DNA from: Candidatus Omnitrophota bacterium | GTDB lineage: Bacteria; Omnitrophota; Gorgyraeia; JAGLLT01 | DNA: 64,000 bases | Direction of reading: 5' to 3' | NCBI GenBank assembly: GCA_030632085.1 | Contig: DAOVJY010000002.1 | Location: 248,319 to 312,318 of the forward strand | Shown here: in pieces, positions 1 to 64,000 of the stretch | Layout: the number at the start of each line of letters is the position of its first letter | How positions within the stretch are numbered: the first letter of the stretch is position 1 | Made by a program: the position numbers and the translations under genes | The notes under the pieces: generated by a model | Database searches by the model: none | Told to the model about the DNA's origin: nothing | What the model saw: the letters and a program-made list of their open reading frames with translations, nothing else

Positions 1-59
1 CCCGGATTCCTCCGATTTCTTATTACTTTCCTATGATTTCCGTAACAAATTTATTTTAA

Positions 60-88
60 TTGACAAGGGATGAGTGAAGTGGTATATT
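60..88 (+). promoter_or_regulatory. sigma70-like promoter upstream of abiEi: TTGACA (60-65), 17-bp spacer, TGgTATATT (81-88)
   Basis: Near-consensus -35 and extended -10 with 17-bp spacing read directly from the sequence. Confidence 0.5.
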
Positions 89-140
89 GTATCCATTCAT
101 AGTAATTCCATTTGAACTGGAAATAAAAGGAAATAAAACA

Positions 141-932
141 ATGAACGCAAAGGGCTATTCTGAGCTTTCAAAAGACGCGGTGTATTTGCTGTCCCGATCA
201 GAATTTGAGAAGCAGAAGGTGATTACGACTAAATACGCGGTTAAAGTGTTGGGGAGCTACCGAAAAGCGGCCAGCATGCTTGGCGCGCTTGCTAAAAGAA
301 ACCGGCTTATCCAGCTAAGAAGAGGCCGGTATCTATTAGTGCCTTTAAGGGCCCCTAATCAGCTTTGGATGCCGAATGAGTACGTTGTCGCAGCCTTATG
401 GATGGATGAAGTCCCTTATTATATTGGGTATGTTTCGATGTATAACTACTGGGGATTTACGGAGCAAATTCCACAATCGGTTACTGTCTTAAACACAATG
501 AAAGAATGGAAACGAAACATCAAAAATATTAAGTATACAGCTGTTAAAATATCTCCTCGAAAAATGTACGGGATAAAAAAAATAAGAATTGATGAAGAAG
601 ACATCTGTATTAGTGACAAAGAACGCACACTTGTAGATTTTATATTTAAACCAATGGGGTCATGGGAGAATGTTCAGGCGGTTATTAACGGGCAAATCGG
701 TAAGATAGATATTCAAAAATTTATCCGCTATTTAATAAAATTCCCTGTAGCGGCAGTTCGTAAACGGGCGGGGCTTATGCTTGAGAGGGCCGGTGTGCCC
801 CAAAAAGACTTAGCTGAACTGAAAAAATCTATCGGCGCAAAAAACACATATATTAATTTTAATCCGTTTGTTAAGTCCCGAAAAGGGAAAGTGAATCAAT
901 GTTGGAAGGTTATCATCAATGGACAAGAATAA
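141..932 (+). CDS. abiEi: AbiEi-family antitoxin / transcriptional regulator (type IV TA). The ORF-track TTG at 87 lies inside the -10 box, so the ATG at 141 with an AAAGGA RBS is preferred.
   Basis: N-terminal wHTH ending in the RGRYLLVP motif typical of the AbiEi_4 domain. Overlaps the downstream AbiEii gene by 14 nt. Confidence 0.7.
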   Translation: MNAKGYSELSKDAVYLLSRSEFEKQKVITTKYAVKVLGSYRKAASMLGALAKRNRLIQLRRGRYLLVPLRAPNQLWMPNEYVVAALWMDEVPYYIGYVSMYNYWGFTEQIPQSVTVLNTMKEWKRNIKNIKYTAVKISPRKMYGIKKIRIDEEDICISDKERTLVDFIFKPMGSWENVQAVINGQIGKIDIQKFIRYLIKFPVAAVRKRAGLMLERAGVPQKDLAELKKSIGAKNTYINFNPFVKSRKGKVNQCWKVIINGQE

Positions 933-1782
933 ACTAAAGGATATTATCAATTTTATAGCTGATAAGCAGGGATTTCGCCCCGCGATTATAGAGAAGGATT
1001 ATCATTTGACCAGAATCCTTAACGCGGTTAATGAACATTTAAGCCGTGATATAATTTTTAAGGGCGGGACATTATTAAATAAAGCTTATTTGGATTATCA
1101 TCGATTAAGCGAAGATCTGGATTTTTCATATAGAAGCGATGCTGATGTTTCCGCGCGCGCCAAGAGATCATATGCCATAACATCAATCAGAAAGAAGATG
1201 CCTTCTTTTTTATCTTTTTTAGGGCTTACGAGTGAAAATCCCCAAGGGGAGGGATTTAATAATTCAACGCAGTATCTTTTCACTCTTCAATTTCAGTCAA
1301 TTATTATGAATCGTGAGGAGGGTATAAAGTTTGAAATATCATTGCGCCAGCCTTCTTTTTTGCCTCCTGTAACCGTACGGGTTAAACATTTTTATCAAGA
1401 CCCGTTCAGCGGAGAGGATTTGTTTCCACAGGGAAGTGTATTAGCGCTGTCGCTGGAAGAAGCCGTGGCGGAAAAACTGAAAGCCTCCATATCCCGCTTG
1501 ACACCCGCGATTAGAGATTATTACGATTTGGGGCATTTTATTAAAATAGGATTTGATTTCGCGCGGCCGGATTTACTAAAATTGGTTAATAAAAAATTGA
1601 AACTTGATGGATACAAAGGAGATTATTCTCATAATTTAGGCTTGTCCGACCAGGCAATTGAGGAACTAAAAAGAATCAGCGAAAGCGATCTTACGCCAAT
1701 GATCAGAGCTGATGAAAAGTTCGATTTAGATACGGTTTTAGTACATTTTAATAAGCTATTTGACAGGAATAAGGTGGAATAA
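919..1782 (+). CDS. abiEii: AbiEii/AbiGii-family nucleotidyltransferase toxin (DUF1814)
   Basis: IEKDYHLTRIL...FKGGTLLNKAY...RLSEDLDF matches the AbiEii NTase signature. Translationally coupled to abiEi. Confidence 0.85.
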   Translation: MDKNKLKDIINFIADKQGFRPAIIEKDYHLTRILNAVNEHLSRDIIFKGGTLLNKAYLDYHRLSEDLDFSYRSDADVSARAKRSYAITSIRKKMPSFLSFLGLTSENPQGEGFNNSTQYLFTLQFQSIIMNREEGIKFEISLRQPSFLPPVTVRVKHFYQDPFSGEDLFPQGSVLALSLEEAVAEKLKASISRLTPAIRDYYDLGHFIKIGFDFARPDLLKLVNKKLKLDGYKGDYSHNLGLSDQAIEELKRISESDLTPMIRADEKFDLDTVLVHFNKLFDRNKVE

Positions 1783-1879
1783 AATTTGTATTAATTGTGG
1801 GATGATTTTTTGGATGCGTAGCAATAGAGGGTTGAAGCAGTGACATTGCGCAAGTTCAAAAATTAAAATTATGGGGGAA

Positions 1880-1915
1880 GTGGGAAGAAAGAGAAATAGG
1901 TATCGTATGTCCCGA
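1880..1915 (+). repeat. REP/TIR-like repeat copy (GAAGAAAGAGAAATAgGTATcGTaTGTCCC); near-identical to the copy at 14882-14916
   Basis: Direct comparison with 14882-14916 and with the MITE right ends. Confidence 0.6.
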
Positions 1916-2066
1916 TTTTCCATATTTATGTTGTAGTTTATAATAAAATATTTGACAAATGATACTACTGGTAGTAACATATAAGAGATAACTAAAACAA
2001 AGTGGTGCGTTCGAAGGGGGAACCTCCACGATAAAATAAGTAAAACCTTCGGAAGCGGAGGTTTTT

Positions 2067-2975
2067 ATGCGTATAGAGCATGCAGAGGCGGCAATGAAAG
2101 ACGTTAAAATTAAACCATATTTTAAAGATAACGGATTTGAGCTCTATCTAGATGATTGCAGAGATTTCCTAAACAACCTACCAAAAGAATCAGTAGATAT
2201 GATATTTGCTGATCCACCTTATAATCTTTCAAACGGTGGATTTACATGCCACGCCGGTAAGATGGTATCTGTTAACAAGGGTAAGTGGGACCAGAGCAAA
2301 GGCCTTGATGAAGATTTAAAATTTCATGTTGAATGGATAGAGGCGTGCAGAAGAGTGCTTAAGCCTGGTGGCACTATTTGGATTAGCGGGACATATCATT
2401 CAATTTACCGTTGTGGCTATGCTCTTGAACTTACGGGTTATCATATTCTTAATGATATCTCATGGTTTAAACCTAATGCATCCCCAAATCTAAGCTGTCG
2501 TTTTTTCACAGCGAGCCATGAAACTCTTATATGGGCAAGGAAAGAGAAGAAAGCTAAGCATACCTTTAACTATAAGCAGATGGTAGACTGGGAAAAAAAT
2601 TACAAAAAAACCTTTAAGTGTGATAAAACAAATACATACCATGAGTGTGAAATCTTGCATGAAAAAGGTAAGCAGATGCGCTCAGTATGGGCTATTAATA
2701 CTCCAAGGCCAGTTGAGAAGCACTTCGGAAAACACCCTACCCAAAAACCTGAAGAACTCTTGAGAAGAATAGTTGTGGCAAGTACAAATAAGGGGGATTT
2801 AATTATAGACCCATTCACAGGAAGCTCTACAACAGGCCTTATAGCAAATCTTTATGGCAGAAAGTTTATAGGCATAGATAATGAAAAAGCCTATCTTGAT
2901 TTATCAGCTAAAAGATATAATGAGTTAAAAATGAACACGAAGAAAAAACAAGCAAGACAAATGGTGCACGCATGA
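2067..2975 (+). CDS. Type II DNA methyltransferase, beta class (N6-adenine or N4-cytosine)
   Basis: DMIFADPPYNL (motif IV, DPPY) precedes FTGSSTTGLIA (motif I, FxGxG). This motif order is typical of beta-class amino-MTases. Confidence 0.85.
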   Translation: MRIEHAEAAMKDVKIKPYFKDNGFELYLDDCRDFLNNLPKESVDMIFADPPYNLSNGGFTCHAGKMVSVNKGKWDQSKGLDEDLKFHVEWIEACRRVLKPGGTIWISGTYHSIYRCGYALELTGYHILNDISWFKPNASPNLSCRFFTASHETLIWARKEKKAKHTFNYKQMVDWEKNYKKTFKCDKTNTYHECEILHEKGKQMRSVWAINTPRPVEKHFGKHPTQKPEELLRRIVVASTNKGDLIIDPFTGSSTTGLIANLYGRKFIGIDNEKAYLDLSAKRYNELKMNTKKKQARQMVHA

Positions 2976-3496
2976 AAGAAGGAGGGGTGGGAGGCAGCAA
3001 AACAAAAACTGGTCTCCACTTTGAATCTCGAGTAAGCCTTGAAAAAGTAATCTCCGCACTTCCGGGCTATACCATATCAGATGATAGGGTATTTTTTCAA
3101 GGTGTAAAAGTTGCTGAACTTTATCAAAAGCACAAATTATACAAAAATCTTCTTAAACCCAATCACATAGATTACTCAGTAATTATTTCTAAAAAACTAC
3201 TCCCAGATGAAGCTATATTAATATTAAAAGATAAGACATTATACATAATAGAAATTAAATTTCAAAAGGTTTCAGGGTCTGTTGATGAGAAGCTTCAGAC
3301 CTGCGACTTTAAGTGCAGGGAATATAAAAAACTTCTTGCTCCATTAGGCATATCCGTTGAATATGTATATATATTAAATGATTGGTTTAATAAAAAAGAG
3401 TACAAAAATGTTCTTAATTATGTTAAATCAGTTGGATGTCATTATTTTTTTAATGAAGTGCCGCTAGAATTTCTAAACTTGCCAAAACCTGAATAG
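2972..3496 (+). CDS. Putative cognate Type II restriction endonuclease (small PD-(D/E)xK-like protein)
   Basis: Start overlaps the MTase stop (ATGA coupling). 174 aa with a D...IIEIKFQK segment compatible with a (D/E)xK catalytic motif. No recognisable family, so the specificity is unknown. Confidence 0.4.
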   Translation: MKEGGVGGSKTKTGLHFESRVSLEKVISALPGYTISDDRVFFQGVKVAELYQKHKLYKNLLKPNHIDYSVIISKKLLPDEAILILKDKTLYIIEIKFQKVSGSVDEKLQTCDFKCREYKKLLAPLGISVEYVYILNDWFNKKEYKNVLNYVKSVGCHYFFNEVPLEFLNLPKPE

Positions 3497-3675
3497 TTTA
3501 AAGGGGAACCTTGTATGGTATTGCACCCTTCATTCACCCTTGAAGTAAAACTGATTAAATTAAGTAAAAATCACGAGAAAAATCATAATAGCCTTAGAAG
3601 AATTGTGATTGATTCTTTTGTGAAAGAAAAGCTGGGCATGGCAATGGCGAAAATAGGTGATGATTTTATTTAAAA

Positions 3676-3699
3676 GTAATTAAGTATTGTGTCCCCGGA
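3676..3699 (+). repeat. REP/TIR-like repeat (AATTAAGTATTGTGTCCCCGGAA), copy 1 of a direct pair about 105 bp apart
   Basis: Matches the MITE right terminus TTAAGTGTTCTGTCCCCGGAA with two substitutions. Confidence 0.65.
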
Positions 3700-3756
3700 A
3701 CTATACAGCTTTTCTCGGAGGGATTGTATTCCAGTCCCAATAAAGCAGGAATTAAG

Positions 3757-3800
3757 GGGACGGTTCTATTTTAAAATAATTAAGTATTGTGTCCCCGGAA
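3757..3800 (+). repeat. Composite repeat: GGGGACGGTTCTATTTT block followed by REP/TIR-like AATTAAGTATTGTGTCCCCGGAA (copy 2)
   Basis: The GGGGACGGTTCTATTTT block recurs at 8609 and, degenerate, at 15571. The REP part matches 3676-3699. Confidence 0.65.
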
Positions 3801-3981
3801 TTACGTAAAAAGAAATAAATGTGGAATGTGGAGACTTGACCCCCATTGTGCTCTATTTTACTGATTTGTGATTCATGATAAGAAATATGGAAAATTTTCT
3901 TTCTTTCCATCTTATAAGAAACACTTGACAAATTGCATCATTTAATGTATAAGAGAAAGAAGAAAGTGAGGTGTTCAAATA

Positions 3982-4872
3982 ATGGAAGATAAAGACCAGA
4001 TAAAAGGATTTTTTGTCGAAGATGAACAATCATTCAAAAAAGAACAAGTCTTATCTTTAATTAACAGATGTAAAAAATATGCCAAACTTGTAGGTAGAAA
4101 AGGGCTTGTTCATATTGAAAAGAAAAATTTAACAGGCACAGACCAAATAAAGCTTTTTTTAATAACACGGCATTTGGGTGCAGACTTGGCAAAGTTAGAG
4201 CCTAATTTAAAGATTCCTTCTGAGATTGCAGATGTGCATACTTCTGAAATGGCAAAATTGTTATCTGTCTCTAATGAAAATGCTAGGACTAGAGCATCTG
4301 ATTTAATTCGTGATGGATTTGGACGTAAACCAAAAAAAGGATACATACGAGTATATTCATATCAAATTAGTAAATTTTTAGATTTACTTGAAAAAGGTGA
4401 ACAAAAAAAGGAAAGAGCCGCCAATAAAAAAACTTCCATTAAAAAAAGAGGGGTAAGAAAAATAATTGAAAATCCGAAGCTCAATGTTGACCAAGCGTTT
4501 AAGCGATTGTCTATAAATTTAGATGGTATTTTAGAAAAAAAACTTAAAGATTGTATTTTTTTCCAAGAAGATGCAAGCTTTAAATTTAATAAGAATTTTA
4601 CGGGGAAATCAAAACATAGTAAACAGACTAGAGGAATTCTATGCGCAGCCTATGTAATGTCTATTGGTTTAGGTTTACAGAGTTTTTCTAGCCGACAGAT
4701 AAAGGATGTTTGTTTTAATAGTAACATTGATGTAATGGGCTTGAATTATGCAACACGAGAATTAAAGAAGAGTGGATATATTTCTAAAGCGAGTAAATAC
4801 TCGCAAGATAATATAATCCTAGAAAAAGGTAAAGATAAGGCAAAAGAGATATTTAATGAGTTATGTGAATGA
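3982..4872 (+). CDS. Hypothetical protein: probable central winged-HTH (SEIADVHTSEMAKLLSVSNENARTRASDLIRDGF), lysine-rich linker, unknown C-terminal domain
   Basis: Long ORF with an AAAGTGAGG RBS. First gene of a three-gene operon bounded by REP copies upstream and a MITE downstream. Confidence 0.55.
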   Translation: MEDKDQIKGFFVEDEQSFKKEQVLSLINRCKKYAKLVGRKGLVHIEKKNLTGTDQIKLFLITRHLGADLAKLEPNLKIPSEIADVHTSEMAKLLSVSNENARTRASDLIRDGFGRKPKKGYIRVYSYQISKFLDLLEKGEQKKERAANKKTSIKKRGVRKIIENPKLNVDQAFKRLSINLDGILEKKLKDCIFFQEDASFKFNKNFTGKSKHSKQTRGILCAAYVMSIGLGLQSFSSRQIKDVCFNSNIDVMGLNYATRELKKSGYISKASKYSQDNIILEKGKDKAKEIFNELCE

Positions 4873-4954
4873 TTAAAATGAAATTATTGTAATTAAATTT
4901 ATCTAAGAGATTGATGGCATATATTTATTAAGACGATGTCCAAAAGGAGGAAAT

Positions 4955-5524
4955 GTGAAAAATATTACTGAAATCGATGTGATGAAAATTATTGATGACC
5001 ATTTTTCAAAAATACAAGATCGAGAGGCAAAGAATAGGATTCTTCGTTGGGCATGGGAGAAATTCTCAACTCAAGAGCTGCCCTTAGAAAGTGAAGAAAA
5101 AACCAAACAGAAAGATTCTAAAAAGAAAAAAGCACCTAAGAAAAATAATAAACAAAAGAAAAAAGTTAAATCTGGTCCTTGTTTAGTTAAAGATTTAAAC
5201 TTGAGGCCTTCAGGGGAAACAACTTTTAAGCAATTTGTACAAGACAAAAACCCTTCATCAAACCAAGAGAAATGCTTAGTAGCTGCTTATTATTTAAAGC
5301 AAAAACTAAAGAAAAAGACAGATGTCGATTCGATTTATACATGTTTTAAGGATGCGAAATGGCGAGTTCCATCTAATTTGGAAAATACACTTTGTGTTGT
5401 TGCCGTCCAAAAAGGTTGGCTTGATACAACTGACTCTAACGCCATAACAATACCAACCTTAGGTGAAAATTATATAGAACATGATTTGCCCAGAAAAGTA
5501 AAAGGAAAAAATAATCATGGTTAA
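4955..5524 (+). CDS. Hypothetical protein with a long poly-lysine linker (KKKKAPKKNNKQKKKVK) between two small domains
   Basis: ORF with a GGAGG RBS. Overlaps the next gene by 8 nt. Confidence 0.5.
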   Translation: MKNITEIDVMKIIDDHFSKIQDREAKNRILRWAWEKFSTQELPLESEEKTKQKDSKKKKAPKKNNKQKKKVKSGPCLVKDLNLRPSGETTFKQFVQDKNPSSNQEKCLVAAYYLKQKLKKKTDVDSIYTCFKDAKWRVPSNLENTLCVVAVQKGWLDTTDSNAITIPTLGENYIEHDLPRKVKGKNNHG

Positions 5525-6296
5525 AAATGCTTTCAATTTAACAAATTTACTTGGCAGTATTCCAGTTACATTAAAAAATGAATTGGTAAAAACTTTTAAT
5601 GAAATTGCACGAAATTATCGAGAACAACGCTGGGAACCATCGGAGTTAAATGGAGGTAAATATTGTGAGGTTGTTTACACCATTTTAAAAGGGTATACTG
5701 AGGGAAAATTTCCTTCAAAAGCAAGCAAACCGAAGAATATGGTAGATGCTTGCAATAAATTTGAGCAAATTCCTTCATCATCATTTCCGAGGTCAGTAAG
5801 GATTCAAATTCCTAGAATAATCATTGCTCTTTATGAAATACGTAACAATAGAGGCGTGGGGCACGTTGGTGGCGATGTTGACCCAAATCATATGGATGCT
5901 ACAATTGTGCTTTATATGGTTAAATGGATTATGGCTGAGTTGATCCGTTTATTTCATAATGTTAACACTGATATTGCAACTGAAGCAGTAGAACGAATTA
6001 CAGATAGGACTTTGCCTATTTTATGGAAAGTTGGCGGAAAAATTCGTGTGCTTGATACTTCTATTAACATGACAGAAAAGACACTAGTTGTTTTATATTA
6101 TAATCGAGATTCAGTCGCCGAAAATTTATTGGTTGATTGGGTAGAATACACAAATCTTTCTGTATACTGTAGAGACATTTTGCGGAAAGCCCATAAAAAT
6201 AAATTAATTGAATATGATAAAGCAAATAAACAAGTCACAATATCTCCCAAAGGCATAAAATACGTAGAAGATAATATAAATTTGGAAAAATTTTGA
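5517..6296 (+). CDS. Hypothetical protein with a possible HEPN-like R-x6-H motif (IRNNRGVGHVGG)
   Basis: The Rx4-6H spacing matches the HEPN RNase catalytic motif. Located in a defence island. No further homology recognised. Confidence 0.4.
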   Translation: MVKNAFNLTNLLGSIPVTLKNELVKTFNEIARNYREQRWEPSELNGGKYCEVVYTILKGYTEGKFPSKASKPKNMVDACNKFEQIPSSSFPRSVRIQIPRIIIALYEIRNNRGVGHVGGDVDPNHMDATIVLYMVKWIMAELIRLFHNVNTDIATEAVERITDRTLPILWKVGGKIRVLDTSINMTEKTLVVLYYNRDSVAENLLVDWVEYTNLSVYCRDILRKAHKNKLIEYDKANKQVTISPKGIKYVEDNINLEKF

Positions 6297-6391
6297 CCTT
6301 CATGGCCGATTTAAAATGTTATACATGATTATAGAAAAGGATTTGTTTCCTTTTATATTCTTAAAAAAAGTTCTAAATATACTTCCGGCAT

Positions 6392-6720
6392 ACTTCCGGG
6401 GACAGAACACTTAATTGTTGAAAAGGCGTCATTGTTCTGATAGAATCTATGTATGGCAAGGATAGCGAGAATAGTTATTCCCAATCACCCTCATCATATA
6501 ATCCATCGCGGTAATCGCCGGGAAAAAGTTTTCTTTAGTGAAGACGACAAACAGGCTTACCTTTGTTTATTAACTAATCAGGCCAAGAAATCGGGAATAG
6601 AATTTTCTTTAGGGGATGAGAGATTTATTAAGAAGATTGAAGGAATTACCGGAAAGATATTGCAAAAAAATAGGCCGGGACATATGCAGAAAGATAGTTA
6701 AGTGTTCTGTCCCCCGAAGT
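6392..6720 (+). mobile_element. MITE-like element (about 320 bp) with about 23-bp terminal inverted repeats (ACTTCSGGGGACAGAACACTTAA) enclosing a 5'-truncated RAYT/IS200-like transposase remnant
   Basis: Left IR at 6392-6414 and right IR at 6698-6720 are reverse complements. The interior is 90% identical to the element at 10873-11198. Confidence 0.75.
6453..6701 (+). pseudogene. N-terminal fragment (82 aa) of a REP-associated tyrosine transposase (RAYT, IS200/IS605 Y1 family)
   Basis: MARIARIVIPNHPHHIIHRGNRREKVFF..DDK..YL.LL matches the RAYT N-terminus. It terminates long before the HuH/Y catalytic motifs. Confidence 0.7.
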
Positions 6721-6765
6721 CTATTGACTCACTGGAAGATAATTTGATAGTGGAGGATTCGGAAA

Positions 6766-7410
6766 ATGAGTGAGACTATACCTAAAGATCCCAAGATTTA
6801 TCATATTGTACATCTTGATAGATTGGAGTCGATTATTTCTAAACAGTATTTGTTAAGTGATACAGATGGTCAGCAATACGATTTGGACGGTACTACTATA
6901 GGAATGTCGAAAATAAAAGAACGAAGAATGTATAATAATTTTATGAATTATCCAGATCTTTGCGTAGGTGCATGTGTTCCTTTTTATTTTTGTCCACGAT
7001 CGATTATGTTATACATATTTTACGAGAATAATCATCCGGAGATTACGTATCGAGGAGGGCAGGAACCTATTGTTCATTTGGTAGCGGATTTACGTAAAAC
7101 AGTTACGTGGGCGGAATCTTTGGGCAAGCGCTGGGTATTTACTGATTCGAATGCAGGGTCATCCTATTTTAACGATTTTGCAAAATTAAACCAACTTAAT
7201 CAAATTGACTGGAACGCGTTAAGAGCAACATCTTGGTCAGCGGTTAAAGAAAAGAAGCAAGCCGAGTTTTTGATCGAAGAATGCTTTCCTTGGGAATTGA
7301 TAGAATGTATCGGTGTATATTCAATAGTGCAGTACCAACAGGTTGCTCAAGCACTCCAATCAGCAACACATCGACCACCCGTGAAGGTGATGCGTACCTG
7401 GTATTATTAG
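6766..7410 (+). CDS. darT: DarT, DNA ADP-ribosyltransferase toxin (DUF4433)
   Basis: IYHIVHLDRLESII...VPFYFCPRSIMLY...GGQEPIVHLV...FTDSN...EFLIEECFPWELIECIGVYS closely matches the DarT family. Confidence 0.85.
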   Translation: MSETIPKDPKIYHIVHLDRLESIISKQYLLSDTDGQQYDLDGTTIGMSKIKERRMYNNFMNYPDLCVGACVPFYFCPRSIMLYIFYENNHPEITYRGGQEPIVHLVADLRKTVTWAESLGKRWVFTDSNAGSSYFNDFAKLNQLNQIDWNALRATSWSAVKEKKQAEFLIEECFPWELIECIGVYSIVQYQQVAQALQSATHRPPVKVMRTWYY

Positions 7411-7425
7411 AAGGAGGAATGAAAT

Positions 7426-8484
7426 ATGATTATATTTAAAACAGGTAATCTTTTGACCGAAGACGTAGAAGCAATTGTTAATACAGTTAATTGTGTTGGT
7501 ATTATGGGACGAGGAATTGCGCTTCAGTTCAAAAAAAGGTTCCCGGAAAATTTTAAAGTATACGCAGCAGCCTGTAAAAAAAAGGCGATTCTTCCCGGTA
7601 AAATGTTTGTTTATAAGACTGACTCACTTATAAATCCAAAGTATATAATCAGTTTCCCTACAAAGCGGCATTGGCGTGGAGCCAGCAGAATGGAAGATAT
7701 TGAGAATGGTTTGCAGGATTTGGTTAAAGTCATTAAAGATTTGAAGATTCAATCCATCGCCCTACCTCCGCTAGGGTGTGGGCTTGGGGGCCTTGATTGG
7801 AATACGGTACGCGTACGGATTGAATTTGTCCTGAATGAGTTGCGCGATGTCGATGTTGTTGTTTTTGAGCCAAAAGGGGCTCCGACTCCTGAAGAGATGG
7901 TAAAAAACAGGAAAGTACCTAAAATGACTCCTGGGCGCGCAGCATTGGTAGAACTGATGCATCGTTATTTTTTAGGGCTTCTTGATCCCTTTATAACGCT
8001 CCTGGAAGTACACAAATTGATGTATTTCCTTCAAGAAAGCGGAGAGAGCCTTCGTTTACAGTACGCAAAAGCACCATATGGTCCATATGCGAAAAATCTT
8101 CGCCATGTGCTCAATGCTATAGAAGGCCATCTCATTTTTGGTTACGCCGACGGAGAAGATAAGCCGGATAAGCAACTCAAGCTGGTGCCTGGTGCTTATG
8201 AAGATGCGACACGGTTTCTTAATGAGCACAAAGGAACTAAGGAACATTATGACAAAGTATCTGATCTTGTAGACGGATTTGAGACTCCTTTTGGTATGGA
8301 ATTATTATCAACAGTGCATTGGGTAATAACAAAAGAATCAGCACATTCTTTTAGTGAACTTATTACGAAGGTATATGATTGGAATAAGCGCAAGAAGCAG
8401 TTTTCTCAGCGACAGATTCAATTAGCCGTCAAGGTGTTAGAGCAAAAAAAATGGATTAATATTACGAATTGGAGTGAAGTTTAA
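7426..8484 (+). CDS. darG: DarG antitoxin: N-terminal macrodomain (ADP-ribosylglycohydrolase) plus C-terminal DarT-neutralising domain
   Basis: AIVNTVNCVGIMGRGIALQFKKRFPE is a macrodomain signature. Sits immediately downstream of darT. Confidence 0.85.
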   Translation: MIIFKTGNLLTEDVEAIVNTVNCVGIMGRGIALQFKKRFPENFKVYAAACKKKAILPGKMFVYKTDSLINPKYIISFPTKRHWRGASRMEDIENGLQDLVKVIKDLKIQSIALPPLGCGLGGLDWNTVRVRIEFVLNELRDVDVVVFEPKGAPTPEEMVKNRKVPKMTPGRAALVELMHRYFLGLLDPFITLLEVHKLMYFLQESGESLRLQYAKAPYGPYAKNLRHVLNAIEGHLIFGYADGEDKPDKQLKLVPGAYEDATRFLNEHKGTKEHYDKVSDLVDGFETPFGMELLSTVHWVITKESAHSFSELITKVYDWNKRKKQFSQRQIQLAVKVLEQKKWINITNWSEV

Positions 8485-8580
8485 TGAATTTTAGTGATAT
8501 AACTGAAAAAGGGCTTGAGACAATTATCGTCGAGTCCCTGATAAACGATGCCGTTTATGTTCAGGGCAATAGTGTTTAAT
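8485..8580 (+). pseudogene. 31-codon ORF (MNFSDITEKGLETIIVESLINDAVYVQGNSV*) resembling the N-terminus of restriction-enzyme/helicase subunits; likely a gene remnant
   Basis: Starts on the darG stop. The E..ii..L.....GY pattern is typical of restriction R-subunit/helicase N-termini. Truncated at a REP-like CTTCCGGGTG tandem. Confidence 0.3.
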
Positions 8581-8608
8581 ACTTCCGGGTGCTTCCGGGT
8601 GAGGAAAA

Positions 8609-8645
8609 GGGGACGGTTCTATTTTTTAAAAAAATTGGCAGGAAA
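8609..8645 (+). repeat. Intergenic repeat GGGGACGGTTCTATTTTTTAAAAAAATTGGCAGGAA
   Basis: Recurs at 15571-15636 (with a short insertion) and partially at 3757-3773. Confidence 0.6.
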
Positions 8646-8682
8646 TGCCTTTTGTCCGATAGAAAAAAAGGAGAGTGGCATT

Positions 8683-9048
8683 ATGGTTATATTGGTTAAA
8701 TCGTTTGGTATTCTCATGGTAGCCCTTGGAGCTATTTTCCTGGCCAGGCCGGCTGGGATGAAAAACTACATAGCTTTCTGGGTGAAAGGAAAGAGGATTT
8801 ACACAGGCGCTGCTTTAAGTCTTATAATAGGTATTATCTTTTTGCTTGCCGCTTCAGGATGCAAGGTCGGTTGGTTTGTAGCGGTATTTGGCGTTCTGGC
8901 GTTTATCAAAGGCATTGCGCTGTTTGTCCTTGGACAGAAAAAGATAATGTCCATGATGAAGTGGTGGCAGGGAAGGTCGCTTTCATTTCTACGCTTCCAT
9001 GCCCTTTTAGCCTTAGCCGCCGGCGCCCTGCTTATCTACGCTGCATAA
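8683..9048 (+). CDS. Small integral membrane protein (about 4 TM helices)
   Basis: Hydrophobic segments. AAAGGAGAG RBS 7 nt upstream of the ATG at 8683, so the ORF-track start at 8548 is unlikely. Confidence 0.5.
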   Translation: MVILVKSFGILMVALGAIFLARPAGMKNYIAFWVKGKRIYTGAALSLIIGIIFLLAASGCKVGWFVAVFGVLAFIKGIALFVLGQKKIMSMMKWWQGRSLSFLRFHALLALAAGALLIYAA

Positions 9049-9071
9049 ATATGCAATTCAGGACAAATTCA

Positions 9072-9090
9072 GGGGACACAATATTTAATT
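9072..9090 (-). repeat. REP/TIR-like repeat in inverted orientation (GGGGACACAATATTTAATT)
   Basis: Reverse complement matches AATTAAATATTGTGTCCCC. Confidence 0.55.
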
Positions 9091-9209
9091 ATTGACTTTT
9101 CAAATAGATAAGTATTGCGAGTGGGGGGAGTCCTGAGTATTTTTGAAGGGCATACCTAAATTTTTGTAAGTCCCAAAATGATGCGTTTCTAATTTTTTAA
9201 GGATGGAGT

Positions 9210-9482
9210 ATGGAGAAGGATTTAATAAATATAAAAGCAAGTGAAATTGCCGACTTTGAGTATTGTGAAGTTAGCTGGAGTTTTTCTAATATGCAACAGG
9301 GCGATGTTCAGATAGCTAACTTAAAAAAGGACTTTGCCAAGGGGAGTGTTGCTCATCAAGAACATATTCGAGCAGAAGAGGCGCTAAGTCAACTTATTCG
9401 TTATAAGAATCATGCTAAAGTTATCTTTATTCTATTTGCTTTAGGATTCCTAGTCTATTTACTTTACTTAGTGTGGAGATAA
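9210..9482 (+). CDS. Cas4/RecB-like nuclease, N-terminal half (first Fe-S cysteine, motif I region) ending in a TM helix
   Basis: ASEIADFEYCEVSWSF matches the Cas4 N-terminal S..l..f.yC motif, followed by KGSVAHQEHI (G..H). C-terminal hydrophobic helix FILFALGFLVYLLYLVW. Confidence 0.6.
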   Translation: MEKDLINIKASEIADFEYCEVSWSFSNMQQGDVQIANLKKDFAKGSVAHQEHIRAEEALSQLIRYKNHAKVIFILFALGFLVYLLYLVWR

Positions 9483-9483
9483 G

Positions 9484-10005
9484 ATGTCCATTGTGTTGAC
9501 AATTCTAATATTAGGTTGTTGCGCGCTTTTTTTATATATCTTAATTAAATCATTAATTAACGATAGAAATATAATCTATGTTGGCGATAAGAACAAAGTT
9601 TTAGTATATAATGAGGGAGATATAAGGATTATTGGAAGACCCGATTATATAAAAAGGGAAGAGAATAATTATGTCGCATACGAATATAAGAGCCTAAAAA
9701 TAAAATCCAAAAATGCCTATTTGGATCATAAGTTGCAATTAGCGTGCTATATGCGACTGGTAGAAAAGACCTTTAAACAGAAGCCTGATTATGGAATAAT
9801 TACTTATGGAAACAAGAGAAGATTTAAAATTAGTAATACTTTGGAACTACAGCAGAAATTGGATAAGAGAATCGACAGGCTTAAAGAGCTAAAAACTGGA
9901 AGAGCCGTGCCTGTTAGAAGCCATAATGTGTTTGAGAAATGCTTTGCTTGTAAGTATTATCCTATCTGTAAACACCGATTAGGGAAAAAGAAAATGGAGG
10001 GTTAA
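9484..10005 (+). CDS. Cas4/RecB-like PD-(D/E)xK nuclease, C-terminal half: TM helix, motif II (GRPDYI), motif III (EYK), QhxxY (QLACY), and a C-x2-C-x5-C cluster
   Basis: The motif order and the CFACKYYPIC spacing match the Cas4 4Fe-4S/DUF83 family. Starts 1 nt after the upstream stop, in a different frame. Confidence 0.65.
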   Translation: MSIVLTILILGCCALFLYILIKSLINDRNIIYVGDKNKVLVYNEGDIRIIGRPDYIKREENNYVAYEYKSLKIKSKNAYLDHKLQLACYMRLVEKTFKQKPDYGIITYGNKRRFKISNTLELQQKLDKRIDRLKELKTGRAVPVRSHNVFEKCFACKYYPICKHRLGKKKMEG

Positions 10006-10006
10006 A

Positions 10007-10405
10007 GTGATAATACCAAATGAAGTAAAAAATTTATTTGATAAACAGTCTTTAGTTGCCTTTGGCACCGCGGACAAGCAAGGAAATCCAAATGTTGTTC
10101 CTATATTCTGGAAAGAGATCATCGATGGGGAAAGAATTTTGTTAATCGATAATTTTATGAAGATGACCAAAAAAAACCTTTTAGAAAATGGCAATGTTTG
10201 CCTGGCTTTTTGGGATTCAAAAACAAATGAGGCTTATAAGATTGAGGGGGAAGCTGTCTACTATGCACAAGGTTCGATTTATGAACAAGGCAAAAAATTT
10301 ATACAATCAAAAAAACCAGCAGCAATTCCAAAAGGAGTTGTTGAAATTAAAGTAAAAGAAATTTACACTATAAAACCGGGTTCCGACGCGGGTAAAAGAT
10401 TATAA
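10007..10405 (+). CDS. Pyridoxamine 5'-phosphate oxidase-like FMN-binding split-barrel protein
   Basis: LVAFGTADKQGNPNVVPIFW...ERILLIDNFM..TKKNLLENGNV is typical of the PNPOx-like family. Confidence 0.55.
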   Translation: MIIPNEVKNLFDKQSLVAFGTADKQGNPNVVPIFWKEIIDGERILLIDNFMKMTKKNLLENGNVCLAFWDSKTNEAYKIEGEAVYYAQGSIYEQGKKFIQSKKPAAIPKGVVEIKVKEIYTIKPGSDAGKRL

Positions 10406-10449
10406 AAAGCGGTCACCTTTTTCATTGAGAAGATAAGAGAAAATTAGTA

Positions 10450-10481
10450 GAAAGATAGTTAAGTGTTCTGTCCCCTGAAGT
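10450..10481 (+). repeat. Solo MITE right end (AAAGATAGTTAAGTGTTCTGTCCCCTGAAGTC)
   Basis: 31 of 32 identity to the MITE right end at 6689-6720, with no partner left end nearby. Confidence 0.7.
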
Positions 10482-10494
10482 CTTACAATTCAGT

Positions 10495-10523
10495 TGCTTT
10501 TTTGGCTAATTTTTGGTATAAAT
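10495..10523 (+). promoter_or_regulatory. Conserved strong sigma70 promoter cassette, copy 1: TTGCTT, 17 bp, TGgTATAAAT
   Basis: Near-identical 45-nt block repeated at 17546, 18433 and 20813. Confidence 0.6.
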
Positions 10524-10684
10524 GGGGACATTGGACAGGTTGTATTTTAATGTGGGTAGATATTAAAGCAGTATGGCATTGTGGATGTGAAGAGTATATA
10601 ATTATGGAAGAATATAGAAATATAATAAAGACTCAAATAGAGCTTGCTTTTAATAGGGCAGTAGTGTATATTGTAAATAGCAAA

Positions 10685-10732
10685 CCCGCCGAGCCTCTGC
10701 TTAGCATGCTTAATTTCGGCGGGTATTTTTTT
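10685..10732 (+). terminator. Rho-independent terminator (CCCGCCGAG...TTCGGCGGG followed by T8)
   Basis: GC-rich 8-9 bp stem plus a U-tract, read directly. Confidence 0.65.
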
Positions 10733-10750
10733 GCATACAGAAGGGGGTGC

Positions 10751-10900
10751 TATGGAATATAAAAAGCATCCCCTTACTTATGCGGAACAAGCCGATCTCC
10801 TCATTTCACGCAAACTATCCGCTGACCGTAATGCTCTCATTGAAACGCTTAAAAATGTTAATTATTATCGGAGTTCCGGGGACAGAACACTTAATTATTG
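10751..10900 (+). pseudogene. N-terminal 49-codon fragment of an Abi_2-family (AbiD/AbiF-like) abortive-infection gene, truncated by MITE insertion
   Basis: MEYKKHPLTYAEQADLLISRKLSADRNALIETLKNVNYYRSSG matches the Abi_2 N-terminus (LT.EEQ..LL..RGL....YYRLSGY). The reading frame runs straight into the MITE left IR at 10873. Confidence 0.5.
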
Positions 10901-11198
10901 AAAAGGTGTTGTTGCTTTGATAAAATCTATGTATGACAAGGATAGCGAGAATAGTTGCTTCCAATCACCCCAATCATATAATCCATCGCGGCAATCGCCG
11001 GGAAAAAGTTTTCTTTAATAAAGATGACAAACAGGTGTATCTTCGTGTATTAACTAATCAGGCCAAGAAATCGGGAATAGAATTTTCTTTAGGGGATGAG
11101 AGGTTTATTAAGAAGATTGAAGGAATTACCGGAAAGATATTGCAAAAAAATAGGCCGGGACCTATGCGGAAAGATAGTTAAGTGTTCTGTCCCCGGAA
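10873..11198 (+). mobile_element. Second copy of the RAYT-derived MITE, with terminal inverted repeats
   Basis: About 90% identical to 6392-6720. IRs GGGGACAGAACACTTAA / TTAAGTGTTCTGTCCCC. Confidence 0.75.
10933..11181 (+). pseudogene. RAYT/IS200-like transposase N-terminal fragment (82 aa), copy 2
   Basis: MTRIARIVASNHPNHIIHRGNRREKVFF... is identical in architecture to the fragment at 6453-6701. Confidence 0.7.
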
Positions 11199-11565
11199 TC
11201 TTCCGGAATTTTATAGATCCTGGAAGGCCCAAAAAAGGGAGTTGACCTCTTTTTTTCCTTTTTTTTGGTAAATCTGACATCGGAGTAAACTTTATAAAAC
11301 TCCATAGTTTCTTGGCTAGAAATGAAGGATGTAATATTTTCTGCTTGTAGCCTCACAGAAATTAAATACAACCTCCGCTTGATTATCAGTATTTAGTTTC
11401 GTGTGAACAGCACACATTAATATCTCTTGCATATTCCCCCTTTCAGCGTTAAAATACAAATATTGCAAGTAATTTAATTATAGCGTTACTATAATAAAAT
11501 ATCAGCAATATATTATTAGTTACTCAAGGATAAAATATACTCTCAAAAAATATTAAGTTTTTAAG

Positions 11566-11670
11566 AAAAAAACATAGCATATCCCAAGAAACGTTTGCCA
11601 AAGAAATAAAGATAACATATAGCACTCTCATTAAAATTGAAGTGGGTGCAAGCAAAAATCCTATCTTGTA
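11566..11670 (+). pseudogene. Remnant of an XRE-family HTH regulator (..SQETFAKEIKITYSTLIKIEVGASKNPIL*)
   Basis: The helix-turn-helix core (S.E.LA...G.S...I...E.G...P) is present, but there is no start codon and no N-terminal helix. Confidence 0.35.
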
Positions 11671-11751
11671 AATCTTGCAAACTTTCCAGGGAATCGTTAA
11701 TGCGTTGGAGGTAAAAATAGATGAGTTGGCTCGTAAGTAAAGGGATTAACT

Positions 11752-12342
11752 ATGACTAAAACAGATATTTTGCTTATGTTATTATTTTCAGATAGAGCTG
11801 CTCCGATAGTAGGTACAACCCGCTTACAAAAGCTCTTATTTCTGAGCGAACACGAAAGTGAAGTTAAGTGCGATAAGGAATCTTTTAATTTTGAAGCCTA
11901 CAAGTTTGGGCCAGTGTCTAAAACGCTATACGACGATATTGAGTTTTTAGTAAACGTAGGTTTTTTAGAAAAAACTGGAGAGGACGCAAGTATTGATATA
12001 TATTCTTTAGATGACTTAGATAGTATTAATGTTGAAAATTTAATTGAAACTTCAGAAAACGAAAAAGTAGACCTAATTAGCGAAAAGGAAGAAGGAATAT
12101 TTTCAGAAGATGACGATGAGAACAAAGCTACCACAGAAGATGATCTGACAGTTTATAAAATCACAGATAAAGGTATTGGATACCTAAAAGAAAATAATCT
12201 AATAGGAGCAAAAGAAGCCAAAGAAATAGAAAATATAAAAAAGCGCTATGGAAAGAAATCTCTTATTGAATTATTGCGATATGTATATATGAAATATCCA
12301 AAATATACTACTGAGTCAGAAATAAAAGATGAATTATTATGA
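11752..12342 (+). CDS. Panacea-domain (DUF4065, SocA-like) putative antitoxin PanA with an acidic C-terminal extension
   Basis: TTRLQKLLFLSEHE...FEAYKFGPVSKTLYDDI matches the Panacea signature (KLQKLLYyaq...w.yGPv). Confidence 0.65.
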   Translation: MTKTDILLMLLFSDRAAPIVGTTRLQKLLFLSEHESEVKCDKESFNFEAYKFGPVSKTLYDDIEFLVNVGFLEKTGEDASIDIYSLDDLDSINVENLIETSENEKVDLISEKEEGIFSEDDDENKATTEDDLTVYKITDKGIGYLKENNLIGAKEAKEIENIKKRYGKKSLIELLRYVYMKYPKYTTESEIKDELL

Positions 12343-12884
12343 GTAATGGAAATAAAGAATTCAGTAATATTGGATTTATGCTATCTATTTTTGGGCCTAG
12401 TGCTATTTCTGCAATGTTTGCAATAATTACAAAACCACTCACTGAAAAATCAACCTTTGATGCTTTACGTAAAAACTTTCTAGAAACAATACGATTTCGC
12501 ATGGCTGCCGAGATAGCAGTGATGTTGCCTCCAAAGACAGGAAGAACGGTGAATGATGATTATGTTTCAATGTGTAAAACAAAACTAAATGAATATTTCG
12601 CAAATAATTCTGTTTTGTTGGTTGATTTTTTATACTCGGAAAAGTTATATATGTCCTACGGAAAGCTTTTTATTATATTTAAATACGCTATAGTGCTAAT
12701 TCCAGTGGTAGCTATCTTATGCGGCATCATATTGATTATCTATTTTCGTGATACGCTCAGTATAAAAAATTGTGGATTGTTTGTGTTTTTTTCTCTAGTG
12801 TTTGTTTTTGCAACTTGGCTTTTTAAAGAGCGTCGGCGAGATCAATACAGTGATTTATGTTCAAAATATGAAGTGGTTAAATAG
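12339..12884 (+). CDS. Membrane protein (N-terminal soluble part plus 2-3 TM helices); candidate PanT-type toxin partner
   Basis: ATGA start/stop overlap with the Panacea gene. Hydrophobic helices at residues about 108-170. Confidence 0.4.
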   Translation: MSNGNKEFSNIGFMLSIFGPSAISAMFAIITKPLTEKSTFDALRKNFLETIRFRMAAEIAVMLPPKTGRTVNDDYVSMCKTKLNEYFANNSVLLVDFLYSEKLYMSYGKLFIIFKYAIVLIPVVAILCGIILIIYFRDTLSIKNCGLFVFFSLVFVFATWLFKERRRDQYSDLCSKYEVVK

Positions 12885-13310
12885 GTGACTATTAACACTA
12901 AGTCAAATCCTTCTGAAAAAAAGATAGTAGCAGCGGTGGCTAAATTATTGCGGAAAAATGGGTATATAAATCAAAAAACTGAGGCCCAGATCTGTGAAAG
13001 ATTCATTGATTTAGTCTGTTGGGATAAAAGAAAGAAAAAGATTGTTGCTGTAGAGGCAAAGGTAAAGGCCCCATCAAAAGCATTTGAGCAGGCAATGCGA
13101 TATAGATATGTTGCAGATCATGTGTATGTTGCAATATTGAGAAATGGGTGTAATAAGAGAGCGATAGAATTGTCAGATAGAACTGGAATTGGATTAATTT
13201 TCGTAAGACGCGACTCATTAGAACGTTATTATGCAAAGATAGAAATAGAACCTGTCAAGTCTGAGTTAAAAAACGAAAAGCTTGCAAAGTATTTTTTTAG
13301 TGATGTTTAG
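12885..13310 (+). CDS. Hjc/Mrr-like PD-(D/E)xK nuclease-fold protein (141 aa)
   Basis: E...L...GY...FIDLVCW...IVAVEAKVK reproduces the archaeal Holliday-junction resolvase Hjc motif order (E, D, ExK). GTG start abuts the upstream stop. Confidence 0.45.
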   Translation: MTINTKSNPSEKKIVAAVAKLLRKNGYINQKTEAQICERFIDLVCWDKRKKKIVAVEAKVKAPSKAFEQAMRYRYVADHVYVAILRNGCNKRAIELSDRTGIGLIFVRRDSLERYYAKIEIEPVKSELKNEKLAKYFFSDV

Positions 13311-13331
13311 ATTATAGTGTTGGAGGTTGTT

Positions 13332-14744
13332 ATGGAGAAAAGTTTCTTATTAAGAATTGGTTCTAATGCAGAAAAGCAATATGTAAAAAAAATGGGGTCA
13401 CTTTTTTCAGGATTGGTGGTTAGAGCGAACTATTTTGAATCTGCGCCCGGAATGTTAAGTGCATTATTTTTAAAATTTGATTCTTTAAATCCATCAAAAG
13501 GATTTATTATTGATCCCGTCACGTATGTTTTTATGCTTGACTCAAAATATATCAGAAGCTGGCAAAAGATTAATGGGGAGAAATCGGAGGAAAAAATAAG
13601 AAAAGATTTACATATAGATGTTTCAGAAAATGTCCCAAATGAGTGGGTGCGTACAATACAAGATCCTACCGAAAAGCAAAAAAATAAAGTTGAAATCTAT
13701 AATATAAAAAAGGCTTATCGTAAATTAGCAGATTCCTATTTTACTCCTAACATGGCCCATGAAATAGGGAAACGGTCACTTGTCAAGGAAGATTTTAGTG
13801 AGCAAGATATACGTGAATTTGTAATGAAAGTGATCAATTACCAAGTGCAGGCGATTAGTACGCGGTATGATACAGCAAAATATTCCGATTTTAAAGCTAT
13901 TGTTCCACGCCCGCTGATGATACTTTCGCCCTATTTTTTGATAAGAAATCAAAGTGATTTAGACTTTATGGAAAGAATATGGAAGCGATTTGATTCCCAA
14001 TATACCAGAGATGATGGGGCCATTGTAGTACATTGTGCGGCAGAATTTTTTGAGATTAATTATCGGTCAATTTTAGAAGTTGTAGCTAAATTGAGTAAAA
14101 AAAATATTTTTTTGTGGATTAATAAATTTGACGAAAAAAAAGTTTCATCTACTCAACTTGATGGATATATAAAATTTGTAAGCAGTGCATATGATCAGGG
14201 CATAAGTGTAACTAACCTGTATGCGGGGGGATTATCCTCTTTTCTTTTTCCATTTGGTCTTACTGGAATGGTAAATAATATAGGATATGGTTTGCAGCGT
14301 GATGCTGAACCAGTTCAAGGAGGAATACCAACAGCTCAATTTTATATACCTAAATTACATATTCGCGCACAGGTTTTAGCAACTTACGATTTATTAGTAA
14401 AAAATGAATTAGGCGGTACAGCAAAAGACTTTTATCGTAACGTTTGTTCTTGTCCGATATGTAAAAAAGGAATCCGCGAGGAATTAAGCGATTTTATCAG
14501 TTTTTATGGTGAAGCGGATTATCCTAAAAGCAATTCAGAAAGCTCACGAAAGTATCCAACATCAAAAGCATTAAAGCGATGTTTTTTCCATTTTCTTTTT
14601 TCTAGATTGAAAGAATACAAATGGGCGATAAAGGCAAGTAAGCAGGAAGCAATAGATTTGCTAGATAGCGAAATAGCTTTATGGCGTACCGATAAAGATC
14701 ATCTTCAGAGGATGAGAGATGCGTTAGATGCAATAGCAAAATAG
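13332..14744 (+). CDS. Hypothetical 470-aa protein with a CSCPIC (CxCxxC) motif and a downstream His. The start at 13332 follows a GGAGG RBS.
   Basis: Long ORF, last gene of a four-gene operon. The CxCxxC...H spacing resembles the Zn site of TGT/DpdA-like transglycosylases; this is a weak inference. Confidence 0.5.
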   Translation: MEKSFLLRIGSNAEKQYVKKMGSLFSGLVVRANYFESAPGMLSALFLKFDSLNPSKGFIIDPVTYVFMLDSKYIRSWQKINGEKSEEKIRKDLHIDVSENVPNEWVRTIQDPTEKQKNKVEIYNIKKAYRKLADSYFTPNMAHEIGKRSLVKEDFSEQDIREFVMKVINYQVQAISTRYDTAKYSDFKAIVPRPLMILSPYFLIRNQSDLDFMERIWKRFDSQYTRDDGAIVVHCAAEFFEINYRSILEVVAKLSKKNIFLWINKFDEKKVSSTQLDGYIKFVSSAYDQGISVTNLYAGGLSSFLFPFGLTGMVNNIGYGLQRDAEPVQGGIPTAQFYIPKLHIRAQVLATYDLLVKNELGGTAKDFYRNVCSCPICKKGIREELSDFISFYGEADYPKSNSESSRKYPTSKALKRCFFHFLFSRLKEYKWAIKASKQEAIDLLDSEIALWRTDKDHLQRMRDALDAIAK

Positions 14745-14881
14745 ATAAAAGTGGGAAAAGGGGTCAGGGGTCAGAGTCATTTTTCATTCTGGCAGATAAG
14801 TATTGTATTGTTAGATTTTCGCATGTCTCAGATTAATTAGGAAGCGTCCCTATTAAAATGAGAAGAAGAGAGCGGGGCGCA

Positions 14882-14916
14882 GGAAGAAAGAGAAATAAGT
14901 ATTGTGTCCCTAGAAT
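14882..14916 (+). repeat. REP/TIR-like repeat (GGAAGAAAGAGAAATAAGTATTGTGTCCCTAGAA)
   Basis: Matches 1880-1915 and the family consensus. Confidence 0.6.
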
Positions 14917-14973
14917 TTCGCCAAAGAAAAGTTACAGGAAATATTTAATAAAAAACTAGAAAGAAAAAATATA

Positions 14974-15537
14974 GTGGAAAATTCACTTCAAGCAAAGACA
15001 TATAATACATTAGCCATTGTTAGTTTGTTTCTTAGTTTACTTATCTTTATTCCGCTTACAGGATTGGCTGGTTTAGTAGTGGGTATAATTGCTCTAGCTA
15101 AAATCTCGAAATGTAAAAAAGAACTTACTGGTCAAGGTTTGGCTATTGCAGGCACGATAATTGGTGGCATCAGAACAGTCTTATTACTAGTACTTGTCAT
15201 AGGTTTCTTTGCAGGTCTTATAGGACCAGGTATTCAGTCGGCAAAAACAGAAGCATTAGAAGTGCAAGCAGCAAGCAATTTAAGACAAACTGGCATTGCT
15301 CTATATGCCTACGCAAAAAATCATGAAGGTAATCTACCTGAAAAACTTTCTGAACTAAATGATGCTGGTTATATTGATGATGCGAGTATAGGCATTTTAT
15401 ATGATAATTTTCAACAGGGGTATTTTTGTGGCGATAAAAATCTTTATCGTATGGCGGAGGAAGATATACTGATTAAAGACACAAAATACAATATTAACCT
15501 CTATGCCAACGGAAGCGTTGGCCCTTCCCACCATTAA
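14974..15537 (+). CDS. Membrane-anchored protein with a pseudopilin/DUF1559-like segment (SNLRQTGIALYAYAKNHEGNLP)
   Basis: Two N-terminal TM helices, then the NLRQIGLAL.mY motif typical of DUF1559 / type II pseudopilin-like proteins. Confidence 0.5.
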   Translation: MENSLQAKTYNTLAIVSLFLSLLIFIPLTGLAGLVVGIIALAKISKCKKELTGQGLAIAGTIIGGIRTVLLLVLVIGFFAGLIGPGIQSAKTEALEVQAASNLRQTGIALYAYAKNHEGNLPEKLSELNDAGYIDDASIGILYDNFQQGYFCGDKNLYRMAEEDILIKDTKYNINLYANGSVGPSHH

Positions 15538-15570
15538 TAGTAAAAAAATAAAAGAAGGTGGCGAATTAAA

Positions 15571-15636
15571 GAGACGGTTCTATCCTATAACGGTAAAGCT
15601 ACGGTGGACAAGTTTTTTAAAAAAATTGGCAGAAAG
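15571..15636 (+). repeat. Degenerate copy of the GGGGACGGTTCTAT...TTTTTTAAAAAAATTGGCAGRAA intergenic repeat
   Basis: Compare 8609-8645. Confidence 0.5.
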
Positions 15637-15645
15637 ACACAATAA

Positions 15646-16158
15646 ATGAATATAAAATCAGGAGACATATTATTATTTAAAGCTGAAAAAGGTATATCCA
15701 GGCTCATTGCCTGGGGCACAAACAGCAAGTATTCGCATGTGGCGGTGTGTGTGTCGGCTGAGATGAACCTTGCTATAGAAGCTATGGCAGGTGGGGTGAG
15801 GGCGAGAGATATAAGAACGATAGAAGAGCCGTATGATATATATAGAATTAAAGAGGGACATAGTTATAATCTAAATAAGACTATTTCATTTCTGGTGAGT
15901 AAGCTGAATTTAAAATATGATTACTTAGGTGTATTTTTTCTTGGATTTATAAAGCTTATGTCAAAGATTGGCAAGCCGCTGAAAAAGGCGGCGAATAAGT
16001 GGCAGATAGACAGGGATTATTTCTGCTCGGAGTTATGCTATAAGGCTTTTTATAATGGCGGTAATCTGGATATTGTGCCTGATACTGATGAGGCAGATGT
16101 TACTTCGCCGGGTGATATTTCTAAAAGTTCCATAGTGGAACTAATAGCTAATGGCTAA
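15646..16158 (+). CDS. YiiX/YebB-like permuted papain-fold peptidase (C92 family)
   Basis: GDILLFKAEKGISRLIAWGTNSKYSHVAV and DYFCSELCYKAF resemble E. coli YiiX (GDIIFQ...WSHTGI; YCSELV). Confidence 0.5.
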   Translation: MNIKSGDILLFKAEKGISRLIAWGTNSKYSHVAVCVSAEMNLAIEAMAGGVRARDIRTIEEPYDIYRIKEGHSYNLNKTISFLVSKLNLKYDYLGVFFLGFIKLMSKIGKPLKKAANKWQIDRDYFCSELCYKAFYNGGNLDIVPDTDEADVTSPGDISKSSIVELIANG

Positions 16159-16188
16159 TAGCTAAGAGCGTACGAATGGAGATATAGA

Positions 16189-17316
16189 TTGAAATTTAAG
16201 GGTGCGGTAGTTGTTTTTATATTAACCCTTGCCGTAATTGGTGGGGGTTTTTGTTTTGCTGAGGATTTTTATTCGGCGCAGGTGCGCGATATATCCGATC
16301 GGGAATATGAGCAGGCTGTTATTGAGTTGATTGATAACGCCCAAGAGTCGATAGTTGTTGGGATGTACTATATCAGTACGCGGTTAAAGGCGAATAATCC
16401 GGTTAAGATGTTGTTGAATGATTTGGTTGAGGCCGAAGAGCGGGGCGTAGAGGTCAAAATATATTTAAATACAAAGTTTCCTGATGTGAGTTATGAAGAG
16501 CTTGTTGGTAGAGATGAATTTAAAAGGCTGCAGGATGCGGGGTGTGAGCTGTATTTTATTCCGCCGGGGCGTAAGCTGCACGATAAAGTTGTTGTTGTGG
16601 ATAGGCGTTATGTGGTTGAGGGGAGTATGAACTGGAGTATTGTAGCGCTCAAGAATAATTTTGAGTCGGTAACGCTGATTAATTCACCGGGGCTTGGTAA
16701 GGAGAAAATAGCAAGGTTAGAGAAGATTTATGAGATACAGAAGAAAAAGGAAGAGGATAAAGAAAGAGAACCTCTTTATATTGATAGTATCATTGAAAAA
16801 ATAGAGGTGAAAAAGGCTTTACTGGAGGATGAGAAGTATTTTCCGATGATGCTTAAGAGAAGTGACCGCAGGGCAATGGACCTGTATCTGATACTGCTTG
16901 CATATAGTAAGAAGTTGGATAAGATTGAGTTTTTCCTCAGATTAGAGGATGTTGGATTGGGACTGGGGTTGCCGGCGTCATGGGATGACGAAGCATTGAG
17001 GCGTCAGGTAATAAGGGCGTTGCGGACGCTGGAGAAAAAGTATAATCTTATAGAAGTTGAGTTTTATCATTCAAGTGACGCATATATAACCATTTTACCT
17101 ATTTTAGGAGAGAGTTTTGCGATAGAGACAAAGAGTATTGGCTCACGTGATAGAAAAATCCCTCAACGGGTTAAGTTTTTGCTCCTGATAAAGGCGCTTT
17201 TGGAGAAAGAGGGCAAGGACTTGGATTCGGTGCCGCAGAAAGAGATTATGCGGCGTTTTCATATCGCGGAGCGGACGCTGGAGAAAGCGATGAATTCACC
17301 AGAGGTGAATGGCTGA
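16189..17316 (+). CDS. Secreted/membrane-anchored phospholipase D-family protein with a single HKD motif (Nuc-like) plus an unknown C-terminal domain
   Basis: N-terminal signal/TM. LHDKVVVVDRRYVVEGSMNWS matches HxK(x4)D(x6)GSxN. Confidence 0.7.
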   Translation: MKFKGAVVVFILTLAVIGGGFCFAEDFYSAQVRDISDREYEQAVIELIDNAQESIVVGMYYISTRLKANNPVKMLLNDLVEAEERGVEVKIYLNTKFPDVSYEELVGRDEFKRLQDAGCELYFIPPGRKLHDKVVVVDRRYVVEGSMNWSIVALKNNFESVTLINSPGLGKEKIARLEKIYEIQKKKEEDKEREPLYIDSIIEKIEVKKALLEDEKYFPMMLKRSDRRAMDLYLILLAYSKKLDKIEFFLRLEDVGLGLGLPASWDDEALRRQVIRALRTLEKKYNLIEVEFYHSSDAYITILPILGESFAIETKSIGSRDRKIPQRVKFLLLIKALLEKEGKDLDSVPQKEIMRRFHIAERTLEKAMNSPEVNG

Positions 17317-17535
17317 TGGCTGATGGCTAATAGCTTATGGCTAATAGCTAAGAGCAAAGGGCAAAAATAAAAAACTAAAAGCAGAAACAAAAAAAGAAAC
17401 AAAAAGCAAGTAGCTTTTAGCTGATGGCTCATAGTAAAAGCACAAAGCAAAAACAAAAAACAAACAAGTAACGATAACCAAAAAACAAAATATAAGAAGC
17501 AAGTTGCAAGATACAAGAGGCAAGCTGTAAGTGCG
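17317..17535 (+). repeat. A-rich, T-poor low-complexity tract with GGCTAATAGCTAAGAGC-type short repeats
   Basis: Runs of AAAAACAAA and reiterated GGCTAAT/TAGC k-mers. Similar tracts at 20662-20800 and 24295-24480. Confidence 0.6.
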
Positions 17536-17545
17536 ATTAATTCAG

Positions 17546-17575
17546 TTGCTTTTGGAGTTAATTTTTGATATAAAT
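17546..17575 (+). promoter_or_regulatory. Conserved sigma70 promoter cassette, copy 2
   Basis: TTGCTT, 17 bp, TATAAAT; same block as 10495. Confidence 0.6.
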
Positions 17576-17657
17576 AAAGATAATTCCGACCTACTACGAG
17601 CCAATGAGTTTTTGTGGTATAATTTTTTTGAAACAGAAAAAGGAATAAGGGCAGGAT

Positions 17658-17903
17658 ATGATTAATAATAAACACAAAGACCCTCTTCATGGTATTACCC
17701 TTGAAATGATCCTTGTGTATCTGGTTGAAAAAATCGGCTGGGAAAATTTGGCTCGAAGAATCAGGATAAACTGTTTCGCAAAAGACCCCAGCATCAAGTC
17801 TAGTCTGACGTTTCTTAGGCGAACCTCTTGGGCTAGAAAAAAAGTTGAAGATTTGTATATAACTGAGATAGGCTCTGTGTCGAAAAAGGGTACGATTCAA
17901 TAA
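17658..17903 (+). CDS. DUF2132 (VF530) family small protein
   Basis: KDPLHGITLEMILVYLVEKIGWENL...CF..DPSIKSSLTFLRRTSWARKKVEDLY matches the DUF2132 consensus. Confidence 0.65.
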   Translation: MINNKHKDPLHGITLEMILVYLVEKIGWENLARRIRINCFAKDPSIKSSLTFLRRTSWARKKVEDLYITEIGSVSKKGTIQ

Positions 17904-18042
17904 TCTCTTTGCTTAAGTGATTACGCATGAGCTGTGAATGTTCTTAGAAGCGATTGGCAAAGGTAAGAGTGACAAGCTTGCCTGTTTGGCTGTTTTAAGG
18001 AGTGGTTATCAATGAATGAAATAAAGAAAAAAGGAGAAACTC

Positions 18043-18138
18043 ATGGCTAAAAGTCTTAATACTAAAAAAAATATAAAGAAGAAGGCAGGAAAAACAATGA
18101 AAGAAAAGCGGCTTGAGAAAAGAGCGAAAAAAAGATAA
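18043..18138 (+). CDS. Small lysine-rich peptide (31 aa, MAKSLNTKKNIKKKAGKTMKEKRLEKRAKKR)
   Basis: AAAGGAG RBS 7 nt upstream. Not in the ORF track, which appears to omit ORFs under 60 aa. Confidence 0.35.
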   Translation: MAKSLNTKKNIKKKAGKTMKEKRLEKRAKKR

Positions 18139-18175
18139 GAAAAATAACACTATTTATAAAAAAGGGGGAGTGTAA

Positions 18176-18259
18176 TGGGAGACAAGGGGCAGAAGGATAA
18201 GAACAAGGCGAGCAAACAGAAGAAATCAAAAAATGATAAAAAGGCAAAAAAGAAGTAGG
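18176..18259 (+). CDS. Small lysine-rich peptide (27 aa, MGDKGQKDKNKASKQKKSKNDKKAKKK)
   Basis: GGGGGAG RBS. Followed by the terminator at 18299-18332. Confidence 0.35.
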
Positions 18260-18298
18260 ATAAGAGACAAAAAACAGGACTAGGGAAAATGTACTCTA

Positions 18299-18332
18299 CA
18301 GCCTCAAGATTTATCTTGAGGCTGTTTGTTTT
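18299..18332 (+). terminator. Rho-independent terminator (CAGCCTCAAGA..TCTTGAGGCTG plus T-run)
   Basis: Perfect 11-bp stem and a U-tract. Confidence 0.7.
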
Positions 18333-18432
18333 AGATAGTTAATTAAAAAGCTTTTTTGACGGTTTTTATATCAATTTCTAAGACTTTGCCTATTTTGGCA
18401 TAAGACATGCCTAATAAGTGCAATTAATTTAG

Positions 18433-18462
18433 TTGCTTTTTGGCCTGATTTTTGGTATAAAT
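18433..18462 (+). promoter_or_regulatory. Conserved sigma70 promoter cassette, copy 3 (upstream of hflK)
   Basis: TTGCTT, 17 bp, TGgTATAAAT. Confidence 0.6.
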
Positions 18463-18622
18463 AAAACAGAGGCCACCTTGAATTCGTAAAACATGTACTC
18501 ATTAAAAAAAAGTAAAACATCCCTTGTTTAGTCAAACTTAAGTTCTAAATATTTACGCGAGCTTTACTTTTGTAAATGATGCTTTCTAAGAACAAAAAAA
18601 TAGTACTTTGAGTATATATCCT

Positions 18623-18680
18623 CCCTTGTTTTCCAAAGAAAACACGCAGGGGGGATTAATTCCCCCGCCTTGGCGGGGTT
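18623..18680 (+). promoter_or_regulatory. Conserved leader RNA motif (CCCTTGTTTTC-N-GAAAACACGCAGGGGGGATT) followed by mutually exclusive GC hairpins abutting the hflK RBS
   Basis: The same motif recurs at 20857-20893. GGGGGGATTAATTCCCCC and CCCCGCCTTGGCGGGG overlap. Confidence 0.4.
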
Positions 18681-18691
18681 ATTAAGGAGAG

Positions 18692-19696
18692 ATGAATATG
18701 GAATGGAAAGATGTTCGCGGACCGGATGATATTATTGAGATGGGCAGGAAGAAAGTTGGCGATGTTGGAAAGTTTTTTCCGCTGGCGATTGTTGCCGTTG
18801 CCCTGTTGATTTTGATTGGGGGTTCAATTTATTCTATCGGCCCGGATGAGGTGGGCGTGATACAAAGATTTGGCCGATATAGTCATACTACTTCGCCCGG
18901 CTTGCATGTGAAACTTCCCTTTGGGATTGATAAACTAACTCCGGTTAAAATACAGAGAGTATTTAAAGAGGAATTTGGAATGAGAACTCTGCGCGCCGGG
19001 ATAAAGACGCAATACTCTTCCCGCTCATTTCTTGATGAATCTTTAATGCTTACCGGAGACCTCAATATTCTGGATGTACGCTGGATTGTACAGTTTAAGG
19101 TTAAAGACGCGATTAAACTTCTTTTTGAAACCAGAGACCCGGTGGATAATGTGCGGGATATTTCTGAGGTGGTCATGCGCCGGCTGGTGGGTGATTATCG
19201 TGTAGATGAGGTGCTTACCATAAGAAGAGAAGAGATAAACGACCTCGCGCAGATTGAGATGCAGAAGATACTTGATAGTTATAAGACGGGGATTCAGATT
19301 GTTACCGTCAAACTTCAGGATGTAAATCCTCCCGATGAAGTAAAACCGGCTTTTAATGAGGTGAACGAAGCTAAGCAGGAAAAAGAGCGGATGATTAACC
19401 AGGCCTGGGAGGCTTATAATAAGGTTATCCCTCGCGCTCGAGGTGAGGCGGAAAAAACCATTCGCGAGGCCGAAGGATATCGATTGGATAAGGTAAACCG
19501 GGCCAAGGGCGAGGCCGAGAGATTCTTAGATACATGGGCAGAATATAAAAAGGCACCTGAAATAACTCAGAAGAGGTTATATCTGGAAACAATGGTGGAA
19601 GTTCTGCCAAGGGCAAAAGAGAAATATATTGTCGATTCCGAGCAGACTTCGATTCTGCCATTATTGAATCTTGGTCAGATAGGGGGGAACCAATAA
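18692..19696 (+). CDS. hflK: HflK, FtsH protease modulator (SPFH/band-7)
   Basis: N-terminal TM plus an SPFH domain; GPDEVGVIQRFGRY matches HflK. Confidence 0.85.
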   Translation: MNMEWKDVRGPDDIIEMGRKKVGDVGKFFPLAIVAVALLILIGGSIYSIGPDEVGVIQRFGRYSHTTSPGLHVKLPFGIDKLTPVKIQRVFKEEFGMRTLRAGIKTQYSSRSFLDESLMLTGDLNILDVRWIVQFKVKDAIKLLFETRDPVDNVRDISEVVMRRLVGDYRVDEVLTIRREEINDLAQIEMQKILDSYKTGIQIVTVKLQDVNPPDEVKPAFNEVNEAKQEKERMINQAWEAYNKVIPRARGEAEKTIREAEGYRLDKVNRAKGEAERFLDTWAEYKKAPEITQKRLYLETMVEVLPRAKEKYIVDSEQTSILPLLNLGQIGGNQ

Positions 19697-20661
19697 TGAA
19701 GCTAATTTTAAGAATATCAGGGATTTTAGTAATTTTGGTAATACTTCTATTTTTAAGTGGTGCGGTGTATGTAGTTCGTGAGACCCAACAGGTGATAATT
19801 ACCCAGTTTGGCAAGCCTGTAGGGAAGCCGATTACCACTGCCGGGTTGCATTTCAAAAAGCCGCTTATACAGCAAATCCAGTATTTTGAGAAAAGGCTTC
19901 TGGACTGGGATGGTGACCCCAATCAAATTCCTACAAGAGATAAAAGGTATATATGGATTGACATTACCGCCCGCTGGCGAATTAGTGATGCTTTAAAGTT
20001 TTTGCAATCGGTGGGGACAGAAACTAGCGCGCACGCCAGGCTTGATGATATTATCAATTCCGCCACGCGTGATGCCGTTACTAATCAGCTCTTGGTTGAG
20101 GCGATAAGGAATACTAATCGCATTCTTGAGACTAAAGAGAAAGAAGATGAGGCCGTTGTAGTTACTAAAGAGGCGTTGGAGAAAATCAAAGTAGGACGCC
20201 AGGCTCTGGAGGGGAAAATTCTGGAAAGGGCTAAAATCCTTGCTCCTCAATACGGCATCGAATTGGTGGATGTGCGCATCAAGCGCATCAATTATGTGGA
20301 AGCGGTGAGAAAAAAGGTCTATGAGCGGATGATTGCCGAGAGAAAGCGGGCTGCCGAGCAATATCGTTCTGAGGGCCAAGGGAAACAGGCTGAGATTGAA
20401 GGCCAGATGGGTAAAGAATTAAAACAGATTACATCCCAGGCCTACCGCAAAGCTCAAGGTATCAGAGGAAAGGCGGATGCCGAGACAACCAAGATTTATG
20501 CTGACGCGTATAATAAGGATCCTTATTTTTATTCTTTCTTAAAAACATTAGAGACATACCGAAAGACGATTGATGAAAAGTCTACTATAATCTTAACAAC
20601 TGATAGTGATTACTATCGATATTTGAAAGGCCTTAAGTTTGAGTCAGGAGATAATAACTAA
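19696..20661 (+). CDS. hflC: HflC, FtsH protease modulator
   Basis: TM plus SPFH; VVRETQQVIITQFGKP. Immediately downstream of hflK. Confidence 0.85.
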   Translation: MKLILRISGILVILVILLFLSGAVYVVRETQQVIITQFGKPVGKPITTAGLHFKKPLIQQIQYFEKRLLDWDGDPNQIPTRDKRYIWIDITARWRISDALKFLQSVGTETSAHARLDDIINSATRDAVTNQLLVEAIRNTNRILETKEKEDEAVVVTKEALEKIKVGRQALEGKILERAKILAPQYGIELVDVRIKRINYVEAVRKKVYERMIAERKRAAEQYRSEGQGKQAEIEGQMGKELKQITSQAYRKAQGIRGKADAETTKIYADAYNKDPYFYSFLKTLETYRKTIDEKSTIILTTDSDYYRYLKGLKFESGDNN

Positions 20662-20800
20662 GAGACAAGTATAAAGTCATACCCTGGTGGGCACAGGTAA
20701 GTCACAAGACACAAGAAATAAGTCATAAGTCACAAAAAAACAAAAGGCTAAGAGTAAAGGGCTAAGGGCAAAAAAGCATAGAGCTTACAGCTATCAGTTG
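20662..20800 (+). repeat. A-rich low-complexity tract with GTCATAAGTCACAAG / GGCTAAGAG short repeats
   Basis: Read directly; the same k-mers occur as in 17317-17535. Confidence 0.55.
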
Positions 20801-20812
20801 TTAGCAATTTAT

Positions 20813-20842
20813 TTGCTTTTTGGGCTGATTTCTGGTATAAAT
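20813..20842 (+). promoter_or_regulatory. Conserved sigma70 promoter cassette, copy 4
   Basis: TTGCTT, 17 bp, TGgTATAAAT. Confidence 0.6.
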
Positions 20843-20856
20843 GAAGGTGATAAGAT

Positions 20857-20893
20857 TCCCGCTTGTTTTTTCGTGAAAACACGCAAGGGGATT
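20857..20893 (+). promoter_or_regulatory. Second copy of the conserved leader motif (CCCGCTTGTTTTTTCGTGAAAACACGCAAGGGGATT)
   Basis: Compare 18623-18660. Confidence 0.4.
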
Positions 20894-20994
20894 GAGGAAG
20901 TTAATAGACTCCTCGCTTAAGCAAAGGTAAATTCTCTTCGACAATTTGCCTTTAAGCTTCGGAATTAATTCTCCACCTAAGGCGGATCATTAAG

Positions 20995-21903
20995 ATGAGA
21001 AAAATCGTTTTAGCAGTAACAATATTATTTATTTTTAGTTTTATCGCACCTTTTATATTTTGCGATATAGTGTATTTTGATGGGAAAAAAATTGAGGGTG
21101 AAATAGTAGAAGAAACAGAGTCAACTATTGTTATAAAAACAACTATTGGCAAAGTTACTCTTGATAAAGAAAAAGTTAAAGAGATTAAAAGAACAAGACC
21201 TGAGGAAAATTTTTTCAAAAAAGGAAATTACTACTTTGAACAAAATAAATATGACGCGGCGATAGATTATTACAATAGAGCTCTTGAAGTCAATCCAGAT
21301 TATACTAAAGCCAAAGAAGCGCTGAATAGGGCGAGGAGAATTATAGAAAAAGAAGAATTGGGTAAATTGCTTGAAGTCAGGCGCATAAAAGAGAAAAGAG
21401 AGAAAGCAAAGGAGAAATTAGAAAAGAAGAGAGGCTTGGTCATTGACGAAATAGACGGTGAATTTAAAGTTGTTCATGTAATGAAAAATTCCGCCTCTTA
21501 TAAGGCTCAACTCAAAGACTGTGACCACATTATAATCATTGGCGATTTTCATACTAAGGATATGAGTTTTGAGAAAGCGCATGAGTTGCTTGTGGAGAAG
21601 AGCCCATTATTTTTAACTATAGAGCGCGAAGTTAACTTAGTAAGAAAAAGATTTACGTATAAAAAAAGAAGTATTGTTGGTGTCGGCATTTTTGTAGTTA
21701 AAGATAAACAGGATTTGGTCATTAGGGGTGTTTTAAAAAATTCTCCAGCTGATGAAACCGGTTTAAAAGCTGAAGATATAATTTTAAATATAGATAGTAG
21801 AGATTGCAAGAGCTTGAGTTTAGATGAATGTGAAGCTCTTATTTCTGATGGTGAATTAACTACAGTGAATATTCTTATAAAGAGAGTTGTTACGGTAAAG
21901 TAA
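20995..21903 (+). CDS. Exported TPR-repeat protein with a C-terminal PDZ domain
   Basis: Signal/TM; YYNRALEVNPDYTKAKEAL is a TPR; GVGIFVVKD...GVLKNSPADETGLKAEDIIL is a PDZ. Confidence 0.6.
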   Translation: MRKIVLAVTILFIFSFIAPFIFCDIVYFDGKKIEGEIVEETESTIVIKTTIGKVTLDKEKVKEIKRTRPEENFFKKGNYYFEQNKYDAAIDYYNRALEVNPDYTKAKEALNRARRIIEKEELGKLLEVRRIKEKREKAKEKLEKKRGLVIDEIDGEFKVVHVMKNSASYKAQLKDCDHIIIIGDFHTKDMSFEKAHELLVEKSPLFLTIEREVNLVRKRFTYKKRSIVGVGIFVVKDKQDLVIRGVLKNSPADETGLKAEDIILNIDSRDCKSLSLDECEALISDGELTTVNILIKRVVTVK

Positions 21904-22494
21904 ATGAATAAAATTATATTAATTTTTATCATTTTTGTTTTCTTATTTTGTATGAGTCAGAACCTTTTGGCTGATTATTTATCTGTTGATACCTTTGATG
22001 ATCAAGTAAGACCAAATAATTTAGGTGGTGATTATGGTCCCTGGGTATTAAGTTGGGATGATTCACCTCAGAGCTGTACCATAGAACATGATGTAACTGA
22101 AAAGATTGACAATCGGGGCGCGTCGTTAAAAGTAAAGTATGATGTTGATTCAAAACGGAAAGCTGCCTGCGGATTCTTTGCTTTTTTGGAAGACGCGGAT
22201 TTACGGAAATTCGATAAGCTCATTTTTTATATTAAAGGTGATATTAAAGAAGGTTATACTCAGAACATTATGGTTGAAATTTCAACTTCAAATAATGTAA
22301 GTAGAGTACGTGTCGCGGGTATAACTGATAAATGGCAGAAAATAGCTATTCCCTTTTCTGACTTTAGAGAAATATCTGATTGGTCAAGGGTAAACAAGTT
22401 CGCCGTGGTTATAGAAGATAGCTTTGTTAGTAAAAAGACAGGTGTTCTTTATTTTGATGATATTTACTTTTCTGATGAAGAAAGAGTTATGTAG
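21904..22494 (+). CDS. Hypothetical secreted protein
   Basis: Signal peptide; no recognised domain. Confidence 0.5.
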   Translation: MNKIILIFIIFVFLFCMSQNLLADYLSVDTFDDQVRPNNLGGDYGPWVLSWDDSPQSCTIEHDVTEKIDNRGASLKVKYDVDSKRKAACGFFAFLEDADLRKFDKLIFYIKGDIKEGYTQNIMVEISTSNNVSRVRVAGITDKWQKIAIPFSDFREISDWSRVNKFAVVIEDSFVSKKTGVLYFDDIYFSDEERVM

Positions 22495-22578
22495 AACTTG
22501 CATGTTATCTTTTTCTACTTTTTTCTTGTCTCTATTTACGCAATTCTTCAATATTTCCCCATAGGTAAAAAATATTAA

Positions 22579-23619
22579 ATGATGAAAAAGATATCCAAAG
22601 AATACGAAATTGGTGATAGAGCCATAGACAGCTTAATAAATAAGCTTGCCAAGATGTCCGGTTCCGTTGAAACTGAACGCCTGTTGCGTGAAATACTTAC
22701 GACCACCGTCAAATTAGGGCGGGAGTCAGGCGATAAGGGAGACCTCAAGCTCGCAAATAATACGCTGAAAGAGTTAAGATATTCTTTTAAGATATTTTCT
22801 CCTTATAGAGCTGTCAAAAAGGTTATAATCTTTGGGTCGGCGAGATCGAAAAAAACATCAGCTGAATATAAGTTAGCTGAAGAATTCGCGCGGAAGCTAA
22901 CAGCAAAAGGTTACATGATTGTAACCGGAGGCGGTCCCGGGGTGATGGAGGCCGGTAATAAAGGCGCCAAAATCGGCACAGAGTTCGCGTTGAATATTCG
23001 GCTTCCTTTTGAACAAAAACCCAACCCATATATAGATGAAAAAGATAAAATAATTAACTTTAAATATTTTTTTACCAGAAAGTTAATTTTTATTAAAGAG
23101 ACTGATGCGACTGCTCTTTTTCCCGGAGGATTTGGCACAAATGACGAAGGATTTGAAATGCTCACCTTAATCCAAACCGGCAAATCTAAACCCAGGCCTA
23201 TAGTTTTGATGGAGCCGAAAGGTTCGACATACTGGAAGGCGTGGAAACATTTTATAAATAACCAGTTGGTTAAAAATGGATTTATTCAAAAGGAAGATTT
23301 TAATCTTTTTCGTATAGTAAAAACTGTTGATGAGGCAATTAAATATATAGAAGATTTTTATAAAGTATATCATTCGATAAGATATGTCGCGGGTTTGACC
23401 GTATTAAGACTAAATAGAAAAATTTCCGGAAAGACACTAAAGTTTATAAATCAAAAATTTAAAAACATTTTAACAAGTGGTGAAATTGAGGCTTCCGCTC
23501 CAACGAATGAAGAAATTCAAAATGGAGAATATCTCAATCTGCCTCGGTTAACAATGAACTTCAATCTGCGTGATTATGGCAGGTTGTATAAGATGATCCA
23601 GGTTATCAATAGAGATTAG
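22579..23619 (+). CDS. LOG-family (TIGR00730) nucleotide 5'-monophosphate nucleosidase-like protein with N- and C-terminal extensions (PpnN-like architecture)
   Basis: VIIFGSARS...GYMIVTGGGPGVMEAGNKGA...GGFGTNDEGFE are LOG Rossmann-fold motifs. Confidence 0.7.
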   Translation: MMKKISKEYEIGDRAIDSLINKLAKMSGSVETERLLREILTTTVKLGRESGDKGDLKLANNTLKELRYSFKIFSPYRAVKKVIIFGSARSKKTSAEYKLAEEFARKLTAKGYMIVTGGGPGVMEAGNKGAKIGTEFALNIRLPFEQKPNPYIDEKDKIINFKYFFTRKLIFIKETDATALFPGGFGTNDEGFEMLTLIQTGKSKPRPIVLMEPKGSTYWKAWKHFINNQLVKNGFIQKEDFNLFRIVKTVDEAIKYIEDFYKVYHSIRYVAGLTVLRLNRKISGKTLKFINQKFKNILTSGEIEASAPTNEEIQNGEYLNLPRLTMNFNLRDYGRLYKMIQVINRD

Positions 23620-23661
23620 ATCATAAAGGGTAAACTGTCTTCATTAAAAGGTAATAAATAT

Positions 23662-24294
23662 ATGGGTTTACTTCAGCTTTTATTTACAGATCCGATAGTG
23701 TTTTTTATGTTAGTGCCGCTGCTTCTTTATTCAGTCATCATTCATGAAATCGCGCATGGCTGGGTTGCTTCGTTGTTTGGTGATAATACGGCGAAGCACT
23801 ACGGCAGGTTGTCTTTTAATCCAATTCCTCATATTGATCCAATAGGCGCGCTGGCTCTTCTTTTTGTGGGGTTTGGGTGGGCAAAGCCGGTTCCTGTTGA
23901 TTATAGAAATCTGAGTAGTTCGCGCTGGGCTGTTACTGCTGTTTCTTTGGCGGGGGTTGGGGCGAATATACTTATTGCTACGCTGGCAATATTTTTGCTT
24001 CAGTTTCGAGCTATTTACGCGAACCCTTTTCTTTATCTCGCGCTTTCAATTACCGCGGAAATAAATATTATATTGGGATCATTTAACTTGATACCCATTC
24101 CCCCTTTGGATGGCTCGCGGGTGTTGATGGAGTTTTTGCCTTATGATGCCAAATATCAGCTCGCGAGGCTTGAACCGTATGGTTTTTTTATAATTGTCGG
24201 TTTGCTTATTTTGGGAATTTTAGACCCGGTGATTGCCTTTATTAGAAGCATTATCCTTGGGTCAATTGGAATATTGTTGAGTTTTATGGGATAA
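23662..24294 (+). CDS. Site-2 protease family (peptidase M50) membrane metalloprotease
   Basis: HEIAHGW HExxH within a TM helix; multi-pass membrane protein. Confidence 0.75.
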   Translation: MGLLQLLFTDPIVFFMLVPLLLYSVIIHEIAHGWVASLFGDNTAKHYGRLSFNPIPHIDPIGALALLFVGFGWAKPVPVDYRNLSSSRWAVTAVSLAGVGANILIATLAIFLLQFRAIYANPFLYLALSITAEINIILGSFNLIPIPPLDGSRVLMEFLPYDAKYQLARLEPYGFFIIVGLLILGILDPVIAFIRSIILGSIGILLSFMG

Positions 24295-24480
24295 GAAACA
24301 AATAAGACACAAGACAAATAGCGTATAGCGTAGAGCAGATAGGAAAAACAAAAAAACAAAAAACACAAACAACAGACATTAGACTATAGACCTTCAATAG
24401 CGTAGAGCGCATAGCGTGTAAAACAAAAACAAGAACAAAATCATAAGTCACAAGCTGCAGGTAATTAAGCAAAAAAACTT
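24295..24480 (+). repeat. A-rich low-complexity tract with TAGCGTATAGCGTAGAGC-type short repeats
   Basis: Read directly. Confidence 0.55.
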
Positions 24481-24541
24481 AATCCTTAGAGCGAACGCAG
24501 TGAGCGTCTTAATTCTTAGAGTGAATGAAATGAGCGTCTTA

Positions 24542-25351
24542 ATGAAGATATTGCTTATAGTTGTTATTGCTCTTATCCTTTTTAGAATATATTTTATTTT
24601 TTTGGAGCAGCAAAGTCTATATTATCCAGCCATGGAAGTTTTAGAGACACCGGCTGATATAGGTATTGGATATGAAGAGGTGAGTTTTAAAACAGTTGAC
24701 GGGGAAAATCTTAACGGCTGGTATATGCCGGTGAAAGATGCCCGAACTACGGTGCTCTATTGTCATGGTAACGCCGGAAATATATGTCATCGCCTGCATA
24801 AGGTGAAATTTTTTAATGAAATGGGAGTGAATTTTTTTATTTTTGACTATCGCGGTTATGGTAAAAGCAGCGGCAGGCCGGGAGAAAAAGGTTTGTATAG
24901 TGACGCGATTGCCGCTTGCGATTATTTAATGTCAAGGGATGATGTTGATAAATCTAAAATTGTTATGTATGGTAAATCATTAGGAGGGCCGGTTGCCGCT
25001 GAAGTTTGCCTGAGAAGAAAAATAAGCGCATTGATACTGGAGAGTAGTTTTGCTTCAGTTCTCATACGGGCACAGCAGCTTTACCCGTTTTTGCCTATGA
25101 AGTTTTTGATTACACAAAAATACGACGCGCTGAATAAGATAAAAGATATTGATATTCCAAAATTGATTGTTCACGGCAGAAATGACGAAATTATTAGTTT
25201 TAGCCACGGACAAATTCTTTTTGATGCTGCCGCGGAACCTAAGCAATTTTTGCCTTTTGAAGGCGGGCATAATGATGAAGTTTATGTAACGTCACCTGAA
25301 TATAAAGAGAAACTTAAAAAATTTCTGCTACAAGTAATAACCAAACAATAA
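24542..25351 (+). CDS. Alpha/beta-hydrolase fold protein with an N-terminal membrane anchor. Start uncertain: 24500, 24530 or 24542.
   Basis: HGNAGN...GYGKSSG...GKSLGG nucleophile elbow. The 5' end overlaps a 30-bp tandem repeat. Confidence 0.7.
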   Translation: MKILLIVVIALILFRIYFIFLEQQSLYYPAMEVLETPADIGIGYEEVSFKTVDGENLNGWYMPVKDARTTVLYCHGNAGNICHRLHKVKFFNEMGVNFFIFDYRGYGKSSGRPGEKGLYSDAIAACDYLMSRDDVDKSKIVMYGKSLGGPVAAEVCLRRKISALILESSFASVLIRAQQLYPFLPMKFLITQKYDALNKIKDIDIPKLIVHGRNDEIISFSHGQILFDAAAEPKQFLPFEGGHNDEVYVTSPEYKEKLKKFLLQVITKQ

Positions 25352-25581
25352 CCAAATCAAAACAAAACGAGGATAGCAGTTTGGTAATTGGATATTGGAA
25401 TTTGACCCTTCAATATATTCTGGGTCAATCCTGAGTACTTCGATAGTACTTAATATAAAATAAGTCGAAGGATTGAATATTGTTTGCCTGTGCCCTGCAA
25501 GGGTATATCTTGTATCTTGGTTATTGGTTATTTAAAGTTAGATATTTTTAACAGAATGGGGAAATTGGAGGAGCAGTTGAT

Positions 25582-26097
25582 ATGAAATCTTCAGTAGTGT
25601 ATTATTCTTATAGCGGCAACACGGATAAAGTGGCTAAGGTACTTGTTGACTGGTTAAAATGCAAAGATTTTACGGTGGATATCTATAGATTAAAACCTGA
25701 AAATGAGAAAAGAAGTTTTTTCCTTCAGTGCGCTGAAGCCCTTCAGGGAAAGAGAGCGGTTCTCTTGGGTAAAGATAATTTTGATTTAGCGGGTTATGAT
25801 TTGGTGTGTATAGGTTCGCCCGTATGGGCGTTTTCACCGACTCCCGCGGTAAATACCTACCTTGATAAAATGTTAAACGCCGATGATAAAGCCGTGATTT
25901 TATTTACAACCTATGGGAGCGGCACAGGCGTTAAAAAATGTATTAATAACATAGAAAAACGCTTAAAGAAAAAAGGTATCAGTGAAATATACAATTTTAA
26001 TATACAACAGGCAAAAGTTGACAATAGAGATTTTGTAATTAAAACAATAAAAGATAAAATAGGTTCTTTCTTGTTTAAGCTGTCCGAAAGAACTTAA
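25582..26097 (+). CDS. Flavodoxin-like protein
   Basis: VVYYSYSGNTDKVAKVL flavodoxin phosphate-binding loop. Confidence 0.65.
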   Translation: MKSSVVYYSYSGNTDKVAKVLVDWLKCKDFTVDIYRLKPENEKRSFFLQCAEALQGKRAVLLGKDNFDLAGYDLVCIGSPVWAFSPTPAVNTYLDKMLNADDKAVILFTTYGSGTGVKKCINNIEKRLKKKGISEIYNFNIQQAKVDNRDFVIKTIKDKIGSFLFKLSERT

Positions 26098-26166
26098 ATT
26101 AGGGAAAGTGTGGAGTAAGGAGGGCTGAACCCTCTTATTTAACCGGAAGACAAAAGGATTGATGAT

Positions 26167-26418
26167 ATGATAGAACTGATAATCGGATTATGCGCGGGAA
26201 CTCTCTGTACTATTTCATTTATTCCGCAGATAATAAAAATATGCAGGCAGAAGCATGCCCGTGATTTATCTCTGGCGACATTCTGCATACTTACCGGAGG
26301 GATATTATTATGGTTGGTTTATGGATTTATAATTGGTTCTATACCAATAATTGTTACTAATACGATTATGGCTTTATTGTCTCTTATGATCGTTACTTTA
26401 AAACTTAAGTATAAATAG
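26167..26418 (+). CDS. SemiSWEET / PQ-loop sugar transporter (3-TM)
   Basis: 83 aa, ISFIPQIIKI PQ-loop motif, three TM helices. Confidence 0.7.
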   Translation: MIELIIGLCAGTLCTISFIPQIIKICRQKHARDLSLATFCILTGGILLWLVYGFIIGSIPIIVTNTIMALLSLMIVTLKLKYK

Positions 26419-26426
26419 TTGTCGCG

Positions 26427-26843
26427 ATGGTTGATATTAATAGGTCTAAAAAAGAATTATTAAAACGGAAAATGGATGACTTGGGGGTTTTTGAAAAAGA
26501 CCTCGAAGAGAAGTTTATCCGTTCCGGGGGAAAAGGCGGGCAAAACGTCAACAAGACCTCGACTTGTGTGTATTTGAAACATAAACCCAGCGGCCTTGAA
26601 GTGAAATGCCAGCGAGAGCGTTCGCAGGTATTGAACAGATTTTTAGCCAGAAGAATTTTAGTAAATAAAATAGAAACACTTATTCTTGGAAAACTTTCCG
26701 AAGAAAAGAAAAAAATAGAAAAAATAAGAAGACAAAAGCGCAAACGTTCAAAACGGGCTAAAGATAAAATGCTGGAAGAGAAAGCAAAAAGAGGCCAAAA
26801 GAAAAAGGAGCGCTCGTACCGGCCTGAGTTGGAAGATGAATAA
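26427..26843 (+). CDS. arfB: ArfB (YaeJ), alternative ribosome-rescue peptidyl-tRNA hydrolase
   Basis: GGKGGQNVNKT GGQ motif, about 140 aa, basic C-terminal tail. Confidence 0.8.
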   Translation: MVDINRSKKELLKRKMDDLGVFEKDLEEKFIRSGGKGGQNVNKTSTCVYLKHKPSGLEVKCQRERSQVLNRFLARRILVNKIETLILGKLSEEKKKIEKIRRQKRKRSKRAKDKMLEEKAKRGQKKKERSYRPELEDE

Positions 26844-26976
26844 ATCATTTAATTGCGAAATTTGAAAGATTTGGAACGAGATGCTAACGAGAAAATTTTA
26901 ATTAGGATGTGTCCCTAATTATTTAATTGCGGATGTGAATAAAGTATGCTATAATTCAACGAAAAGGAGTAAAAGC

Positions 26977-27294
26977 ATGGAAAAAGAAGATTTTAAAAAG
27001 AAAATTGATAAGATGTGGAAAGCCAGCAAAAAAGATATGGAAAAAGTGATAAAAAACGCTGAGATATTAGCTAAAAAGGGCGAAATTTATCTGAAAGATA
27101 AATCCGCGGAAGGCAAAGTGCAGCTTGAAATAGCGTCTTTGTCGCTGCAAAGAGAAAAACTATATTATGATCTGGGTAAAACATTAGCTAAAACGGTTAA
27201 GACTAAGTGGAGTACCGATAAAAAGGTGCTTCTGATTACAAACAAGATTAAGATTATCAACCTAAAAATTGTGAATAAGAAAAAGAAGAAGTAA
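26977..27294 (+). CDS. Hypothetical lysine-rich coiled-coil protein
   Basis: ORF with an AGGAG RBS at 26964; followed by a terminator. Confidence 0.45.
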   Translation: MEKEDFKKKIDKMWKASKKDMEKVIKNAEILAKKGEIYLKDKSAEGKVQLEIASLSLQREKLYYDLGKTLAKTVKTKWSTDKKVLLITNKIKIINLKIVNKKKKK

Positions 27295-27320
27295 ATTAAA
27301 AAAAGTTAATAAAATATTAA

Positions 27321-27352
27321 AAGGTGACGGACTTACATCTGTCACCTTTTTT
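27321..27352 (+). terminator. Rho-independent terminator (GGTGACGGA..TCTGTCACC plus T8)
   Basis: Stem-loop and U-tract. Confidence 0.7.
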
Positions 27353-27569
27353 TAATATTTATAGCCTCTGCGTTTTTTATTAGTGCATATCAATTCATTT
27401 GCATTTTATGCTGTTTTCTGGTAGAACTATATATATGTCCTAGAGTTATATAATCCGGGAAAAAAGAAGATAAGTAAAGCTGGTTTCTTGATTTGTGAGG
27501 CATTGAATTATCTTATTTTTTAAGTAAAATGAAAATAGAAACAAAGTGATGCGCGCGGGAGAGTAATCT

Positions 27570-29141
27570 TTGAGTAATTTGAAAGATTTAATTATTTACG
27601 TATTAATTTTTTTAGGAGCATTTCTTGTTTGGTTTAATGTGTCACTTTGGGTTAAAGGGGACGCTAAGAGAAAAAGGATAAAATTTCCCGCTTTATGTTT
27701 TCTTTTTGTTTTCATTTTTAACCTGCCGGCTTTAATTATCTATCTTTTTATCCGCAAAAAGAGAAGGCCGTTCAGGTGCACTCATTGCGGTTATGATTTA
27801 GATGATGTTATAACTCAAACCAATTTCTTCGTATGCCCCAAATGTAATCATCTTATTCAATCCGATATAGCTCACCAAATATTCTATGATAAAATTAAAC
27901 ATTTTAAAGGCGAGCAGATAAAAGTTTTTGATTATGAAGGTTTGCCTTTAGATGATGTGGCTAAGAAGGCTTCTAAAAGTAAAATATGGACTATACTCAA
28001 ATTTTATCTTGAAGCCGGCATAAAACAAAGAGCTTCAGATATTCATTTTGACCCTAATAAAGCAAAAGTACGCATTAGGCAACGTGTTGATGGAGTGCTT
28101 TATGATATTATTTCACCTCCCAGGGAGCTGGGGGTAAAATTAACTTCGATTATTAAAATTTTAGCGGGCTTAGATATTGCCAAGAAGAAGGAAGCTCAAA
28201 GCGGCCGTTTCGAGGTTTGGTTGGATGATAATAAATATGATTTAAGAGTTTCAACTTCATATTCAATTATGGGAGAGAAGATTACCATCAGGCTTTTAAA
28301 TAGGGCCATGACCATGCTTAATCTGGAGGGCTTGGGGTTGTATGAGGAAGACCTTTTGAAGTTATCGGAAATTGTAGAGCGCCCGCATGGTATGATATTG
28401 ATTTGTGGCCCCACCGGCTCCGGTAAAACCACAACTCTTTATAGCATTATTAAGAGATTAAATCCCCAAAGCCGTAATATTATGACCATTGAAGACCCGG
28501 TTGAATATGAGTTGGCTCAGATAAGTCAGCAGCAGGTTAATACCAGGGCCGGCATAAGTTTTGCCGCGGGACTGCGTTCGATGTTGAGGCAGGATCCGGA
28601 TGTTATTATGATCGGTGAAATAAGAGATGCCGAAACCGCTCAAATTGCTCATCAAGCTTCAGATACGGGGCATCTGGTTTTAAGTACAATGCATGCCATT
28701 GATACAGCCGGCACAATAACCCGGCTTAAAGATTTTGGTATTAGTACGCATTATTTATCTAATTCGCTTTTAGCTGTAATATCACAGAGATTAATGAGGG
28801 TTTTGTGTGAAGATTGCAAGGAGAAGATAGAATATCAGGAAGCTGTTCCAGCAAATGTTATTAGGAATGTGTATAAATCTAAAGGTTGTCAAAAATGTAA
28901 TTATACAGGTTTTAAAGGTAGAACTGCCGTTTTCGAAATTCTTTATGCTACTAAAGAAGTGAGAGAACGTATATATAATGATGCCTCACCGGATGAGTTA
29001 AGGGATAATTATAAAAAATGGGGTATAAAAACATTAAAAGAGCAGGCTTTGAGAAAAGTTCAGGAAGGTAAGACAACGTTGCAGGAAGTTAAGACGATTG
29101 TACCTTTGGATATAATCCAAAAACAAGATGTCGGAAATTAA
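27570..29141 (+). CDS. GspE/PilB-family secretion ATPase with an unusual N-terminal two-TM anchor and zinc-ribbon (CTHCGY...CPKCNH)
   Basis: Walker A CGPTGSGKTTTL, Asp/His boxes, C-terminal tetracysteine (CEDC...CQKC). Confidence 0.75.
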   Translation: MSNLKDLIIYVLIFLGAFLVWFNVSLWVKGDAKRKRIKFPALCFLFVFIFNLPALIIYLFIRKKRRPFRCTHCGYDLDDVITQTNFFVCPKCNHLIQSDIAHQIFYDKIKHFKGEQIKVFDYEGLPLDDVAKKASKSKIWTILKFYLEAGIKQRASDIHFDPNKAKVRIRQRVDGVLYDIISPPRELGVKLTSIIKILAGLDIAKKKEAQSGRFEVWLDDNKYDLRVSTSYSIMGEKITIRLLNRAMTMLNLEGLGLYEEDLLKLSEIVERPHGMILICGPTGSGKTTTLYSIIKRLNPQSRNIMTIEDPVEYELAQISQQQVNTRAGISFAAGLRSMLRQDPDVIMIGEIRDAETAQIAHQASDTGHLVLSTMHAIDTAGTITRLKDFGISTHYLSNSLLAVISQRLMRVLCEDCKEKIEYQEAVPANVIRNVYKSKGCQKCNYTGFKGRTAVFEILYATKEVRERIYNDASPDELRDNYKKWGIKTLKEQALRKVQEGKTTLQEVKTIVPLDIIQKQDVGN

Positions 29142-30264
29142 AAAAATGTCATATAGAGAACCTGCCAAATATTTATTCCTGGGGGTTATTTTTTTATCTC
29201 TTATTATGCTCTCAGGTTGTGCCGGTAGAAGAAACCTGGTAAGAGGTAAAGCCCTTTATGATTTGAAAAAGGAAGCCGTTAGCGTTAAAGGTGAAGAGTA
29301 TGTTTCTTTGAGCCTGATGTGCGGTGTTTATGGAGTTAAGTGGGATTATGACCCTGTGAGTTACAGGGTTGTTCTTAAGAAAGACGGCCATAAGGCTATA
29401 GTTATGGCTAATTCAAATAGTTTTATATTAGACGGTCGATATTATGTTCATTTGAAGCCGGTTATTCTTTATGATGATAACATTTATGTTCCGTTCTCGA
29501 TGGTTGAAGATAAGTTTGATAGGGTTTTTAATCCTTATTACTATCAAGTACCTTCGACTAAAGTCTATTCAATCAGGACGGTGGTTATAGACCCCGGGCA
29601 TGGCGGAAAAGACCCGGGCGCAATTGGCCGTAAGGGACTTCAGGAAAAAGATGTTGCCCTGGATATAAGTAAGAAGTTAAGAAATATACTTGAAGATAAC
29701 GGTTTTAAGGTTGTGATGACCAGAGACACCGATAATTTTATCAGTCTCAGAAGAAGGGCTGATATTTCTAATAAGATTAAGGCCGACTTTTTTATAAGTG
29801 TTCACGCGAATGCCGCCAGAAATAGGTCCGCTCGCGGATTTGAGGTGTTTTATTTGTCAGACGCAATGGATGATAACGCCAGGGCTGTCGCGGCAGCTGA
29901 AAACGCTGTGTTGGAGTTAGAGGATGAGTTTGAATTAAAGCATTCAAACGCGCTTGATGCCATAGTTTGGGATTTGCTGTATGATGAATACCGCATAGAA
30001 TCAAAGGAGATGGCAGCCAGCTTATGTGAGTCAATGCAGCGTGATTCTATAGGAAAAAATAGAGGAGTCAAAAGTGCTCGTTTTTATGTCTTAAAAGGGG
30101 TTAGGTCTCCTTCTGTTTTAATTGAGGTGGGTTTTATTTCTAATAGCAGTGAGGAATCAAAGCTGCGCAGCACTTCTTTTAGAAAACAGATAGCTCAGGC
30201 ATTAGCTAAGGGTATAATTAATTATAAACAGAGATATGAAGAAACAGAGGGGTTTACTAATTAA
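29128..30264 (+). CDS. amiC: N-acetylmuramoyl-L-alanine amidase (Amidase_3, AmiC-like) with an N-terminal AMIN-like domain
   Basis: VIDPGHGGKDPGA...ISVHANA matches Amidase_3. Confidence 0.8.
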   Translation: MSEIKKMSYREPAKYLFLGVIFLSLIMLSGCAGRRNLVRGKALYDLKKEAVSVKGEEYVSLSLMCGVYGVKWDYDPVSYRVVLKKDGHKAIVMANSNSFILDGRYYVHLKPVILYDDNIYVPFSMVEDKFDRVFNPYYYQVPSTKVYSIRTVVIDPGHGGKDPGAIGRKGLQEKDVALDISKKLRNILEDNGFKVVMTRDTDNFISLRRRADISNKIKADFFISVHANAARNRSARGFEVFYLSDAMDDNARAVAAAENAVLELEDEFELKHSNALDAIVWDLLYDEYRIESKEMAASLCESMQRDSIGKNRGVKSARFYVLKGVRSPSVLIEVGFISNSSEESKLRSTSFRKQIAQALAKGIINYKQRYEETEGFTN

Positions 30265-31066
30265 TAGAAAAAACAGTTTACTTAAGCCTATTGGTATTTT
30301 TGATTCAGGTTTGGGCGGGTTAACTGTAGCAAAAGAAGTTTTTAGATTTATGCCCCATGAAAATGTAATTTATTTTGGGGATACCGCCAGAGTGCCTTAT
30401 GGAAATAAATCAAAAGAGACTATAACCAGGTTTTCTACTGAGAATGCCATTTTTTTGAAAAGTCGCGGCGTTAAATTAATTGTAGTGGCTTGTAATACAT
30501 CCTGTAGTTTGAGTTTACCGATATTAAAAAAGAGATTGAAGATGCCGATAATAGGGGTTATAAATCCCGCGGTTAAAAAGGCGGTAGAAATATCAAAAAG
30601 TGGAAGAATAGGTGTTATTGGCACCAACAGTACGATAAATAGTAAAGCTTATGATAAAAGATTAAAAATGCTTGATAGAAAGATAAAAGTTTTTAGTAAA
30701 AGCTGTCCTTTATTTGTTCCTTTAGCTGAAGAGGGCTGGCTTGATACGGATATAACCTATAGAACCGCAAAAATGTATCTTGATTATCTAAAGTTGAAAA
30801 ATATCGATACTTTAATCTTAGCTTGCACTCATTATCCGTTATTAAAAAAGATTATAAAAAAAGTTATGGGCAAGAAGGTTGAATTAATTGATTCAACCAG
30901 TGAAGTGGCTCGAGCGGTAAAGGCCACCCTCAAGCAACTAGGCAGTTTGAATGAGCAAAAGAAAAAACCCGGTTACCAATTTTACGTAAGTGATGAAGCG
31001 ACTCATTTTATTAAAGTGGGTGAAAAATTTTTAGGTAGAAAAATAAGTTGTGCTAGAAAGGTGTAA
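30236..31066 (+). CDS. murI: Glutamate racemase
   Basis: IGIFDSGLGGLTV and VACNTS motifs. Confidence 0.85.
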   Translation: MKKQRGLLINRKNSLLKPIGIFDSGLGGLTVAKEVFRFMPHENVIYFGDTARVPYGNKSKETITRFSTENAIFLKSRGVKLIVVACNTSCSLSLPILKKRLKMPIIGVINPAVKKAVEISKSGRIGVIGTNSTINSKAYDKRLKMLDRKIKVFSKSCPLFVPLAEEGWLDTDITYRTAKMYLDYLKLKNIDTLILACTHYPLLKKIIKKVMGKKVELIDSTSEVARAVKATLKQLGSLNEQKKKPGYQFYVSDEATHFIKVGEKFLGRKISCARKV

Positions 31067-31068
31067 TT

Positions 31069-31440
31069 ATGTATAGTGTTTCTGTTTTAAAAAATTTCAG
31101 TTCAGCGCATTTTTTACGCGGTTATAAAGGTAAATGTGAGAATTTACACGGTCATAACTGGAAAGTATTACTGAGTATTCAGAGCAAGAAGTTAGATAAA
31201 ATTGGTATGGTGCTGGACTTTAAAGGGTTAAAAATGATTCTTAATGAAGTGATAAGCGATTTGGACCATTGTTGTTTAAATGATCATATTTTTTTTAAGA
31301 AGGTTAATCCTACATCGGAAAATATCGCGGCTTATATATATAAGAAAGTGAAAAAAAAGATAAAGTTAAAAAATATTAGCGGAATTGAAGTTTCTGTTTG
31401 GGAGACAGACACATCACGTGCTACATATAAAGGTAAATGA
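31069..31440 (+). CDS. queD: 6-carboxy-5,6,7,8-tetrahydropterin synthase
   Basis: CENLHGHNW zinc-binding motif. Confidence 0.8.
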   Translation: MYSVSVLKNFSSAHFLRGYKGKCENLHGHNWKVLLSIQSKKLDKIGMVLDFKGLKMILNEVISDLDHCCLNDHIFFKKVNPTSENIAAYIYKKVKKKIKLKNISGIEVSVWETDTSRATYKGK

Positions 31441-32117
31441 AAAAAGCTATTGTTTTGCTTTCAGGAGGCCTTGATTCAGCGGTAACGCTTTTTTACGCGA
31501 AAAAGCGCGGTTTTGATATTACATGCCTGACTTTTGATTATGGCCAAAGGCATCGCAGGGAAACGCAATCTGCTAAAAAGCTGACGGAGCTTGTCAAAGC
31601 CAAGCAGGTGATTTTAAAGGTAGCCTTTCCTTCAGAGAGCAGCTCGCTTACAAATACAAAAACTAATTTGCCGCAAAGGCAAAGTTTGGAAATAAAAAAA
31701 ACAGGTATTCCCAGTACATATGTACCTGCTAGAAATATTATATTTTTAAGTTACGCGCTTTTGTACGCGGAAGTTATTAAAGCCGGCAGTATTTTTATCG
31801 GTGTAAACTCTATTGATTATTCCGGGTATCCTGATTGCCGCCCCGAGTTTTTAAAGGCTTTTACTGAAATGGCCGCCTTGGGCACTAAAAGCGGGGTAAG
31901 CGGTAAAGCGGTGAAAATAGAAGCACCTTTAATGATGAGCTCGAAAGCGGAAATTGTAAAACTCGGCAAGAAATTGAATGTTCCTTTTGAACATACCTGG
32001 TCGTGTTATGAGGGGGGCAGGTATCCTTGCTGTAAGTGTGATAGCTGCAGGCTTAGAGCCGGTGGTTTTAAGGAAGCCGGGATAGGTGATCCTTTAGAGG
32101 AGAAACGCGCCGGATGA
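31437..32117 (+). CDS. queC: 7-cyano-7-deazaguanine synthase
   Basis: VLLSGGLDSAV PP-loop; C-terminal Cys cluster. Confidence 0.85.
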   Translation: MKKAIVLLSGGLDSAVTLFYAKKRGFDITCLTFDYGQRHRRETQSAKKLTELVKAKQVILKVAFPSESSSLTNTKTNLPQRQSLEIKKTGIPSTYVPARNIIFLSYALLYAEVIKAGSIFIGVNSIDYSGYPDCRPEFLKAFTEMAALGTKSGVSGKAVKIEAPLMMSSKAEIVKLGKKLNVPFEHTWSCYEGGRYPCCKCDSCRLRAGGFKEAGIGDPLEEKRAG

Positions 32118-32821
32118 AAGTAAAGGGTATCGCGGAAGTTTTTTCATCAATTCAAGGTGAAGGCCTTTATGTGGGTGAGTATCAGGTATTTGTTCGTTTT
32201 GCCGGATGCAATTTAAAATGCAGATATTGTGATACTAGAAATTTGACTTCAAAAGATATTTCAAAAAAAGAGTTAATTAAGAAAATAATTAGTTTAAATG
32301 CCGGCGGCAGATGCCATTCGATATCTATTACCGGCGGCGAGCCCTTAGTTGACACCGGTAATTTAAAGATTTTACTTGATGCTTTAAGAGAGCTTAAGTA
32401 CAAAGTATATTTAGAAACAAACGGTTCTTTGCCTTTAAACCTAAAGCGTGTGATAAAATATATTGATTATCTTTCTATGGATATTAAATTACCATCAGCT
32501 GCGGGTCTTAAGAAGCCGTTGTGGGATTCGCATTATAGTTTTTTAAAAATAGCGAATGAAAAATTAGGTAAAAATAAACGTTTGTTTGTTAAGATGGTTA
32601 TTACTAATGATTTGAAAATAGCTGAATTTAAAAAAGCGATTACTATTATTAAAAAAGTAAACCGTAAGATACCGTTAATAATACAACCGGTAACACCCGT
32701 AAATAAAATCAAAAGGCGGGTTAAAGGTGAGGATGTAGTTAAACTTTTAAAAACAGCTAAACTTAGCTTAGAACACGTTTTGGTGATACCGCAAATACAT
32801 AAAATTTTGGGAGTAAAATAA
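32114..32821 (+). CDS. queE: 7-carboxy-7-deazaguanine synthase (radical SAM)
   Basis: CNLKCRYCDT radical-SAM motif. Confidence 0.8.
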   Translation: MKVKGIAEVFSSIQGEGLYVGEYQVFVRFAGCNLKCRYCDTRNLTSKDISKKELIKKIISLNAGGRCHSISITGGEPLVDTGNLKILLDALRELKYKVYLETNGSLPLNLKRVIKYIDYLSMDIKLPSAAGLKKPLWDSHYSFLKIANEKLGKNKRLFVKMVITNDLKIAEFKKAITIIKKVNRKIPLIIQPVTPVNKIKRRVKGEDVVKLLKTAKLSLEHVLVIPQIHKILGVK

Positions 32822-33234
32822 TGAAGACAAAGAAATCAAGTTACGAGAATTTACAGGGACATGTAAAGAAGCTGAAAACACCACTCTTGGAGGTTTGGGA
32901 AAATCAATATCCCGATAGAAGTTACCTTATTCATATAGGTACTGATGAGTTTACCTGTATTTGTCCGAAAACCGGCTTACCTGATTTTGCCCATATAAGC
33001 ATTGAGTACGAACCTGATAAATATTGTATTGAATTAAAGTCATTCAAGGAGTACCTTACTTTTTACCGAAATGTCGGCATTTTTCATGAGCATGTAATTA
33101 ACAGGATTTTAGATGATTTTATAAAAGTTTGCGAACCGCGTTATGCTAAGATAATAGGTGAATTTAATATCAGGGGCGGCATTACGACTGTTGTTACCAG
33201 AGAGTATCAAAGCGGGGGATATAAGAAAAAATGA
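32821..33234 (+). CDS. queF: NADPH-dependent 7-cyano-7-deazaguanine reductase (type I)
   Basis: EFTCICPKTGLPDFAHISIEY matches the QueF motif. Confidence 0.85.
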   Translation: MKTKKSSYENLQGHVKKLKTPLLEVWENQYPDRSYLIHIGTDEFTCICPKTGLPDFAHISIEYEPDKYCIELKSFKEYLTFYRNVGIFHEHVINRILDDFIKVCEPRYAKIIGEFNIRGGITTVVTREYQSGGYKKK

Positions 33235-34070
33235 GAATTATAAGCGCTTGCGAGATTCAAAAAAATGTAAGCAACTTATTTTTAAAGGCGGGTACTGTAA
33301 TCAGGCCTGATATTGAAAAGGCTATTAAGAAAGTTATGAAAAGCGAAAAAAATAAACTTGCCAAAGAGATGCTGCGGCTTATTATTGAAAATGCTCAAAT
33401 AGCTAAACGCGAAAAACTTCCTTTATGCCAGGATACCGGACTGCCCATAGTTTTTGTTGAAGTTGGAGAAGAAGTATTTGTTAGGGGGTCTCTAAAAAAG
33501 GCACTAATGAAGGGCGCTGAGGAAGCGTATAAGAAATACGCTTTTAGGCGTTCAGTAGTCGTTGACCCTATTTTAAGAAAACCTCCTTTTAAAAGCGGCC
33601 CGGCACTTACGCATATTGAAACCATAAAGGGAAATAAGTTGAAATTAACTGTTATGGCAAAGGGTTTTGGGAGCGAAAATAAGACTAAGCTTGGAATGAT
33701 GAATCCAACCGCGGATATTAGTGAGATTGAAGATTTTATTGTATCTTGTATTGAGGAAGCAGGGCCCGATGCCTGTCCGCCTTATATCGTAGGTGTGGGC
33801 GTAGGCGGAGTAGCGGAGACTGCTAATCTGCTTGCCAAGAAAGCCCTTTTATTACCGATAGGAAGTAAAAATAAGAAAAAGCATTTGGCTTTAATGGAGA
33901 AAAGACTCTTGAAGAAAATTAACGGCCTTAAGATAGGTGTTATGGGTTTGGGCGGTGAGGCAACCTGCTTGCAGGTTAAGATTTTAAGTAGTCCAACTCA
34001 TATAGCCGGTTTGCCTGTGGCTGTAAATATAGGCTGTCACGCGACCAGAAGTGCCGGCTGTACAATTTAA
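33231..34070 (+). CDS. Class I fumarate hydratase / Fe-S hydro-lyase alpha subunit
   Basis: LCQDTGLPIVFVEVG hallmark. Confidence 0.8.
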   Translation: MRIISACEIQKNVSNLFLKAGTVIRPDIEKAIKKVMKSEKNKLAKEMLRLIIENAQIAKREKLPLCQDTGLPIVFVEVGEEVFVRGSLKKALMKGAEEAYKKYAFRRSVVVDPILRKPPFKSGPALTHIETIKGNKLKLTVMAKGFGSENKTKLGMMNPTADISEIEDFIVSCIEEAGPDACPPYIVGVGVGGVAETANLLAKKALLLPIGSKNKKKHLALMEKRLLKKINGLKIGVMGLGGEATCLQVKILSSPTHIAGLPVAVNIGCHATRSAGCTI

Positions 34071-34072
34071 TT

Positions 34073-34633
34073 ATGAAATATATAGTGGATACTAATAATC
34101 TCAATGCTGAATTGATTAAAAAGCTTAAAGTTGGGGATATGCTTTATCTTAACGGTAAAGTCTATACGGCCCGGGATCAAGTCCATCTCAAATTGTATAA
34201 AGCGATAAAATCTAAAAAGAAGTTGCCGATAAATTTAAAAAATAAAGTAGTATATTATACGGGCCCAACTCCGAAAAAGAAAAAAATGGCTATTGGTTCT
34301 TGCGGGCCTACAACCTCATCAAGGATGGATTTGTATACTCCGGCATTAATTGAAACGGGCTTAAAGATGCTTATCGGAAAAGGCAGAAGGAGCAAAGAAG
34401 TCATTGAGTCTTTGAAAAAGAGAAAAGGTGTTTATTTAATCGCGCCGGCCGGCTGTGGGGCATACTTGTCTACTAAGGTAGTAAAAGCCAAACCGGTGGC
34501 TTATAAAGAACTGGGAGCTGAGGCGATATTTAAATTGGAAGTTGAGAATTTTCCGGTAATTGTCTGCATAGACTCTAGGGGGAATTATCTTTATAAGCGG
34601 AAAGGGAGCGCAAATGTCAAGAGAAGGACTTAG
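34073..34633 (+). CDS. Class I fumarate hydratase / Fe-S hydro-lyase beta subunit
   Basis: Beta-subunit size and motifs; adjacent to the alpha subunit. Confidence 0.75.
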   Translation: MKYIVDTNNLNAELIKKLKVGDMLYLNGKVYTARDQVHLKLYKAIKSKKKLPINLKNKVVYYTGPTPKKKKMAIGSCGPTTSSRMDLYTPALIETGLKMLIGKGRRSKEVIESLKKRKGVYLIAPAGCGAYLSTKVVKAKPVAYKELGAEAIFKLEVENFPVIVCIDSRGNYLYKRKGSANVKRRT

Positions 34634-35333
34634 GGGATACGACAAATTAAGAAAAGTAAAAGTAAAAACTAACTATATTAAATATGCTGAGGGTTCTTGT
34701 TTGATTGAGCAGGGTAATACCAAGATTATTTGTACGGCTTCAATTGAAGAGACTGTTCCGTTTTTTTTAAGAGATTGCGGTTCCGGCTGGGTGACCGCGG
34801 AATATAATATGCTTCCGCGTTCATGCACAAGCAGAGTCAAACGAGAAGGTAGAAGGGGCGGCATTTCGGGGAGGACACAGGAAATCCAAAGGCTTATCGG
34901 GCGAACATTGCGGGGAGTAGTTAACTTAAAGGCCTTGGGCGAGAGAACAATTATTTTAGATGCTGATGTTATTCAGGCGGATGGCGGTACCAGATGCGCG
35001 AGTATTACCGGTAGTTTTATCGCTTTGATTGAAGCTTTAAAATATTTAAAAAAAGAAAAAGCCTTTAATAAGCTGCCCGTTAGTCAGTATGTAGCTGCCG
35101 TGAGTGTGGGAATAGTTAAGGGTAAAAATATGTTAGATTTAGCTTATGAGGAAGATTCAAAAGCTGACGTAGATATGAATGTGGCCATGACTTCCAGCGG
35201 GCAACTAATTGAAGTTCAGGCTACAGCTGAAGGAGCTCCGTTTACAGTAGAGAAAATGAACGCGTTAATTAAATTAGCTCACAAGGGTATAAATGAGCTA
35301 ATTGAGATCCAAAAGGATATTTTAAAAATATAA
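34614..35333 (+). CDS. rph: Ribonuclease PH
   Basis: GRxDGR-type region and IICTAS...; 239 aa. Confidence 0.85.
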   Translation: MSREGLRGYDKLRKVKVKTNYIKYAEGSCLIEQGNTKIICTASIEETVPFFLRDCGSGWVTAEYNMLPRSCTSRVKREGRRGGISGRTQEIQRLIGRTLRGVVNLKALGERTIILDADVIQADGGTRCASITGSFIALIEALKYLKKEKAFNKLPVSQYVAAVSVGIVKGKNMLDLAYEEDSKADVDMNVAMTSSGQLIEVQATAEGAPFTVEKMNALIKLAHKGINELIEIQKDILKI

Positions 35334-35935
35334 TGTCAAAAAAAATTCTTGTTGCTACAAAAAATAAACATAAACTTATAGAAATAACTAAATTGCTTAA
35401 AGGATTAGATATCACTTTTAAATGTCTTGCTGATTATCCTGAAGCGCCCGAAGTTATTGAAGATAAAGAAACTTTTATTGAAAACGCGGCAAAAAAGGCG
35501 ATTGAATATTCAAAGTTTTCAGGACTACCCGCCTTAGCTGATGATTCCGGTTTGGAGGTAGATGTATTAGATGCTGAACCGGGAGTACATTCTGCCAGAT
35601 ATGCCGGGGAAGAGCAGGATGATGATAAGAATATTGCTAAATTATTAGATGCTTTGAGCGATGTGCCACAGGAGAAAAGAACAGCTCGCTTTAAGTGTTT
35701 GGTTGTCTTGGCTCAAGCTGATAATGTTTTGGTTACGGCAGAAGGAACCTGCGAAGGAACAATTACATTTAAACCCGCGGGGGAGTATGGTTTTGGATAT
35801 GATCCCATATTTATTCCAAAAGGATACGATAAAACTTTCGCGGAGCTGGGATCTGAAATAAAAGATACGATCAGCCATCGAGCTATAGCTTTTAATAAAA
35901 TGGCTGAAATTATGACGAAGAAGAGTTTTCTTTAA
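35333..35935 (+). CDS. rdgB: Non-canonical purine NTP pyrophosphatase (RdgB/HAM1)
   Basis: KILVATKNKHK...FGYDPIF motifs. Confidence 0.85.
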   Translation: MSKKILVATKNKHKLIEITKLLKGLDITFKCLADYPEAPEVIEDKETFIENAAKKAIEYSKFSGLPALADDSGLEVDVLDAEPGVHSARYAGEEQDDDKNIAKLLDALSDVPQEKRTARFKCLVVLAQADNVLVTAEGTCEGTITFKPAGEYGFGYDPIFIPKGYDKTFAELGSEIKDTISHRAIAFNKMAEIMTKKSFL

Positions 35936-38427
35936 AGGCCTAAAAGATCCCCTAGACCCTTAAGACCCTTTATTCCTTCCAGGAGAAGTTCATCAGGAGA
36001 AGCCGGTTCCAATTTATGTTGGGCGTTTTTGATTGTGCCGGTTGAGCGTATGCGGGTTATATATCTATTTGTAAAGTTGAATATCATTGAAAGAACTTGC
36101 TGGCTTGTATTTAATTCGTCATATTTTTCTTTTGAGAACTCCGCGTTTGATAAAAAGTTGATGTTGCCTTTGAAGTCCAGCGAGCCTTTGGATTTCAATT
36201 CAAAACCTTCACTGATCAGAGTAATATTTTCACTGCTTATAGTCTGATTTTTAATGATAAAGTCGGCATTAGCTTCTTTGAATGTTACTTTTTCCTCCAT
36301 GGAAATACCTAATAATTTTGCCATGGTATCAAGAACGGGTAATTTCAGGAGATGGCCGTCAACAATCACTATGCCTCCATCACCCGTAACGCCACTCATA
36401 TCTTTATAGGGATTTCTGAGGCGCATTTTTAGATAAGTTGTGCCTTTGATTCCTTTGTCTTTTAGTTTTGTGTCTTGAGTGAGTTTTTGAAGATTTAAGC
36501 CTTTGAGAAGAAGGTTAATATTGTAAGGCGTAGTCTCTTTGGATAGAATCATATCACCCGTCATAGCAAATATCCCGTCATAGGCCGAGAAAGTGAAATT
36601 CTTTAATATTACATTTCCGGCTTGCATGGCGGCATTAATATATAGATCCGTTAAATTAAAATTTTTCAGCTGCAGTTTACCGGCGTTAGCCTTTAAACCC
36701 GCGGTGGCTTCTTTCCATTTAGCAAGTTGTCCCTGAAAATGGAGATTACCCGGAATTTTACCTTTTAGTCCCAGGTTTGAGATATTTTTTGCATCGCCGG
36801 GTATTAATTTATCAAGATGAGCCGCATTTATTATGATATCACCGTAAAGAGTGAAATTGGGGTTTGAAAGATTTTCTATGTCTCCGGTTAATTCAAATGT
36901 ATGTGTGTGATAACTACCTTTTATTTTATTTATATGCGCGTTTGGGTGCACTATAGATATGTTGCCGCTGCCGAAGAAATTTTCTGAAATAATTTTAAAA
37001 TCAAGTATGGGACTTTCAAAATTATTCAAGACAGCATTTAATTTATATGCCTCATCTAAGAAAGTAAAACTAATATTATTTATTTCCGCTTTATCTTTGG
37101 AGAGGAATATTTTTCCGCTGGCAGATGAAATGCTAAACTTTGAATCATCTCCCTGAACCGATACATCAGATAAAGATATATCTCCGGTTATATCCAGGGA
37201 AATCATTTGCCTGAGACTGCCGTTTATATTAAGGGAAGCATAAGTTTTACCGGCCAGCTTTAGGTTTTTAAACTGTTCTCTGCTGGTTTTAGGTAGCAGC
37301 TCAATCGCTTTCTCGAGCCGCAAATCACTTTTTACAGCTAGTTTCAAATATAAATCTTTTAGATTTACCACGCCTTTTAATACGGTGGGGCATCCCAGCA
37401 AATTTCCGTTTATTTCTTCCAGGGTAATCTTTTTGGTATCAAATTTAGCTTTACCGGTCATATTTGAAAAAGAGTGAACATAGGGCAGGCCTTCAATTGA
37501 GAGATCTTTTGGCTTTATGTGTCCGGAAAGATTTAAGAGTTTCCTTTTATCTAAATCATAAGCTATATTAACGGAGACATCGGTATCTCCTTTGATTTGA
37601 TAGGTAATATTATCTAAAGTTAAATCATCTAGGCCGGCAGTAATATCTATATCTAAAAGTTTCTCACTCCCTAAAGAGACATTAATATTAGATGTTGCTG
37701 TACCTTCTAAGGACTTGTAGTCAACCGGCAGGCCGGCAGCAAGGTTTATTTCATGTAGGGAGAGGCTGTTTGTGTTGCCCGATAAGGATAATTTTTTGGT
37801 TTTAATGTTGTATGTTCCTTTTAAGAAACAGTTTGATTTTTTATCCGCTAGAGAGAAAGAGAGCTTGTATCTAATTGAAGCAGGAAGTAAATATCCGTAA
37901 TTGAAATTTATTTTATTAATTTTTTTAAAATATTTTTCTTCACGGCTGTAATCGGAATATGAGAGGGAGCCGTTATTAATGCTAGCGTTGGTTATTATAA
38001 ATGAATTCTTTTTAGAAGCCGGTTTATTTGAAGGCTTTAGCAGATCGCTGATATTGAAAGTTCTTTGAGGTGACTTATTGATGAGTATCCGAGGGTTATT
38101 AATATTTAAATTGGTGATTATTAACTTGCGCTTGATTATAAAAGGCAAGATAAGAACATTGAAGCTTACCTTATTGGAGCTTAGTAACGGTGTATTATCT
38201 TCTAAATCCTTTGAGGCTATCTGAATATCCTTTAGTACAATACCATCCTTAAGTGAATATAGGAGTTTGTTAATAGTAACTTCTCTCTTAAGAGATTCTG
38301 TTAACTTATTTGTAATTAAACCTTTCGCCTTATAGGGGAGAAGATAATTATTAAGCAGGAAGTAACTCCCGATAAATATAAGAAGGAAAAAAATAAATAT
38401 TTTTATTATTTTATTCATAAGTAACAT
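35932..38427 (-). CDS. AsmA/TamB-like large outer-membrane-biogenesis protein (831 aa)
   Basis: N-terminal TM, then long repetitive beta-rich sequence. The only credible minus-strand gene in the window. Confidence 0.55.
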   Translation of the reverse strand: MLLMNKIIKIFIFFLLIFIGSYFLLNNYLLPYKAKGLITNKLTESLKREVTINKLLYSLKDGIVLKDIQIASKDLEDNTPLLSSNKVSFNVLILPFIIKRKLIITNLNINNPRILINKSPQRTFNISDLLKPSNKPASKKNSFIITNASINNGSLSYSDYSREEKYFKKINKINFNYGYLLPASIRYKLSFSLADKKSNCFLKGTYNIKTKKLSLSGNTNSLSLHEINLAAGLPVDYKSLEGTATSNINVSLGSEKLLDIDITAGLDDLTLDNITYQIKGDTDVSVNIAYDLDKRKLLNLSGHIKPKDLSIEGLPYVHSFSNMTGKAKFDTKKITLEEINGNLLGCPTVLKGVVNLKDLYLKLAVKSDLRLEKAIELLPKTSREQFKNLKLAGKTYASLNINGSLRQMISLDITGDISLSDVSVQGDDSKFSISSASGKIFLSKDKAEINNISFTFLDEAYKLNAVLNNFESPILDFKIISENFFGSGNISIVHPNAHINKIKGSYHTHTFELTGDIENLSNPNFTLYGDIIINAAHLDKLIPGDAKNISNLGLKGKIPGNLHFQGQLAKWKEATAGLKANAGKLQLKNFNLTDLYINAAMQAGNVILKNFTFSAYDGIFAMTGDMILSKETTPYNINLLLKGLNLQKLTQDTKLKDKGIKGTTYLKMRLRNPYKDMSGVTGDGGIVIVDGHLLKLPVLDTMAKLLGISMEEKVTFKEANADFIIKNQTISSENITLISEGFELKSKGSLDFKGNINFLSNAEFSKEKYDELNTSQQVLSMIFNFTNRYITRIRSTGTIKNAQHKLEPASPDELLLEGIKGLKGLGDLLGL

Positions 38428-38563
38428 CTTCTTGTTTAACCATAATTTTACCTGTTATTAGCTGGCGGTGCAAGTTTCTTTTTAAGTTATTATTTTAGAT
38501 AAAACCGGTTAAAAAATAAAATTACTTGATACCGATGATAAAAAGAACTCTTTTATAGATTGC

Positions 38564-38593
38564 TTGACATGTAAGAGGCTATTCTGATAATAT
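38564..38593 (+). promoter_or_regulatory. sigma70-like promoter (TTGACA, 17 bp, ATAATA) upstream of the DUF481 gene
   Basis: Consensus hexamers and spacing. Confidence 0.45.
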
Positions 38594-38645
38594 TAAAAAA
38601 AGAAGACCCTGTTCGTAAATGTATTTATACACAATGGAAGGCGAA

Positions 38646-39587
38646 ATGAAAAAAAGTATAATATTCCTTATTTGTCCTAAGTTGATTATGATTATTTTAT
38701 TAGTATCCTTTTTTAGCGCGGGATATTCTTTTGCTGATACAATACATCTGAAAAATGGTGATGTATTAAGTGGAACTATAAAAAAAGAAACTAATAACTA
38801 TTATCTGTTAAACACAGCAGCCATGTCTCAGGTTAAGATTATAAAAGAGTATGTAGATACAGTGAGTTATGAGAAAGATAGTATAAAAGAAAGAAATAAA
38901 AAAGAGGAAGCATCTAGTGTTGATAAATCAGAGAAGCTATGGTCGAGAACTATTTCTCTTGGTTATAATGAATCGCGTGGTAATACCGAAAAATCAAAGT
39001 TAACCGGGAAATTACTTGCCAATAGGAAGACAGGCAGGAATGAGCTTATCTTTAAAGTGGAAGGCGTATATGCCTCATCAAAAGATCGGATGGATACTCA
39101 AGAATATAACGGATATGTTCGTTATGCCTATAGTTTTGGGAAAGACTTGAGATGGTATAATTTTTATAAATTATATGGCGAGCATAATAAATTCTCAGAT
39201 GTTGATTATCGCCTGATACCTTCGGCGGGTTATGGATATTGGTTTTTTACTAAGGATGAGTTTAAGTTACTGGCTGAAGGTGGCCTTGGATATGAAATGA
39301 CTAAATATTATAAAACCGGTGATAAGGGTGATGTAACCTCAGTTTTCAGAGGGTTTGTGTCCAAGAAGATATTTAGTGGTGCTACTATTTCACAAGATTT
39401 TTATGTATATCCTTCACTGGGAGAATTAGGGGAGTATATGGTCTATTCTGAGACTTCATTGAATAGTCCTATAACTGATAAGCTCTCATTAGTTATAAGT
39501 CTGATTGATGAATATGACTCGAACGCTCCTTCAACGGTCAAAAAAAATGATCTACAGTTAACTACATCTTTGGCCTATAAATTTTAA
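38646..39587 (+). CDS. Outer-membrane beta-barrel protein (DUF481/YdiY-like)
   Basis: Signal peptide; alternating beta-strand pattern; C-terminal aromatic (..LAYKF). Confidence 0.55.
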   Translation: MKKSIIFLICPKLIMIILLVSFFSAGYSFADTIHLKNGDVLSGTIKKETNNYYLLNTAAMSQVKIIKEYVDTVSYEKDSIKERNKKEEASSVDKSEKLWSRTISLGYNESRGNTEKSKLTGKLLANRKTGRNELIFKVEGVYASSKDRMDTQEYNGYVRYAYSFGKDLRWYNFYKLYGEHNKFSDVDYRLIPSAGYGYWFFTKDEFKLLAEGGLGYEMTKYYKTGDKGDVTSVFRGFVSKKIFSGATISQDFYVYPSLGELGEYMVYSETSLNSPITDKLSLVISLIDEYDSNAPSTVKKNDLQLTTSLAYKF

Positions 39588-39661
39588 TCCATATTTTGGT
39601 TCAATTTGTGTTGACTTTTATGTACCCGATTGTTATAATTGTTTGCTATATTTCGGGTTAT

Positions 39662-39739
<78 letters not shown>

Positions 39740-39769
39740 AATTAGCTAATGGCATATGGCTAAGGGCAA

Positions 39770-40135
39770 ATGGTTAAGAAAGTAATGTTTAGATTTGAAA
39801 GTTTGGATATATGGAAACTGGCAATTGAATATGCTGATGGTTTATATGAATTAGCAAAAGGATTGCCAAAAGATGAGAGGTTCAATTTAGTTGATCAGCT
39901 GAAGAGAGCCGCTCTATCAATATCAAATAATATTGCTGAAGGGTCAGGTACTGCAACTAAGAAGAATTTTAGTTCCTTTTTGGATATAAGTTTAGCATCA
40001 GCTTTTGAAACAGTTAACCTTCTATATTTTGCAACTAAGAGAGGTTACATTGCAGAAAAAGAAAGGTTAAAATTTTATAAGAAAGCAGAGTTACTCGTTA
40101 AAAAAATTTGTTCTTTTAAAAAGGCTTTAAATTAG
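39770..40135 (+). CDS. Four-helix-bundle protein (TIGR02436; 23S rRNA intervening-sequence protein family)
   Basis: LAKGLPKDERFNLVDQLKRAALSISNNIAEG matches the family. Confidence 0.75.
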   Translation: MVKKVMFRFESLDIWKLAIEYADGLYELAKGLPKDERFNLVDQLKRAALSISNNIAEGSGTATKKNFSSFLDISLASAFETVNLLYFATKRGYIAEKERLKFYKKAELLVKKICSFKKALN

Positions 40136-40172
40136 TCAGTAATTATAAGCCATATGCTATAAGTTATATGCT

Positions 40173-40254
<82 letters not shown>

Positions 40255-40353
40255 AATTAGCAAATAGCAAATAGCTTATGGCGAATGGCAAATTTTAGCT
40301 ATTAGCTATAAAGTGAGCCGAAGGTGAACAAGCTATAGGCGATAAGCTAAAGT

Positions 40354-40431
40354 GGTGGGTGTAGCTCAGTTGGTTAGAGCGCTGGACTGTGGCTCCGGAG
40401 GCCGGGGGTTCAAATCCCCTCACTCACCCCA
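40354..40431 (+). tRNA. tRNA-His (anticodon GTG) with encoded G-1
   Basis: Loop CTGTGGC; extra 5' G pairs with discriminator C73, which is diagnostic of tRNA-His. Confidence 0.75.
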
Positions 40432-40503
40432 TTTAAGAAGTAAATTTAGTTGTATTAATTGTTGGATTTTATAGAATTCATTTGAAGTAAGAAGTTCATT
40501 AAT

Positions 40504-40580
40504 GCGCCCGTGGCTCAATTGGATAGAGCGGTGGACTTCGAATCCGACGGTTGCAGGTTCGAGTCCTGCCGGGCGCGCCA
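40504..40580 (+). tRNA. tRNA-Arg (anticodon TCG by my reading); first anticodon-stem pair is a G-A mismatch
   Basis: Loop CTTCGAA; same acceptor stem as the Arg(TCT) gene. Confidence 0.55.
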
Positions 40581-40721
40581 TATTTTAGCGTATAGCGTGT
40601 AGAGAATGCGTTGATTTTTAAGAGAGTTATTGGAATATTTGTTTTTTGATGCAAAAATATTTGACCTTTCCAATCGGGTATTGTATAATGAGTGCTTCTA
40701 TAATTAGATTCTTGATAATTT

Positions 40722-40797
40722 GCCCGTATAGCTCAATTGGCAGAGCAGGGGCCTCTTAAGCCCAAGGTTCAAGGTTCAATTCCTTGTGCGGGTACCA
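40722..40797 (+). tRNA. tRNA-Lys (anticodon CTT)
   Basis: Loop CTCTTAA; acceptor stem with two G-U pairs. Confidence 0.65.
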
Positions 40798-40872
40798 ATT
40801 TGGCTAATGGCATATGGCTGATAGCGAATGGCACAAACAATTTGCGATTTGCAATAGGCAATTTGCTAGTTT

Positions 40873-40959
40873 GCGGACGTGGCGGAACTGGCAGACGCGC
40901 AGGATTTAGGATCCTGTCCTAGTGATAGGGTGAGAGTTCGACCCTCTCCGTCCGCACCA
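40873..40959 (+). tRNA. tRNA-Leu (anticodon TAG), long variable arm
   Basis: 87 nt; loop TTTAGGA; class II variable arm. Confidence 0.8.
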
Positions 40960-41009
40960 ATATAGCTAATGGCGTATGGCAAATGGCTAATGGCCAATAG
41001 TTTATAGAT

Positions 41010-41100
41010 AGAAATTATATCGTAGAAGAAAGACTAAAATTTTATGCACAAGCAGAATTACTTATTAAGAAAATTCATTCTTTTAAGAAAAATCTTTGAT
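41010..41100 (+). pseudogene. Remnant (last about 28 codons) of a second four-helix-bundle protein gene
   Basis: ..EERLKFYAQAELLIKKIHSFKKNL* parallels the C-terminus of the 39770-40135 product. The flanking spacer repeats are duplicated too. Confidence 0.5.
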
Positions 41101-41139
41101 TTAACTATATGCTATATGCTATATGCTATTTGCTATTCA

Positions 41140-41214
<75 letters not shown>

Positions 41215-41484
41215 AATGAGTACTAAACTTACAGAGCGAAGCGAAGGTAAGTTTATTGTACGAATTTGGCACTGAGGCTCAGAGTGAGTCGAAGTGCCTT
41301 AATATATATTAAGATCCTTCGCTTATGCTCAGGATTTAATTCGCATATACCATTTAGCTTCACTATCGTTTGCTAAACGGTAAGCTCATTTAAATTTGGC
41401 ACTGAATGTTATATATTTTGGTAACATGAAGTGCCTTGAAAGTTTTTTTATTAAATAATATAAATTCAGGAAGGAGTAGTGTTT

Positions 41485-42764
41485 TGAAAGTAAGTGTTTC
41501 AGAAGTAAATCCCTGTAAAAAAGTTTTAAAAATTCATATTCCCAGCGACGTAGTTCAGCAAGAGCTGGATATTGTCTATAAAGAAATAGCTAAAGTAGCT
41601 GAGGTTCCGGGATATAGAAAGGGTAAGGCCCCTAGAAGCATTATTGAACAGCGCCATTCCAAGGAAGCTAAAGATGAGGTGTTAAACAGGTTAATTCCGC
41701 AAACATACACTCAGGCGATAAAAGACTATAATATTAACCCTGTGGCTCATCCTGAAGTAAGTCAGGTAAAGCTTGTTGACGGAGAACCGCTCTATTATGA
41801 AGCGGCAGTTGACGTTAAGCCGGCCGTAAAACTAAAAAAGTATAAAGGCCTTAATGTTAATAAAAGAAAATTAAACGTTGAAGACTCTGAAGTAGAAAAT
41901 ACGCTGAATATGGCCAGAGAGAGATTTGCCGATTATAAAACAATTGATGGCCGTGCGGCGAAAGATGGCGATTTTGTAGTAGCAGATTATGAATTTACTA
42001 TTGATGGTAAGACAGAAAAAAGAGATAATGCTTGGTTTTCGCTAGGAGATAACCCTAATGAAATTAAAGAAATTACAGCTAAATTAAAAGGTGTTAAACC
42101 TAATGATGAAATTGAAGTAACAGCTAAATTACCCGAAAATTATCCTAAGAAGGAACTGGTGGGTAAAGAAGCTAATTTTAAGTTGAAGGTTAAGGAAATT
42201 AAAGAAAAAAGCCTCCCGAAGTTGGATGATGAATTTGTAAAGGGCTTGGGGGATTATAAAACGGTTGCCGATTTTAAAGATGCTCTTAGGGCGGATATAA
42301 CGGCAAGGAAAGAAAGAGAAATTAAACTTGAGGGGGAGAAGCAGTTAGCGGAGCAGCTTATTAAGCTTAATCCGATGACTGTGCCTGAAAGCATGATTAA
42401 AGAGCAGGCGGCTCAGATTGTAAAAGACCTTAAAATGCGCCTTGCTTATCAAGGATTGCCCCAGGAAGAAATTGATAAACAGGAAGAGTTACTTACTAAT
42501 AATGCTCTTAAGGATGCCGAAGAGCAGGTTAAAATTTACTTTTTGACCGAGGCAATTGCCAAGGCTGAGAATATAACTTGTTCTGATGATGAATTGGAGC
42601 AGCGTTTAGAACTATTGGCGAAGCAGAACAAAACTAATATTGAAAAGATTAAAGAACACTTTCAGAAAAATAACTCTATTGACAGTTTGAAAGAGCAGAT
42701 AGAGAGAGAAAAAGTAATTGATTATTTGATTTCAGAAGCGAAAGTGAAAGAAGTTTCAAAATAA
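41485..42764 (+). CDS. tig: Trigger factor. TTG start after a GGAAGGAG RBS, so the ORF-track ATG at 41436 is probably too far upstream.
   Basis: [10 protein letters not shown] motif; PPIase domain; about 426 aa. Confidence 0.85.
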
Positions 42765-42774
42765 GGAGAAGGAT

Positions 42775-43383
42775 ATGACAAGATTATCTGAAAAGGCCCA
42801 GCACTTAGTTCCTATGGTGGTTGAGCAGTCTGCTAGAGGAGAAAGGGCATATGACATATTTTCACGTCTTCTTAAGGATAGGATTATTTTTGTTGGCACG
42901 GTGATAGATGAAGATATATCGAATTTAATTATCGCCCAACTGCTTTTTTTGCAGATGGAAGACCCAAAGAAAGAAATAAGCATATATATTAATTCACCCG
43001 GTGGAAGTGTTACCGCGGGTCTTGCTATTTATGATACGATGCAATTTGTTAAATGTGATGTAGCTACTTATTGTATCGGCCAGGCGGCCAGTATGAGCGC
43101 GTTATTAATAGCTGCCGGTAAAAAAGGTAAAAGGTATATTTTGCCGCATGCCAGAGTTATGATTCACCAGCCGTGGGGCGGTGTTAGCGGAGCCGCTACT
43201 GATATCAGCATCCAGGCGAAAGAAATATTACGTTTAAAAGAAAAATTAAATGAAATTTTAGCTAAACACACAGGCCAGACATTAGAGAGAATTGAGCAAG
43301 ACGCTGATAGAGATTTTTTTATGTCAGCTGAAGAGGCTAAAAAATATGGCTTGGTAGATGAGGTTATTAAAAGTCAAAAATGA
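42775..43383 (+). CDS. clpP: ATP-dependent Clp protease proteolytic subunit
   Basis: Ser-His-Asp triad context (GQAASMSA..., HQP). Confidence 0.9.
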
Positions 43384-45779
43384 TGAGCGAAAAAATTCCA
43401 TTATTACCTATTAGAGATTTAGTTATTTTTCCGTATATGGTTATGTCCCTTTTGGTGGGCAGAGAAAAATCCATAAATGCTTTAGAAAAATCCCTCGAAA
43501 TCAATAAGGTTCTTTTTCTTTGCACTCAGAAAAATTATCTTGTGGAGAATCCCAAAGAAAGCGATTTGTATAGCGTTGGTGTTTTAGCCGAAGTGCTGCA
43601 AGCCCTTAAATTACCGGACGGTTCATATAAAGTTGTTGTTGGAGCAAAGAAGAGAGCTAAAATTAGAAAAGTTATTTCTATGACTGATTATGACCGCGTG
43701 GAACTTCAGGCTTTAAATGAGAAGCTGAAAATTACTTTGGAGGTTCAGGCGCTGATGCGCACCGTAGTTAAGCAATTTGAAAATTACGCGAAATTGAATC
43801 CAAAAATAAGTGGAGAAACGATTGTTTCGATAAATTCAATGAATTCTCCTTCTGAACTTGCCGATGCTGTAGCCGCCCAGCTGAATATTAAAATACCTGA
43901 GAAGCAGCGGCTTTTAGAGGAAATAGATTCCGTCAAAAGACTCAAGCGTTTAAGCGGTATGCTGAATTCAGAAATTGAAATTTTAAGAGTTGAGCAGAAG
44001 ATATTGGGAAATGTTAAAAAGCAACTGGATAAGTCTCAAAAGGATTATTATCTGCAGGAACAGTTAAAGGCCATAGAGAAAGAGCTTGGTTATAAGCGAG
44101 AAGAGAAGAAAGAAGTTGAAAATCTAGCCAAACAAATAAAAAAAGCAAAAATGAGCAAAGAAGCCAAGGAAGTTGCCTTGCGCGAAGTAAAAAAGCTGGA
44201 TCGCATGAATCCGATTTCTCCGGAGAGCGCGGTTATTAGAAATTACGTCGATTGGCTCTTAAGATTACCTTGGCAGTCTAGAACAAAAGACAGGCTTGAT
44301 ATAACGGCCGCGGATGAGGTGTTGAATGCCGATCATTATGGATTGGATAAAGCGAAAGAACGCATCTTAGAATATTTAGCTGTCAAAAAACACACTAAAG
44401 GTATTAAAAGCCAAATCCTTTGTTTTGTGGGGCCGCCAGGTGTAGGTAAAACATCATTAGCGAAATCTATCGCCAGAGCGTTGAATAGGAATTTTGTAAG
44501 GGTATCTTTGGGCGGCGTCAGGGATGAGGCTGAGATAAAAGGCCATAGAAGAACCTATATTGGCGCATTACCCGGAAGAATTATACAATCTTTAGTTAAA
44601 GGAAAGTCTAAAAATCCCGTATTTCTTTTGGATGAAATCGATAAGATGTCAGCTGACTTTAGAGGTGATCCGTCAAGTGCGATGTTGGAGGTTTTGGACC
44701 CCGAGGAGAATCATACTTTTTCAGATCATTACTTAGAAGTTGATTTTGATCTTTCTGAAGTGATGTTTATCACTACCAGTAATATTCAGGATAATATACC
44801 GCATCCGTTAATGGATCGGATGGAGATTATTAAATTACCCGGTTATACTAATTATGAGAAATTAAAAATAGCTAAAGAATTCATTGTGCCTAAACAGTTG
44901 AAGTGTCATGGGCTTTCTCAGAATTTTTTTAATATCTCTGATAATGCTCTTAGATTAATAATTAAGCAATATACACTTGAGGCGGGAGTTAGGAATTTGG
45001 AGAGAGAAATAGCTCATATCTGCCGCAAGGTTGTGAGGGATATTGTAGAAAACAATAAAAAGAAAGTTAAGTTTTCTATTGATTCTTCAAATGTCCATAA
45101 ATATTTAGGGCCGCCTAAGTTTTCTGAAAACAGAAAAGAAAAACACGATGAAGTTGGAGTTGCCTTTGGGTTGGCGTGGACTCAGGCCGGTGGTGATGTG
45201 ATGCCGGTTGAAACGGTTGTCTTGAGGGGGACCGGCAAGCTAACCCTTACCGGTCAGTTGGGAGAGGTGATGCAGGAGTCCGCTAAAGCGGCTATGGCTT
45301 TTATTAGGTCGGTTTCTGATGAGCTGAAGATAAATCCAAGTTTTTATAAAAATAAAGACATTCATATTCATGTGCCCGAAGGAGCGATACCGAAAGATGG
45401 ACCCTCGGCCGGAATTACTATTGCAACGGCAATTGTCTCAGCCTTAACTAAAAGGCCTGTTAATAAAAATGTGGCAATGACGGGTGAGATTACTTTAAGA
45501 GGTAAAGTTTTGCCTATCGGAGGCCTTAAGTCGAAAATCCTGGCGGCTCATAGAATAGGATTTAAAACAATCATTTTACCTAAAGAAAATAAAAAAGATT
45601 TAGTTGAAATACCTAATGATGTGTTAAAAAAACTTAATATAAAATTGGTAGAAAATGTCGGGCAGGTTTTTCAAATTGCTCTTGTAAGTAAAAGAAATAG
45701 TAAAACAGCGGGAAAATTAAAAGGCAAGAGTAATTTATGGCCGGATACCTACAGTCAAAAACAGATTATGTCAGTTTAA
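43380..45779 (+). CDS. lon: Lon protease
   Basis: LON N-domain; Walker [10 protein letters not shown]; catalytic [10 protein letters not shown]...K dyad. Confidence 0.9.
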
Positions 45780-45817
45780 TTTTTTCTATCTTAGACACAA
45801 AAGAAGGAGAATAACAA

Positions 45818-46957
45818 ATGTTAAAAAAGCGTTATCTACTTACCCCGGGCCCAACACCGGTACCACCGGAATGTCTTTTGGCGATGGCCAAGCCGATTAT
45901 TCACCACAGAACAAAACAATTTAGAGCTTATATAGCAGAGGCGACAAAGGGGCTGCAGGAGGTTTTTCAGACTAAGAATCCTGTCATAACTTTGGCATCT
46001 AGCGGTACGGGAGCTATGGAATCTGCGGTTTGCAACTTACTTTCTAAAGATGATAAAGTCCTGACTGTATCCGGCGGTAAGTTTGGGGAAAGATGGGCTG
46101 AAATATGTAAAGCTTATGGAGTTAACGTTAAAATTATAGAAGTTGAGTGGGGCAAGTCGGTTGATCCGGCCGTAATTAAATCCGAACTTGAAGTTGATTC
46201 TGAAATTAAAGCCGTTTTTACTACACTTTGCGAAACTTCAACCGGAGTTAAAACTGACATAAAAGCGATCGCGGAAATGACTAAAAACCATCAAGCGATT
46301 CAGGTAACTGATGCTATTAGTGCCCTTGGAGCGGAAGAAATTAAAATGGACGATTGGGGCATTGACGTCGTTGTTACAGGTTCACAAAAAGGCCTTATGA
46401 TGCCGCCGGGGCTCGCATTTATCGCCTTAAGTGACAAAGCCTGGAAACTCGCGGAAGTATCAGATTTACCCAAGTATTACTTTAATCTGACGAAAGCTAA
46501 TAAGTCACTTGCTAATAGTGATACACCCTGGACTCCCGCGGTTAATTTAATTATTGGTTTAGTCGAAGCCTTAAATATTATAACCTCGGAAGGCATTGAG
46601 AATGTGCTAAAGAGGCATGAGCTTTTAGCGAAAGCAACAAGAGAAGCTGTGAAGGCAATCGGGTTAGGATTATTAGCACCTGAAAGTCCGTCGTGTGTGG
46701 TTACGGCTGTAAAATTGCCCGAGACTATTGACGGTGTTGAGTTGGTTAAGAAGCTACGAGATAAATATGATGTTTGGGTAGCCGGCGGCCAGGCGCAACT
46801 TAAGGGAAAAATAATCAGAATAGCTCATTTAGGATATATGAATAAATTTGATACAATAGTTGGAATTTCAGCTTTAGAAATGGCCCTAAAAGAAATAGGA
46901 TATGAGTTTGAGTTGGGCGCGGGTATTAAAAAAGCGGAAGAGATTCTAACCGGATAA
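45818..46957 (+). CDS. Class V aminotransferase (probable phosphoserine/serine-pyruvate aminotransferase)
   Basis: PLP fold, SGSQKGLMMPPGLAF lysine region; sits upstream of serA. Confidence 0.7.
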   Translation: MLKKRYLLTPGPTPVPPECLLAMAKPIIHHRTKQFRAYIAEATKGLQEVFQTKNPVITLASSGTGAMESAVCNLLSKDDKVLTVSGGKFGERWAEICKAYGVNVKIIEVEWGKSVDPAVIKSELEVDSEIKAVFTTLCETSTGVKTDIKAIAEMTKNHQAIQVTDAISALGAEEIKMDDWGIDVVVTGSQKGLMMPPGLAFIALSDKAWKLAEVSDLPKYYFNLTKANKSLANSDTPWTPAVNLIIGLVEALNIITSEGIENVLKRHELLAKATREAVKAIGLGLLAPESPSCVVTAVKLPETIDGVELVKKLRDKYDVWVAGGQAQLKGKIIRIAHLGYMNKFDTIVGISALEMALKEIGYEFELGAGIKKAEEILTG

Positions 46958-46985
46958 AAAATAAATCTACTTGGAGGTTTTATAA

Positions 46986-48566
46986 ATGAAAATACTGGTC
47001 AGCGATCCGTTAGCCAAAGAAGGCATAGAAATTCTAAAAAAAGTTAAGACTTTTCAGGTGGATGAAAAATCTAAATTATCTCCTGAGGAGCTAAAAAAAA
47101 TAATCAAGGATTATGATGCCATTGTTATCAGATCCGGTACAAAGTTAACAAAAGATATAATTGAAAATGCCAACAAGATGAAAGTTATTGGTAGAGCCGG
47201 CGTAGGAGTTGATAATGTTGATGTTGATACTGCCAGCCTAAAAGGCATAGTTGTAATGAACGCTCCCGGAGGTAATACTATTTCTACAGCGGAGCATGCC
47301 TTTAGTCTTCTTTTGGCACTTTTAAGAAATATTCCTCAGGCAAACGCTTCTCTCAAGCAGAATCTCTGGGAGAGAAAAAAATTTATGGGAAGCCAGGTTT
47401 TTGGAAAAACGTTGGGTATTATCGGTATGGGCCGCATAGGAACGGAGTTTGCTAAAAGGGCGATAGCGTTTGGAATGAAGGCAATAGCTTTTGATCCGTA
47501 TCTGTCATTAGAAAAGGCTAAGGAGCTTAATGTAGAAATAGTTACTCTTAAAAAATTATTTTCAGAATCAGATTGCATTACCATACATACCCCTCTTACA
47601 GATGATACCAGGCATCTGATTAGCACGGATGAGTTTAATATGATGAAAAAGGGAGTAAGGATAGTAAATTGTGCTAGAGGCGGTATTGTTGACGAAAAAG
47701 CTTTATTGGAAGCCATTAAAAAAGGTATTGTTGCGGGAGCAGCTCTTGATGTTTTTGAAAAATCACCCCCGGTAAACAATCCTCTCGTTTTATTGGATTG
47801 CGTAGTTGCTACTCCGCATTTAGGCGCATCAACAGAAGAGGCTCAGGTAAGTGTAGCTATTGACATAGCTAAGCAAATTAGAGACGCGCTTTTGGGTAAA
47901 GGATATAAAAACGCTGTTAATTTACCGGCGGTTGATCCGGAAATTCTTGAAATTGTAAAGCCTTACATTGATTTGGCGGAAAAATTAGGTAAATTTCAAA
48001 GTCAAATACTGGATGGCAGAATAAATCAAATCATCATAAAATATAGTGGGGAGATAGCCAAATATACGCTGGCTCCGGTTACTATGGGTTTGGTTAAGGG
48101 GATATTATCCCCCATATTAGAAGAAGATGTTAATTATGTTAATGCCCAGGTTATAGCAAAGAATAGAGGCATTAAGGTAATTGAAAGCAAGCAGGAAGAG
48201 GCTGAAGAGTTTAGCAGTCTTATCAATGTTGAAGTTGTAACCGGTAAGGGTAAGAGTGAAGTAGGCGCTACAATGTTTACCAAGCAGGATCCCAGGATAG
48301 TTAAGGTTAATGATTTTTATGTTGACGCGGTTCCATCCGGTTATATGATGCTAACCAGGCATAAAGATGTGGCGGGTATGATTGGTCAAATTGGAACAAT
48401 ATTGGGTAAGAATAAGATAAATATCGCAGCTATGGCTGTAGGTAGAAAGAAAAAAGGCGGCGAAGCTATTACTGTTTTAAACATTGATGCTGCCGTAAAT
48501 GATAAGGTTATAAAAGAACTTAAATCCGCCAAGAACATTAAAGATGTGAAGTTAATAAAACTTTAA
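46986..48566 (+). CDS. serA: D-3-phosphoglycerate dehydrogenase with a C-terminal ACT domain
   Basis: GxGxxG NAD site (GIIGMGRIG), catalytic R/E/H, ACT tail. Confidence 0.85.
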   Translation: MKILVSDPLAKEGIEILKKVKTFQVDEKSKLSPEELKKIIKDYDAIVIRSGTKLTKDIIENANKMKVIGRAGVGVDNVDVDTASLKGIVVMNAPGGNTISTAEHAFSLLLALLRNIPQANASLKQNLWERKKFMGSQVFGKTLGIIGMGRIGTEFAKRAIAFGMKAIAFDPYLSLEKAKELNVEIVTLKKLFSESDCITIHTPLTDDTRHLISTDEFNMMKKGVRIVNCARGGIVDEKALLEAIKKGIVAGAALDVFEKSPPVNNPLVLLDCVVATPHLGASTEEAQVSVAIDIAKQIRDALLGKGYKNAVNLPAVDPEILEIVKPYIDLAEKLGKFQSQILDGRINQIIIKYSGEIAKYTLAPVTMGLVKGILSPILEEDVNYVNAQVIAKNRGIKVIESKQEEAEEFSSLINVEVVTGKGKSEVGATMFTKQDPRIVKVNDFYVDAVPSGYMMLTRHKDVAGMIGQIGTILGKNKINIAAMAVGRKKKGGEAITVLNIDAAVNDKVIKELKSAKNIKDVKLIKL

Positions 48567-48620
48567 GGCTCTTTTGGTGTTTAGTATTATTTCTTTTGCA
48601 ATCTCAAAGAGGAGAAGCGA

Positions 48621-49865
48621 ATGGCTAAGAAAAGCAAAAATGTTATAAGAATAATTGATGTTACCAATAGAGATGGTGTGCAGACAGCTCGTTTAGGATT
48701 GGCAAAACTTCAAAAAACAATAGTAAATATTTTACTAAATGATGCGGGTGTATACCAGAGTGAATTTGGTTTTCCTGTTACGCGTCATGAGACAAATTAT
48801 ATTAATGCCAATCTTGAGTTATCAAAGTTGGGTGTTATAAAACCCATGGTGCTTGAGGGCTGGATCAGGGCGATTCCGCAAGATGTTGAAGAGGCTGTTA
48901 AATTAACTAATGTCAAACATTTAAATATTTCTATTTCAACATCAAATCAGATGATTAAAGGTAAGTTTGGCGGCAGAAAGAATAAAGATGACATTATTAA
49001 GTTAATGATAGCAGCTTTAAGAAAAGCTAAAGAAAAAGGCATTAAAACCGTAGGTGTCAACTCGGAAGATGCCTCTCGTACAAATATGAACTATCTAATT
49101 AAGTTTGCTAAAGCCGCCAGAGATAATGGCGCGGACAGAATAAGGTATTGCGATACTTTGGGCTTTGATAACCCGATGTCTATTTATGGCAGAATTTCTG
49201 ATTTAGCTGCCGATGTTGGTTTGCCGGTAGAAATCCACTGTCATAATGATTTGGGTATGGTTATAGGTAATTCAGTTATTGGTGCTAAAGCCGCTATTGA
49301 TAATGGAGTTGATGCTTATATTAATACAACTATTAATGGTATGGGTGAAAGAGCGGGCAATGCGGACCTCGTATCCGTTATACTAGCACTAAAATATTCG
49401 AAGGATTTAGGTAAAGAAAATCTTCTGGATAATAAAATTAAATTAGATATGGCCTGGAAAATATCTAAATATGCTTCCTATGCCTTCGGAGTTCCAGTAC
49501 CTATTAACCAGCCGGGAGTTGGATCTAATGCTTTTGCTCATGAGTCAGGCATACATGCTGATGGCGCATTAAAGGATAGGCGCAATTATGAGTTGTATGA
49601 TTTTGAAGATCTCGGAAGAGGCGAACCGGATGTTATTGATACAGGCCGTAAGATTACGGCTGGCGAATATAGCGGTATTAAAGGCTTCAGAAACGTATAT
49701 CAAAGATTAGCTATCAAGTTCAAAAATGATATTGAGGCAAGGCAAATATTGGAACTAGTCAGATATGCGAATGTTCAAACCCAGAAGCCGTTAGTAGAGG
49801 ATGAGCTAAAATTTATTGCCGCGTATCCTAAAATCGCCAAGAAAATATTAACAATTACACCGTAA
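48621..49865 (+). CDS. HMGL-like DRE-TIM metallolyase (homocitrate/citramalate/isopropylmalate synthase-like)
   Basis: DVTNRDGVQ and HCHNDLGM motifs. Confidence 0.65.
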   Translation: MAKKSKNVIRIIDVTNRDGVQTARLGLAKLQKTIVNILLNDAGVYQSEFGFPVTRHETNYINANLELSKLGVIKPMVLEGWIRAIPQDVEEAVKLTNVKHLNISISTSNQMIKGKFGGRKNKDDIIKLMIAALRKAKEKGIKTVGVNSEDASRTNMNYLIKFAKAARDNGADRIRYCDTLGFDNPMSIYGRISDLAADVGLPVEIHCHNDLGMVIGNSVIGAKAAIDNGVDAYINTTINGMGERAGNADLVSVILALKYSKDLGKENLLDNKIKLDMAWKISKYASYAFGVPVPINQPGVGSNAFAHESGIHADGALKDRRNYELYDFEDLGRGEPDVIDTGRKITAGEYSGIKGFRNVYQRLAIKFKNDIEARQILELVRYANVQTQKPLVEDELKFIAAYPKIAKKILTITP

Positions 49866-49994
49866 AAATTTTATTAAGCTAATCTCTATAATTTTAAAGA
49901 TATCTAACTTATTTTTATGGTATAATAAAACAGATTTAATGAGTTGCGTATCTAAATGGGCAGGAATTTATATTCTGCAATTAAGGAGGGTAAT

Positions 49995-51314
49995 ATGTTA
50001 AACAGACTATCGAGTTTAATTCTGGCTATACTCATTTTGTTGTCTATGGCCGGTGAAGCCGCGGCTAGGAGTTCTGTTTTAGAAAGTGTTACATATAAGA
50101 CAGAGGAGAACAGATCGGCAATTACCTTTTTATATAATCAGCCAACAAAAATGGTTTTTTATACCATAGGCAATCCTCCTCAAATAGTGGCTGATATCGT
50201 CGGAAACGCTTTTGCTCAGGCAGCCAATGTCCCAACAGAAATTATAGTAAATGGCGTTGAAGTAAAAAGCATTATACCTTTCGTAGATCCTTCCCTGGGT
50301 GATGCTTATTTTTATGGAATTGATTTCTTGGTAATTCATCTGAAGGAGAAAGTGGCCTATACACAGGTAAAGCATAAAAAAGGATATACGCTTTATATCG
50401 CTAATTCTCCGAGCCAGGAGATTGCTGATATAAGGCCGCAATTTAAAAAAGAAGTAAAAAAAGAAAAAATTAAAACAGCCCCATCAACATCTCCAATAAC
50501 TCCAGATAGAACCCAAATAGCAGCGGCTGAAAAAGTAAAAGCTGAACCTATGCCGGAAGTTAATATTGAAAGTCAAGCTATAGCTGCCGCTATTAATGCC
50601 GAACCTGGAGCAACCGAAGATAAGCCGGAAACGGCCCTCGAGTTTAAACCAAAGAAAATAGACCTTAAAAGTAAAAAAGTTTATGATGATTCTGACGATT
50701 CTGTAATCTTGGATACTAATATAAGCTTTGGTAAAGGCGATAGCGATTTTAAAGATGAAAGGCCAATTAAAAGAGAAAAAAAATCTAAGGCTAAAGTAAA
50801 AAAGAAGACAGCCGGGGAAACTGCTGAGAGAACAATTAAGTCCGATATTCCTTCAGATAAAGAAGTAAGGAGTGCGGGGGTTGAATTGGAGCCTAAGAAT
50901 GTCGCTGCTATAACTCCAGCGGCACACACTGAAAAATTACGCTTAGCTATGCAATGGCGCCAGATTGGATACAGTCATCAAAAAAACAAGGAGTATGATA
51001 AAGCCCTTAAATCTTATAATAAAGCTGTTGAACTGCACCCTAATTATGCCTGCATACATAACGATTTAGGTATTATATATTTTCATCTTGGGGTTTACGA
51101 TAAAGCGATAGTAGAATTTCAGAAAGCAATCAAATTAGATAATGAATATTTAGCTTCTTACAGTAATTTAGCTACGGTTTATGAGCAGATTGGCGATAAT
51201 AAAAAGGCAATTGAATATTGGCGGAAAAGAGTTGCTGCGTCAAAATCTAATGATGTTTGGACTCAAAAAGCAAAACAAAAGATAGAAGAATTAGAGAGAA
51301 AAGGCGATAAATAA
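49995..51314 (+). CDS. Exported protein with an N-terminal AMIN-like domain and C-terminal TPR repeats. The ATG at 49995 follows a GGAGGG RBS.
   Basis: Signal peptide; TPR consensus (YDKALKSYNKAVELHPNY..). Confidence 0.55.
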   Translation: MLNRLSSLILAILILLSMAGEAAARSSVLESVTYKTEENRSAITFLYNQPTKMVFYTIGNPPQIVADIVGNAFAQAANVPTEIIVNGVEVKSIIPFVDPSLGDAYFYGIDFLVIHLKEKVAYTQVKHKKGYTLYIANSPSQEIADIRPQFKKEVKKEKIKTAPSTSPITPDRTQIAAAEKVKAEPMPEVNIESQAIAAAINAEPGATEDKPETALEFKPKKIDLKSKKVYDDSDDSVILDTNISFGKGDSDFKDERPIKREKKSKAKVKKKTAGETAERTIKSDIPSDKEVRSAGVELEPKNVAAITPAAHTEKLRLAMQWRQIGYSHQKNKEYDKALKSYNKAVELHPNYACIHNDLGIIYFHLGVYDKAIVEFQKAIKLDNEYLASYSNLATVYEQIGDNKKAIEYWRKRVAASKSNDVWTQKAKQKIEELERKGDK

Positions 51315-51367
51315 AATCTATATTGATTGGCAGGGGTAAGTTTTGCTCCTGCCTTCGGTATGTTTAA

Positions 51368-52687
<1,320 letters not shown>

Positions 52688-52688
52688 G

Positions 52689-54887
52689 TTGATGATTCTT
52701 GATAACATGTGGTATTTAATAATACCTGTCGCAGTTTGCCTTTTGGGTCTGGTGGTCGCGAAAATTCTAGCTTCTTTTGTTATGAGGCAAGATAAGGGTA
52801 ATGAAAATATGACCGAGGTTCATGGCTATATCCGGTCTGGCTCTATGATGTTTATGTTTGAGGAGGCCAGGGTAATGCTCGCGGCTTTAGTGATAATAGC
52901 CGCGGTTTTATGGGCCATATGGGATTGGCAGATAGCTATCAGTTTTACCATAGGAACTTTTTGTTCCGGCTTGGCAGGCTTTATAGGTATGAATATGGCT
53001 ACAAATGCTAATGTGAGAACCGCCCAGGCTGCTAGCGGAGGTTTCTCGAAAGCTTTAAAGGTGGCTTTTTCAGGCGGAGCTGTTATGGGAATTTCTGTTG
53101 GTTCTATTGCCTTACTGGGGTTATGCTTTGTAATCTGGATATTTAGATCTCAATTTATAGCTGATAATCTTGGTATTGAAAGTATCAGAGTTCCATTAAT
53201 AAGCGATATGCTCGGCGGTCGGGAAATAAACTTTATTAAAGGTGCTCTTATTATTAGCGCCTATTCAATGGGTGCTTCCCTGGTGGCTCTCTTTGATAGG
53301 GTTGGCGGTGGGATTTATACAAAAGCCGCCGATATGGCAGCCGATATGGTGGGGAAGGTTGAGGAGAGTATTCCGGAGGATGATGCTAGAAATCCCGCGA
53401 CTATTGCTGATAACGTTGGAGATAATGTAGGTGATGTTGGTGGTTTGGGGGCGGATTTATTAGAGTCTTTTGTGGGTGCAATCATTTCAGTTATTGTAAT
53501 AACGCTTTATATTTATGTAGGTAGGTCTAATCCTGATATAACAAGCGGTATATTAAGTAAGCTTGGCCTAGGTGATTTATCGGCCGCTAATTTCGCGGGA
53601 GCTTTGTATTTACCAATTCTTTTAGTTGCCGGAGGTATAATCGCGTCTCTGGCAGGAATTCTTTTTGTAACCTTATCTAAAAGTGAAAATGCTCACGCTA
53701 CTTTAATGAATGGCACCAGATTAAGTGCCTTATTAACTGCCGGTTTCGCTTATTTCGTTGTAAGTAAATTAAGTCCTTTTAATCTAGTGCCGTTCTGGTC
53801 TGTGCTAATTGGACTTGGTTCAGGAATTCTTATAGGGTTTACCAGCGAATATTTTACTTCCTATCAATTTAAGCCGGTTAAAAAATTGGCTGAAACATGC
53901 CAGGGGGGTGCCGGTGTTACTGTAGCTGCCGGGTTAGGATTAGGTATGAAATCTTCATTTTTCCCGGTGTTAATTATCACTGCGGCTACAATTTTTTCTT
54001 ATCAGCTTGGAGGATTGGTTGCTATTACGTATACGGCTTTGGGTATGCTTTCCTTTGTAGTTATGACAGTTTCCGTAGATACTTATGGTCCTATTGCTGA
54101 TAATGCCGGCGGTATTAGCCAGATGGCAAATTTGCCTGCTAAAGTGAGAGAGGTTACCGATGAATTGGATTCAATTGGTAATACGACTGCGGCTATAGGA
54201 AAAGGATTTGCTATTGGTTCAGCAGCGTTCGCGTCTTTAGGCTTAATAGCAGCGTATCTCTGGTCAGCTATCGGTAGTGCTCAGGAGATTAATCTGCCAA
54301 ATATTCAGCTTTTAAGCCCGGAGGTCGGGGCTTATGTTATCGCGGGTCTTTTGTTAGGTGCCATGGTTCCGTACGTATTTTCATCTTTGCTAATTGAATC
54401 GGTAAGTGAGACGGCCGATAAGATGATTATTGAAGTCAGAAGACAGTTTAAAGAAAATCCGGGTATTTTAAAAGGTGAAGTAATTCCTGATTATAATAAA
54501 TGTATTGCTATTTCATCAAGTCATAGTTTGAAAAAAATGGTTTTCCCGGCATTGATTGCTGTCATTACACCTTTATTGATAGGGATGCTTTTGGGTCGTG
54601 TAGCATTAGCCGGTTTCTTATTTGGGTCTCTCTTGTCAGCCCTTCTTTTGGCCTTATTGTGTGCCAATACGGGAGGAGCTCTTGATAATGCTAAGAAATA
54701 TATTGAGACAGGAAAGTTTGGCGGTAAAGGCTCAAAGGCTCATGCGGCTAGTGTTGCTGGAGATACATTCGGAGATCCTTTAAAAGATACGGTAGGGCCT
54801 TCTTTGGATATTCTGATTAAACTTATGTCAGTTGTTTCGTTATTATTTGCTTCATTATTTCCGATAGCGCCGATATTTATGAAGTGA
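52689..54887 (+). CDS. hppA: Membrane-bound proton/sodium-translocating pyrophosphatase
   Basis: GDNVGDVGG and AGDTFGDPLKDTVGPSL motifs; about 16 TM helices. Confidence 0.9.
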   Translation: MMILDNMWYLIIPVAVCLLGLVVAKILASFVMRQDKGNENMTEVHGYIRSGSMMFMFEEARVMLAALVIIAAVLWAIWDWQIAISFTIGTFCSGLAGFIGMNMATNANVRTAQAASGGFSKALKVAFSGGAVMGISVGSIALLGLCFVIWIFRSQFIADNLGIESIRVPLISDMLGGREINFIKGALIISAYSMGASLVALFDRVGGGIYTKAADMAADMVGKVEESIPEDDARNPATIADNVGDNVGDVGGLGADLLESFVGAIISVIVITLYIYVGRSNPDITSGILSKLGLGDLSAANFAGALYLPILLVAGGIIASLAGILFVTLSKSENAHATLMNGTRLSALLTAGFAYFVVSKLSPFNLVPFWSVLIGLGSGILIGFTSEYFTSYQFKPVKKLAETCQGGAGVTVAAGLGLGMKSSFFPVLIITAATIFSYQLGGLVAITYTALGMLSFVVMTVSVDTYGPIADNAGGISQMANLPAKVREVTDELDSIGNTTAAIGKGFAIGSAAFASLGLIAAYLWSAIGSAQEINLPNIQLLSPEVGAYVIAGLLLGAMVPYVFSSLLIESVSETADKMIIEVRRQFKENPGILKGEVIPDYNKCIAISSSHSLKKMVFPALIAVITPLLIGMLLGRVALAGFLFGSLLSALLLALLCANTGGALDNAKKYIETGKFGGKGSKAHAASVAGDTFGDPLKDTVGPSLDILIKLMSVVSLLFASLFPIAPIFMK

Positions 54888-54910
54888 ATTTAATAATTTG
54901 TCTTGATAGG

Positions 54911-54939
54911 TTGACACCTTATGTAAATTCTGTTATTAT
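54911..54939 (+). promoter_or_regulatory. sigma70-like promoter (TTGACA, 17 bp, TATTAT)
   Basis: Consensus hexamers upstream of the OmpA-like lipoprotein gene. Confidence 0.5.
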
Positions 54940-54966
54940 AGTTACAGAAAAGTAAGGGGTGAAGAT

Positions 54967-55617
54967 ATGGAAAAAAGCATGAAGAAGTTTGGTTTTTATT
55001 TTGTGTCGGCAATCATGATGATGCTCTTAACTGGTTGTGCTATTGGTGTGCATAAGAGAAGCCCCCAGGATGTTAAGACAATCAAAAGCTTAAGTCAGCA
55101 ATTAGAAGAATTGAGACGCACTAAAGCTGAGCTGGAAAGGCAGTTGCAAAAAGAAATTGCCCGGGGAGATGTTAGTATAACTATGGGTAAGCGCGGCTTA
55201 GTTGTTACGGTAGTCGCGGAGGTGCTTTTCGATTCAGGCAAAGCCAAGGTAAAACCTCAAGGGCAAACGGTTCTTAATAAAGTAGCTAATGTTTTAGGGC
55301 CATTGAGTGAGGATATTGCCATTGAAGGACACACGGATAATGTGCCTATTAAGTTTTCTCGTTGGAAATCTAATTGGGAACTTTCAACTCAAAGAGCGTT
55401 AAATGTATTGCATTATTTTGAAGATGATAAAGGTGTAAATCCTCAGAGATTGTCAGCTACGGGATATGGACCGTATCATCCGGTTGCATCTAATGATACC
55501 CCTGAAGGTAAGCAGATGAATAGAAGAGTTGAAATTATAATTCTTCCCAATGATGGCTTGACGGCACCAATAGGGTCAGGTTCAGCGTCTGATGATTATG
55601 ATCAATTCATAAAGTAA
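54967..55617 (+). CDS. OmpA/MotB-domain lipoprotein (Pal-like)
   Basis: Lipobox LLTGCA; TDNVPI...NWELSTQRA OmpA_C motifs. Confidence 0.75.
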   Translation: MEKSMKKFGFYFVSAIMMMLLTGCAIGVHKRSPQDVKTIKSLSQQLEELRRTKAELERQLQKEIARGDVSITMGKRGLVVTVVAEVLFDSGKAKVKPQGQTVLNKVANVLGPLSEDIAIEGHTDNVPIKFSRWKSNWELSTQRALNVLHYFEDDKGVNPQRLSATGYGPYHPVASNDTPEGKQMNRRVEIIILPNDGLTAPIGSGSASDDYDQFIK

Positions 55618-55646
55618 TTTACCAAAGATAAATAGAGGTTAACATC

Positions 55647-55676
55647 GGGGGATATGATTAATATCCCCCCTTTTTT
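55647..55676 (+). terminator. Rho-independent terminator (GGGGGATAT..ATATCCCCC plus T6)
   Basis: 9-bp stem, U-tract. Confidence 0.7.
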
Positions 55677-55682
55677 CATAAA

Positions 55683-56393
55683 ATGCAGGACAATATAAGA
55701 ACTCCCCAACATATAGCTATAATTATGGACGGTAATGGCCGGTGGGCTGCCCGAAAAGGGTTACCTCGGATAATGGGCCATAAGGCCGGTGTTGAAACTG
55801 TCGAAAAGATAATTGACGCGGTATTAGAATTCGGCGTAAGGTATTTGACATTGTATGTTTTCTCTTACGAAAACTGGAAACGCCCTAAGGCGGAAGTGAA
55901 TGCTTTAATGGGTTATTTGAAGACGTATCTTGCTAAAGCTGATAAAGAATTTAATAAAAAGGGAGTACGTTTACTGGCTATAGGTGAGCTTAGCATGCTT
56001 CCTGATGATGTTGCTCAAAGGCTTCAGCAAACCATTGAGAACACAAAAGATAATTCTAATATGACTGTGGTATTGGCTTTAAGTTATGGCAGTAGGCAGG
56101 AGATAGTTCAAGCCGCAAAGAATATAGCTCAAGATGTCAAAAACAAAAAGATTAATTTAAGTAGCATTAATGAAGATTTTTTTAGCAAATATTTATATAC
56201 CTCGCAAATACCTGACCCGGATATATTAATCAGAACTTCTTATGAGCTAAGATTAAGCAACTTTCTTTTATGGCAATTATCTTACGCGGAGTTCTATTTT
56301 AGTAAAAAGATGTGGCCGGATTTTACAAAAGAAGATTTGCTTGAAGTTATTTCTGATTTTCAGAAAAGAAAAAGAAGATATGGTAATGTCTAA
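55683..56393 (+). CDS. uppS: Undecaprenyl pyrophosphate synthase
   Basis: HIAIIMDGNGRWA motif. Confidence 0.9.
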   Translation: MQDNIRTPQHIAIIMDGNGRWAARKGLPRIMGHKAGVETVEKIIDAVLEFGVRYLTLYVFSYENWKRPKAEVNALMGYLKTYLAKADKEFNKKGVRLLAIGELSMLPDDVAQRLQQTIENTKDNSNMTVVLALSYGSRQEIVQAAKNIAQDVKNKKINLSSINEDFFSKYLYTSQIPDPDILIRTSYELRLSNFLLWQLSYAEFYFSKKMWPDFTKEDLLEVISDFQKRKRRYGNV

Positions 56394-57186
56394 AGTTTTA
56401 GTTAAAAGAATTCTCTTAAATGTTATCCTTGTCGTAATGACATTGGTTTCAATATTTGTTTGTCCTTCCTGGATTTTTATGATTTGGTTAATGTTATTTA
56501 TTGGTCTTGGCTTAAATGAACTTTTTGACATGATACTTAAAAAAGGCGTACCTGTTTACAAAAAAACAGGTATTTTTATGGGGCTGGTTATTCCGCTTAT
56601 CATATTAAATCCGGCAGAAGAATTGGTTTTAGTTTTTTTATTACTGGCTTTTATACTGTTCTTTGCTTTGCAATTTTTTAAAAAGAACCATATGGACGCA
56701 ATTTTAGGTATTTCCACTACGGTTTTTGGAGTTATTTATGTAAGTTGGTTAGCTAGCTATCTTTTGAAAATTAGACAATTCGACCAGGGAAGTCTTTTAG
56801 TCTTGTTTACCATTTTGGTTTGTAAGGCATCTGATGCCGGAGCCTTTTTTATAGGAAAAAATTTTGGCAGGCATAAACTCTTAAAAGAAATTAGTCCCAA
56901 TAAATCCATTGAAGGCGCAATCGGAGGATTTTGTTTTAGTATCTTAGCTGCTTTTTTAAGCAAGATATACCTTACTCGGATATCTGTACACCATCTTTTA
57001 GTCTTGGGTGTCTTAGTTGGTTTAGCCGCGCAGCTGGGAGATTTGTCAGAATCTCTTATTAAGCGCGATTGCGCGGTGAAAGATTCGGGCAATTTGATAC
57101 CCGGTCAAGGCGGCGTGCTGGATACGTTAGACAGCATCCTTTTTTCAGCTCCGATAGTATATTTGTACCTCAAATACATTTTATAG
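56386..57186 (+). CDS. cdsA: Phosphatidate cytidylyltransferase. Start ambiguous; 56386 is chosen because it overlaps the uppS stop.
   Basis: C-terminal ...KRD..VKDSGNLIPGHGGVLDR.DS motif. Confidence 0.8.
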   Translation: MSKVLVKRILLNVILVVMTLVSIFVCPSWIFMIWLMLFIGLGLNELFDMILKKGVPVYKKTGIFMGLVIPLIILNPAEELVLVFLLLAFILFFALQFFKKNHMDAILGISTTVFGVIYVSWLASYLLKIRQFDQGSLLVLFTILVCKASDAGAFFIGKNFGRHKLLKEISPNKSIEGAIGGFCFSILAAFLSKIYLTRISVHHLLVLGVLVGLAAQLGDLSESLIKRDCAVKDSGNLIPGQGGVLDTLDSILFSAPIVYLYLKYIL

Positions 57187-57197
57187 AAAAGATTAGT

Positions 57198-58370
57198 ATG
57201 AATAAAACAAAAAAAGTTGCCATATTCGGTTCAACCGGTTCAATTGGAAAGAGCGCCCTTGATGTTCTTAAGCGATTCAAGGATGATTTTGAAATAAAGG
57301 CGCTTGTAGCTTGCAAACAGTCTAAAAAATTTCTTAGGCAGATAAAAGAATATAAGCCTGATTATGCTGTTATGGCAGATATGAAAGCCGCGGATGAAAT
57401 AAAAAACAGTGTTGGCAAAATAAAAACGGAATTTAGCGCAGGCAACAAAGCTGTTATTGATTTAGCGAAAAGAAAAGACATTGATATAATTATCATGGCT
57501 ATATCCGGCGCTTCAGCCCTTTTGCCATTAATTGAGGCAATAAAGTCTTCAAAGACAATAGCCTTAGCTAATAAGGAATCTCTGGTTATGGCCGGTAAAA
57601 TAGTTATGAATTTAGCTCAAAAACATAAGGCGACTATTATTCCTGTGGATTCTGAGCACAGTGCTATATTCCAATGTCTTGAAGGTAAAAAGTATAAACC
57701 CGCGAGGATATACTTAACGGGTTCTGGTGGGCCATTAATAAAAACGCCCAAAAGTAAATTACGAAATATTACTCCAAAAGAGGCGCTGAATCATCCCAAG
57801 TGGTCTATGGGTAAAAAAATTACTATTGATTCCGCAACTTTAATGAATAAGGGTTTAGAGGTAATAGAAGCTATGCATTTATTTAGTATGCCCCTAGATA
57901 AAATTAAGGTTTTAATTCATCCGGAGGCGATTATTCATTCAATGGTGGAATTTTCAGACGGGAGTATTCTTGCGCAATTGGCAAGTCCCGACATGAAGCT
58001 TCCCATAGAATATGCTCTTTCGTACCCCGAGAGACTTAAAGCTGTGGCCCAAAGAGTTGATTTTATAAAAAATAATAAAATAACATTTTTGGAAGCTGAT
58101 ATTAGTAAATTTCCTTGCTTGAAATTAGCTTATCAAGCAGCCAAGAAAGGATATACCTATCCCATCGTTTTAAACGCGGCTAATGAGGTTGCCGTTTGGG
58201 CTTTTTTAGATAAAAAAATTAAGTTTACTGATATACCTTTAGTAATTAAAAAAATAATGAAGAAACATAAACCACTAAAGAAGTACAATCTTAAAGATAT
58301 ACTCTCAGTTGATAATCAAGCACGATTAGATGCCCAAAAAATAATAGAAAGGTTAAATTCAAGATGTTAG
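57198..58370 (+). CDS. dxr: 1-deoxy-D-xylulose 5-phosphate reductoisomerase
   Basis: VAIFGSTGSIG NADPH site; LANKESLV. Confidence 0.9.
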   Translation: MNKTKKVAIFGSTGSIGKSALDVLKRFKDDFEIKALVACKQSKKFLRQIKEYKPDYAVMADMKAADEIKNSVGKIKTEFSAGNKAVIDLAKRKDIDIIIMAISGASALLPLIEAIKSSKTIALANKESLVMAGKIVMNLAQKHKATIIPVDSEHSAIFQCLEGKKYKPARIYLTGSGGPLIKTPKSKLRNITPKEALNHPKWSMGKKITIDSATLMNKGLEVIEAMHLFSMPLDKIKVLIHPEAIIHSMVEFSDGSILAQLASPDMKLPIEYALSYPERLKAVAQRVDFIKNNKITFLEADISKFPCLKLAYQAAKKGYTYPIVLNAANEVAVWAFLDKKIKFTDIPLVIKKIMKKHKPLKKYNLKDILSVDNQARLDAQKIIERLNSRC

Positions 58371-59497
58371 GTATTGTTTTAGCAGTAATCATATTCGGCC
58401 TTATAATTCTTATTCATGAATTCGGTCATTATATTGTAGGTAAATTGTCCGGTTGTAGTGTGTCAAAATTTTCTATAGGCTGTGGCCCGAAATTGGCGGC
58501 TTTTAAAAGGAAAGAAACTGAATATCAAATTTCATGGATACCGCTAATAGGCGGGTATGTGCGCATGCCGGGCATGGAAGGGGAAAGCGCTGAACTAACC
58601 AAAGAAGAAGCCGAAGATATCAAAAAATACAACCTGAAAACTTTTGAAGAGATTAAAACCTGGCAGAAGTTTATGGTTTTTATTGGTGGTGTCGGTATGC
58701 AGATATTAACCGCTATACTTTTATTATCAATAGTAATTGCCGTAATGGGAAAACCGCTTAATAAACTTTACATTGCCTCGATAGGTGAGGATTCACCGGC
58801 TCATGCTGCAGGTTTAAAGCCGGCTGATATTATACTTAAAGTGGATAATAAATCAATTAATTCAGTTGACGATTTATTAAATTATCTTGAGGATAAAGAT
58901 AAAATACAAGTTGAAGTTAATTATAAGAGAGGTAATGAATATTTAACTACCGGTGTTATTCCGGTATATAACAGTGAATATAAGAAAGTGGTGATGGGCG
59001 TTAACATAGTTCCTACATTGTACTTTAATAAAGAAGATATGTCCTGGAAGGATTATGCTTTTGGGGGCATTATTTTTACGGGTAAACTTAGTGCGATGAT
59101 GCTTGAAGGTATTTGGATGTTAATTAGCGGAGAATTACCACTTAAAGAATCGGCTATGGGGCCGATAGGTATTGTAGCTATTACAAAAGATATTATTCAG
59201 ACAGGATTTTTAAACGTTATCATGTTTTTTGTTTTGATCAACATCAATTTGGCCTATATAAACCTTATGCCGTTTCCGGCATTAGATGGTGGACACATTG
59301 TTTTTTTAGCCATTGAAAAAATGTTTAGAATAAAGATAGGGACCAAGGTTAAAGAAAAAATAATCATTGTCGGTTTTTCTCTTTTGATATTATTAATACT
59401 ATACATTACTTTTAATGATGTTAGCCGTCTTTATAGGATTCATAAGTCTAAAAATGAAGTTTCTATAAGCGAAAAGGTTATTGATATAGAGAAATGA
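58364..59497 (+). CDS. rseP: RIP metalloprotease RseP (site-2 protease with PDZ domain)
   Basis: HEFGHY, PDZ, C-terminal LDGG. Confidence 0.85.
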   Translation: MLGIVLAVIIFGLIILIHEFGHYIVGKLSGCSVSKFSIGCGPKLAAFKRKETEYQISWIPLIGGYVRMPGMEGESAELTKEEAEDIKKYNLKTFEEIKTWQKFMVFIGGVGMQILTAILLLSIVIAVMGKPLNKLYIASIGEDSPAHAAGLKPADIILKVDNKSINSVDDLLNYLEDKDKIQVEVNYKRGNEYLTTGVIPVYNSEYKKVVMGVNIVPTLYFNKEDMSWKDYAFGGIIFTGKLSAMMLEGIWMLISGELPLKESAMGPIGIVAITKDIIQTGFLNVIMFFVLININLAYINLMPFPALDGGHIVFLAIEKMFRIKIGTKVKEKIIIVGFSLLILLILYITFNDVSRLYRIHKSKNEVSISEKVIDIEK

Positions 59498-60549
59498 TTA
59501 AGCGCAGGAAAACTAAGATAATAACTGTAGGTAATTTGCGAATAGGTGGTAGTAATCCTATCGCTATTCAAGGCATGGCCAAAATTTCTACTGATAAAGT
59601 TACCGAAGTGGTTTCCCAGATAAAAGAGATGCAAAGGGCCGGTTGTGAACTTGTGCGTCTGGCCATTAAGACCAAGGAGCAAGCTAAGGCTTTATCAAAA
59701 ATAAAGAAAAAAGTTAAAATTCCGCTTATTGCTGATATTCATTTTGATTATCGCTTAGCTCTTTTAGCGATTGAAAGTGGAGCGGATAAGATTAGGATTA
59801 ATCCAGGGAATATTACAGAAAAAAAAGCTATCGATGAAATTGTGAAGGCCCTTAAAAAGGCAAAGCTACCGGTGAGGTTAGGCTTCAACTCCGGTTCAAT
59901 ACCTTTTAAATATAGTAGTGCTAACCTTGCAAAGAAAATGGCTGGTTATTGTTTGGGATATATAAGTGAGTTTGAAAAAAGAGGCTTTTATGATATAATA
60001 ATTTCGCTTAAGACATCAGATGTTTTATCAACTATTGAAGTCAATGAATTAGTTGCCGGAAAAACTAAATATCCATTCCACTTAGGAGTGACAGCAACGG
60101 GCCCGGGTATTAGTTCTGTAGTTAAGTCTTCGGTGGGCATTGGAACATTACTAAAAGAGGGCATTGGTGATACCATAAGGGTATCATTGACAAATTCAGC
60201 AGTAAGTGAGATTAAAACGGCTAAAATGATACTTCAAAGTCTTGAATTGAGAAGGTTTTATCCTGAGGTAATATCCTGTCCGACATGTGGACGCTGTCAG
60301 GTAAATTTAATCAAAATGGCTGAAGAAGTTTCAAGTGCGCTTATGAAGCTGGTAATTAAAAAACCTGAGATAAAAGACATGACTGTAGCTGTCATGGGCT
60401 GTGAAGTTAATGGACCGGGCGAGGCCAGGCATGCTGATATAGGCATTGCTTGCGGCAGTAAATATGCCGCTTTATTTAAAAACGGCAAAATTGTAAAAAG
60501 AGTAAATGTTAAAAAAGCTAAAATAGAGCTTTTAAAGGAGATAAAATGA
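59494..60549 (+). CDS. ispG: 4-hydroxy-3-methylbut-2-enyl diphosphate synthase
   Basis: GcpE family; CPTCGRC Fe-S motif. Confidence 0.9.
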   Translation: MIKRRKTKIITVGNLRIGGSNPIAIQGMAKISTDKVTEVVSQIKEMQRAGCELVRLAIKTKEQAKALSKIKKKVKIPLIADIHFDYRLALLAIESGADKIRINPGNITEKKAIDEIVKALKKAKLPVRLGFNSGSIPFKYSSANLAKKMAGYCLGYISEFEKRGFYDIIISLKTSDVLSTIEVNELVAGKTKYPFHLGVTATGPGISSVVKSSVGIGTLLKEGIGDTIRVSLTNSAVSEIKTAKMILQSLELRRFYPEVISCPTCGRCQVNLIKMAEEVSSALMKLVIKKPEIKDMTVAVMGCEVNGPGEARHADIGIACGSKYAALFKNGKIVKRVNVKKAKIELLKEIK

Positions 60550-62249
60550 GGTGGTCTGATTATTATTTACCTACCTTAAAAGAGAATCCTAGAGAGGCAG
60601 AAGCCCAAAGTCATAAGTTGATGATTAGGGCGGGCCTAATTAGAAAGCTTGCCGCTGGGACATATTCCTATCTACCATTTGGCTTAAAGGCTTTAAATAA
60701 TGTTGAGAGTATTATACGTCAGGCTATGAGTGAAAAAGGCGCCTTAGAAGTGTTTTTGCCTGCTTTGCATCCTTTGGAAATATGGCAGAAGACCGGTCGA
60801 GATGTAACTTTAATTGATGATGTCGGGTATTCTTTTATTGACAGACATGGCAATAAGATGGTTTTAGGCCCTACTCATGAAGAAATTATTACAGCTCTTA
60901 TACAAGGGGAAGTCAAGTCATATAAGCAGATGCCTCTTATCCTATATCAGATACAAAGTAAATTCAGAGATGAGCCTCGGCCTAGATTTGGTGTTATCAG
61001 GTCAAAAGAGTTCATCATGAAAGATGCTTATAGTTTTGATGTTGATGAGAAAAGTTTAAATGAGAGTTATAAAAAAATGCAGGAAGCCTATTGTCAAATA
61101 ATGGATAAATGCGGGCTGGATTATATAATGGTTGAAGCTGATCCTGGAATGATGGGCGGTAAGGAATCAGCTGAGTTTATGGTTATTTCTGATAGTGGCG
61201 AAGATATGATAGTTCATTGTTTTGGATGTGGTTATGCGGCAAGTCTTGAAGCTGCGCCTTGCGTAGGAGGTGAGCTCAAGAAGAAAGATAAGGTTTTGAA
61301 AATTGAAGTAATCGATACGCCCGGGAAATCAACTGTTGAGGATGTAGCTAGAGCTCTTAAGATTCCGGAAGCAAATTTGATTAAAACACTAATTTATAAA
61401 GCCGATGATAGTTTTGTCGCGGTTTTAATGCGGGGAGATAAACGCATAAATGAAACTAAACTCAGCCGAGTTCTTAACGCGCAGCATCTTAAATTAGCTA
61501 ACGATAGTGAAATTGAAGATGTTACCGGAGGACCGGTAGGTTTTAGCGGGCCTGTGAAGTTGAAGGGTGTAAAGATAATAGCTGATTTCTTAGTTGAGCA
61601 TATGTCCAATGCGGTAACAGGTGCTAATAAAGCGGATAAACATTTTACTAATGTAAATATTAATAAAGACTTTAAGGTTAATTTGTTCTGTGACTTACGT
61701 TATATTGATGTCGATGACGTTTGTCCAAAGTGCCATAAGAAAATTGAAATTAAAAGAACCATGGAAGTGGGCCATATATTTAAATTAGGCACTAAATATA
61801 CGGATAGTTTAAATGCCAAGTTTCTTGATGAAAACGGCAAAGAACACCTTATTATTATGGGTTGCTATGGAATTGGGGTTAATAGAGTTTTGGCGGCTAT
61901 AATTGAACTCAACCATGATGATAGAGGGATTGTTTGGCCTCAAGAGATAGCACCATTTAAAGCTCAGATATTGCTTTTAGATGAAAGCAAGGAAGCCGTC
62001 TCAATTGCTGATGATCTTTATGGTGAGTTGAGCTTTGAAGGTTTTGATGTGCTTTATGATGATAGAAATGCCCAGGCTGGAGTTAAATTTAAAGATGCCG
62101 ATTTAATAGGTATACCTCTTCAGATTATAATTGGCTCCAGAGGTTTGAAAAAGGGCAACATTGAAATAAAATATCGAGGAAGCAATAAAAAAGATGAAAT
62201 TGCTATTAAGAACGCAGCTTCCAAACTTAAAAAAATCTTGACAATGTAA
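60546..62249 (+). CDS. proS: Prolyl-tRNA synthetase (bacterial type with editing domain)
   Basis: Class II aaRS motifs; 567 aa. Confidence 0.9.
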   Translation: MRWSDYYLPTLKENPREAEAQSHKLMIRAGLIRKLAAGTYSYLPFGLKALNNVESIIRQAMSEKGALEVFLPALHPLEIWQKTGRDVTLIDDVGYSFIDRHGNKMVLGPTHEEIITALIQGEVKSYKQMPLILYQIQSKFRDEPRPRFGVIRSKEFIMKDAYSFDVDEKSLNESYKKMQEAYCQIMDKCGLDYIMVEADPGMMGGKESAEFMVISDSGEDMIVHCFGCGYAASLEAAPCVGGELKKKDKVLKIEVIDTPGKSTVEDVARALKIPEANLIKTLIYKADDSFVAVLMRGDKRINETKLSRVLNAQHLKLANDSEIEDVTGGPVGFSGPVKLKGVKIIADFLVEHMSNAVTGANKADKHFTNVNINKDFKVNLFCDLRYIDVDDVCPKCHKKIEIKRTMEVGHIFKLGTKYTDSLNAKFLDENGKEHLIIMGCYGIGVNRVLAAIIELNHDDRGIVWPQEIAPFKAQILLLDESKEAVSIADDLYGELSFEGFDVLYDDRNAQAGVKFKDADLIGIPLQIIIGSRGLKKGNIEIKYRGSNKKDEIAIKNAASKLKKILTM

Positions 62250-62293
62250 AGCCGATTTTGTATACTACTTATAGTTAAATGAATTTAGACGAA

Positions 62294-62317
62294 AGTGGGT
62301 TTTACCCGCTTTTTTTA
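62294..62317 (+). terminator. Rho-independent terminator (AGTGGGTTTTACCCGCT plus T7)
   Basis: Stem-loop and U-tract after proS. Confidence 0.6.
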
Positions 62318-62324
62318 TTGAATT

Positions 62325-62801
62325 ATGTATAAAGAAGAAATTACAGAAAAACTTAAACAAATAGCTCAAAAGCCTATAGCGGAAGCTAAAGCGGAACTTG
62401 TTAGTTTTGAGTTGAGACCCCAAAATCGCAATATGTTTATCCGCGTTTTGGTAGATAAGCCAGAGGGGATTTCAATTGATGATTGCGCTTTAATATGCCG
62501 GGCAATTGAGTGTGAAATAGATGAAGAAGGATTGTTTTCTCAAGGGTATACACTTGAAGTGGCATCTCCTGGATTAGATAGATTGCTCACGACCCAGTTG
62601 GATTTTCAAAGGGTTTTAGGTAAAGCGGTAATTCTATCCTATGATACAGGAGGCAATCACATAGAGAAGATTGAAGGGGTTATAGAAGATGCAGCAGATG
62701 ATTCTATTACGGTTAATGTTAAAGGCAAAAAAGAAAGCATTAAGTACTTAAACATAAAAAAGGCAAAACAAAAATTGAAATATGATAAGAGGAAGAAGTA
62801 A
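62325..62801 (+). CDS. rimP: Ribosome maturation factor RimP
   Basis: Position upstream of nusA; size. Confidence 0.8.
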   Translation: MYKEEITEKLKQIAQKPIAEAKAELVSFELRPQNRNMFIRVLVDKPEGISIDDCALICRAIECEIDEEGLFSQGYTLEVASPGLDRLLTTQLDFQRVLGKAVILSYDTGGNHIEKIEGVIEDAADDSITVNVKGKKESIKYLNIKKAKQKLKYDKRKK

Positions 62802-63958
62802 TGAAAGGTGAATTATTAGCTATCTTAGATCACATGGAAAGAGAAAAGGGAATTGAGAGAGAGATTCTCATTGAGGCATTAGAGTTGGCCCTTTTATCTG
62901 CCGCAAAGAAGACCATTAAAGGTAAAGAAGGTGAATTATCTGTTAAATTCGATGCGGAGACGGGTGATATAGAAGTTTTTTCAGGCGACGTACTTATTAA
63001 ATCTGAAGAATTCGGACGCATCGCGGCTCAAACAGCTAAGCAGGTTATTATCCAAAAGATTCGTGAAGCTGAGCGTAATGTTATATTTGATGAATTTAAG
63101 GGTAAAGTTGGTGAAATTGTAAGTGGAACTATATATCGTTTTGAAAAGGGTGGCTTGATTGTTAATCTCGGTAAAGCTGAAGGTATTATTTTAAAGAAGT
63201 TTCAAGTGTCTAAAGAGAATTATGGACAGGGTCAGAGGATAAGGGCTTATGTGGAAGAGGTTGAGCAAAGCAATAGAGGGCCGAGAATTATTTTATCAAG
63301 AACTAGTCCTGAATTTGTAAGAAAACTATTTGAATTAGAAGTTCCGGAAATATATGAACATATAGTGGAAATAAAGGCAATTGCCAGAGAAGCCGGTGAA
63401 AGAACAAAACTAGCTGTATTATCTCACGATTCTAAAGTTGATAGCCAGGGAGCTTGCGTGGGTGTTCGCGGCTCCAGAGTTAAAAATGTAGTTAGTGAAC
63501 TTGATGGTGAAAAAGTTGATATTGTTAAGTACAGCACTGATTTAAAAGAATTCATTAAAAATGCTTTATCACCAGCTGAAATAATGGAGATTCAAGTTAA
63601 TGAAAATGAAAGCAGTGCTTTGGTTTTAGTGAACGATGATCAGCTGTCGCTGGCTATAGGTAAGCGTGGTCAAAATGTAAGACTTGCTTCTAGATTAGTA
63701 GAAGTTAGTTTGAATATTAAAAGCGCAAGCGAAGTTTCAAAAGCTTCAAATGATGATAAGAAATCTGTTAAGTCTGACAAATCGGAAATTAGCCAACTGA
63801 AGGGTGTTGGTAAAAAGACAGCTGAAGCCCTTATTGAAGCAGGCTATGACACTTTAGATAAAATTGCCCAAGTAAGTGCCAGTGATTTAGTTAAAGTACC
63901 GGGGATTGGAGCTAAAACGGCAGAGAAGATCATAATCAACGCAAAGGAAATCTGTTAA
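62801..63958 (+). CDS. nusA: Transcription termination/antitermination factor NusA (S1, KH, C-terminal HhH extension)
   Basis: S1/KH order; GVGKKTAEALIEAGY and VPGIGAKTAEKII HhH repeats. Confidence 0.9.
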   Translation: MKGELLAILDHMEREKGIEREILIEALELALLSAAKKTIKGKEGELSVKFDAETGDIEVFSGDVLIKSEEFGRIAAQTAKQVIIQKIREAERNVIFDEFKGKVGEIVSGTIYRFEKGGLIVNLGKAEGIILKKFQVSKENYGQGQRIRAYVEEVEQSNRGPRIILSRTSPEFVRKLFELEVPEIYEHIVEIKAIAREAGERTKLAVLSHDSKVDSQGACVGVRGSRVKNVVSELDGEKVDIVKYSTDLKEFIKNALSPAEIMEIQVNENESSALVLVNDDQLSLAIGKRGQNVRLASRLVEVSLNIKSASEVSKASNDDKKSVKSDKSEISQLKGVGKKTAEALIEAGYDTLDKIAQVSASDLVKVPGIGAKTAEKIIINAKEIC

Positions 63959-64000
63959 AGTTATGGGTATACGTGTTTTTAAATTAGCTAAGGAATTGGG

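Follow-up and report, generated by a model that had tools for sequence, protein, structure and literature searches.

TIRtron-type repeats at the junctions of a variable defence island in an Omnitrophota genome

The window, that is, the whole 64-kb stretch of Omnitrophota DNA analysed here, opens with a defence island made up of the following genes and modules.

87..1782 (+): AbiEi/AbiEii module
2067..3496 (+): N6/N4 DNA methylase and a small PD-(D/E)XK-like protein (nuclease)
3982..6296 (+): three-gene operon, function unassigned, for which Pfam gave nothing and PADLOC only a weak candidate hit
6766..8484 (+): DarT/DarG (DarT, 2e-59; Macro domain, 9e-26)
9210..10405 (+): small membrane protein, Cas4-like nuclease and PNPOx-fold protein
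10752..10873 (+): N-terminal fragment of an Abi-family gene, about 40 codons long and ending where the left end of MITE 2 begins
~11530-11740: HTH_XRE pseudogene, before the SocA/Panacea module
11752..14744 (+): SocA/Panacea-led four-gene module
16189..17316 (+): PLD-like (DrmC-like) gene, which is conserved and anchors the variable locus on its right
17658..17903 (+): VF530 gene, the first past the island, adjoining YsxC/radical SAM in relatives

These assignments agree with the first-pass annotation, whose calls of AbiEi/Eii, N6_N4 methylase/PD-(D/E)XK, DarT/DarG, Cas4-like, PNPOx, SocA/Panacea and PLD-like all stand. By tblastn against plasmids, the truncated Abi fragment matches sequences labelled 'Abi family protein' (E = 1e-4 and 6e-3). 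None of the island ORFs carries an integrase or other recombinase domain.

A search of the window for the 20-mer TAAGTRTTSTGTCCCCGGAA, allowing at most three mismatches, returned nine matches (3681+, 3781+, 6394-, 6699+, 9068-, 10460+, 10874-, 11179+ and 14896+), against 0.02 on average and never more than 1 in the shuffles by which significance was judged. The 20-mer repeats reported earlier in the island are thus real. All nine lie within 3.6-15 kb, with no match at this threshold from 15 to 64 kb, and degenerate copies are present besides. The repeat-derived features are as follows.

1883..1920 (+): degenerate remnant of a right end, following AbiEii (38-nt match to 14882-14919, 79% identity)
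3655..3703 (+): mini-element copy with decayed left half, 20-mer at 3681-3700, 86% identical to 3755-3803
3754..3802 (+): 49-nt mini-element, left half GGGGACGGTTCTATTTT plus right inverted repeat, 20-mer at 3781-3800
6394..6718 (+): MITE 1, an internally deleted TIRtron with inverted ends at 6394-6414 and 6698-6718; 82-aa ORF at 6453-6701 (N-terminal 51 aa plus C-terminal ~27 aa of a 220-aa TIRYT); promoter-like site at 6418-6446; outer-end duplication at 6383-6403
8579..8644 (+): tandem CTTCCGGGTG x2 (outer-end-like), then mini-element left half, then 23-mer TTTTTTAAAAAAATTGGCAGGAA, immediately before the gene for the membrane protein (start codon ATG, 8683)
9066..9130 (-): decayed doublet in which a left-type end, with the 20-mer on the minus strand at 9068-9087, faces a degenerate right end
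10449..10483 (+): right-end remnant retaining 11 nt of element interior, 97% identical to 6688-6722
10874..11198 (+): MITE 2, an internally deleted TIRtron; 82-aa ORF at 10933-11181; promoter-like site at 10898-10926; outer-end duplication at 11190-11210
14796-14822: further degenerate copy near the next feature
14850..14919 (+): remnant of a right end that includes decayed C-terminal codons of the transposase, 20-mer at 14896-14915
15563..15635 (+): mini-element left-half-like sequence plus 23-mer, directly upstream of a C92 peptidase gene

Not every copy listed in the first-pass annotation is of this kind. The one placed at 1880 is repeat-derived but degenerate, whereas at 8576 there is no 20-mer but the tandem CTTCCGGGTG, which resembles outer-end duplications elsewhere. 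A second repeat family noted previously was found again (3749-3776, 8602-8629 and 15563-15590) and is the left half of the 49-nt mini-element; the 23-mer TTTTTTAAAAAAATTGGCAGRAA is confirmed at 8622 and 15613. The two MITEs, both 325 bp with inverted ends of 21-25 nt, are 92% identical to each other, and their ORFs have no further occurrence among the indexed assemblies. The mini-element at 3754..3802 is 92-96% identical to four copies in L025 and is found at 22 further metagenome loci. No target duplication is evident at the elements in the sequences inspected. Among intergenic gaps of at least 60 nt, counted in part by reading the sequence by eye, 8/9 in the island hold repeat-derived sequence compared with 0/16 in the remaining 46 kb (Fisher calculation, ~8e-6). 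Repeats do therefore occupy nearly every module junction, as had been proposed, although MITE 2 abuts the truncated Abi gene and bounds no module.

A TIRYT/TIRtron-type element is the source of the repeats, which comprise its 25-nt inverted ends, fragments of its right end and copies of it with internal deletions. Judged from sequence, the parent element is a predicted RAYT-like Y1 (HUH) tyrosine transposase gene within inverted repeats starting GGGGACAS. A full-length relative in the Omnitrophota genome L049 consists of a left end, a 220-aa ORF (Pfam Y1_Tnp, 2.4e-10; NCBIfam REP_Tyr_transpos, 8e-14) and a right end. The 82-aa ORFs of the window align to L049 residues 1-51 and about 166-214 only, so the HUH/Tyr core is missing; the earlier view that they are gutted genes of a RAYT-like tyrosine transposase element is borne out by this alignment. 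No intact transposase gene lies within the 64-kb window, the part of a proposed search for an intact RAYT that was covered here, and intact TIRYT genes are present in the Omnitrophota genomes L012, L049 and L087. TIRYT/TIRtron is a little-studied transposon family.

The same arrangement of a RAYT-like Y1 gene in inverted repeats carrying GGGGWSAS is described for TIRYT/TIRtron (PMC3733652; PMC6006769), as are the occurrence of repeats as single, paired and grouped copies, the Y1_Tnp match and the N-terminal RAYT-like motifs of the protein. In the present repeats the motif reads GGGGACAC or GGGGACAG. The TIRYT/TIRtron of Di Nocera et al. 2013 (PMC3733652) are probably the subclass 2.1 TnpA-REP-like proteins of PMC6006769, for which a C-terminal HTH is reported (Quentin et al. 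2018, PMC6006769); Pfam did not detect this domain in the L049 protein. The TIRYT/TIRtron literature that we found mentions neither cross-phyla invariance of the 25-nt repeat, 325-bp internally deleted derivatives, a one-ended 49-nt derivative fixed upstream of genes, outer-end tandem duplications, nor a connection with defence islands or the turnover of cassettes.

REP/RAYT and REPIN systems (Nunvar 2010; Bertels and Rainey 2011; Ton-Hoang 2012) involve the same transposase superfamily and likewise comprise non-autonomous, intergenic short repeats derived from gene flanks; the doublets here also form long hairpins in computed folds. However, neither name given in the first-pass annotation fits. 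The repeats lack the GTAG/CGTC-tagged 20-40 nt palindrome of REPs and single ends do not fold, while the transposase is TIRYT-type, the L049 protein scoring 51.8 bits against the NCBIfam RayT equivalog cut-off of 80. In addition, the present repeat is common to many phyla rather than lineage-specific, and its copy number appears modest.

The 25-nt repeat occurs in identical form in more than 15 phyla, and neither viral contigs nor plasmids contain it. Across phyla, 126/158 copies are intergenic even though ~85% of the DNA is coding, their orientation is unbiased with respect to neighbouring genes and to GC skew, and the 20-mer has mostly ordinary genes as neighbours, among which toxin-antitoxin genes are no more than hinted at. 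In this wider setting the repeat is a dispersed intergenic element.

In the Omnitrophota lineage, a mini-element of fixed orientation is found just upstream of diverse defence-type accessory genes. This 49-nt right end, which comprises the last transposase codons and the right repeat, is co-oriented with genes in 23/23 Omnitrophota-like loci, always on the G-rich strand, where coding sequence amounts to 74 kb on the same strand and 8 kb on the opposite one. A co-oriented ORF starts within 150 nt of 24/28 copies (median 25.5 nt), compared with 8/28 in a mirrored control, and the downstream genes include AbiGi, HEPN_AbiU2, KAP NTPase, FRG, RadC and GIY-YIG/RAMA. Of 146 repeat copies counted, 32 have tandem duplications spanning the outer repeat/flank junction, against 1 on the inner side.

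The island itself is a hypervariable locus extending from the tmRNA/PIF1/YsxC genes to the PLD-like gene and VF530. In relatives with an 84% identical YsxC, this gene is followed by radical SAM and VF530, whereas ~18 kb separates YsxC from VF530 in the source genome. PLD-like homologues of 75-83% identity lie beside differing defence sets (type I R-M, GmrSD, SMODS, RadC, NurA and RhuM).

Cassette-level variation, which strain comparison had been proposed to reveal, occurs in related Omnitrophota contigs, and its breakpoints coincide with elements, as judged from a handful of metagenome contig pairs in which mis-assembly at repeats is possible. L144 and L140 have 575 nt in common (91% identity), starting exactly at the left edge of an element and ending inside the next one, between flanks that are unrelated; L025 and L135 have the same pattern. 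L122/124 encode a YsxC protein identical to that of L123/125/126, and the two groups diverge on the upstream side of PIF1, exactly at a repeat doublet; in L157 the PLD-like gene sits between two elements amid core genes. Truncated genes found beside elements include the Abi gene, radical SAM, HsdR and a zinc-ribbon ORF. Because homology starts at element left edges, often beside truncated genes, element-bounded cassette turnover is supported. The agreement is incomplete, since the closest orthologous island (L154-156) contains other defence genes, no repeat copies and no alternative family of boundary repeats. Having exchanged defence genes without repeats, it demonstrates that they are not necessary for island assembly.

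The repeats are located at junctions where defence/accessory blocks differ between Omnitrophota relatives. Our preferred reading, to which we give a probability of about 0.6, is that they are TIRtron ends and derivatives at the junctions of swapped blocks, with element-to-element DNA as the turnover unit. DNA between consecutive elements would be gained, lost or replaced as a unit, and new blocks would enter or leave through recombination at the elements, either of RecA type on 25-50 nt of common sequence or through strand transfer by a TIRYT encoded elsewhere in the genome. Turnover is probably eased and marked by the elements without depending on them; the transposase, homologous recombination and passive accumulation are all candidate routes. 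Of the original proposal of RAYT/REP-mediated cassette exchange, the junction position and the breakpoints in relatives survive, but the repeats are TIRYT-type rather than REPs and the window has no intact transposase. Counting against the preferred reading, besides the repeat-free island of L154-156 and the lack of an intact TIRYT in the window, the neighbours across phyla are mostly ordinary and the orientation there is unbiased, no window cassette was found in a second context elsewhere, and gene and replication orientation are confounded in Omnitrophota genomes with mini-elements.

Alternatively, TIRtron MITEs and debris might insert in any non-essential spacer and have no role in moving modules, the pile-up in the island reflecting only tolerated insertion or arrival with foreign DNA. 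The predominantly intergenic location, the ordinary neighbours across phyla, the repeat-free change in L154-156 and the decay of many copies are all in accordance with this, and the Abi gene is interrupted as it would be by any transposon. Such accumulation nevertheless seems rather unlikely to be the whole account, as the homology of a shared segment breaks off at both of its ends precisely at element edges and the mini-element obeys a strict rule of orientation and position. Moreover, in the few cases available, each presence/absence difference came with changed neighbour genes and no simple filled-versus-empty site was seen.

In an active HUH cassette system, a TIRYT acting in trans would nick two co-oriented right ends and free the genes plus one end as single-stranded DNA that re-inserts at another end copy, with an outcome like that of integron cassettes or IS91/ISCR. 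We consider this unlikely. The arrays are co-oriented, the shared unit begins exactly at an element left edge and runs rightwards, intact genes exist in other Omnitrophota, and aberrant nicking and rejoining could be the source of the outer-end duplications. Recognition by the protein is implied, moreover, by the invariance of the 25-nt repeat next to TIRYT proteins that have only 45-59% identity with the L049 reference. In contrast, neither a circular junction nor a duplicated window cassette was found, the window holds no intact gene for the enzyme, no significant hairpin is formed by solo ends or mini-elements, whereas IS200/IS605 and REP substrates have one, and orientation across phyla is not tied to GC skew. 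The papers found describe no TIRYT activity of any kind.

More doubtful still is selection on the mini-element as a promoter, operator or 5' leader of accessory genes, a role that would explain its orientation and its short distance to the start codon. The mini-element is accommodated between the stop codon that precedes it and the ribosome-binding site that follows, and the 325-bp elements keep a promoter-like TTGAAA-N17-TAGAAT/TAAAAT with TG, directed towards DarT and the Panacea module. However, the 49-nt element itself yielded no sigma-70-like call, the region has promoter-like sites no more often than shuffled sequence, and there is neither a significant fold nor an Rfam family. Regulation would also leave the breakpoints at element edges unexplained, and it could hold alongside the other explanations, none of which it excludes.

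An integron-type array of attC sites recombined by IntI, suggested by short co-oriented cassettes with a conserved ~50-nt repeat between them, is refuted for practical purposes, as the repeats can be shown to be the ends of an element with a Y1 transposase, fold weakly, have no R''/L''-L'/R' symmetry and, in the commonest copies (AATTAAGT), no GTTRRRY core, and the island ORFs lack a recombinase.

The likeness to integrons drawn in the first-pass annotation thus holds for architecture and nothing beyond it: arrays of mostly accessory or defence genes differ between relatives at the cassette level, but IntI, attI and attC structure are missing, and the repeat, which comes from a transposon end, is found on the 5' side of its unit and would be served, if by any enzyme, by an HUH nuclease. 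IS91/ISCR elements similarly combine an HUH enzyme, a single end with variable adjacent cargo and truncated genes at the far junction; they use Y2 transposases without inverted repeats, whereas TIRYT is Y1, and there is no sign here of their rolling-circle transfer. Neisseria Correia elements, ERIC and RUP are short inverted-repeat spacer MITEs, some with outward promoters, that mark rearrangement points. MITEs of this type move by means of DDE transposases and duplicate their target. Compared by description only, the present spacer elements with inverted repeats are similar, except that target duplication is not evident. Finally, a third repeat variant, AAAAGGTGTCTGTCCCCTTTAA, occurs just upstream of the window at three sites, after the tmRNA gene, ParE and Fic.

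The 20-mer TAAGTRTTSTGTCCCCGGAA, the terminal repeat of a transposase-encoding element, occurs nine times in the window at three or fewer mismatches (3681+, 3781+, 6394-, 6699+, 9068-, 10460+, 10874-, 11179+ and 14896+), against a mean of 0.02 matches in dinucleotide shuffles, and has zero copies between 15 and 64 kb at the same threshold. Repeat finding delimits two 325-bp elements that are 92% identical and carry inverted ends of 21-25 nt:

6394-6718, MITE 1, inverted ends at 6394-6414 and 6698-6718
10874-11198, MITE 2, inverted ends at 10874-10898 and 11174-11198

The second repeat family reported in the first-pass annotation, together with its accompanying 23-mer, is real and was likewise recovered by repeat finding. 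Two individual placements read differently. The copy at 1880 is a relative in degenerate form, 79% identical over 38 nt to 14882-14919, and the sequence at 8576 is a tandem CTTCCGGGTG x2 with no 20-mer. Of the nine island spacers that reach 60 nt, eight hold repeat-derived sequence, versus 0 of 16 in the other 46 kb (Fisher ~8e-6, our own calculation on a spacer table built from computed gaps plus reading of the sequence by eye).

Pfam and PADLOC bear out the module names proposed previously. The island qualifies as a defence island, in a locus that varies among relatives: AbiE, an R-M pair and DarTG are joined there by an Abi fragment, a Panacea module and a DrmC-like PLD gene, and Phd/ParE and Fic lie further 5'. 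A three-gene operon at 3982-6296 (296, 189 and 259 aa) matches nothing in Pfam and has just a weak PADLOC candidate match (PDC-M16B, 3e-4), making it an uncharacterised candidate defence module. Just 5' of the SocA/Panacea gene lies a decayed regulator, an HTH_XRE frame with an internal stop (11530-11740; HTH_3, 1e-7).

The repeats are very likely ends, debris and derivatives of TIRtrons. TIRYT genes were described as RAYT-like genes located in ‘TIRtrons’, with flanking inverted repeats that share GGGGWSAS (PMC3733652). The element ends here read GGGGACAC or GGGGACAG, matching this motif, and form terminal inverted repeats instead of REP hairpins. In the Omnitrophota MAG L049, which supplies our reference protein, left and right copies of the 20-mer (minus-strand end at 3776, plus-strand end at 4650) bracket the gene for a 220-aa protein. 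This protein matches Pfam Y1_Tnp (2.4e-10) and NCBIfam REP_Tyr_transpos (8e-14, under the model cut-off), and HVH and RYIxxNP motifs are visible in its sequence. The RAYT connection drawn at first pass was essentially right. TIRYT probably corresponds to subclass 2.1 of PMC6006769, for which a C-terminal HTH-like extension is reported (Bac_DnaA_C/HTH_23/HTH_28); the L049 protein has an ~80-aa extension past the Y1 domain, and Pfam finds no HTH in it at E up to 1. The 82-aa ORFs of the 325-bp elements align only to residues 1-51 and ~166-214 of the L049 protein. The HUH and tyrosine core has therefore been lost, and the window copies are non-autonomous. A homologue search with an 82-aa ORF for the intact partner transposase, limited by a word filter, returned five short proteins, and an N-terminal fragment that is 80% identical, from an apparently longer gene, lies on a 636-nt metagenome contig.

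A cross-phylum scan for the exact 20-mer, with one genome per species, listed more than 120 stretches, which is a lower bound. The hosts among the matches listed include Omnitrophota, Planctomycetota, Elusimicrobiota, Alpha-, Gamma- and Deltaproteobacteria, Clostridia, Desantisbacteria, Aminicenantes, Spirochaetota, Ignavibacteria, Nitrospirae, Saccharibacteria, Hydrogenedentota and Binatia, together with one cultured isolate, Desulfatibacillum alkenivorans. Conservation extends beyond the searched pattern to a 25-nt unit with sharp edges, AATTAAGTATTGTGTCCCCNGAATT, that is identical in more than 15 phyla (L002-L121), and the full-length transposases beside identical repeats are 45-59% identical to the L049 protein. 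The GTGTTCT variant carried by the 325-bp elements of the window is rare, at 1 of 151 copies among the matches listed. The repeat has zero exact matches in 2.9 million viral contigs and zero blastn matches in 72,556 plasmids. In Ca. Undivivens industriae (L057, 1709-2700), a gene with an RF-1 domain (ArfB-like) sits between a left and a right repeat, directly 5' of PIF1; the window also has an RF-1-domain gene (26427-26843), with repeats not nearby.

Units of the REP/RAYT system (REPIN) are imperfect palindromes of 20-40 nt with a GTAG or CGTC head that form hairpins, whereas the 25-nt unit has no such head and solo ends fold no better than shuffles, which rules out a REP identity. Symmetric doublets of the repeat, unlike single ends, form a perfect 25-bp hairpin. 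RAYTs are recognized by the RayT equivalog model (NF047646), against which the L049 TIRYT scores 51.8 bits, under the cut-off of 80. A REP/RAYT family is also lineage-specific and vertical with a single-copy RAYT, whereas the 20-mer is identical in the more than 120 listed stretches from more than 15 phyla. An integron can likewise be dismissed, as there is neither attC symmetry nor an integrase: attC sites have R''-L''/L'-R' symmetry and a bulged hairpin, whereas the mini-element described below has only a 7-bp stem (z-score -0.9); the commonest repeat copies lack the GTTRRRY core; and, where an integron array would adjoin an IntI tyrosine recombinase gene and attI, no recombinase domain occurs among the island ORFs or 9 kb upstream. 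For solo ends and mini-element alike, RNA or single-strand folding is not significant. IS200/IS605 elements have no inverted repeats, carry subterminal hairpins and show strand-tied orientation, in contrast to the inverted repeats present here. Replication-strand-specific insertion across phyla is rejected, the orientation of the 20-mer relative to GC skew being unbiased among the matches listed (46 vs 65 copies; 14 vs 15 at strong skew).

The 49-nt unit GGGGACGGTTCTATTTTAAAGTAATTAAGTATTGTGTCCCCRGAATT, a right-end derivative that we term the mini-element, has the second family as its left half. Judging from the ends of full-length genes, this half probably stems from the final transposase codons, K-K-P-G-P. 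Four co-oriented mini-elements in the Omnitrophota contig L025 separate small accessory modules beside core genes, and the window copy (3754-3802) matches these four at 92-96% identity. A metagenome scan yielded 22 further loci, and in all 23 the mini-element is on the G-rich strand, copies of one locus always having the same orientation. A co-oriented ORF starts within 150 nt of 24 of the 28 copies (median 25.5 nt), compared with 8 of 28 in the mirrored control, and the stop codon of the upstream gene is usually within ~15 nt. In Omnitrophota the strand bias is confounded with gene direction, with 74 kb of coding sequence on the mini-element strand versus 8 kb on the opposite strand. Nearly all genes of the window are on the plus strand and its GC skew is positive throughout (0.08-0.33), so that gene direction and replication direction are inseparable in this lineage. 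The downstream proteins (n = 23; an amidase, an 893-aa protein and one duplicate are omitted) have AbiGi, HEPN_AbiU2, KAP NTPase, FRG, RadC, GIY-YIG/RAMA and DUF5677 among their matches, and about half have no known domain.

The order upstream of the window is smpB, tmRNA, a Phd/ParE pair, an exonuclease, PIF1, YsxC and Fic, and both YsxC and the PLD-like protein of the window have close homologues annotated as Omnitrophota. Relatives whose YsxC is 84% identical have a radical SAM gene and VF530 after it, in that order; in the window genome ~18 kb separates YsxC from VF530 (17658-17903). Homologues of the PLD-like gene that are 75-83% identical adjoin quite different gene sets:

Neighbours of the PLD-like gene in related loci
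L142: RadC, type I R-M with GmrSD, SMODS
L154: NurA, methylase, RadC, R-M system, RhuM
L157: core genes
L158: smpB-tmRNA

The locus is therefore a turnover hot spot. An initial view that the whole island had integrated directly at tmRNA was revised, as the intervening PIF1-YsxC are conserved core genes. A third repeat variant, AAAAGGTGTCTGTCCCCTTTAA, is found after the tmRNA gene, ParE and Fic, and the toxin-antitoxin pair thus lies between direct copies. Some 120-155 nt 3' of YsxC and 5' of Fic (7876-7910 of contig L001) is a triple direct repeat, GTTGTCATTTA x3, which may be an operator. Most contigs with the PLD-like gene (P0127-P0200) are only 1-12 kb long, a likely sign of regular assembly breaks at this variable locus with its many repeats.

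Four comparisons between relatives, few in number and drawn from metagenome contigs in which repeats can cause chimeric joins, support the cassette-level variation at repeats that the first-pass annotation had proposed. Contigs L144 and L140 have 575 nt in common at 91% identity, beginning at the exact left edge of one element, spanning a small DUF1353-like gene and fading inside the following element, with unrelated flanks. L025 and L135 have in common an element plus a 94-aa gene, and here too the left edge of the element is precisely where homology begins; in L135 the segment lies ~60 nt past the tmRNA 3' end and stops where the next element cuts a small ORF. Between two groups of contigs (L123/125/126 vs L122/124) the YsxC protein is identical and the sequence 5' of PIF1 completely different, with the breakpoint at a repeat doublet that has an outer-end duplication. 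Finally, two mini-elements flank the PLD-like gene among core genes in L157. Truncated genes also lie beside elements:

Truncated genes beside elements
Window, 10752-10873: Abi-family fragment, running up to the left end of MITE 2
L127-129: 44-aa radical SAM stub
L158: HsdR stub

We give a probability of roughly 60% to the joint reading that the elements, as TIRtron debris and derivatives, mark the junctions of exchangeable blocks in this lineage and probably help their exchange. Exchange could occur by homologous recombination on 25-50 nt of common sequence after DNA uptake from relatives. If this reading holds, the elements are tied to defence-gene turnover in a candidate phylum for which nearly all knowledge comes from metagenomes, and the 25-nt repeat or the 49-nt mini-element would be a simple marker of variable cassette arrays, usable for mining new defence genes, half of the genes downstream of the mini-element being without a known domain. 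Invariance of the repeat across phyla, as against 45-59% identity of the transposases to that of L049, would then point to a very constrained protein-DNA interface.

Passive accumulation of the elements is a serious rival, to which we assign a clearly smaller share of the probability. The breakpoints at element edges speak for a causal role; several results speak against it. The closest orthologous island (L154-156, PLD-like protein 83% identical) carries a different defence set, lacks all three repeat variants and has no boundary repeat of another kind. In the cross-phylum scan, the 20-mer is simply an intergenic repeat (126 of 158 copies) with mostly housekeeping genes as neighbours, and its polarity relative to genes is unbiased (38 same-strand vs 35 opposite-strand), both counts being among the matches listed. 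Comparison of 150 neighbouring with 150 distant ORFs by Pfam gave only an unconvincing hint of defence enrichment (Polbeta 3, PhdYeFM 2). The 64-kb window has two gutted 82-aa ORFs and no intact TIRYT, and exact-protein look-ups among indexed assemblies found neither ORF outside the island. Moreover, a search of all collected loci with the island (blastn and tblastn) showed no window cassette in a second context, the only homologues being Fic-like, AbiEi-like, C92 and PLD-like. Should the elements be nothing but debris, the findings still account for the assembly breaks at this locus in these genomes.

Exchange through strand transfer, catalysed by a TIRYT from another part of the genome, would be an HUH-based counterpart of integron cassettes and is an unlikely route. 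We hold equally doubtful the wider proposal that Omnitrophota, and possibly other uncultured phyla, have an integron-like gene capture built on a Y1 HUH transposase with the mini-element as recombination site. Here, TIRYT acting in trans would excise and insert a unit of ‘element plus downstream gene(s)’ at the mini-element, co-oriented defence cassette arrays would be built beside the tmRNA gene, and tandem duplications at outer ends would be scars of the reaction. Active recombination sites of this kind would give integron-like cassette arrays a second origin, mechanistically unrelated to the first. The absence of an intact TIRYT from the window weighs against such a system. The duplications themselves are one-sided: among the matches listed, tandem duplication affects the outer repeat/flank junction of 32 among 146 copies, versus 1 of 146 on the inner side of the same copies, which served as control. 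Their period is 7-28 nt, most commonly 10; they may reflect phased binding sites or errors in nicking and rejoining.

Outer-end tandem duplications
Window: 6383-6403, 8579-8598, 11190-11210
Other loci: L009, L038, L045, L058, L060, L073, L079, L120 and others

A regulatory role of the mini-element, compatible with any other reading, is less probable still. The 325-bp elements retain a promoter-like site directed at DarT and the Panacea module; within the mini-element itself no promoter was called.

The TIRYT/TIRtron class is already known. The literature found names the elements and holds no functional characterisation of them, nor a match to the repeat sequence itself. Absent from it are the fixed-orientation 49-nt derivative 5' of defence-type genes, the coincidence of breakpoints with element edges, the constancy of the repeat between phyla and the outer-end duplications.

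Other repeats were also observed. A 51-nt repeat with a sigma-70-like TTGCTT, 17 nt, TGnTATAAAT occurs three times (10476-10526, 17528-17578 and 18415-18465), the first copy directly 3' of the right-end remnant at 10460. On either side of the PLD-like gene (16140-16169 and 17312-17369) lies CTAATAGCTAATGGCTAATAGCTAAGAGC, a low-complexity direct repeat whose copies overlap the final codons of the C92 peptidase and PLD-like ORFs. At three unrelated loci (window 9100-9150, L142 ~11540-11590 and L151 ~475-520), GGGAGTCCTGAGTATTTTYGAAGRG takes the place of the GTGTCCCC part of the right repeat, and may be another small element inserted there. The only Rfam families in the window are tRNAs, and a cluster of seven (Pro, Arg, His, Arg, Lys, Leu and Gly) occupies 39662-41214 on the plus strand.

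What the first reader, a model, noticed from the sequence alone, without database searches (positions are those of the whole stretch)
6392..11198. Two about 320-bp MITE copies carrying a 5' RAYT fragment, plus a solo end; one copy interrupts an Abi_2 gene
Elements at 6392-6720 and 10873-11198 are about 90% identical, have 23-bp terminal inverted repeats, and encode only the first 82 residues of an IS200/RAYT-type Y1 transposase, with no catalytic HuH/Tyr. They are therefore non-autonomous. A 32-bp solo right end at 10450-10481 marks a third, deleted copy. The Abi_2 N-terminal reading frame at 10751 runs directly into the left IR at 10873, which indicates insertional inactivation. Left flanks share CTTCCGG, a possible target preference.
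Basis: seen in the sequence. Interest (0 to 1): 0.55.

Follow-up and report, generated by a model that had tools for sequence, protein, structure and literature searches.

The report
Two decayed TIRYT transposon copies
Two 325-bp repeats in a bacterial anti-phage gene island are gutted, non-autonomous copies of a known but little-studied mobile element (a tyrosine-transposase gene between terminal inverted repeats, called a TIRtron), so the finding is real but fairly ordinary.

Summary
The repeats are real. Elements at 6392-6720 and 10874-11198 are 92% identical, each has 23-25-bp terminal inverted repeats (TIRs), and their flanks are unrelated. A 35-bp solo right end lies at 10449-10483.

The 82-codon ORF is not "the first 82 residues" of the transposase. 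It is residues 1-51 fused in frame to residues 190-220 of a 220-aa Y1 (HuH) transposase. The deleted part holds the HuH motif and the catalytic tyrosine.

Both copies share the same deletion junction. The gutted element was therefore copied after the deletion, presumably by a transposase supplied in trans. No full-length gene lies in the 64 kb, and no closer master or third copy was found in public data.

The family is already described as TIRYT/"TIRtron" (Di Nocera 2013; Quentin 2018 subclass 2.1). The TIR core GGGGACAG fits its published motif GGGGWSAS.

Copy B abuts the first 40 codons of an AbiD/AbiF-type gene, which has a sub-threshold abiF RNA motif upstream. The rest of that gene is absent, so this is truncation, not simple insertion.

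"CTTCCGG in both left flanks" is wrong. What exists is a short duplication of the TIR tip outside some ends, seen at 13 of 42 ends family-wide and unexplained.

Verdict: new member of a known kind, modest interest.

The parts
6392..6720 (+). Copy A of the internally deleted TIRtron (MITE-like, 329 bp)
   Evidence: 92% identical to copy B without gaps, and the flanks are unrelated.
6392..6414 (+). Left TIR of copy A (ACTTCCGGGGACAGAACACTTAA). The core GGGGACAG fits the published TIRYT motif GGGGWSAS.
   Evidence: Inverted-repeat pair I7, 23 nt, 96% complementary. Motif from PMC3733652.
6418..6446 (+). Sigma-70-like promoter (TTGAAA, 17-nt spacer, TAGAAT with a TG before it) just inside the left TIR. 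Inferred to be the element's own promoter.
   Evidence: Consensus scan, 10 of 12 matches. The same site is present in copy B, and TTGAAA...TAAAAT is present in the full-length L006 element.
6453..6701 (+). 82-codon ORF of copy A. Positions 6453-6605 encode TIRYT residues 1-51 and 6606-6698 encode residues 190-220. The stop codon lies inside the right TIR.
   Evidence: tblastn with full-length relatives. Residues 52-189, which are missing, contain HuH (H60-V-H62) and Y119, aligned to HMH and Y115 of E. coli TnpArep 4ER8.
6698..6720 (+). Right TIR of copy A
   Evidence: pair I7.
10874..11198 (+). Copy B of the same deleted element (boundary accurate to about 2 nt). It has the same deletion junction as copy A.
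   Evidence: The ungapped alignment runs across the junction at 6605/6606, equivalent to 11085/11086. TIR pair I4, 10874-10898/11174-11198, 25 nt, 96%.
10933..11181 (+). 82-codon ORF of copy B (87% identical to the ORF of copy A)
   Evidence: Comparing the two ORFs gives dN/dS 0.49 from 12 nonsynonymous and 6 synonymous changes; too few changes to show constraint.
10898..10926 (+). Promoter-like site of copy B (TTGAAA, 17-nt spacer, TAAAAT)
10449..10483 (+). Solo right end of the same TIR type, a remnant of a 5'-truncated element. It keeps about 10 nt of the 3' coding sequence plus the TIR.
   Evidence: Direct-repeat family D3, 97% identical to the right end of copy A.
9068..9095 (+). Solo left-orientation end of a second TIR type (TTCAGGGGACACAATATTTAATTATTGA), with a tip duplicate AATTCAGG just outside it
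   Evidence: It matches the TIR of a different TIRYT lineage, L033 (AATTCCGGGGACACAATACTTAATTAT).
3678..3701 (+). Solo right-orientation end of the second TIR type
3778..3802 (+). Second solo right-orientation end of the second TIR type, 100 bp from the first
3756..3772 (+). GGGGACGGTTCTATTTT, tentatively a left-type end of a third TIR type. It forms a weak doublet with the end at 3778-3802.
   Evidence: Two exact copies in the window, which is weak on its own: 3 of 100 shuffles do as well. It resembles the L047 TIR and L034.
8581..8625 (+). Two partial type-1 tips (ACTTCCGGG at 8581-8589 and CTTCCGGG at 8592-8599) followed by a second GGGGACGGTTCTATTTT (8609-8625). This block lies directly after a truncated hsdR-like ORF.
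6381..6388 (+). Tip duplicate ACTTCCGG, 11 nt outside the left tip of copy A
11200..11208 (+). Tip duplicate CTTCCGGAA just outside the right end of copy B
10752..10871 (+). First 40 codons of an AbiD/AbiF (Abi_2-type) gene, cut off at the left TIR of copy B
   Evidence: PADLOC AbiD profile positions 2-41 of 277, E=1.7e-5. tblastn with two plasmid Abi proteins covers only their residues 1-44 and 10-45, at window 10752-10880, and finds nothing else in the window. Pfam found nothing.
10685..10724 (+). abiF RNA motif (RF03085) upstream of the Abi fragment. The match is below Rfam's threshold.
   Evidence: 26.5 bits against a gathering score of 37. The full 37-position model is matched and the position is appropriate.

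Best explanation
The two elements are non-autonomous, internally deleted copies of a TIRtron.

WHAT A TIRTRON IS. It is a compact unit of about 720-815 bp. It consists of a 23-25-bp left TIR, a promoter, a 220-aa TIRYT gene, and a right TIR that overlaps the stop codon. TIRYT is a Y1/HuH single-strand DNA transposase related to the REP-associated TnpArep.

WHAT HAPPENED HERE. One deletion removed codons 52-189, which encode the HuH motif and the catalytic tyrosine. It fused the first 51 codons in frame to the last 31. Both TIRs, the promoter-like site and the coding stubs next to each end were kept. That gutted element was then copied to a second site, because both copies carry the identical junction while their flanks are unrelated.

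HOW IT MOST LIKELY WORKS. The copy step most probably used a full-length TIRYT of matching TIR specificity supplied in trans. By analogy with IS200/IS605 and TnpArep enzymes, that enzyme would work on single-stranded DNA, where the two TIRs can pair into a panhandle stem. The copies have since diverged by 8%, and nothing suggests they are active now.

WIDER CONTEXT. The solo right end and the ends of other TIR types are further relics. All of them lie within 3.6-11.2 kb of the window, at gene-cassette borders of an anti-phage island. One element abuts a truncated abi gene, and a block of partial tips plus a tentative third-type end abuts a truncated hsdR-like gene.

SHOWN: the anatomy, the homology, the deletion, the shared junction, the unrelated flanks and the absence of a catalytic core in the window.
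INFERRED: mobilisation in trans, the single-strand mechanism, promoter function and the link between the ends and the deletions.
For: REPEAT STRUCTURE
- Repeats and TIRs.
- Identical junction in both copies: ungapped alignment across it.

ORF COMPOSITION
- tblastn with the 220-aa L006 protein and with P0159 and P0160 hits only residues 1-51 and 190/191-220 in both copies, and finds no other TIRYT coding sequence in the 64 kb.
- P0159 is 86% identical to the N-terminal part of copy A, and P0160 is 84%.

FAMILY ASSIGNMENT
- The deleted stretch holds HuH and Y119, which align to HMH and Y115 of E. coli TnpArep 4ER8.
- Full-length relatives pass Pfam Y1_Tnp (44-52 bits against a cutoff of 23).
- They score far better on NCBIfam REP_Tyr_transpos (62-75 bits) than on IS200 (15-18 bits).
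- TIRs beginning GGGGACAG/GGGACAG flank full-length relatives in L015, L031, L033, L047, L049 and L056, giving units of 720-866 bp.
- The literature defines TIRYT/TIRtron with the TIR motif GGGGWSAS and with single, dimeric and grouped TIR copies (PMC3733652; PMC6006769).

RECURRENT DECAY IN THE FAMILY
- Independent deletion derivatives of the same TIR subfamily that keep both ends exist elsewhere: L041/L042 (about 245 bp) and L027 (about 265 bp).
- Many other fused N-terminal plus C-terminal mini-ORFs exist with different junctions.

SINGLE-STRAND FOLDING
- Left and right TIR pairing dominates the fold of the single strand (z=-4.5 for copy B, -1.6 for copy A).
- A 70-bp inverted doublet of the same TIR in L008 folds as a perfect 23-bp hairpin (z=-9.8).
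Against: - No full-length TIRYT with this TIR was found in the window. Nothing closer than about 85% protein identity turned up in 5.8 billion protein clusters, GTDB representative genomes or JGI metagenomes, so the trans-acting partner is hypothetical.
- Only two copies with this junction exist in all data searched. A single duplication by recombination rather than transposition therefore cannot be excluded.
- No empty site and no target-site signature is available.
- TIRYT transposition has, to my knowledge, never been shown experimentally.
- Single ends do not form hairpins (z about 0). The IS200/REP mechanism, in which the enzyme recognises a hairpin, may therefore not transfer directly.
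- Divergence between the copies is uneven: 14.6% in 6417-6567 against 2% in 6568-6714. This hints at a more complicated history, such as gene conversion or a mosaic.
Confidence: 0.8

Rival explanations
1. The two copies are inert relics that were duplicated by host recombination or gene conversion, for example during rearrangement of the defence island, and not by any transposase. The TIR singles are likewise only debris.
For: - Only two copies exist and they differ by 8%.
- No master copy was found.
- Divergence along the element is uneven.
- The region is a patchwork with truncated genes.
Against: - Similarity ends exactly at the TIR tips on all four sides, which is what a discrete mobile unit produces.
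- Other lineages independently produced deletion derivatives that keep both TIRs. This fits selection for cis-acting ends.
Confidence: 0.15
2. The 82-aa in-frame fusion is a functional small protein, for example a TIR-binding regulator or inhibitor of TIRYT activity. Truncated transposase derivatives play such a role in other IS families (my own knowledge, not tested here).
For: - The ORF is intact in both copies despite 8% divergence, and a conserved promoter-like site lies upstream.
- dN/dS is 0.49.
- Many 72-93-aa N-terminal plus C-terminal fusions exist in other lineages.
Against: - dN/dS rests on only 18 changes; too few to show constraint.
- The fusions have different junctions, so they are independent accidents.
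- At the DNA level, out-of-frame derivatives are at least as common. L031 and L051 are out of frame and L034/35 and L037/38 are frameshifted.
- Only the last 31 residues of the C-terminal extension remain.
- The protein databases are biased towards in-frame cases.
Confidence: 0.05
3. Copies A and B, in direct orientation, are the arms of a 4.8-kb composite element that moves the DarT-DarG module and its neighbours as cargo. More generally, TIR ends serve as cassette junctions for exchange within the defence island.
For: - The direct copies bracket DarTG, a Cas4-like nuclease and a PNPOx-like gene.
- All TIR-type ends in the 64 kb lie within 3.6-11.2 kb, at cassette borders.
- Two genes are truncated exactly at such sequences.
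Against: - The same composite was not found at any other site. The DarT protein cluster has a single member on a single contig.
- The interior holds further solo ends and gene fragments, which looks like piecemeal accretion.
- No mechanism for cargo capture by a Y1 transposase was tested.
Confidence: 0.1
4. The two copies are a segmental duplication with shared flanks.
For: None.
Against: The alignment of both copies with 30-40 bp of flank on each side shows that identity collapses at the TIR tips.
Confidence: 0.01

Closest known systems
TIRtrons / TIRYT (TIR-associated tyrosine transposases; Di Nocera, De Gregorio & Rocco 2013, PMC3733652). These correspond to subclass 2.1 of the Y1 HuH superfamily (Quentin et al. 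2018, PMC6006769).
   Same: - The gene of a RAYT-like Y1 protein lies between long TIRs rather than REP hairpins.
- The TIR motif is GGGGWSAS (here GGGGACAG and GGGGACAC).
- The right TIR overlaps the 3' end of the gene.
- TIRs also occur as singles, dimers and groups.
- The protein is longer than E. coli TnpArep (220 aa against 165 aa) because of a C-terminal extension.
   Different: - In the window the gene is gutted: residues 52-189 are missing.
- The gutted unit exists twice with the same junction. Neither paper, as far as I read them, mentions such derivatives.
- The hosts are uncultured cold-seep bacteria. The closest element relatives are in Omnitrophota and Auribacterota MAGs.
- The similarity of the C-terminal extension to HTH domains, reported by Quentin et al., was not reproduced with single-sequence Pfam scans.
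REPIN-RAYT systems (Bertels & Rainey 2011, PMC3116915; Nunvar 2010, PMC2817692; E. coli TnpArep/REP, PMC3479197)
   Same: - A Y1 HuH protein homologous to TnpArep (4ER8, E=1.3e-6).
- The gene is flanked by inverted copies of a repeat that also occurs elsewhere in the genome.
- Inverted doublets that fold into long hairpins exist in this family (L008).
   Different: - A single repeat unit is not itself a palindrome (no fold).
- There is no GTAG head.
- NCBIfam REP_Tyr_transpos scores stay below the equivalog cutoff (62-75 bits against 80).
- The same TIR core is shared across several phyla, which fits horizontal spread better than the vertical, single-copy inheritance described for REPIN-associated RAYTs (PMC5581495).
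IS200/IS605 insertion sequences and their non-autonomous derivatives (IS608 and ISDra2 paradigm)
   Same: - Membership of the Y1 HuH transposase superfamily (Pfam Y1_Tnp).
- No target-site duplication is visible.
- Non-autonomous derivatives that keep both ends.
   Different: - IS200/IS605 ends are subterminal hairpins without TIRs. Here there are 23-25-bp TIRs and no hairpin at either end.
- NCBIfam IS200 scores are only 15-18 bits against a cutoff of 55.
Classical bacterial MITEs (deletion derivatives of DDE-transposase IS elements)
   Same: - About 325 bp.
- Terminal inverted repeats.
- No functional transposase.
- Origin by internal deletion of an autonomous element.
   Different: - The parent encodes a Y1 HuH enzyme, not a DDE transposase.
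- There is no target-site duplication.
- Copy number is only two.
- An 82-codon ORF is retained.

Membership tests
TIRtron / TIRYT | The gene encodes a Y1 (HuH plus catalytic Tyr) protein homologous to TnpArep | tested here: inconclusive
   The window ORFs keep only residues 1-51 and 190-220, so HuH and Tyr are absent. Pfam on the ORFs is sub-threshold. Their full-length relatives (76-86% identical over the N-terminal part) meet the criterion. The window elements are therefore derivatives, not functional members.
TIRtron / TIRYT | The gene is flanked by long terminal inverted repeats instead of REP hairpins | tested here: met
   TIRs of 23 and 25 nt, 96% complementary. Single ends do not fold. 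TIRs also flank full-length relatives.
TIRtron / TIRYT | The TIR carries the motif GGGGWSAS | tested here: met
   GGGGACAG (type 1) and GGGGACAC (type 2) fit the motif. The tentative type 3, GGGGACGG, does not fit at position 7.
TIRtron / TIRYT (Quentin subclass 2.1) | C-terminal extension with similarity to HTH domains (Bac_DnaA_C, HTH_23, HTH_28) | tested here: inconclusive
   An extension is present: relatives are 220 aa against 165 aa for TnpArep. Single-sequence Pfam scans of four C-terminal regions gave no HTH hit. No profile-profile comparison was run.
REPIN-RAYT | The flanking repeat is a short imperfect palindrome (REP), usually with a GTAG head, that is highly repeated in the genome | tested here: not met
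   Single units have no self-complementarity (z about 0) and no GTAG. Only 5 type-1 ends occur in the 64 kb. The genome-wide count could not be tested.
REPIN-RAYT | The protein matches the NCBIfam REP_Tyr_transpos equivalog model | tested here: not met
   Full-length relatives score 61.7 and 74.8 bits against a cutoff of 80.
IS200/IS605 | Subterminal hairpins at both ends, no TIRs, and a TnpA of the IS200 type | tested here: not met
   TIRs are present and end hairpins are absent. NCBIfam transpos_IS200 scores 15-18 bits against a cutoff of 55.
MITE (in the broad sense: a miniature, non-autonomous element with TIRs) | Short size, TIRs, no functional transposase, more than one copy with unrelated flanks | tested here: met
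MITE (classical) | Target-site duplication, and derivation from a DDE-transposase IS | tested here: not met
   No direct repeat flanks either copy. The parent is a Y1 enzyme.
Abi_2 / AbiD-AbiF (the truncated neighbour) | Match to an Abi_2/AbiD profile over the protein | tested here: inconclusive
   Only the first 40 residues are present. The PADLOC AbiD profile matches at positions 2-41 of 277 with E=1.7e-5. Pfam finds nothing. tblastn with annotated Abi family proteins gives E=2e-7 to 1e-5. An abiF RNA motif lies upstream at 26.5 bits, below the gathering score of 37.

The most novel reading that the evidence does not exclude
TIRYT elements may insert beside, or regenerate, a copy of their own outermost 7-16 nt, and may cause adjacent deletions.

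On this reading, the short tip duplications seen at 13 of 42 ends across several phyla are footprints of the still unknown cleavage and joining chemistry. TIR ends would then act as cassette junctions that remodel defence islands. Here they would have truncated an abi gene and an hsdR gene. They might also let the A-B pair move the DarTG-containing 4.8 kb as a composite unit.
Probability: 0.15. Interest if true: 0.55.

Novelty: new member of a known kind. Interest (0 to 1): 0.3.

Why it matters
TIRYT/TIRtron elements form a large family. The search here found 1852 proteins at E<=1e-20, many annotated only as "transposase". The family has almost no literature, and its mobility has, to my knowledge, never been shown.

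Two copies of one gutted element, with the same deletion junction but unrelated flanks, are circumstantial evidence that TIRtrons can be copied as discrete units without encoding their own enzyme.

Together with relatives from other samples, the family shows a graded series:
- the full element, about 750 bp;
- independent internal-deletion forms of 245-325 bp;
- a 70-bp inverted doublet;
- single TIRs.

This series illustrates how REPIN-like hairpin repeats could arise from a transposase gene's own flanks.

For annotation, the practical message is that the 82-aa "hypothetical proteins" and the truncated abi and hsdR ORFs are decay products. None of this is surprising to a specialist in mobile elements.

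Tried and rejected
- Pfam on the 82-aa ORFs gave only sub-threshold Y1_Tnp matches. NCBIfam gave nothing. The identification rests instead on phmmer and tblastn with full-length relatives.
- A word-indexed protein search with the 40-aa Abi fragment found nothing, as did Pfam and NCBIfam. PADLOC AbiD, tblastn and the abiF RNA motif gave the support.
- The search for a master copy failed. There is none in the window. The closest N-terminal match in JGI metagenomes is 75%, and the closest full-length proteins are 84-86%. Proteins P0003-P0005 come from other samples. The rest of the source assembly could not be read with these tools.
- Hairpins at single ends, as in IS200 or REP elements, were rejected.
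- Segmental duplication was rejected.
- A conserved, functional mini-protein family was rejected as the main reading, because the junctions differ between lineages and out-of-frame derivatives exist.
- Similarity of the C-terminal extension to HTH domains was not detected.
- Rfam found no known RNA inside the elements.
- No clear microhomology is visible at the deletion junction.
- The host phylum could not be determined. Only the sample was traced: RS_11, Site-F cold seep, South China Sea.
- I did not map the family onto the RAYT groups of Bertels et al. 2017.

Full report
OBSERVATION

The region was read directly and scanned for repeats. Two direct copies, 6394-6693 and 10874-11173, align without gaps at 92% identity. 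Over 6394-6718 there are 26 differences in 325 nt.

Each copy ends in inverted repeats: 6392-6414/6698-6720 (23 nt, 96% complementary) and 10874-10898/11174-11198 (25 nt, 96%). An alignment that includes the flanks shows identity collapsing exactly at the repeat tips on all four sides. This is therefore not a segmental duplication.

A 35-nt solo right end at 10449-10483 is 97% identical to the right end of copy A. It includes about 10 nt of internal sequence as well as the inverted repeat.

The 17-nt core GGGGACAGAACACTTAA, allowing up to 3 mismatches, occurs 8 times in the window against 0.08 expected. The extra matches are ends of a second type, with core GGGGACACAATAYTTAA. Two lie in right-end orientation at 3678-3701 and 3778-3802, and one lies in left-end orientation at 9068-9095.

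WHAT THE ORF IS

Each copy holds an 82-codon ORF, at 6453-6701 and 10933-11181. Pfam alone gives only a sub-threshold Y1_Tnp match, 12.7-13.6 bits against a cutoff of 23, covering profile positions 4-43.

An exhaustive phmmer search of 1.84 billion representative proteins gives 2857 hits. The N-terminal 50 residues match the N-termini of proteins of about 220 aa. A full-length relative was recovered in locus L006 (220 aa, named by NCBI "transposase [Candidatus Omnitrophica bacterium]"). tblastn with it, and with closer relatives, hits the window only at residues 1-51 and 190/191-220, in both copies and nowhere else in the 64 kb. P0159 is 86% identical to the N-terminal part of copy A, and P0160 is 84%.

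The ORF is therefore an in-frame fusion left by an internal deletion of codons 52-189. It is not "the first 82 residues".

The deleted part carries the HuH motif (H60-V-H62) and Y119. These align with HMH and Y115 of E. coli TnpArep in structure 4ER8. That Y115 is the catalytic tyrosine is taken from my knowledge of PMC3479197, not re-read here. The elements cannot encode an active enzyme.

Both copies have the same junction, GGAATAGAATTT|TCTTTAGGGGAT. The deletion therefore happened once, and the gutted element was copied afterwards.

The two ORFs differ by 12 nonsynonymous and 6 synonymous changes, giving dN/dS of 0.49. With so few changes this cannot show constraint.

FAMILY

Full-length relatives pass Pfam Y1_Tnp (44-52 bits). 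They score 62-75 bits on NCBIfam REP_Tyr_transpos, below its cutoff of 80, but only 15-18 bits on the IS200 model.

Inverted repeats flank full-length genes in many relatives, giving units of 720-866 bp. Nearly all of these repeats start GGGGACAG. Examples are L015 (25 of 25 nt), L031, L033, L047, L049 and L056. The L033 repeat, AATTCCGGGGACACAATACTTAATTAT, is the second end type seen in the window.

The right repeat overlaps the stop codon. The left repeat is followed by a conserved promoter-like site, TTGAAA, a 17-nt spacer, then TAGAAT or TAAAAT.

This architecture is already published. Di Nocera et al. 2013 named such units TIRtrons and their proteins TIRYTs. They gave the repeat motif GGGGWSAS and noted that the repeats also occur as singles, dimers and groups (PMC3733652). 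Quentin et al. 2018 equate TIRYTs with their subclass 2.1 of the Y1 HuH superfamily, whose members have a C-terminal extension (PMC6006769). GGGGACAG and GGGGACAC both fit GGGGWSAS.

Only these two works in the searchable library mention TIRYT.

Single ends do not fold on their own (z about 0). They are therefore neither REP palindromes nor IS200-type subterminal hairpins. Pairing of the left and right repeats dominates the predicted fold of the single strand (z=-4.5 for copy B and -1.6 for copy A).

DISTRIBUTION AND DECAY SERIES

The exact 17-mer occurs in representative genomes of Omnitrophota, Auribacterota, Planctomycetia, a Desulfobacteraceae MAG and others. By my own arithmetic (about 1.2e12 positions on both strands, divided by 4^17), roughly 70 exact matches to a 17-mer would be expected by chance in that collection; the tool gave no expectation. 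The count of 24 hits therefore proves nothing by itself. However, most hits also share conserved TTCC immediately outside the query, and several share inner sequence or multiple copies, so many of them are true homologues.

The window comes from sample RS_11 of the Site-F cold seep in the South China Sea. The closest DNA relatives carry names of the same style as that project's samples (RS_5, RS_9):
- L012, an Omnitrophota MAG (RS_5_28), is 94.6% identical to the left 168 nt of copy A.
- L007, an Auribacterota MAG (RS_9_21) carrying the 3' two-thirds (residues 58-220) of a longer TIRYT gene that runs off the stored locus, is 93.8% identical to the right 113 nt of copy B. That match starts exactly at the deletion junction.

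No second place with this junction, and no closer master, was found in 5.8 billion protein clusters or in JGI metagenomes.

Other lineages show independent derivatives that keep both ends but have different junctions:
- L041/L042, about 245 bp, and L027, about 265 bp;
- L031, L044/45/48 and L051;
- many fused mini-ORFs of 72-93 aa.

L008 carries a 70-bp inverted doublet of the same repeat that folds as a perfect 23-bp hairpin (z=-9.8).

The family thus shows a series from full element, through deletion derivatives, to REPIN-like doublets and singles.

THE ABI CLAIM AND THE NEIGHBOURHOOD

The frame starting at 10752 gives 40 residues before the left repeat of copy B.
- These residues match the PADLOC AbiD profile at positions 2-41 of 277 (E=1.7e-5).
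- tblastn with two annotated plasmid Abi family proteins covers only their residues 1-44 and 10-45, at 10752-10880, and nothing else in the window.
- A match to the Rfam abiF RNA motif lies 27 nt upstream at 10685-10724. It covers the full model at 26.5 bits, below the gathering score of 37.

The gene identity is therefore supported. However, the remaining 240 or so codons are absent, so this is truncation with loss of the rest rather than a simple insertion.

A parallel case lies at 8484-8579. A 31-codon ORF directly follows DarG. It matches the sequence that follows the DarT-DarG pair inside a type I restriction-modification gene cluster on Synechocystis plasmid pSYSG. It stops at a block of two partial type-1 tips (8581-8599) plus a possible third end type (8609-8625).

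The surrounding 17 kb is a defence and toxin-antitoxin island:
- AbiEi/AbiEii;
- a methylase plus a nuclease;
- DarT/DarG;
- a Cas4-like nuclease;
- a Panacea-domain protein;
- a PLD-like protein.

All repeat ends in the window lie between 3.6 and 11.2 kb.

THE CTTCCGG CLAIM

Only copy A has CTTCCGG outside its left end (6382-6388). Copy B has it outside its right end (11200-11206).

Across the window and the fetched loci, 13 of 42 ends carry an exact copy of the 7-nt tip within 31 nt further out, mostly at a spacing of 10-15 nt. My estimate of the chance expectation, about 25 positions per end divided by 4^7, is roughly 0.06 for all 42 ends.

I have no tested explanation. Possibilities are footprints followed by re-insertion, a target that resembles the tip, or slippage.

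MECHANISM AND VERDICT

Shown:
- the anatomy and the homology;
- a single deletion event;
- two copies with unrelated flanks;
- no catalytic core in the window.

Inferred:
- copying by a TIRYT supplied in trans;
- a single-strand mechanism, by analogy with IS200/IS605 and TnpArep;
- promoter function;
- a causal link between the ends and the deletions.

The main rival is duplication of a dead relic by host recombination. It is supported by the copy number of two, the missing master and the uneven divergence (22 differences in 6417-6567 against 3 in 6568-6714). It fits poorly with the boundaries being exact at the repeat tips.

It belongs to a described family, so I rate it a new member of a known kind with modest interest.

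Noticed in passing
window 6381-6399, 9061-9079, 11191-11208, 8581-8599; loci L006, L007, L012, L015, L017, L019, L033, L035: The outermost 7-16 nt of a TIR are repeated once more just outside the end, usually 10-15 nt away. This occurs at 13 of 42 ends, against roughly 0.06 expected by my own estimate. In several cases the outer partial copy stops exactly after the GGGGACAG/C motif. This may mark the unknown cleavage or target site of TIRYT enzymes.
   Followed up: partly
window 8484-8579: A 31-codon ORF directly after DarG matches the sequence that follows the DarT-DarG pair inside a type I restriction-modification gene cluster on Synechocystis plasmid pSYSG. It looks like the N-terminus of an hsdR-type gene, cut off at a block of partial TIR tips.
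   Followed up: partly
window 3678-3701, 3778-3802, 9068-9095: Three solo ends of a second TIR type (GGGGACACAATAYTTAA). They match the TIR of a different TIRYT lineage (L033, 42% protein identity to the L006 type). The ends at 9068 (left orientation) and 10449 (right orientation, type 1) bracket a small membrane protein gene, a Cas4-like nuclease gene and a PNPOx-like gene.
   Followed up: partly
window 3756-3772 and 8609-8625: Two exact copies of GGGGACGGTTCTATTTT. This may be the end of a third TIR type, since it resembles the L047 TIR and a site in L034. Statistical support on its own is weak.
   Followed up: partly
window 10685-10724: A match to the Rfam abiF RNA motif (RF03085). It covers the full model at 26.5 bits, below the gathering score of 37, and lies 27 nt upstream of the truncated Abi ORF. 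The RNA motif has outlived most of the gene.
   Followed up: yes
window 6417-6714 compared with 10897-11194: Divergence between the two copies is uneven: 22 differences in 6417-6567 (14.6%) but 3 in 6568-6714 (2%). This suggests gene conversion or a mosaic origin. The boundary was chosen after looking at the data, so no formal test applies to it.
   Followed up: partly
window 11534-11737: An XRE-type HTH reading frame (Pfam HTH_3, E=1e-7) interrupted by an in-frame TAA at 11669 and lacking an obvious start codon. It is probably a pseudogene upstream of the Panacea-domain gene at 11752.
   Followed up: partly
window 87-17316: A dense defence and toxin-antitoxin island:
- AbiEi/AbiEii (87-1782);
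- an N6/N4 methylase plus a PD-(D/E)XK nuclease (2067-3496);
- DarT/DarG (6766-8484);
- a stand-alone Cas4-like nuclease (9484-10005);
- a SocA/Panacea-domain protein (11752-12342);
- a small HSDR_N/NucS-like protein (12885-13310);
- a PLD-like protein (16189-17316).
Several neighbouring genes have no family match.
   Followed up: partly
L016:373-500 and L024:7468-7530: In a Planctomycetaceae MAG and an Omnitrophota MAG the same TIR core occurs as head-to-tail tandem arrays, with periods of 51 and 31 bp, rather than as inverted pairs.
   Followed up: no

Follow-up and report, generated by a model that had tools for sequence, protein, structure and literature searches.

Within the 64,000-nucleotide stretch of DNA analysed here, which we call the window, two short genes lie in tandem on the plus strand, as do their parts mapped below (9199-10005). 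ORF1 (positions 9210-9482) encodes a putative small subunit of 90 aa in which a Cas4 N-terminal module is followed by a predicted C-terminal transmembrane (TM) anchor, and ORF2 (9484-10005) encodes a putative large subunit of 173 aa in which a predicted N-terminal TM anchor precedes the Cas4, or PD-(D/E)XK, core. A Shine-Dalgarno-like stretch, AAGGATGGAG (9199-9208), read from the sequence and of presumed function, lies 5' of the ORF1 ATG; among four close loci, the alignable part upstream of ORF1 is limited to the last ~15 bases before this ATG. The coupling junction (9475-9486) comprises GGAG (9475-9478), the ORF1 stop codon TAA (9480-9482), a single base g (9483), and the ORF2 ATG (9484-9486). 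This one base separates stop from start and places ORF2 in the +1 frame relative to ORF1, and the GGAG stands 5 nt upstream of the conserved ORF2 ATG.

The first-pass annotation of this DNA described two abutting ORFs in different frames that together carry the Cas4 hallmarks in order, and we located both ORFs and all of the motifs as claimed. ORF1 contains the N-terminal Cys helix FEYCEVSW (9255-9278), whose Cys19 presumably serves as the fourth Fe-S ligand, and motif I, G45..H49 (9342-9356), whose His is a presumed active-site metal ligand; the Cys, Gly, and His are invariant in alignments A3 and A11. ORF2 contains motif II, GRPDYI (9634-9651), with the putative catalytic residue Asp54, motif III, EYK (9682-9690), with Glu67 and Lys69, and the QhxxY motif, QLACY (9736-9750); in alignment A2 the G, P, and D of motif II, the E and K of motif III, and the Q and Y of QhxxY are invariant, and residues D54, E67, K69, Q85, and Y89 show no variation across 34 aligned sequences. 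Finally, the C-x2-C-x5-C motif of ORF2, CFACKYYPIC (9940-9969), supplies Cys153, Cys156, and Cys162, presumably three of the four Fe-S ligands; this triad is invariant or nearly so and aligns with the three C-terminal cysteines of Cas4 structures. Likewise, Cys19 and G..H of ORF1 align with the N-terminal Cys and G..H of the Cas4 chains 8d3l and 4r5q, and the equivalent His of SSO0001, His62, is a metal ligand (PMC13621843, PMC12501428). All four Cas4-type cysteines are present, distributed over two polypeptides. Because the motif residues vary little or not at all throughout the family and dN/dS in both ORFs is 0.13-0.26, the motif match is not a chance one.

The assignment to Cas4 also held under profile search. 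ORF2 scores above the gathering thresholds of Pfam Cas_Cas4 (PF01930/DUF83; 39.1 bits versus 22.7) and PDDEXK_1 (40 bits versus 22). ORF2 covers only positions 53-159 of the 160 in the Cas_Cas4 profile and so lacks the N-terminal third of this domain; as judged by alignment, the missing third is ORF1. While ORF1 alone matched nothing in Pfam or NCBIfam, its soluble part, compared by hhalign with the N-termini of single-chain relatives after removal of the TM regions, aligned with a probability of 96.5% (E 7.9e-10) and with the Cys and G..H in register. Similarly, the ORF1-type relative P0277 matches TIGR00372 over positions 2-45 of 180 (E 1.3e-5), and the family profile A3 aligns collinearly with the Cas4 chains 8d3l and 4r5q over an N-terminal and a C-terminal stretch. 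A phmmer search of PDB sequences with the concatenated ORFs returned nothing meaningful, but the family profile did match. In PADLOC-DB v2, ORF1 had no match, and ORF2 matched only Cas4 models (down to 1.4e-15) and Cas1-fusion models, together with a weak hit to DruK (3.2e-6) over the shared PD-(D/E)XK core.

How is the pair placed with respect to the membrane? A simple Kyte-Doolittle hydropathy window predicts one TM helix in each ORF, in agreement with the hydrophobic helix previously reported on each side of the break. TM helix 1 (ORF1 residues 70-89; 9417-9476) has a mean hydropathy of 2.67-2.79 (2.67 at residues 71-89), and TM helix 2 (ORF2 residues 2-21; 9487-9546) has a mean of 2.98 (residues 3-21). 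Three Lys or Arg residues occur in the 15 aa preceding TM helix 1 and one follows it, within a tail of two residues, and the helix is predicted to be an N-in, C-out tail anchor. For TM helix 2, predicted to be N-out and C-in, the mean over 105 split-type relatives is 0.14 Lys or Arg before the helix and 3.66 in the next 15 aa. We also considered ORF2 as a lipoprotein, given the ILGC near its N-terminus, and rejected this since ORF2 lacks a charged n-region and its relatives do not share the Cys.

Comparison with relatives locates these helices within the Cas4 domain. The concatenated pairs are collinear with single-chain proteins containing two predicted TM helices, P0068 (Methermicoccus) and P0074 (Methanofollis), and the soluble relative P0028 lacks the insert, its alignment gap falling exactly at the hairpin. 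This register bears out the earlier proposal that a TM hairpin separates motif I (G..H) from motif II. In the alignment of pairs and single chains the invariant residues are, in concatenated numbering, C19, G45, H49, D144, E157, K159, Q175, Y179, C243, C246, and C252. In archaeal single chains, among them Methermicoccus WP_052353351 and Methanofollis WP_220682637, the insertion at this point comprises 2, 4, or 8 predicted TM helices; inserts with 4 or 8 helices gave no informative Pfam match. As read from these alignments, two hydrophobic, predicted membrane-spanning helices break into the Cas4 domain behind the G..H helix, and the gene is cut exactly between them.

Structure prediction is consistent with this assignment. 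AF2 modeling of the concatenated ORFs with a 125-row alignment gave a mean pLDDT of 85, with the core above 90 and TM helix 1 drawn as a helix (pLDDT >90); prediction from the concatenation with no alignment gave a pLDDT of 50. The best Foldseek matches to the PDB are the type I-C Cas4 8d3q, SSO0001 4ic1, ACE1 9iab, and the Cas4-Cas1 complex 7mi4 (E ~1e-5, probability 1.0), and the predicted fold of the ORF1 plus ORF2 product matches that of Cas4. Residues 1-42 of the concatenation are of low confidence (pLDDT 38-52), and the adjacency of Cys19 and His49 to ORF2 residues is therefore not shown by the model. The model draws TM helices 1 and 2 as one continuous helix with no hairpin, an artefact of joining the two chains.

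The split itself is conserved. In three other lineages (L001/2, L003/4, and L005/6), which are 59-82% identical to the window's pair, ORF1 is again 90 aa and is followed by a stop codon, 1 nt, and the ATG of an ORF2 of 171-184 aa; stop codon and spacer base vary, the former between TAA and TGA and the latter between g and a (TAA-g-ATG, TGA-a-ATG). In more distant relatives an ORF1 of 76-82 aa adjoins an ORF2 of ~173 aa with other junction geometries: a gap of 11 in L007 (80+171 aa), a gap of 3 in L029 (81+174 aa), an overlap of 7 in L009 (76+179 aa), and a 4-nt ATGA overlap in L016, L019, L023, and L030 (82+~173 aa). Both halves are under purifying selection, with dN/dS of 0.14-0.26 for ORF1 and 0.13-0.20 for ORF2. 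A profile search with ORF2 retrieved 771 relatives, and one with ORF1 retrieved 289 proteins, of which the best 120 are almost all stand-alone proteins of 75-90 aa. Most members of the family are of the split type (105 of the 156 relatives examined). The window's own subfamily is rare, with 9 clusters among 5.8 billion proteins. The family is thus large, with split forms conserved in hundreds of bacteria and fused forms in archaea, and the pair is not peculiar to one genome. Orthologues that were uniformly single and soluble, lacking the hydrophobic segments, had been named beforehand as the sign of local corruption; instead, 105 of the 120 relatives of at most 200 aa keep a hydrophobic segment, as do all of the single-chain forms checked.

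We therefore propose, with a probability of roughly three in four, that ORF1 and ORF2 are one Cas4-family, RecB-like nuclease encoded by two translationally coupled genes, each half contributing one TM helix to the membrane. Since ORF1 carries the His expected to bind metal and one of the four Fe-S cysteines, and ORF2 the other catalytic residues and three Cys, we infer an obligate two-subunit nuclease that is tethered to the membrane and faces the cytoplasm. ORF1 would be a tail-anchored subunit (N-in) contributing Cys19 to the Fe-S cluster and His49 to the metal site, and ORF2 (N-out, C-in) would provide the Asp, Glu, and Lys residues, QhxxY, and three Cys. Each half alone would be inactive; the two TM helices would pair within the membrane, and the Fe-S cluster and active site would form across the subunit interface at the cytoplasmic face. 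The assembled enzyme might act on DNA ends or ssDNA, as other Cas4, AddB, and RecB-type nucleases do, only at the membrane. The association of the subunits, their insertion into the membrane, Fe-S binding, and nuclease activity are each predicted.

The two-subunit reading must be weighed against the possibility that ORF2 is a self-sufficient membrane-anchored nuclease, with ORF1 a regulator, an assembly factor, or a vestige that lies outside the active site. ORF2 does carry D/E/K, QhxxY, and three Cys, and a Methanosarcina mazei solo-Cas4 mutant is reported to stay active without its Fe-S cluster (cited in PMC13621843). However, Cys19, G45, and H49 of ORF1 are invariant in split and fused forms alike, the counterpart of H49 is the SSO0001 metal ligand noted above, and ORF1, itself under purifying selection, always adjoins ORF2 and is translationally coupled to it. 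We consider an autonomous ORF2 improbable.

Programmed +1 frameshifting at AGA-TAA-G, which would yield a single chain of 263 aa, as in prfB, where a Shine-Dalgarno-like element also precedes the site, is scarcely credible. The +1 frame of ORF2, the one-base gap, and the GGAG close 5' of the stop are the arrangement expected for such a site, but ORF2 always has its own ATG, properly spaced from the GGAG, and re-pairing of the tRNA from AGA to GAU would be poor. Furthermore, the distant junctions, with gaps of 3 or 11 nt and overlaps of 4 or 7 nt, place the two ORFs in differing relative frames, and thus one conserved mechanism of recoding could not account for them all.

The remaining alternative, in which the break stems from a frameshift introduced by sequencing or assembly, or from the recent decay of a single-chain membrane Cas4 into a pseudogene, retains next to no probability: single-chain 2-TM homologues are known in archaea and decayed copies of the close family exist (L015 and P0013), but the reading is refuted by the conservation of the split, with identical geometry in independent JGI, NCBI, and ENA assemblies despite 59-82% identity and differing stop codons, selection on both halves, a well-placed GGAG before a conserved ATG, a split architecture that predominates in the family, and close ORF2 homologues of 166-184 aa throughout, save P0009, a 130-aa fragment from the decayed copy in L015. 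Of the two options offered by the first-pass annotation, the frameshifted pseudogene accordingly falls and the genuine two-piece nuclease stands, supported by a split that is base-exact in three lineages and recurs with other geometries in distant relatives.

What might such an enzyme do? The pair is located in a defence island, its neighbors in the window including AbiEi/AbiEii, a methyltransferase with a restriction endonuclease, DarT/DarG, a SocA-Panacea protein, and a PLD nuclease. Similarly, the L005 locus includes a type I restriction-modification system, a TIR-STAND protein, and AbiGi. The DNA on either side of the pair shows no boundaries or repeats conserved among the four close loci, and no mobile-element ends were identified in it. 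A fragment at 10933-11181, considered as a possible remnant of a REP-associated transposase (RAYT), had no Pfam match, and that identification was dropped.

We tentatively suggest, at somewhat under even odds, that here and in the closest relatives the pair has an anti-mobile-element role, degrading linear DNA as it enters at the membrane while the tether spares the chromosome. The decayed copies L015 and P0013 fit the turnover typical of defence genes. A bolder version, which is speculative and which we regard as unlikely, is that the pair constitutes an unrecognised, self-contained defence module, a heterodimeric 'gatekeeper' nuclease of the inner membrane face that acquires its Fe-S cluster and active site only when its anchored halves meet and destroys entering linear foreign DNA. 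Its substrates would be phage, conjugative, or transforming DNA, and the multi-TM archaeal forms and Chloroflexi pairs would be variants of it. Some observations run contrary to a defence role: no PADLOC system beyond generic Cas4 was matched, a scan of viral contigs found no relative, and the context of L001 is housekeeping-looking.

As the main alternative, the same architecture could serve a housekeeping role, namely DNA-end processing in repair or recombination, or the processing at the membrane of DNA that has been taken up. In three different genomes (L007, L009, and L029) the pair occupies a conserved order, SSB - DUF3467 - translin-like - pair - NAD kinase - 173-aa protein - RecN-like SMC, and this stable synteny in the large Chloroflexi-type branch points to repair or recombination over defence there. 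Archaeal single-chain forms adjoin RNase H/TrmO or lie near XPB/Bax1, and solo-Cas4 is inherited vertically in Chloroflexi (Hudaiberdiev et al. 2017, PMC5704561). On the other hand, the window's subfamily is rare and occurs in four unrelated contexts, two of which are dense defence islands, and decayed copies occur. For the pair studied here we find a housekeeping role somewhat doubtful, and branches of the family may differ in role.

It is most improbable that the pair is a trans-acting adaptation factor serving a CRISPR-Cas locus in another part of the genome. Relatives do bear the pipeline name 'CRISPR-associated protein Cas4', and the single-chain relatives P0068 (98.7 bits) and P0074 (94.8 bits) exceed the TIGR00372 equivalog cut-off of 65 bits; ORF2 (53.4 bits) and the concatenation (51.7 bits) fall below it. 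The 64-kb window contains no CRISPR array, and a comparison of its 59 ORFs with PADLOC gave no other Cas family among the 25 of 141 families listed, a search that a weaker match or a cas2 could escape; within that scope, the original observation that no CRISPR-Cas locus is present holds for the window. Nor did the relatives' loci with called genes show any cas gene. Moreover, a membrane tether would be hard to fit with the Cas4-Cas1-Cas2 complex.

Cas4 is regarded as a small soluble enzyme, and this family departs from that view: the fold tolerates the insertion of 2 to 8 predicted membrane helices at one point, and in bacteria the break between the two genes usually falls midway through the insertion. 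It would also be unusual for a PD-(D/E)XK nuclease to have an Fe-S cluster and a catalytic metal site that two subunits build jointly. Restricting a nuclease to the cytoplasmic face of the membrane would offer a simple way of telling incoming from resident DNA. Were the defence role true, two small genes would embody a new and very compact defence logic; were the repair role suggested by the RecN/SSB synteny true, Chloroflexi and methanogens would have membrane-associated DNA-end processing. Databases label the large piece "Cas4", the small one frequently goes unannotated or is entered as "hypothetical", and surveys may therefore overcount CRISPR-type Cas4 while overlooking a membrane-bound nuclease system. 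Among open-access papers and preprints, we found no description of a membrane, TM, or split Cas4.

Finally, the pair can be compared with known systems. CRISPR-associated Cas4 (PF01930/DUF83, TIGR00372, COG1468; 4IC1, Pcal_0546 4R5Q, 8D3Q, 7MI4) has the same fold and, in the same order, the N-terminal Cys, G..H, D, ExK, QhxxY, and C-x2-C-x5-C. Biochemically, the Cas4 family is defined by metal-dependent activity as a 5'-3' ssDNA exonuclease or as an endonuclease and by a bound [4Fe-4S] or [2Fe-2S] cluster. In contrast to that enzyme, a single soluble polypeptide that docks on Cas1-Cas2, the pair consists of two polypeptides, each with a strongly hydrophobic helix of 19-20 aa, has, within the search scope given above, no adjacent cas1, cas2, or array, and scores below the TIGR00372 cut-off. 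The solo-Cas4 proteins (Hudaiberdiev et al. 2017, PMC5704561; M. mazei, PMC12501428) likewise lie outside CRISPR loci, and the pair, being outside both CRISPR-cas loci and recognised mobile elements, qualifies as solo-Cas4. A monophyletic solo-Cas4 group is found in many Chloroflexi (Hudaiberdiev et al. 2017, PMC5704561) and may include the Chloroflexi-type pairs. That study treats Cas4 as a unit with four Cys, and the words 'transmembrane' and 'split' are absent from its main text; in the pair, by contrast, one Cys and the His reside on a separate small membrane protein. ACE1, our third-ranked structural match, is also a Cas4-family nuclease outside CRISPR and serves defence. However, it forms single PDB chains of 266-269 aa, is not known to have membrane segments, and acts with a pAgo partner, whereas no Argonaute lies near the pair.

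Similarly, the Fe-S RecB-family nucleases AddB/AdnAB, Dna2, Exo5, and MGME1 were further structural matches and have the PD-(D/E)XK core in common with the pair, but they are soluble monomers or domains of large soluble helicase-nucleases. The Cys cluster of AddB, Dna2, and Exo5 staples together N- and C-terminal parts of one domain; unlike these, the Cys 'staple' of the pair would join two polypeptides at the membrane. EndA and NucA, which function in DNA uptake, are TM-tethered nucleases that act on DNA in the envelope, have a different fold, and face outward. Because of the charge bias around its helices and the requirement for an Fe-S cluster, we would place the ORF1-ORF2 nuclease, in contrast to EndA and NucA, on the cytoplasmic face of the membrane.

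How is one Cas4-family domain distributed over two adjoining genes? ORF1 (9210-9482, plus strand) encodes 90 residues and ends in TAA; ORF2 (9484-10005, plus strand) encodes 173 residues in the +1 frame relative to ORF1, beginning one base after its stop, and the ORF2 ATG is preceded at 5 nt by GGAG (9475-9478). The Cas4 motifs claimed in the first-pass annotation are all found where it had placed them: FEYCEVSW (Cys19) and G45..H49 in ORF1, and GRPDYI, EYK, QLACY and CFACKYYPIC in ORF2. The hydrophobic helix it described on each side of the break is likewise present, with 19-20 residues at the end of ORF1 and another helix at the start of ORF2 (mean Kyte-Doolittle values 2.67 and 2.98, respectively); these transmembrane (TM) helices are assigned from hydropathy only and are hence predicted. 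ORF2 exceeds the Pfam gathering scores for both Cas_Cas4 and PDDEXK_1, spans only positions 53-159 of the 160-position Cas4 Pfam model, and does not reach the TIGR00372 equivalog cut-off (53.4 vs 65 bits). ORF1 alone has no match in the families searched, Pfam, NCBIfam and PADLOC among them.

Sequence comparison shows that ORF1 is the N-terminal part of the Cas4 domain that ORF2 lacks. ORF1-ORF2 pairs joined end to end align collinearly with single-chain proteins containing two TM helices, and also with a soluble relative, P0028 (198 aa), which differs substantially only in a gap exactly at the two-helix site. The invariant columns, in concatenated numbering, are C19, G45, H49, D144, E157, K159, Q175, Y179, C243, C246 and C252. 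When ORF1 was compared with the N-termini of 25 single-chain proteins, hydrophobic parts cut, hhalign returned a probability of 96.5% (E 7.9e-10). An ORF1-type protein matches positions 2-45 of the 180-position TIGR00372 (E 1.3e-5), positions 5-178 of which are matched by P0028. Similarly, the family profile aligns to the solved Cas4 chains 8d3l and 4r5q over two separate stretches in the same order, and the N-terminal one includes the Cys and His. An AF2 model of the concatenated pair, based on a 125-row alignment, has a mean pLDDT of 85 (core >90); in the PDB it most resembles type I-C Cas4, SSO0001, ACE1 and a Cas4-Cas1 fusion, followed by MGME1, AdnAB, RecE, Exo5 and Dna2. Because the chains were joined without a loop, the single long helix modelled instead of two TM helices is an artefact, and the first 42 residues are unreliable; the model therefore supports the fold and not the detailed inter-subunit geometry.

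The first-pass annotation had left two options, a frameshifted pseudogene and a genuine two-piece nuclease. Only nine close ORF2 relatives occur in a large protein database; eight are 166-184 aa, and the remaining one, P0009 (130 aa), has decayed to a fragment. We inspected contigs for three of the eight full-length relatives, from independent JGI, NCBI and ENA assemblies, in which ORF2 identity is 67-81%. Each of the three has a 90-aa gene ahead of ORF2, its stop separated from the ATG by exactly one base; both the stop codon (TAA or TGA) and the spacer base (g or a) vary, and GGAG or GGAA is retained. The dN/dS ratios are 0.14-0.26 for ORF1 and 0.13-0.20 for ORF2. Since the identical split is kept in independent assemblies and dN/dS is low (0.13-0.26), a frameshift error or recent pseudogene is excluded and the two-piece nuclease is upheld. 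Across the family, the junction varies between gaps of 1, 3 or 11 nt and overlaps of 4 or 7 nt, which rules out a conserved programmed frameshift and fits ordinary translational coupling.

Decayed copies do occur elsewhere. At L015 (3600-4081, JGI Ga0180433_10001969), a deletion in a close-family copy starts just past the Cys motif of ORF1 (EYC..) and extends to '..DKDKAL' of ORF2; stop codons come next, and substitutions have removed the catalytic Asp and Lys (GRPIYI, YEHES). P0013, another decayed close-family protein, has likewise lost its TM helices together with motifs II and III. In several metagenomic copies of a high-GC split family (L021/L022, 6001-6345; L024-L026), ORF2 is truncated or frameshifted just past the motif III Glu (IPVEQ); these broken copies are either pseudogenes or assembly errors.

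How widespread is this architecture? Among 1.84 billion representative proteins, an ORF2 profile has 771 matches at E<=1e-3 and 199 at E<=1e-10. We examined 156 sequences, comprising the eight close homologues (P0009 left out) and distant profile matches among those listed: 105 are <=200 aa with a single N-terminal hydrophobic helix ahead of the Cas4 core, 36 are longer, and 15 are short and without a TM helix, most resembling truncated fragments. In most long relatives, SASDIEkYgYCPLsWW and G..H come first, and 2, 4 or 8 predicted hydrophobic helices lead on to the core. They include proteins from Methermicoccus shengliensis (WP_052353351, 266 aa), Methanofollis formosanus (WP_220682637, 274 aa) and a Thermoplasmatota MAG (325 aa), named at source "CRISPR-associated protein Cas4" or "Dna2/Cas4 domain-containing protein". 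At two distant split-type loci, the Chloroflexi-type L007 and L009, gene callers overlooked ORF1 and left a 220-300 nt gap ahead of ORF2; this gap encodes a TTG-started ORF of 76-80 aa with SE(L/I)xxYxYCQRAWWY, G..H and a C-terminal hydrophobic helix. In the high-GC lineage, an 82-aa ORF1 overlaps ORF2 by ATGA. A profile built from eight ORF1 sequences matched 289 proteins; the best 120 of the 289 are almost all 75-90 aa and are named "hypothetical protein" or, from JGI, Cas4. A ~173-aa Cas4-core gene lies directly downstream in both of the ORF1-type matches inspected.

In single-chain relatives of 543-596 aa (P0020, P0039, P0060, P0082, P0125, P0131), ~325-340 aa (P0034, P0066, P0117, P0143) or 635 aa (P0050), 4 or 8 predicted TM helices separate the Cys/His module from the core. 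Pfam offers no informative match for these inserts, the sole hint being a sub-threshold DUF2339 match in P0039. P0050 also has C-terminal TRAM nucleic-acid-binding domains. The absence of the N-terminal module from the long forms P0021, P0062 and P0067 suggests that the split can also fall elsewhere.

The Cas4 domain is broken after the G..H helix by hydrophobic helices, and in bacteria the split falls between the first and second of these. In split-type large subunits, the 15 residues that follow the helix contain 3.66 Lys/Arg on average, against 0.14 in the ~4 residues preceding it. In small subunits, 2-4 Lys/Arg precede the helix, and the tail of 2-6 residues has 0-1. By the positive-inside rule, this bias places ORF1 as tail-anchored, N-in, and ORF2 as N-out, C-in. 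Both soluble parts would then face the cytoplasm, as would fit a need for cytoplasmic Fe-S assembly. In SSO0001 the His equivalent to the ORF1 His is a catalytic-metal ligand, and the cluster is held by four Cys (PMC13621843, PMC12501428, PMC5704561); the active site and cluster here would therefore draw on both subunits, and neither product would be expected to work alone. For the biochemistry as a whole, we infer a membrane-tethered heterodimeric DNA nuclease with Cas4-like chemistry, which may act near the membrane on DNA ends or single strands.

What might such a nuclease do? For the subfamily in the window, we tentatively propose defence against incoming DNA (probability about 0.4). The first ~17 kb (87-17316) are an island dense in defence and toxin-antitoxin genes. 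It comprises AbiEi/AbiEii (87-1782), a type II N6/N4 methylase with a small PD-(D/E)XK protein (2067-3496), DarT/DarG (6766-8484), a SocA-Panacea antitoxin-like gene (11752-12342), after which come genes for a membrane protein and a NucS/HsdR-N-like PD-(D/E)XK protein (12339-13310), and lastly a PLD-family nuclease (16189-17316). The island is no different in GC content from the remainder of the window. At L005, the locus of a close relative, the pair has a type I RM/CTD6/MC2 cluster on one side and TIR-STAND and DUF4917 proteins with AbiGi on the other. The close subfamily is also rare, occurs in four unrelated contexts and includes decayed copies (L015, P0013). Less probable is a housekeeping role in repair or recombination, to which distant relatives point: three Chloroflexi-type genomes (L007, 2149-6324; L009, 2272-7770; L029, 2460-8999) share the order (N6/N4 methylase), SSB, DUF3467, translin-like, pair, NAD kinase, ~175-aa protein (173-aa) and RecN-like SMC ATPase, and archaeal single-chain genes adjoin RNase H/TrmO or lie near XPB/Bax1. 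CRISPR adaptation in trans is unlikely, as no cas genes were seen in relatives' loci with called genes, and an array search of the 64-kb window found none, in keeping with the first-pass annotation. At L030/L031 (1020-5767, high-GC lineage), the pair divergently adjoins an HNH_2 nuclease, a HIT-family protein and a 714-aa protein without a domain match, a possible alternative functional partnership.

Several neighbouring features deserve mention. A PNPOx-like (FMN-binding split-barrel) gene (10007-10405) starts with GTG one base past the ORF2 stop, with GGAGG 5 nt upstream, a coupling as tight as that of ORF1-ORF2; it is probably no conserved partner, because it does not adjoin the pair in the close relatives' loci L001, L003 or L005. 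A REP-like element, AAGTATTGTGTCCCCGGAA (<=3 mismatches), occurs in nine copies in the first 15 kb vs 0 expected, always between gene cassettes of the island: 3682-3700, 3782-3800, 6700-6718, 10461-10479, 11180-11198 and 14897-14915 (strand unmarked), and 6394-6412, 9068-9086 and 10874-10892 (minus strand). Inverted copies at 9068 and 10461 bracket ORF1-ORF2-PNPOx, and similar GTGTCCCC/GTGCCCCC motifs flank the L005 pair. A REP-associated transposase remnant at 10933-11181 was a guess without Pfam support. Four sizeable island ORFs (3982-6296, 13317-14744) have no Pfam or PADLOC match and are candidate uncharacterised defence genes: three, of 296, 189 and 259 aa, separate the RM module from DarTG, and the fourth, of 475 aa, follows the PD-(D/E)XK gene. 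Nearly all long ORFs of the window (1-64000) lie on the plus strand, and every 4-kb bin shows a positive GC skew (0.15-0.28), which fits a leading-strand segment that contains no replication landmark.

Finally, the split membrane Cas4 architecture is present in databases yet unrecognised. Hudaiberdiev et al. 2017 (PMC5704561) described a monophyletic solo-Cas4 group in many Chloroflexi; the words 'transmembrane' and 'split' are absent from its main text. Full texts of open-access papers and preprints yielded nothing relevant on membrane-bound, transmembrane or split Cas4, and NCBIfam, Pfam and PADLOC hold no architecture-specific model. In fold, motifs and Pfam threshold the pair is a Cas4-family (solo-Cas4) nuclease; it departs from CRISPR-associated Cas4 proper in its equivalog score, in having no cas context and in not being a single soluble chain.
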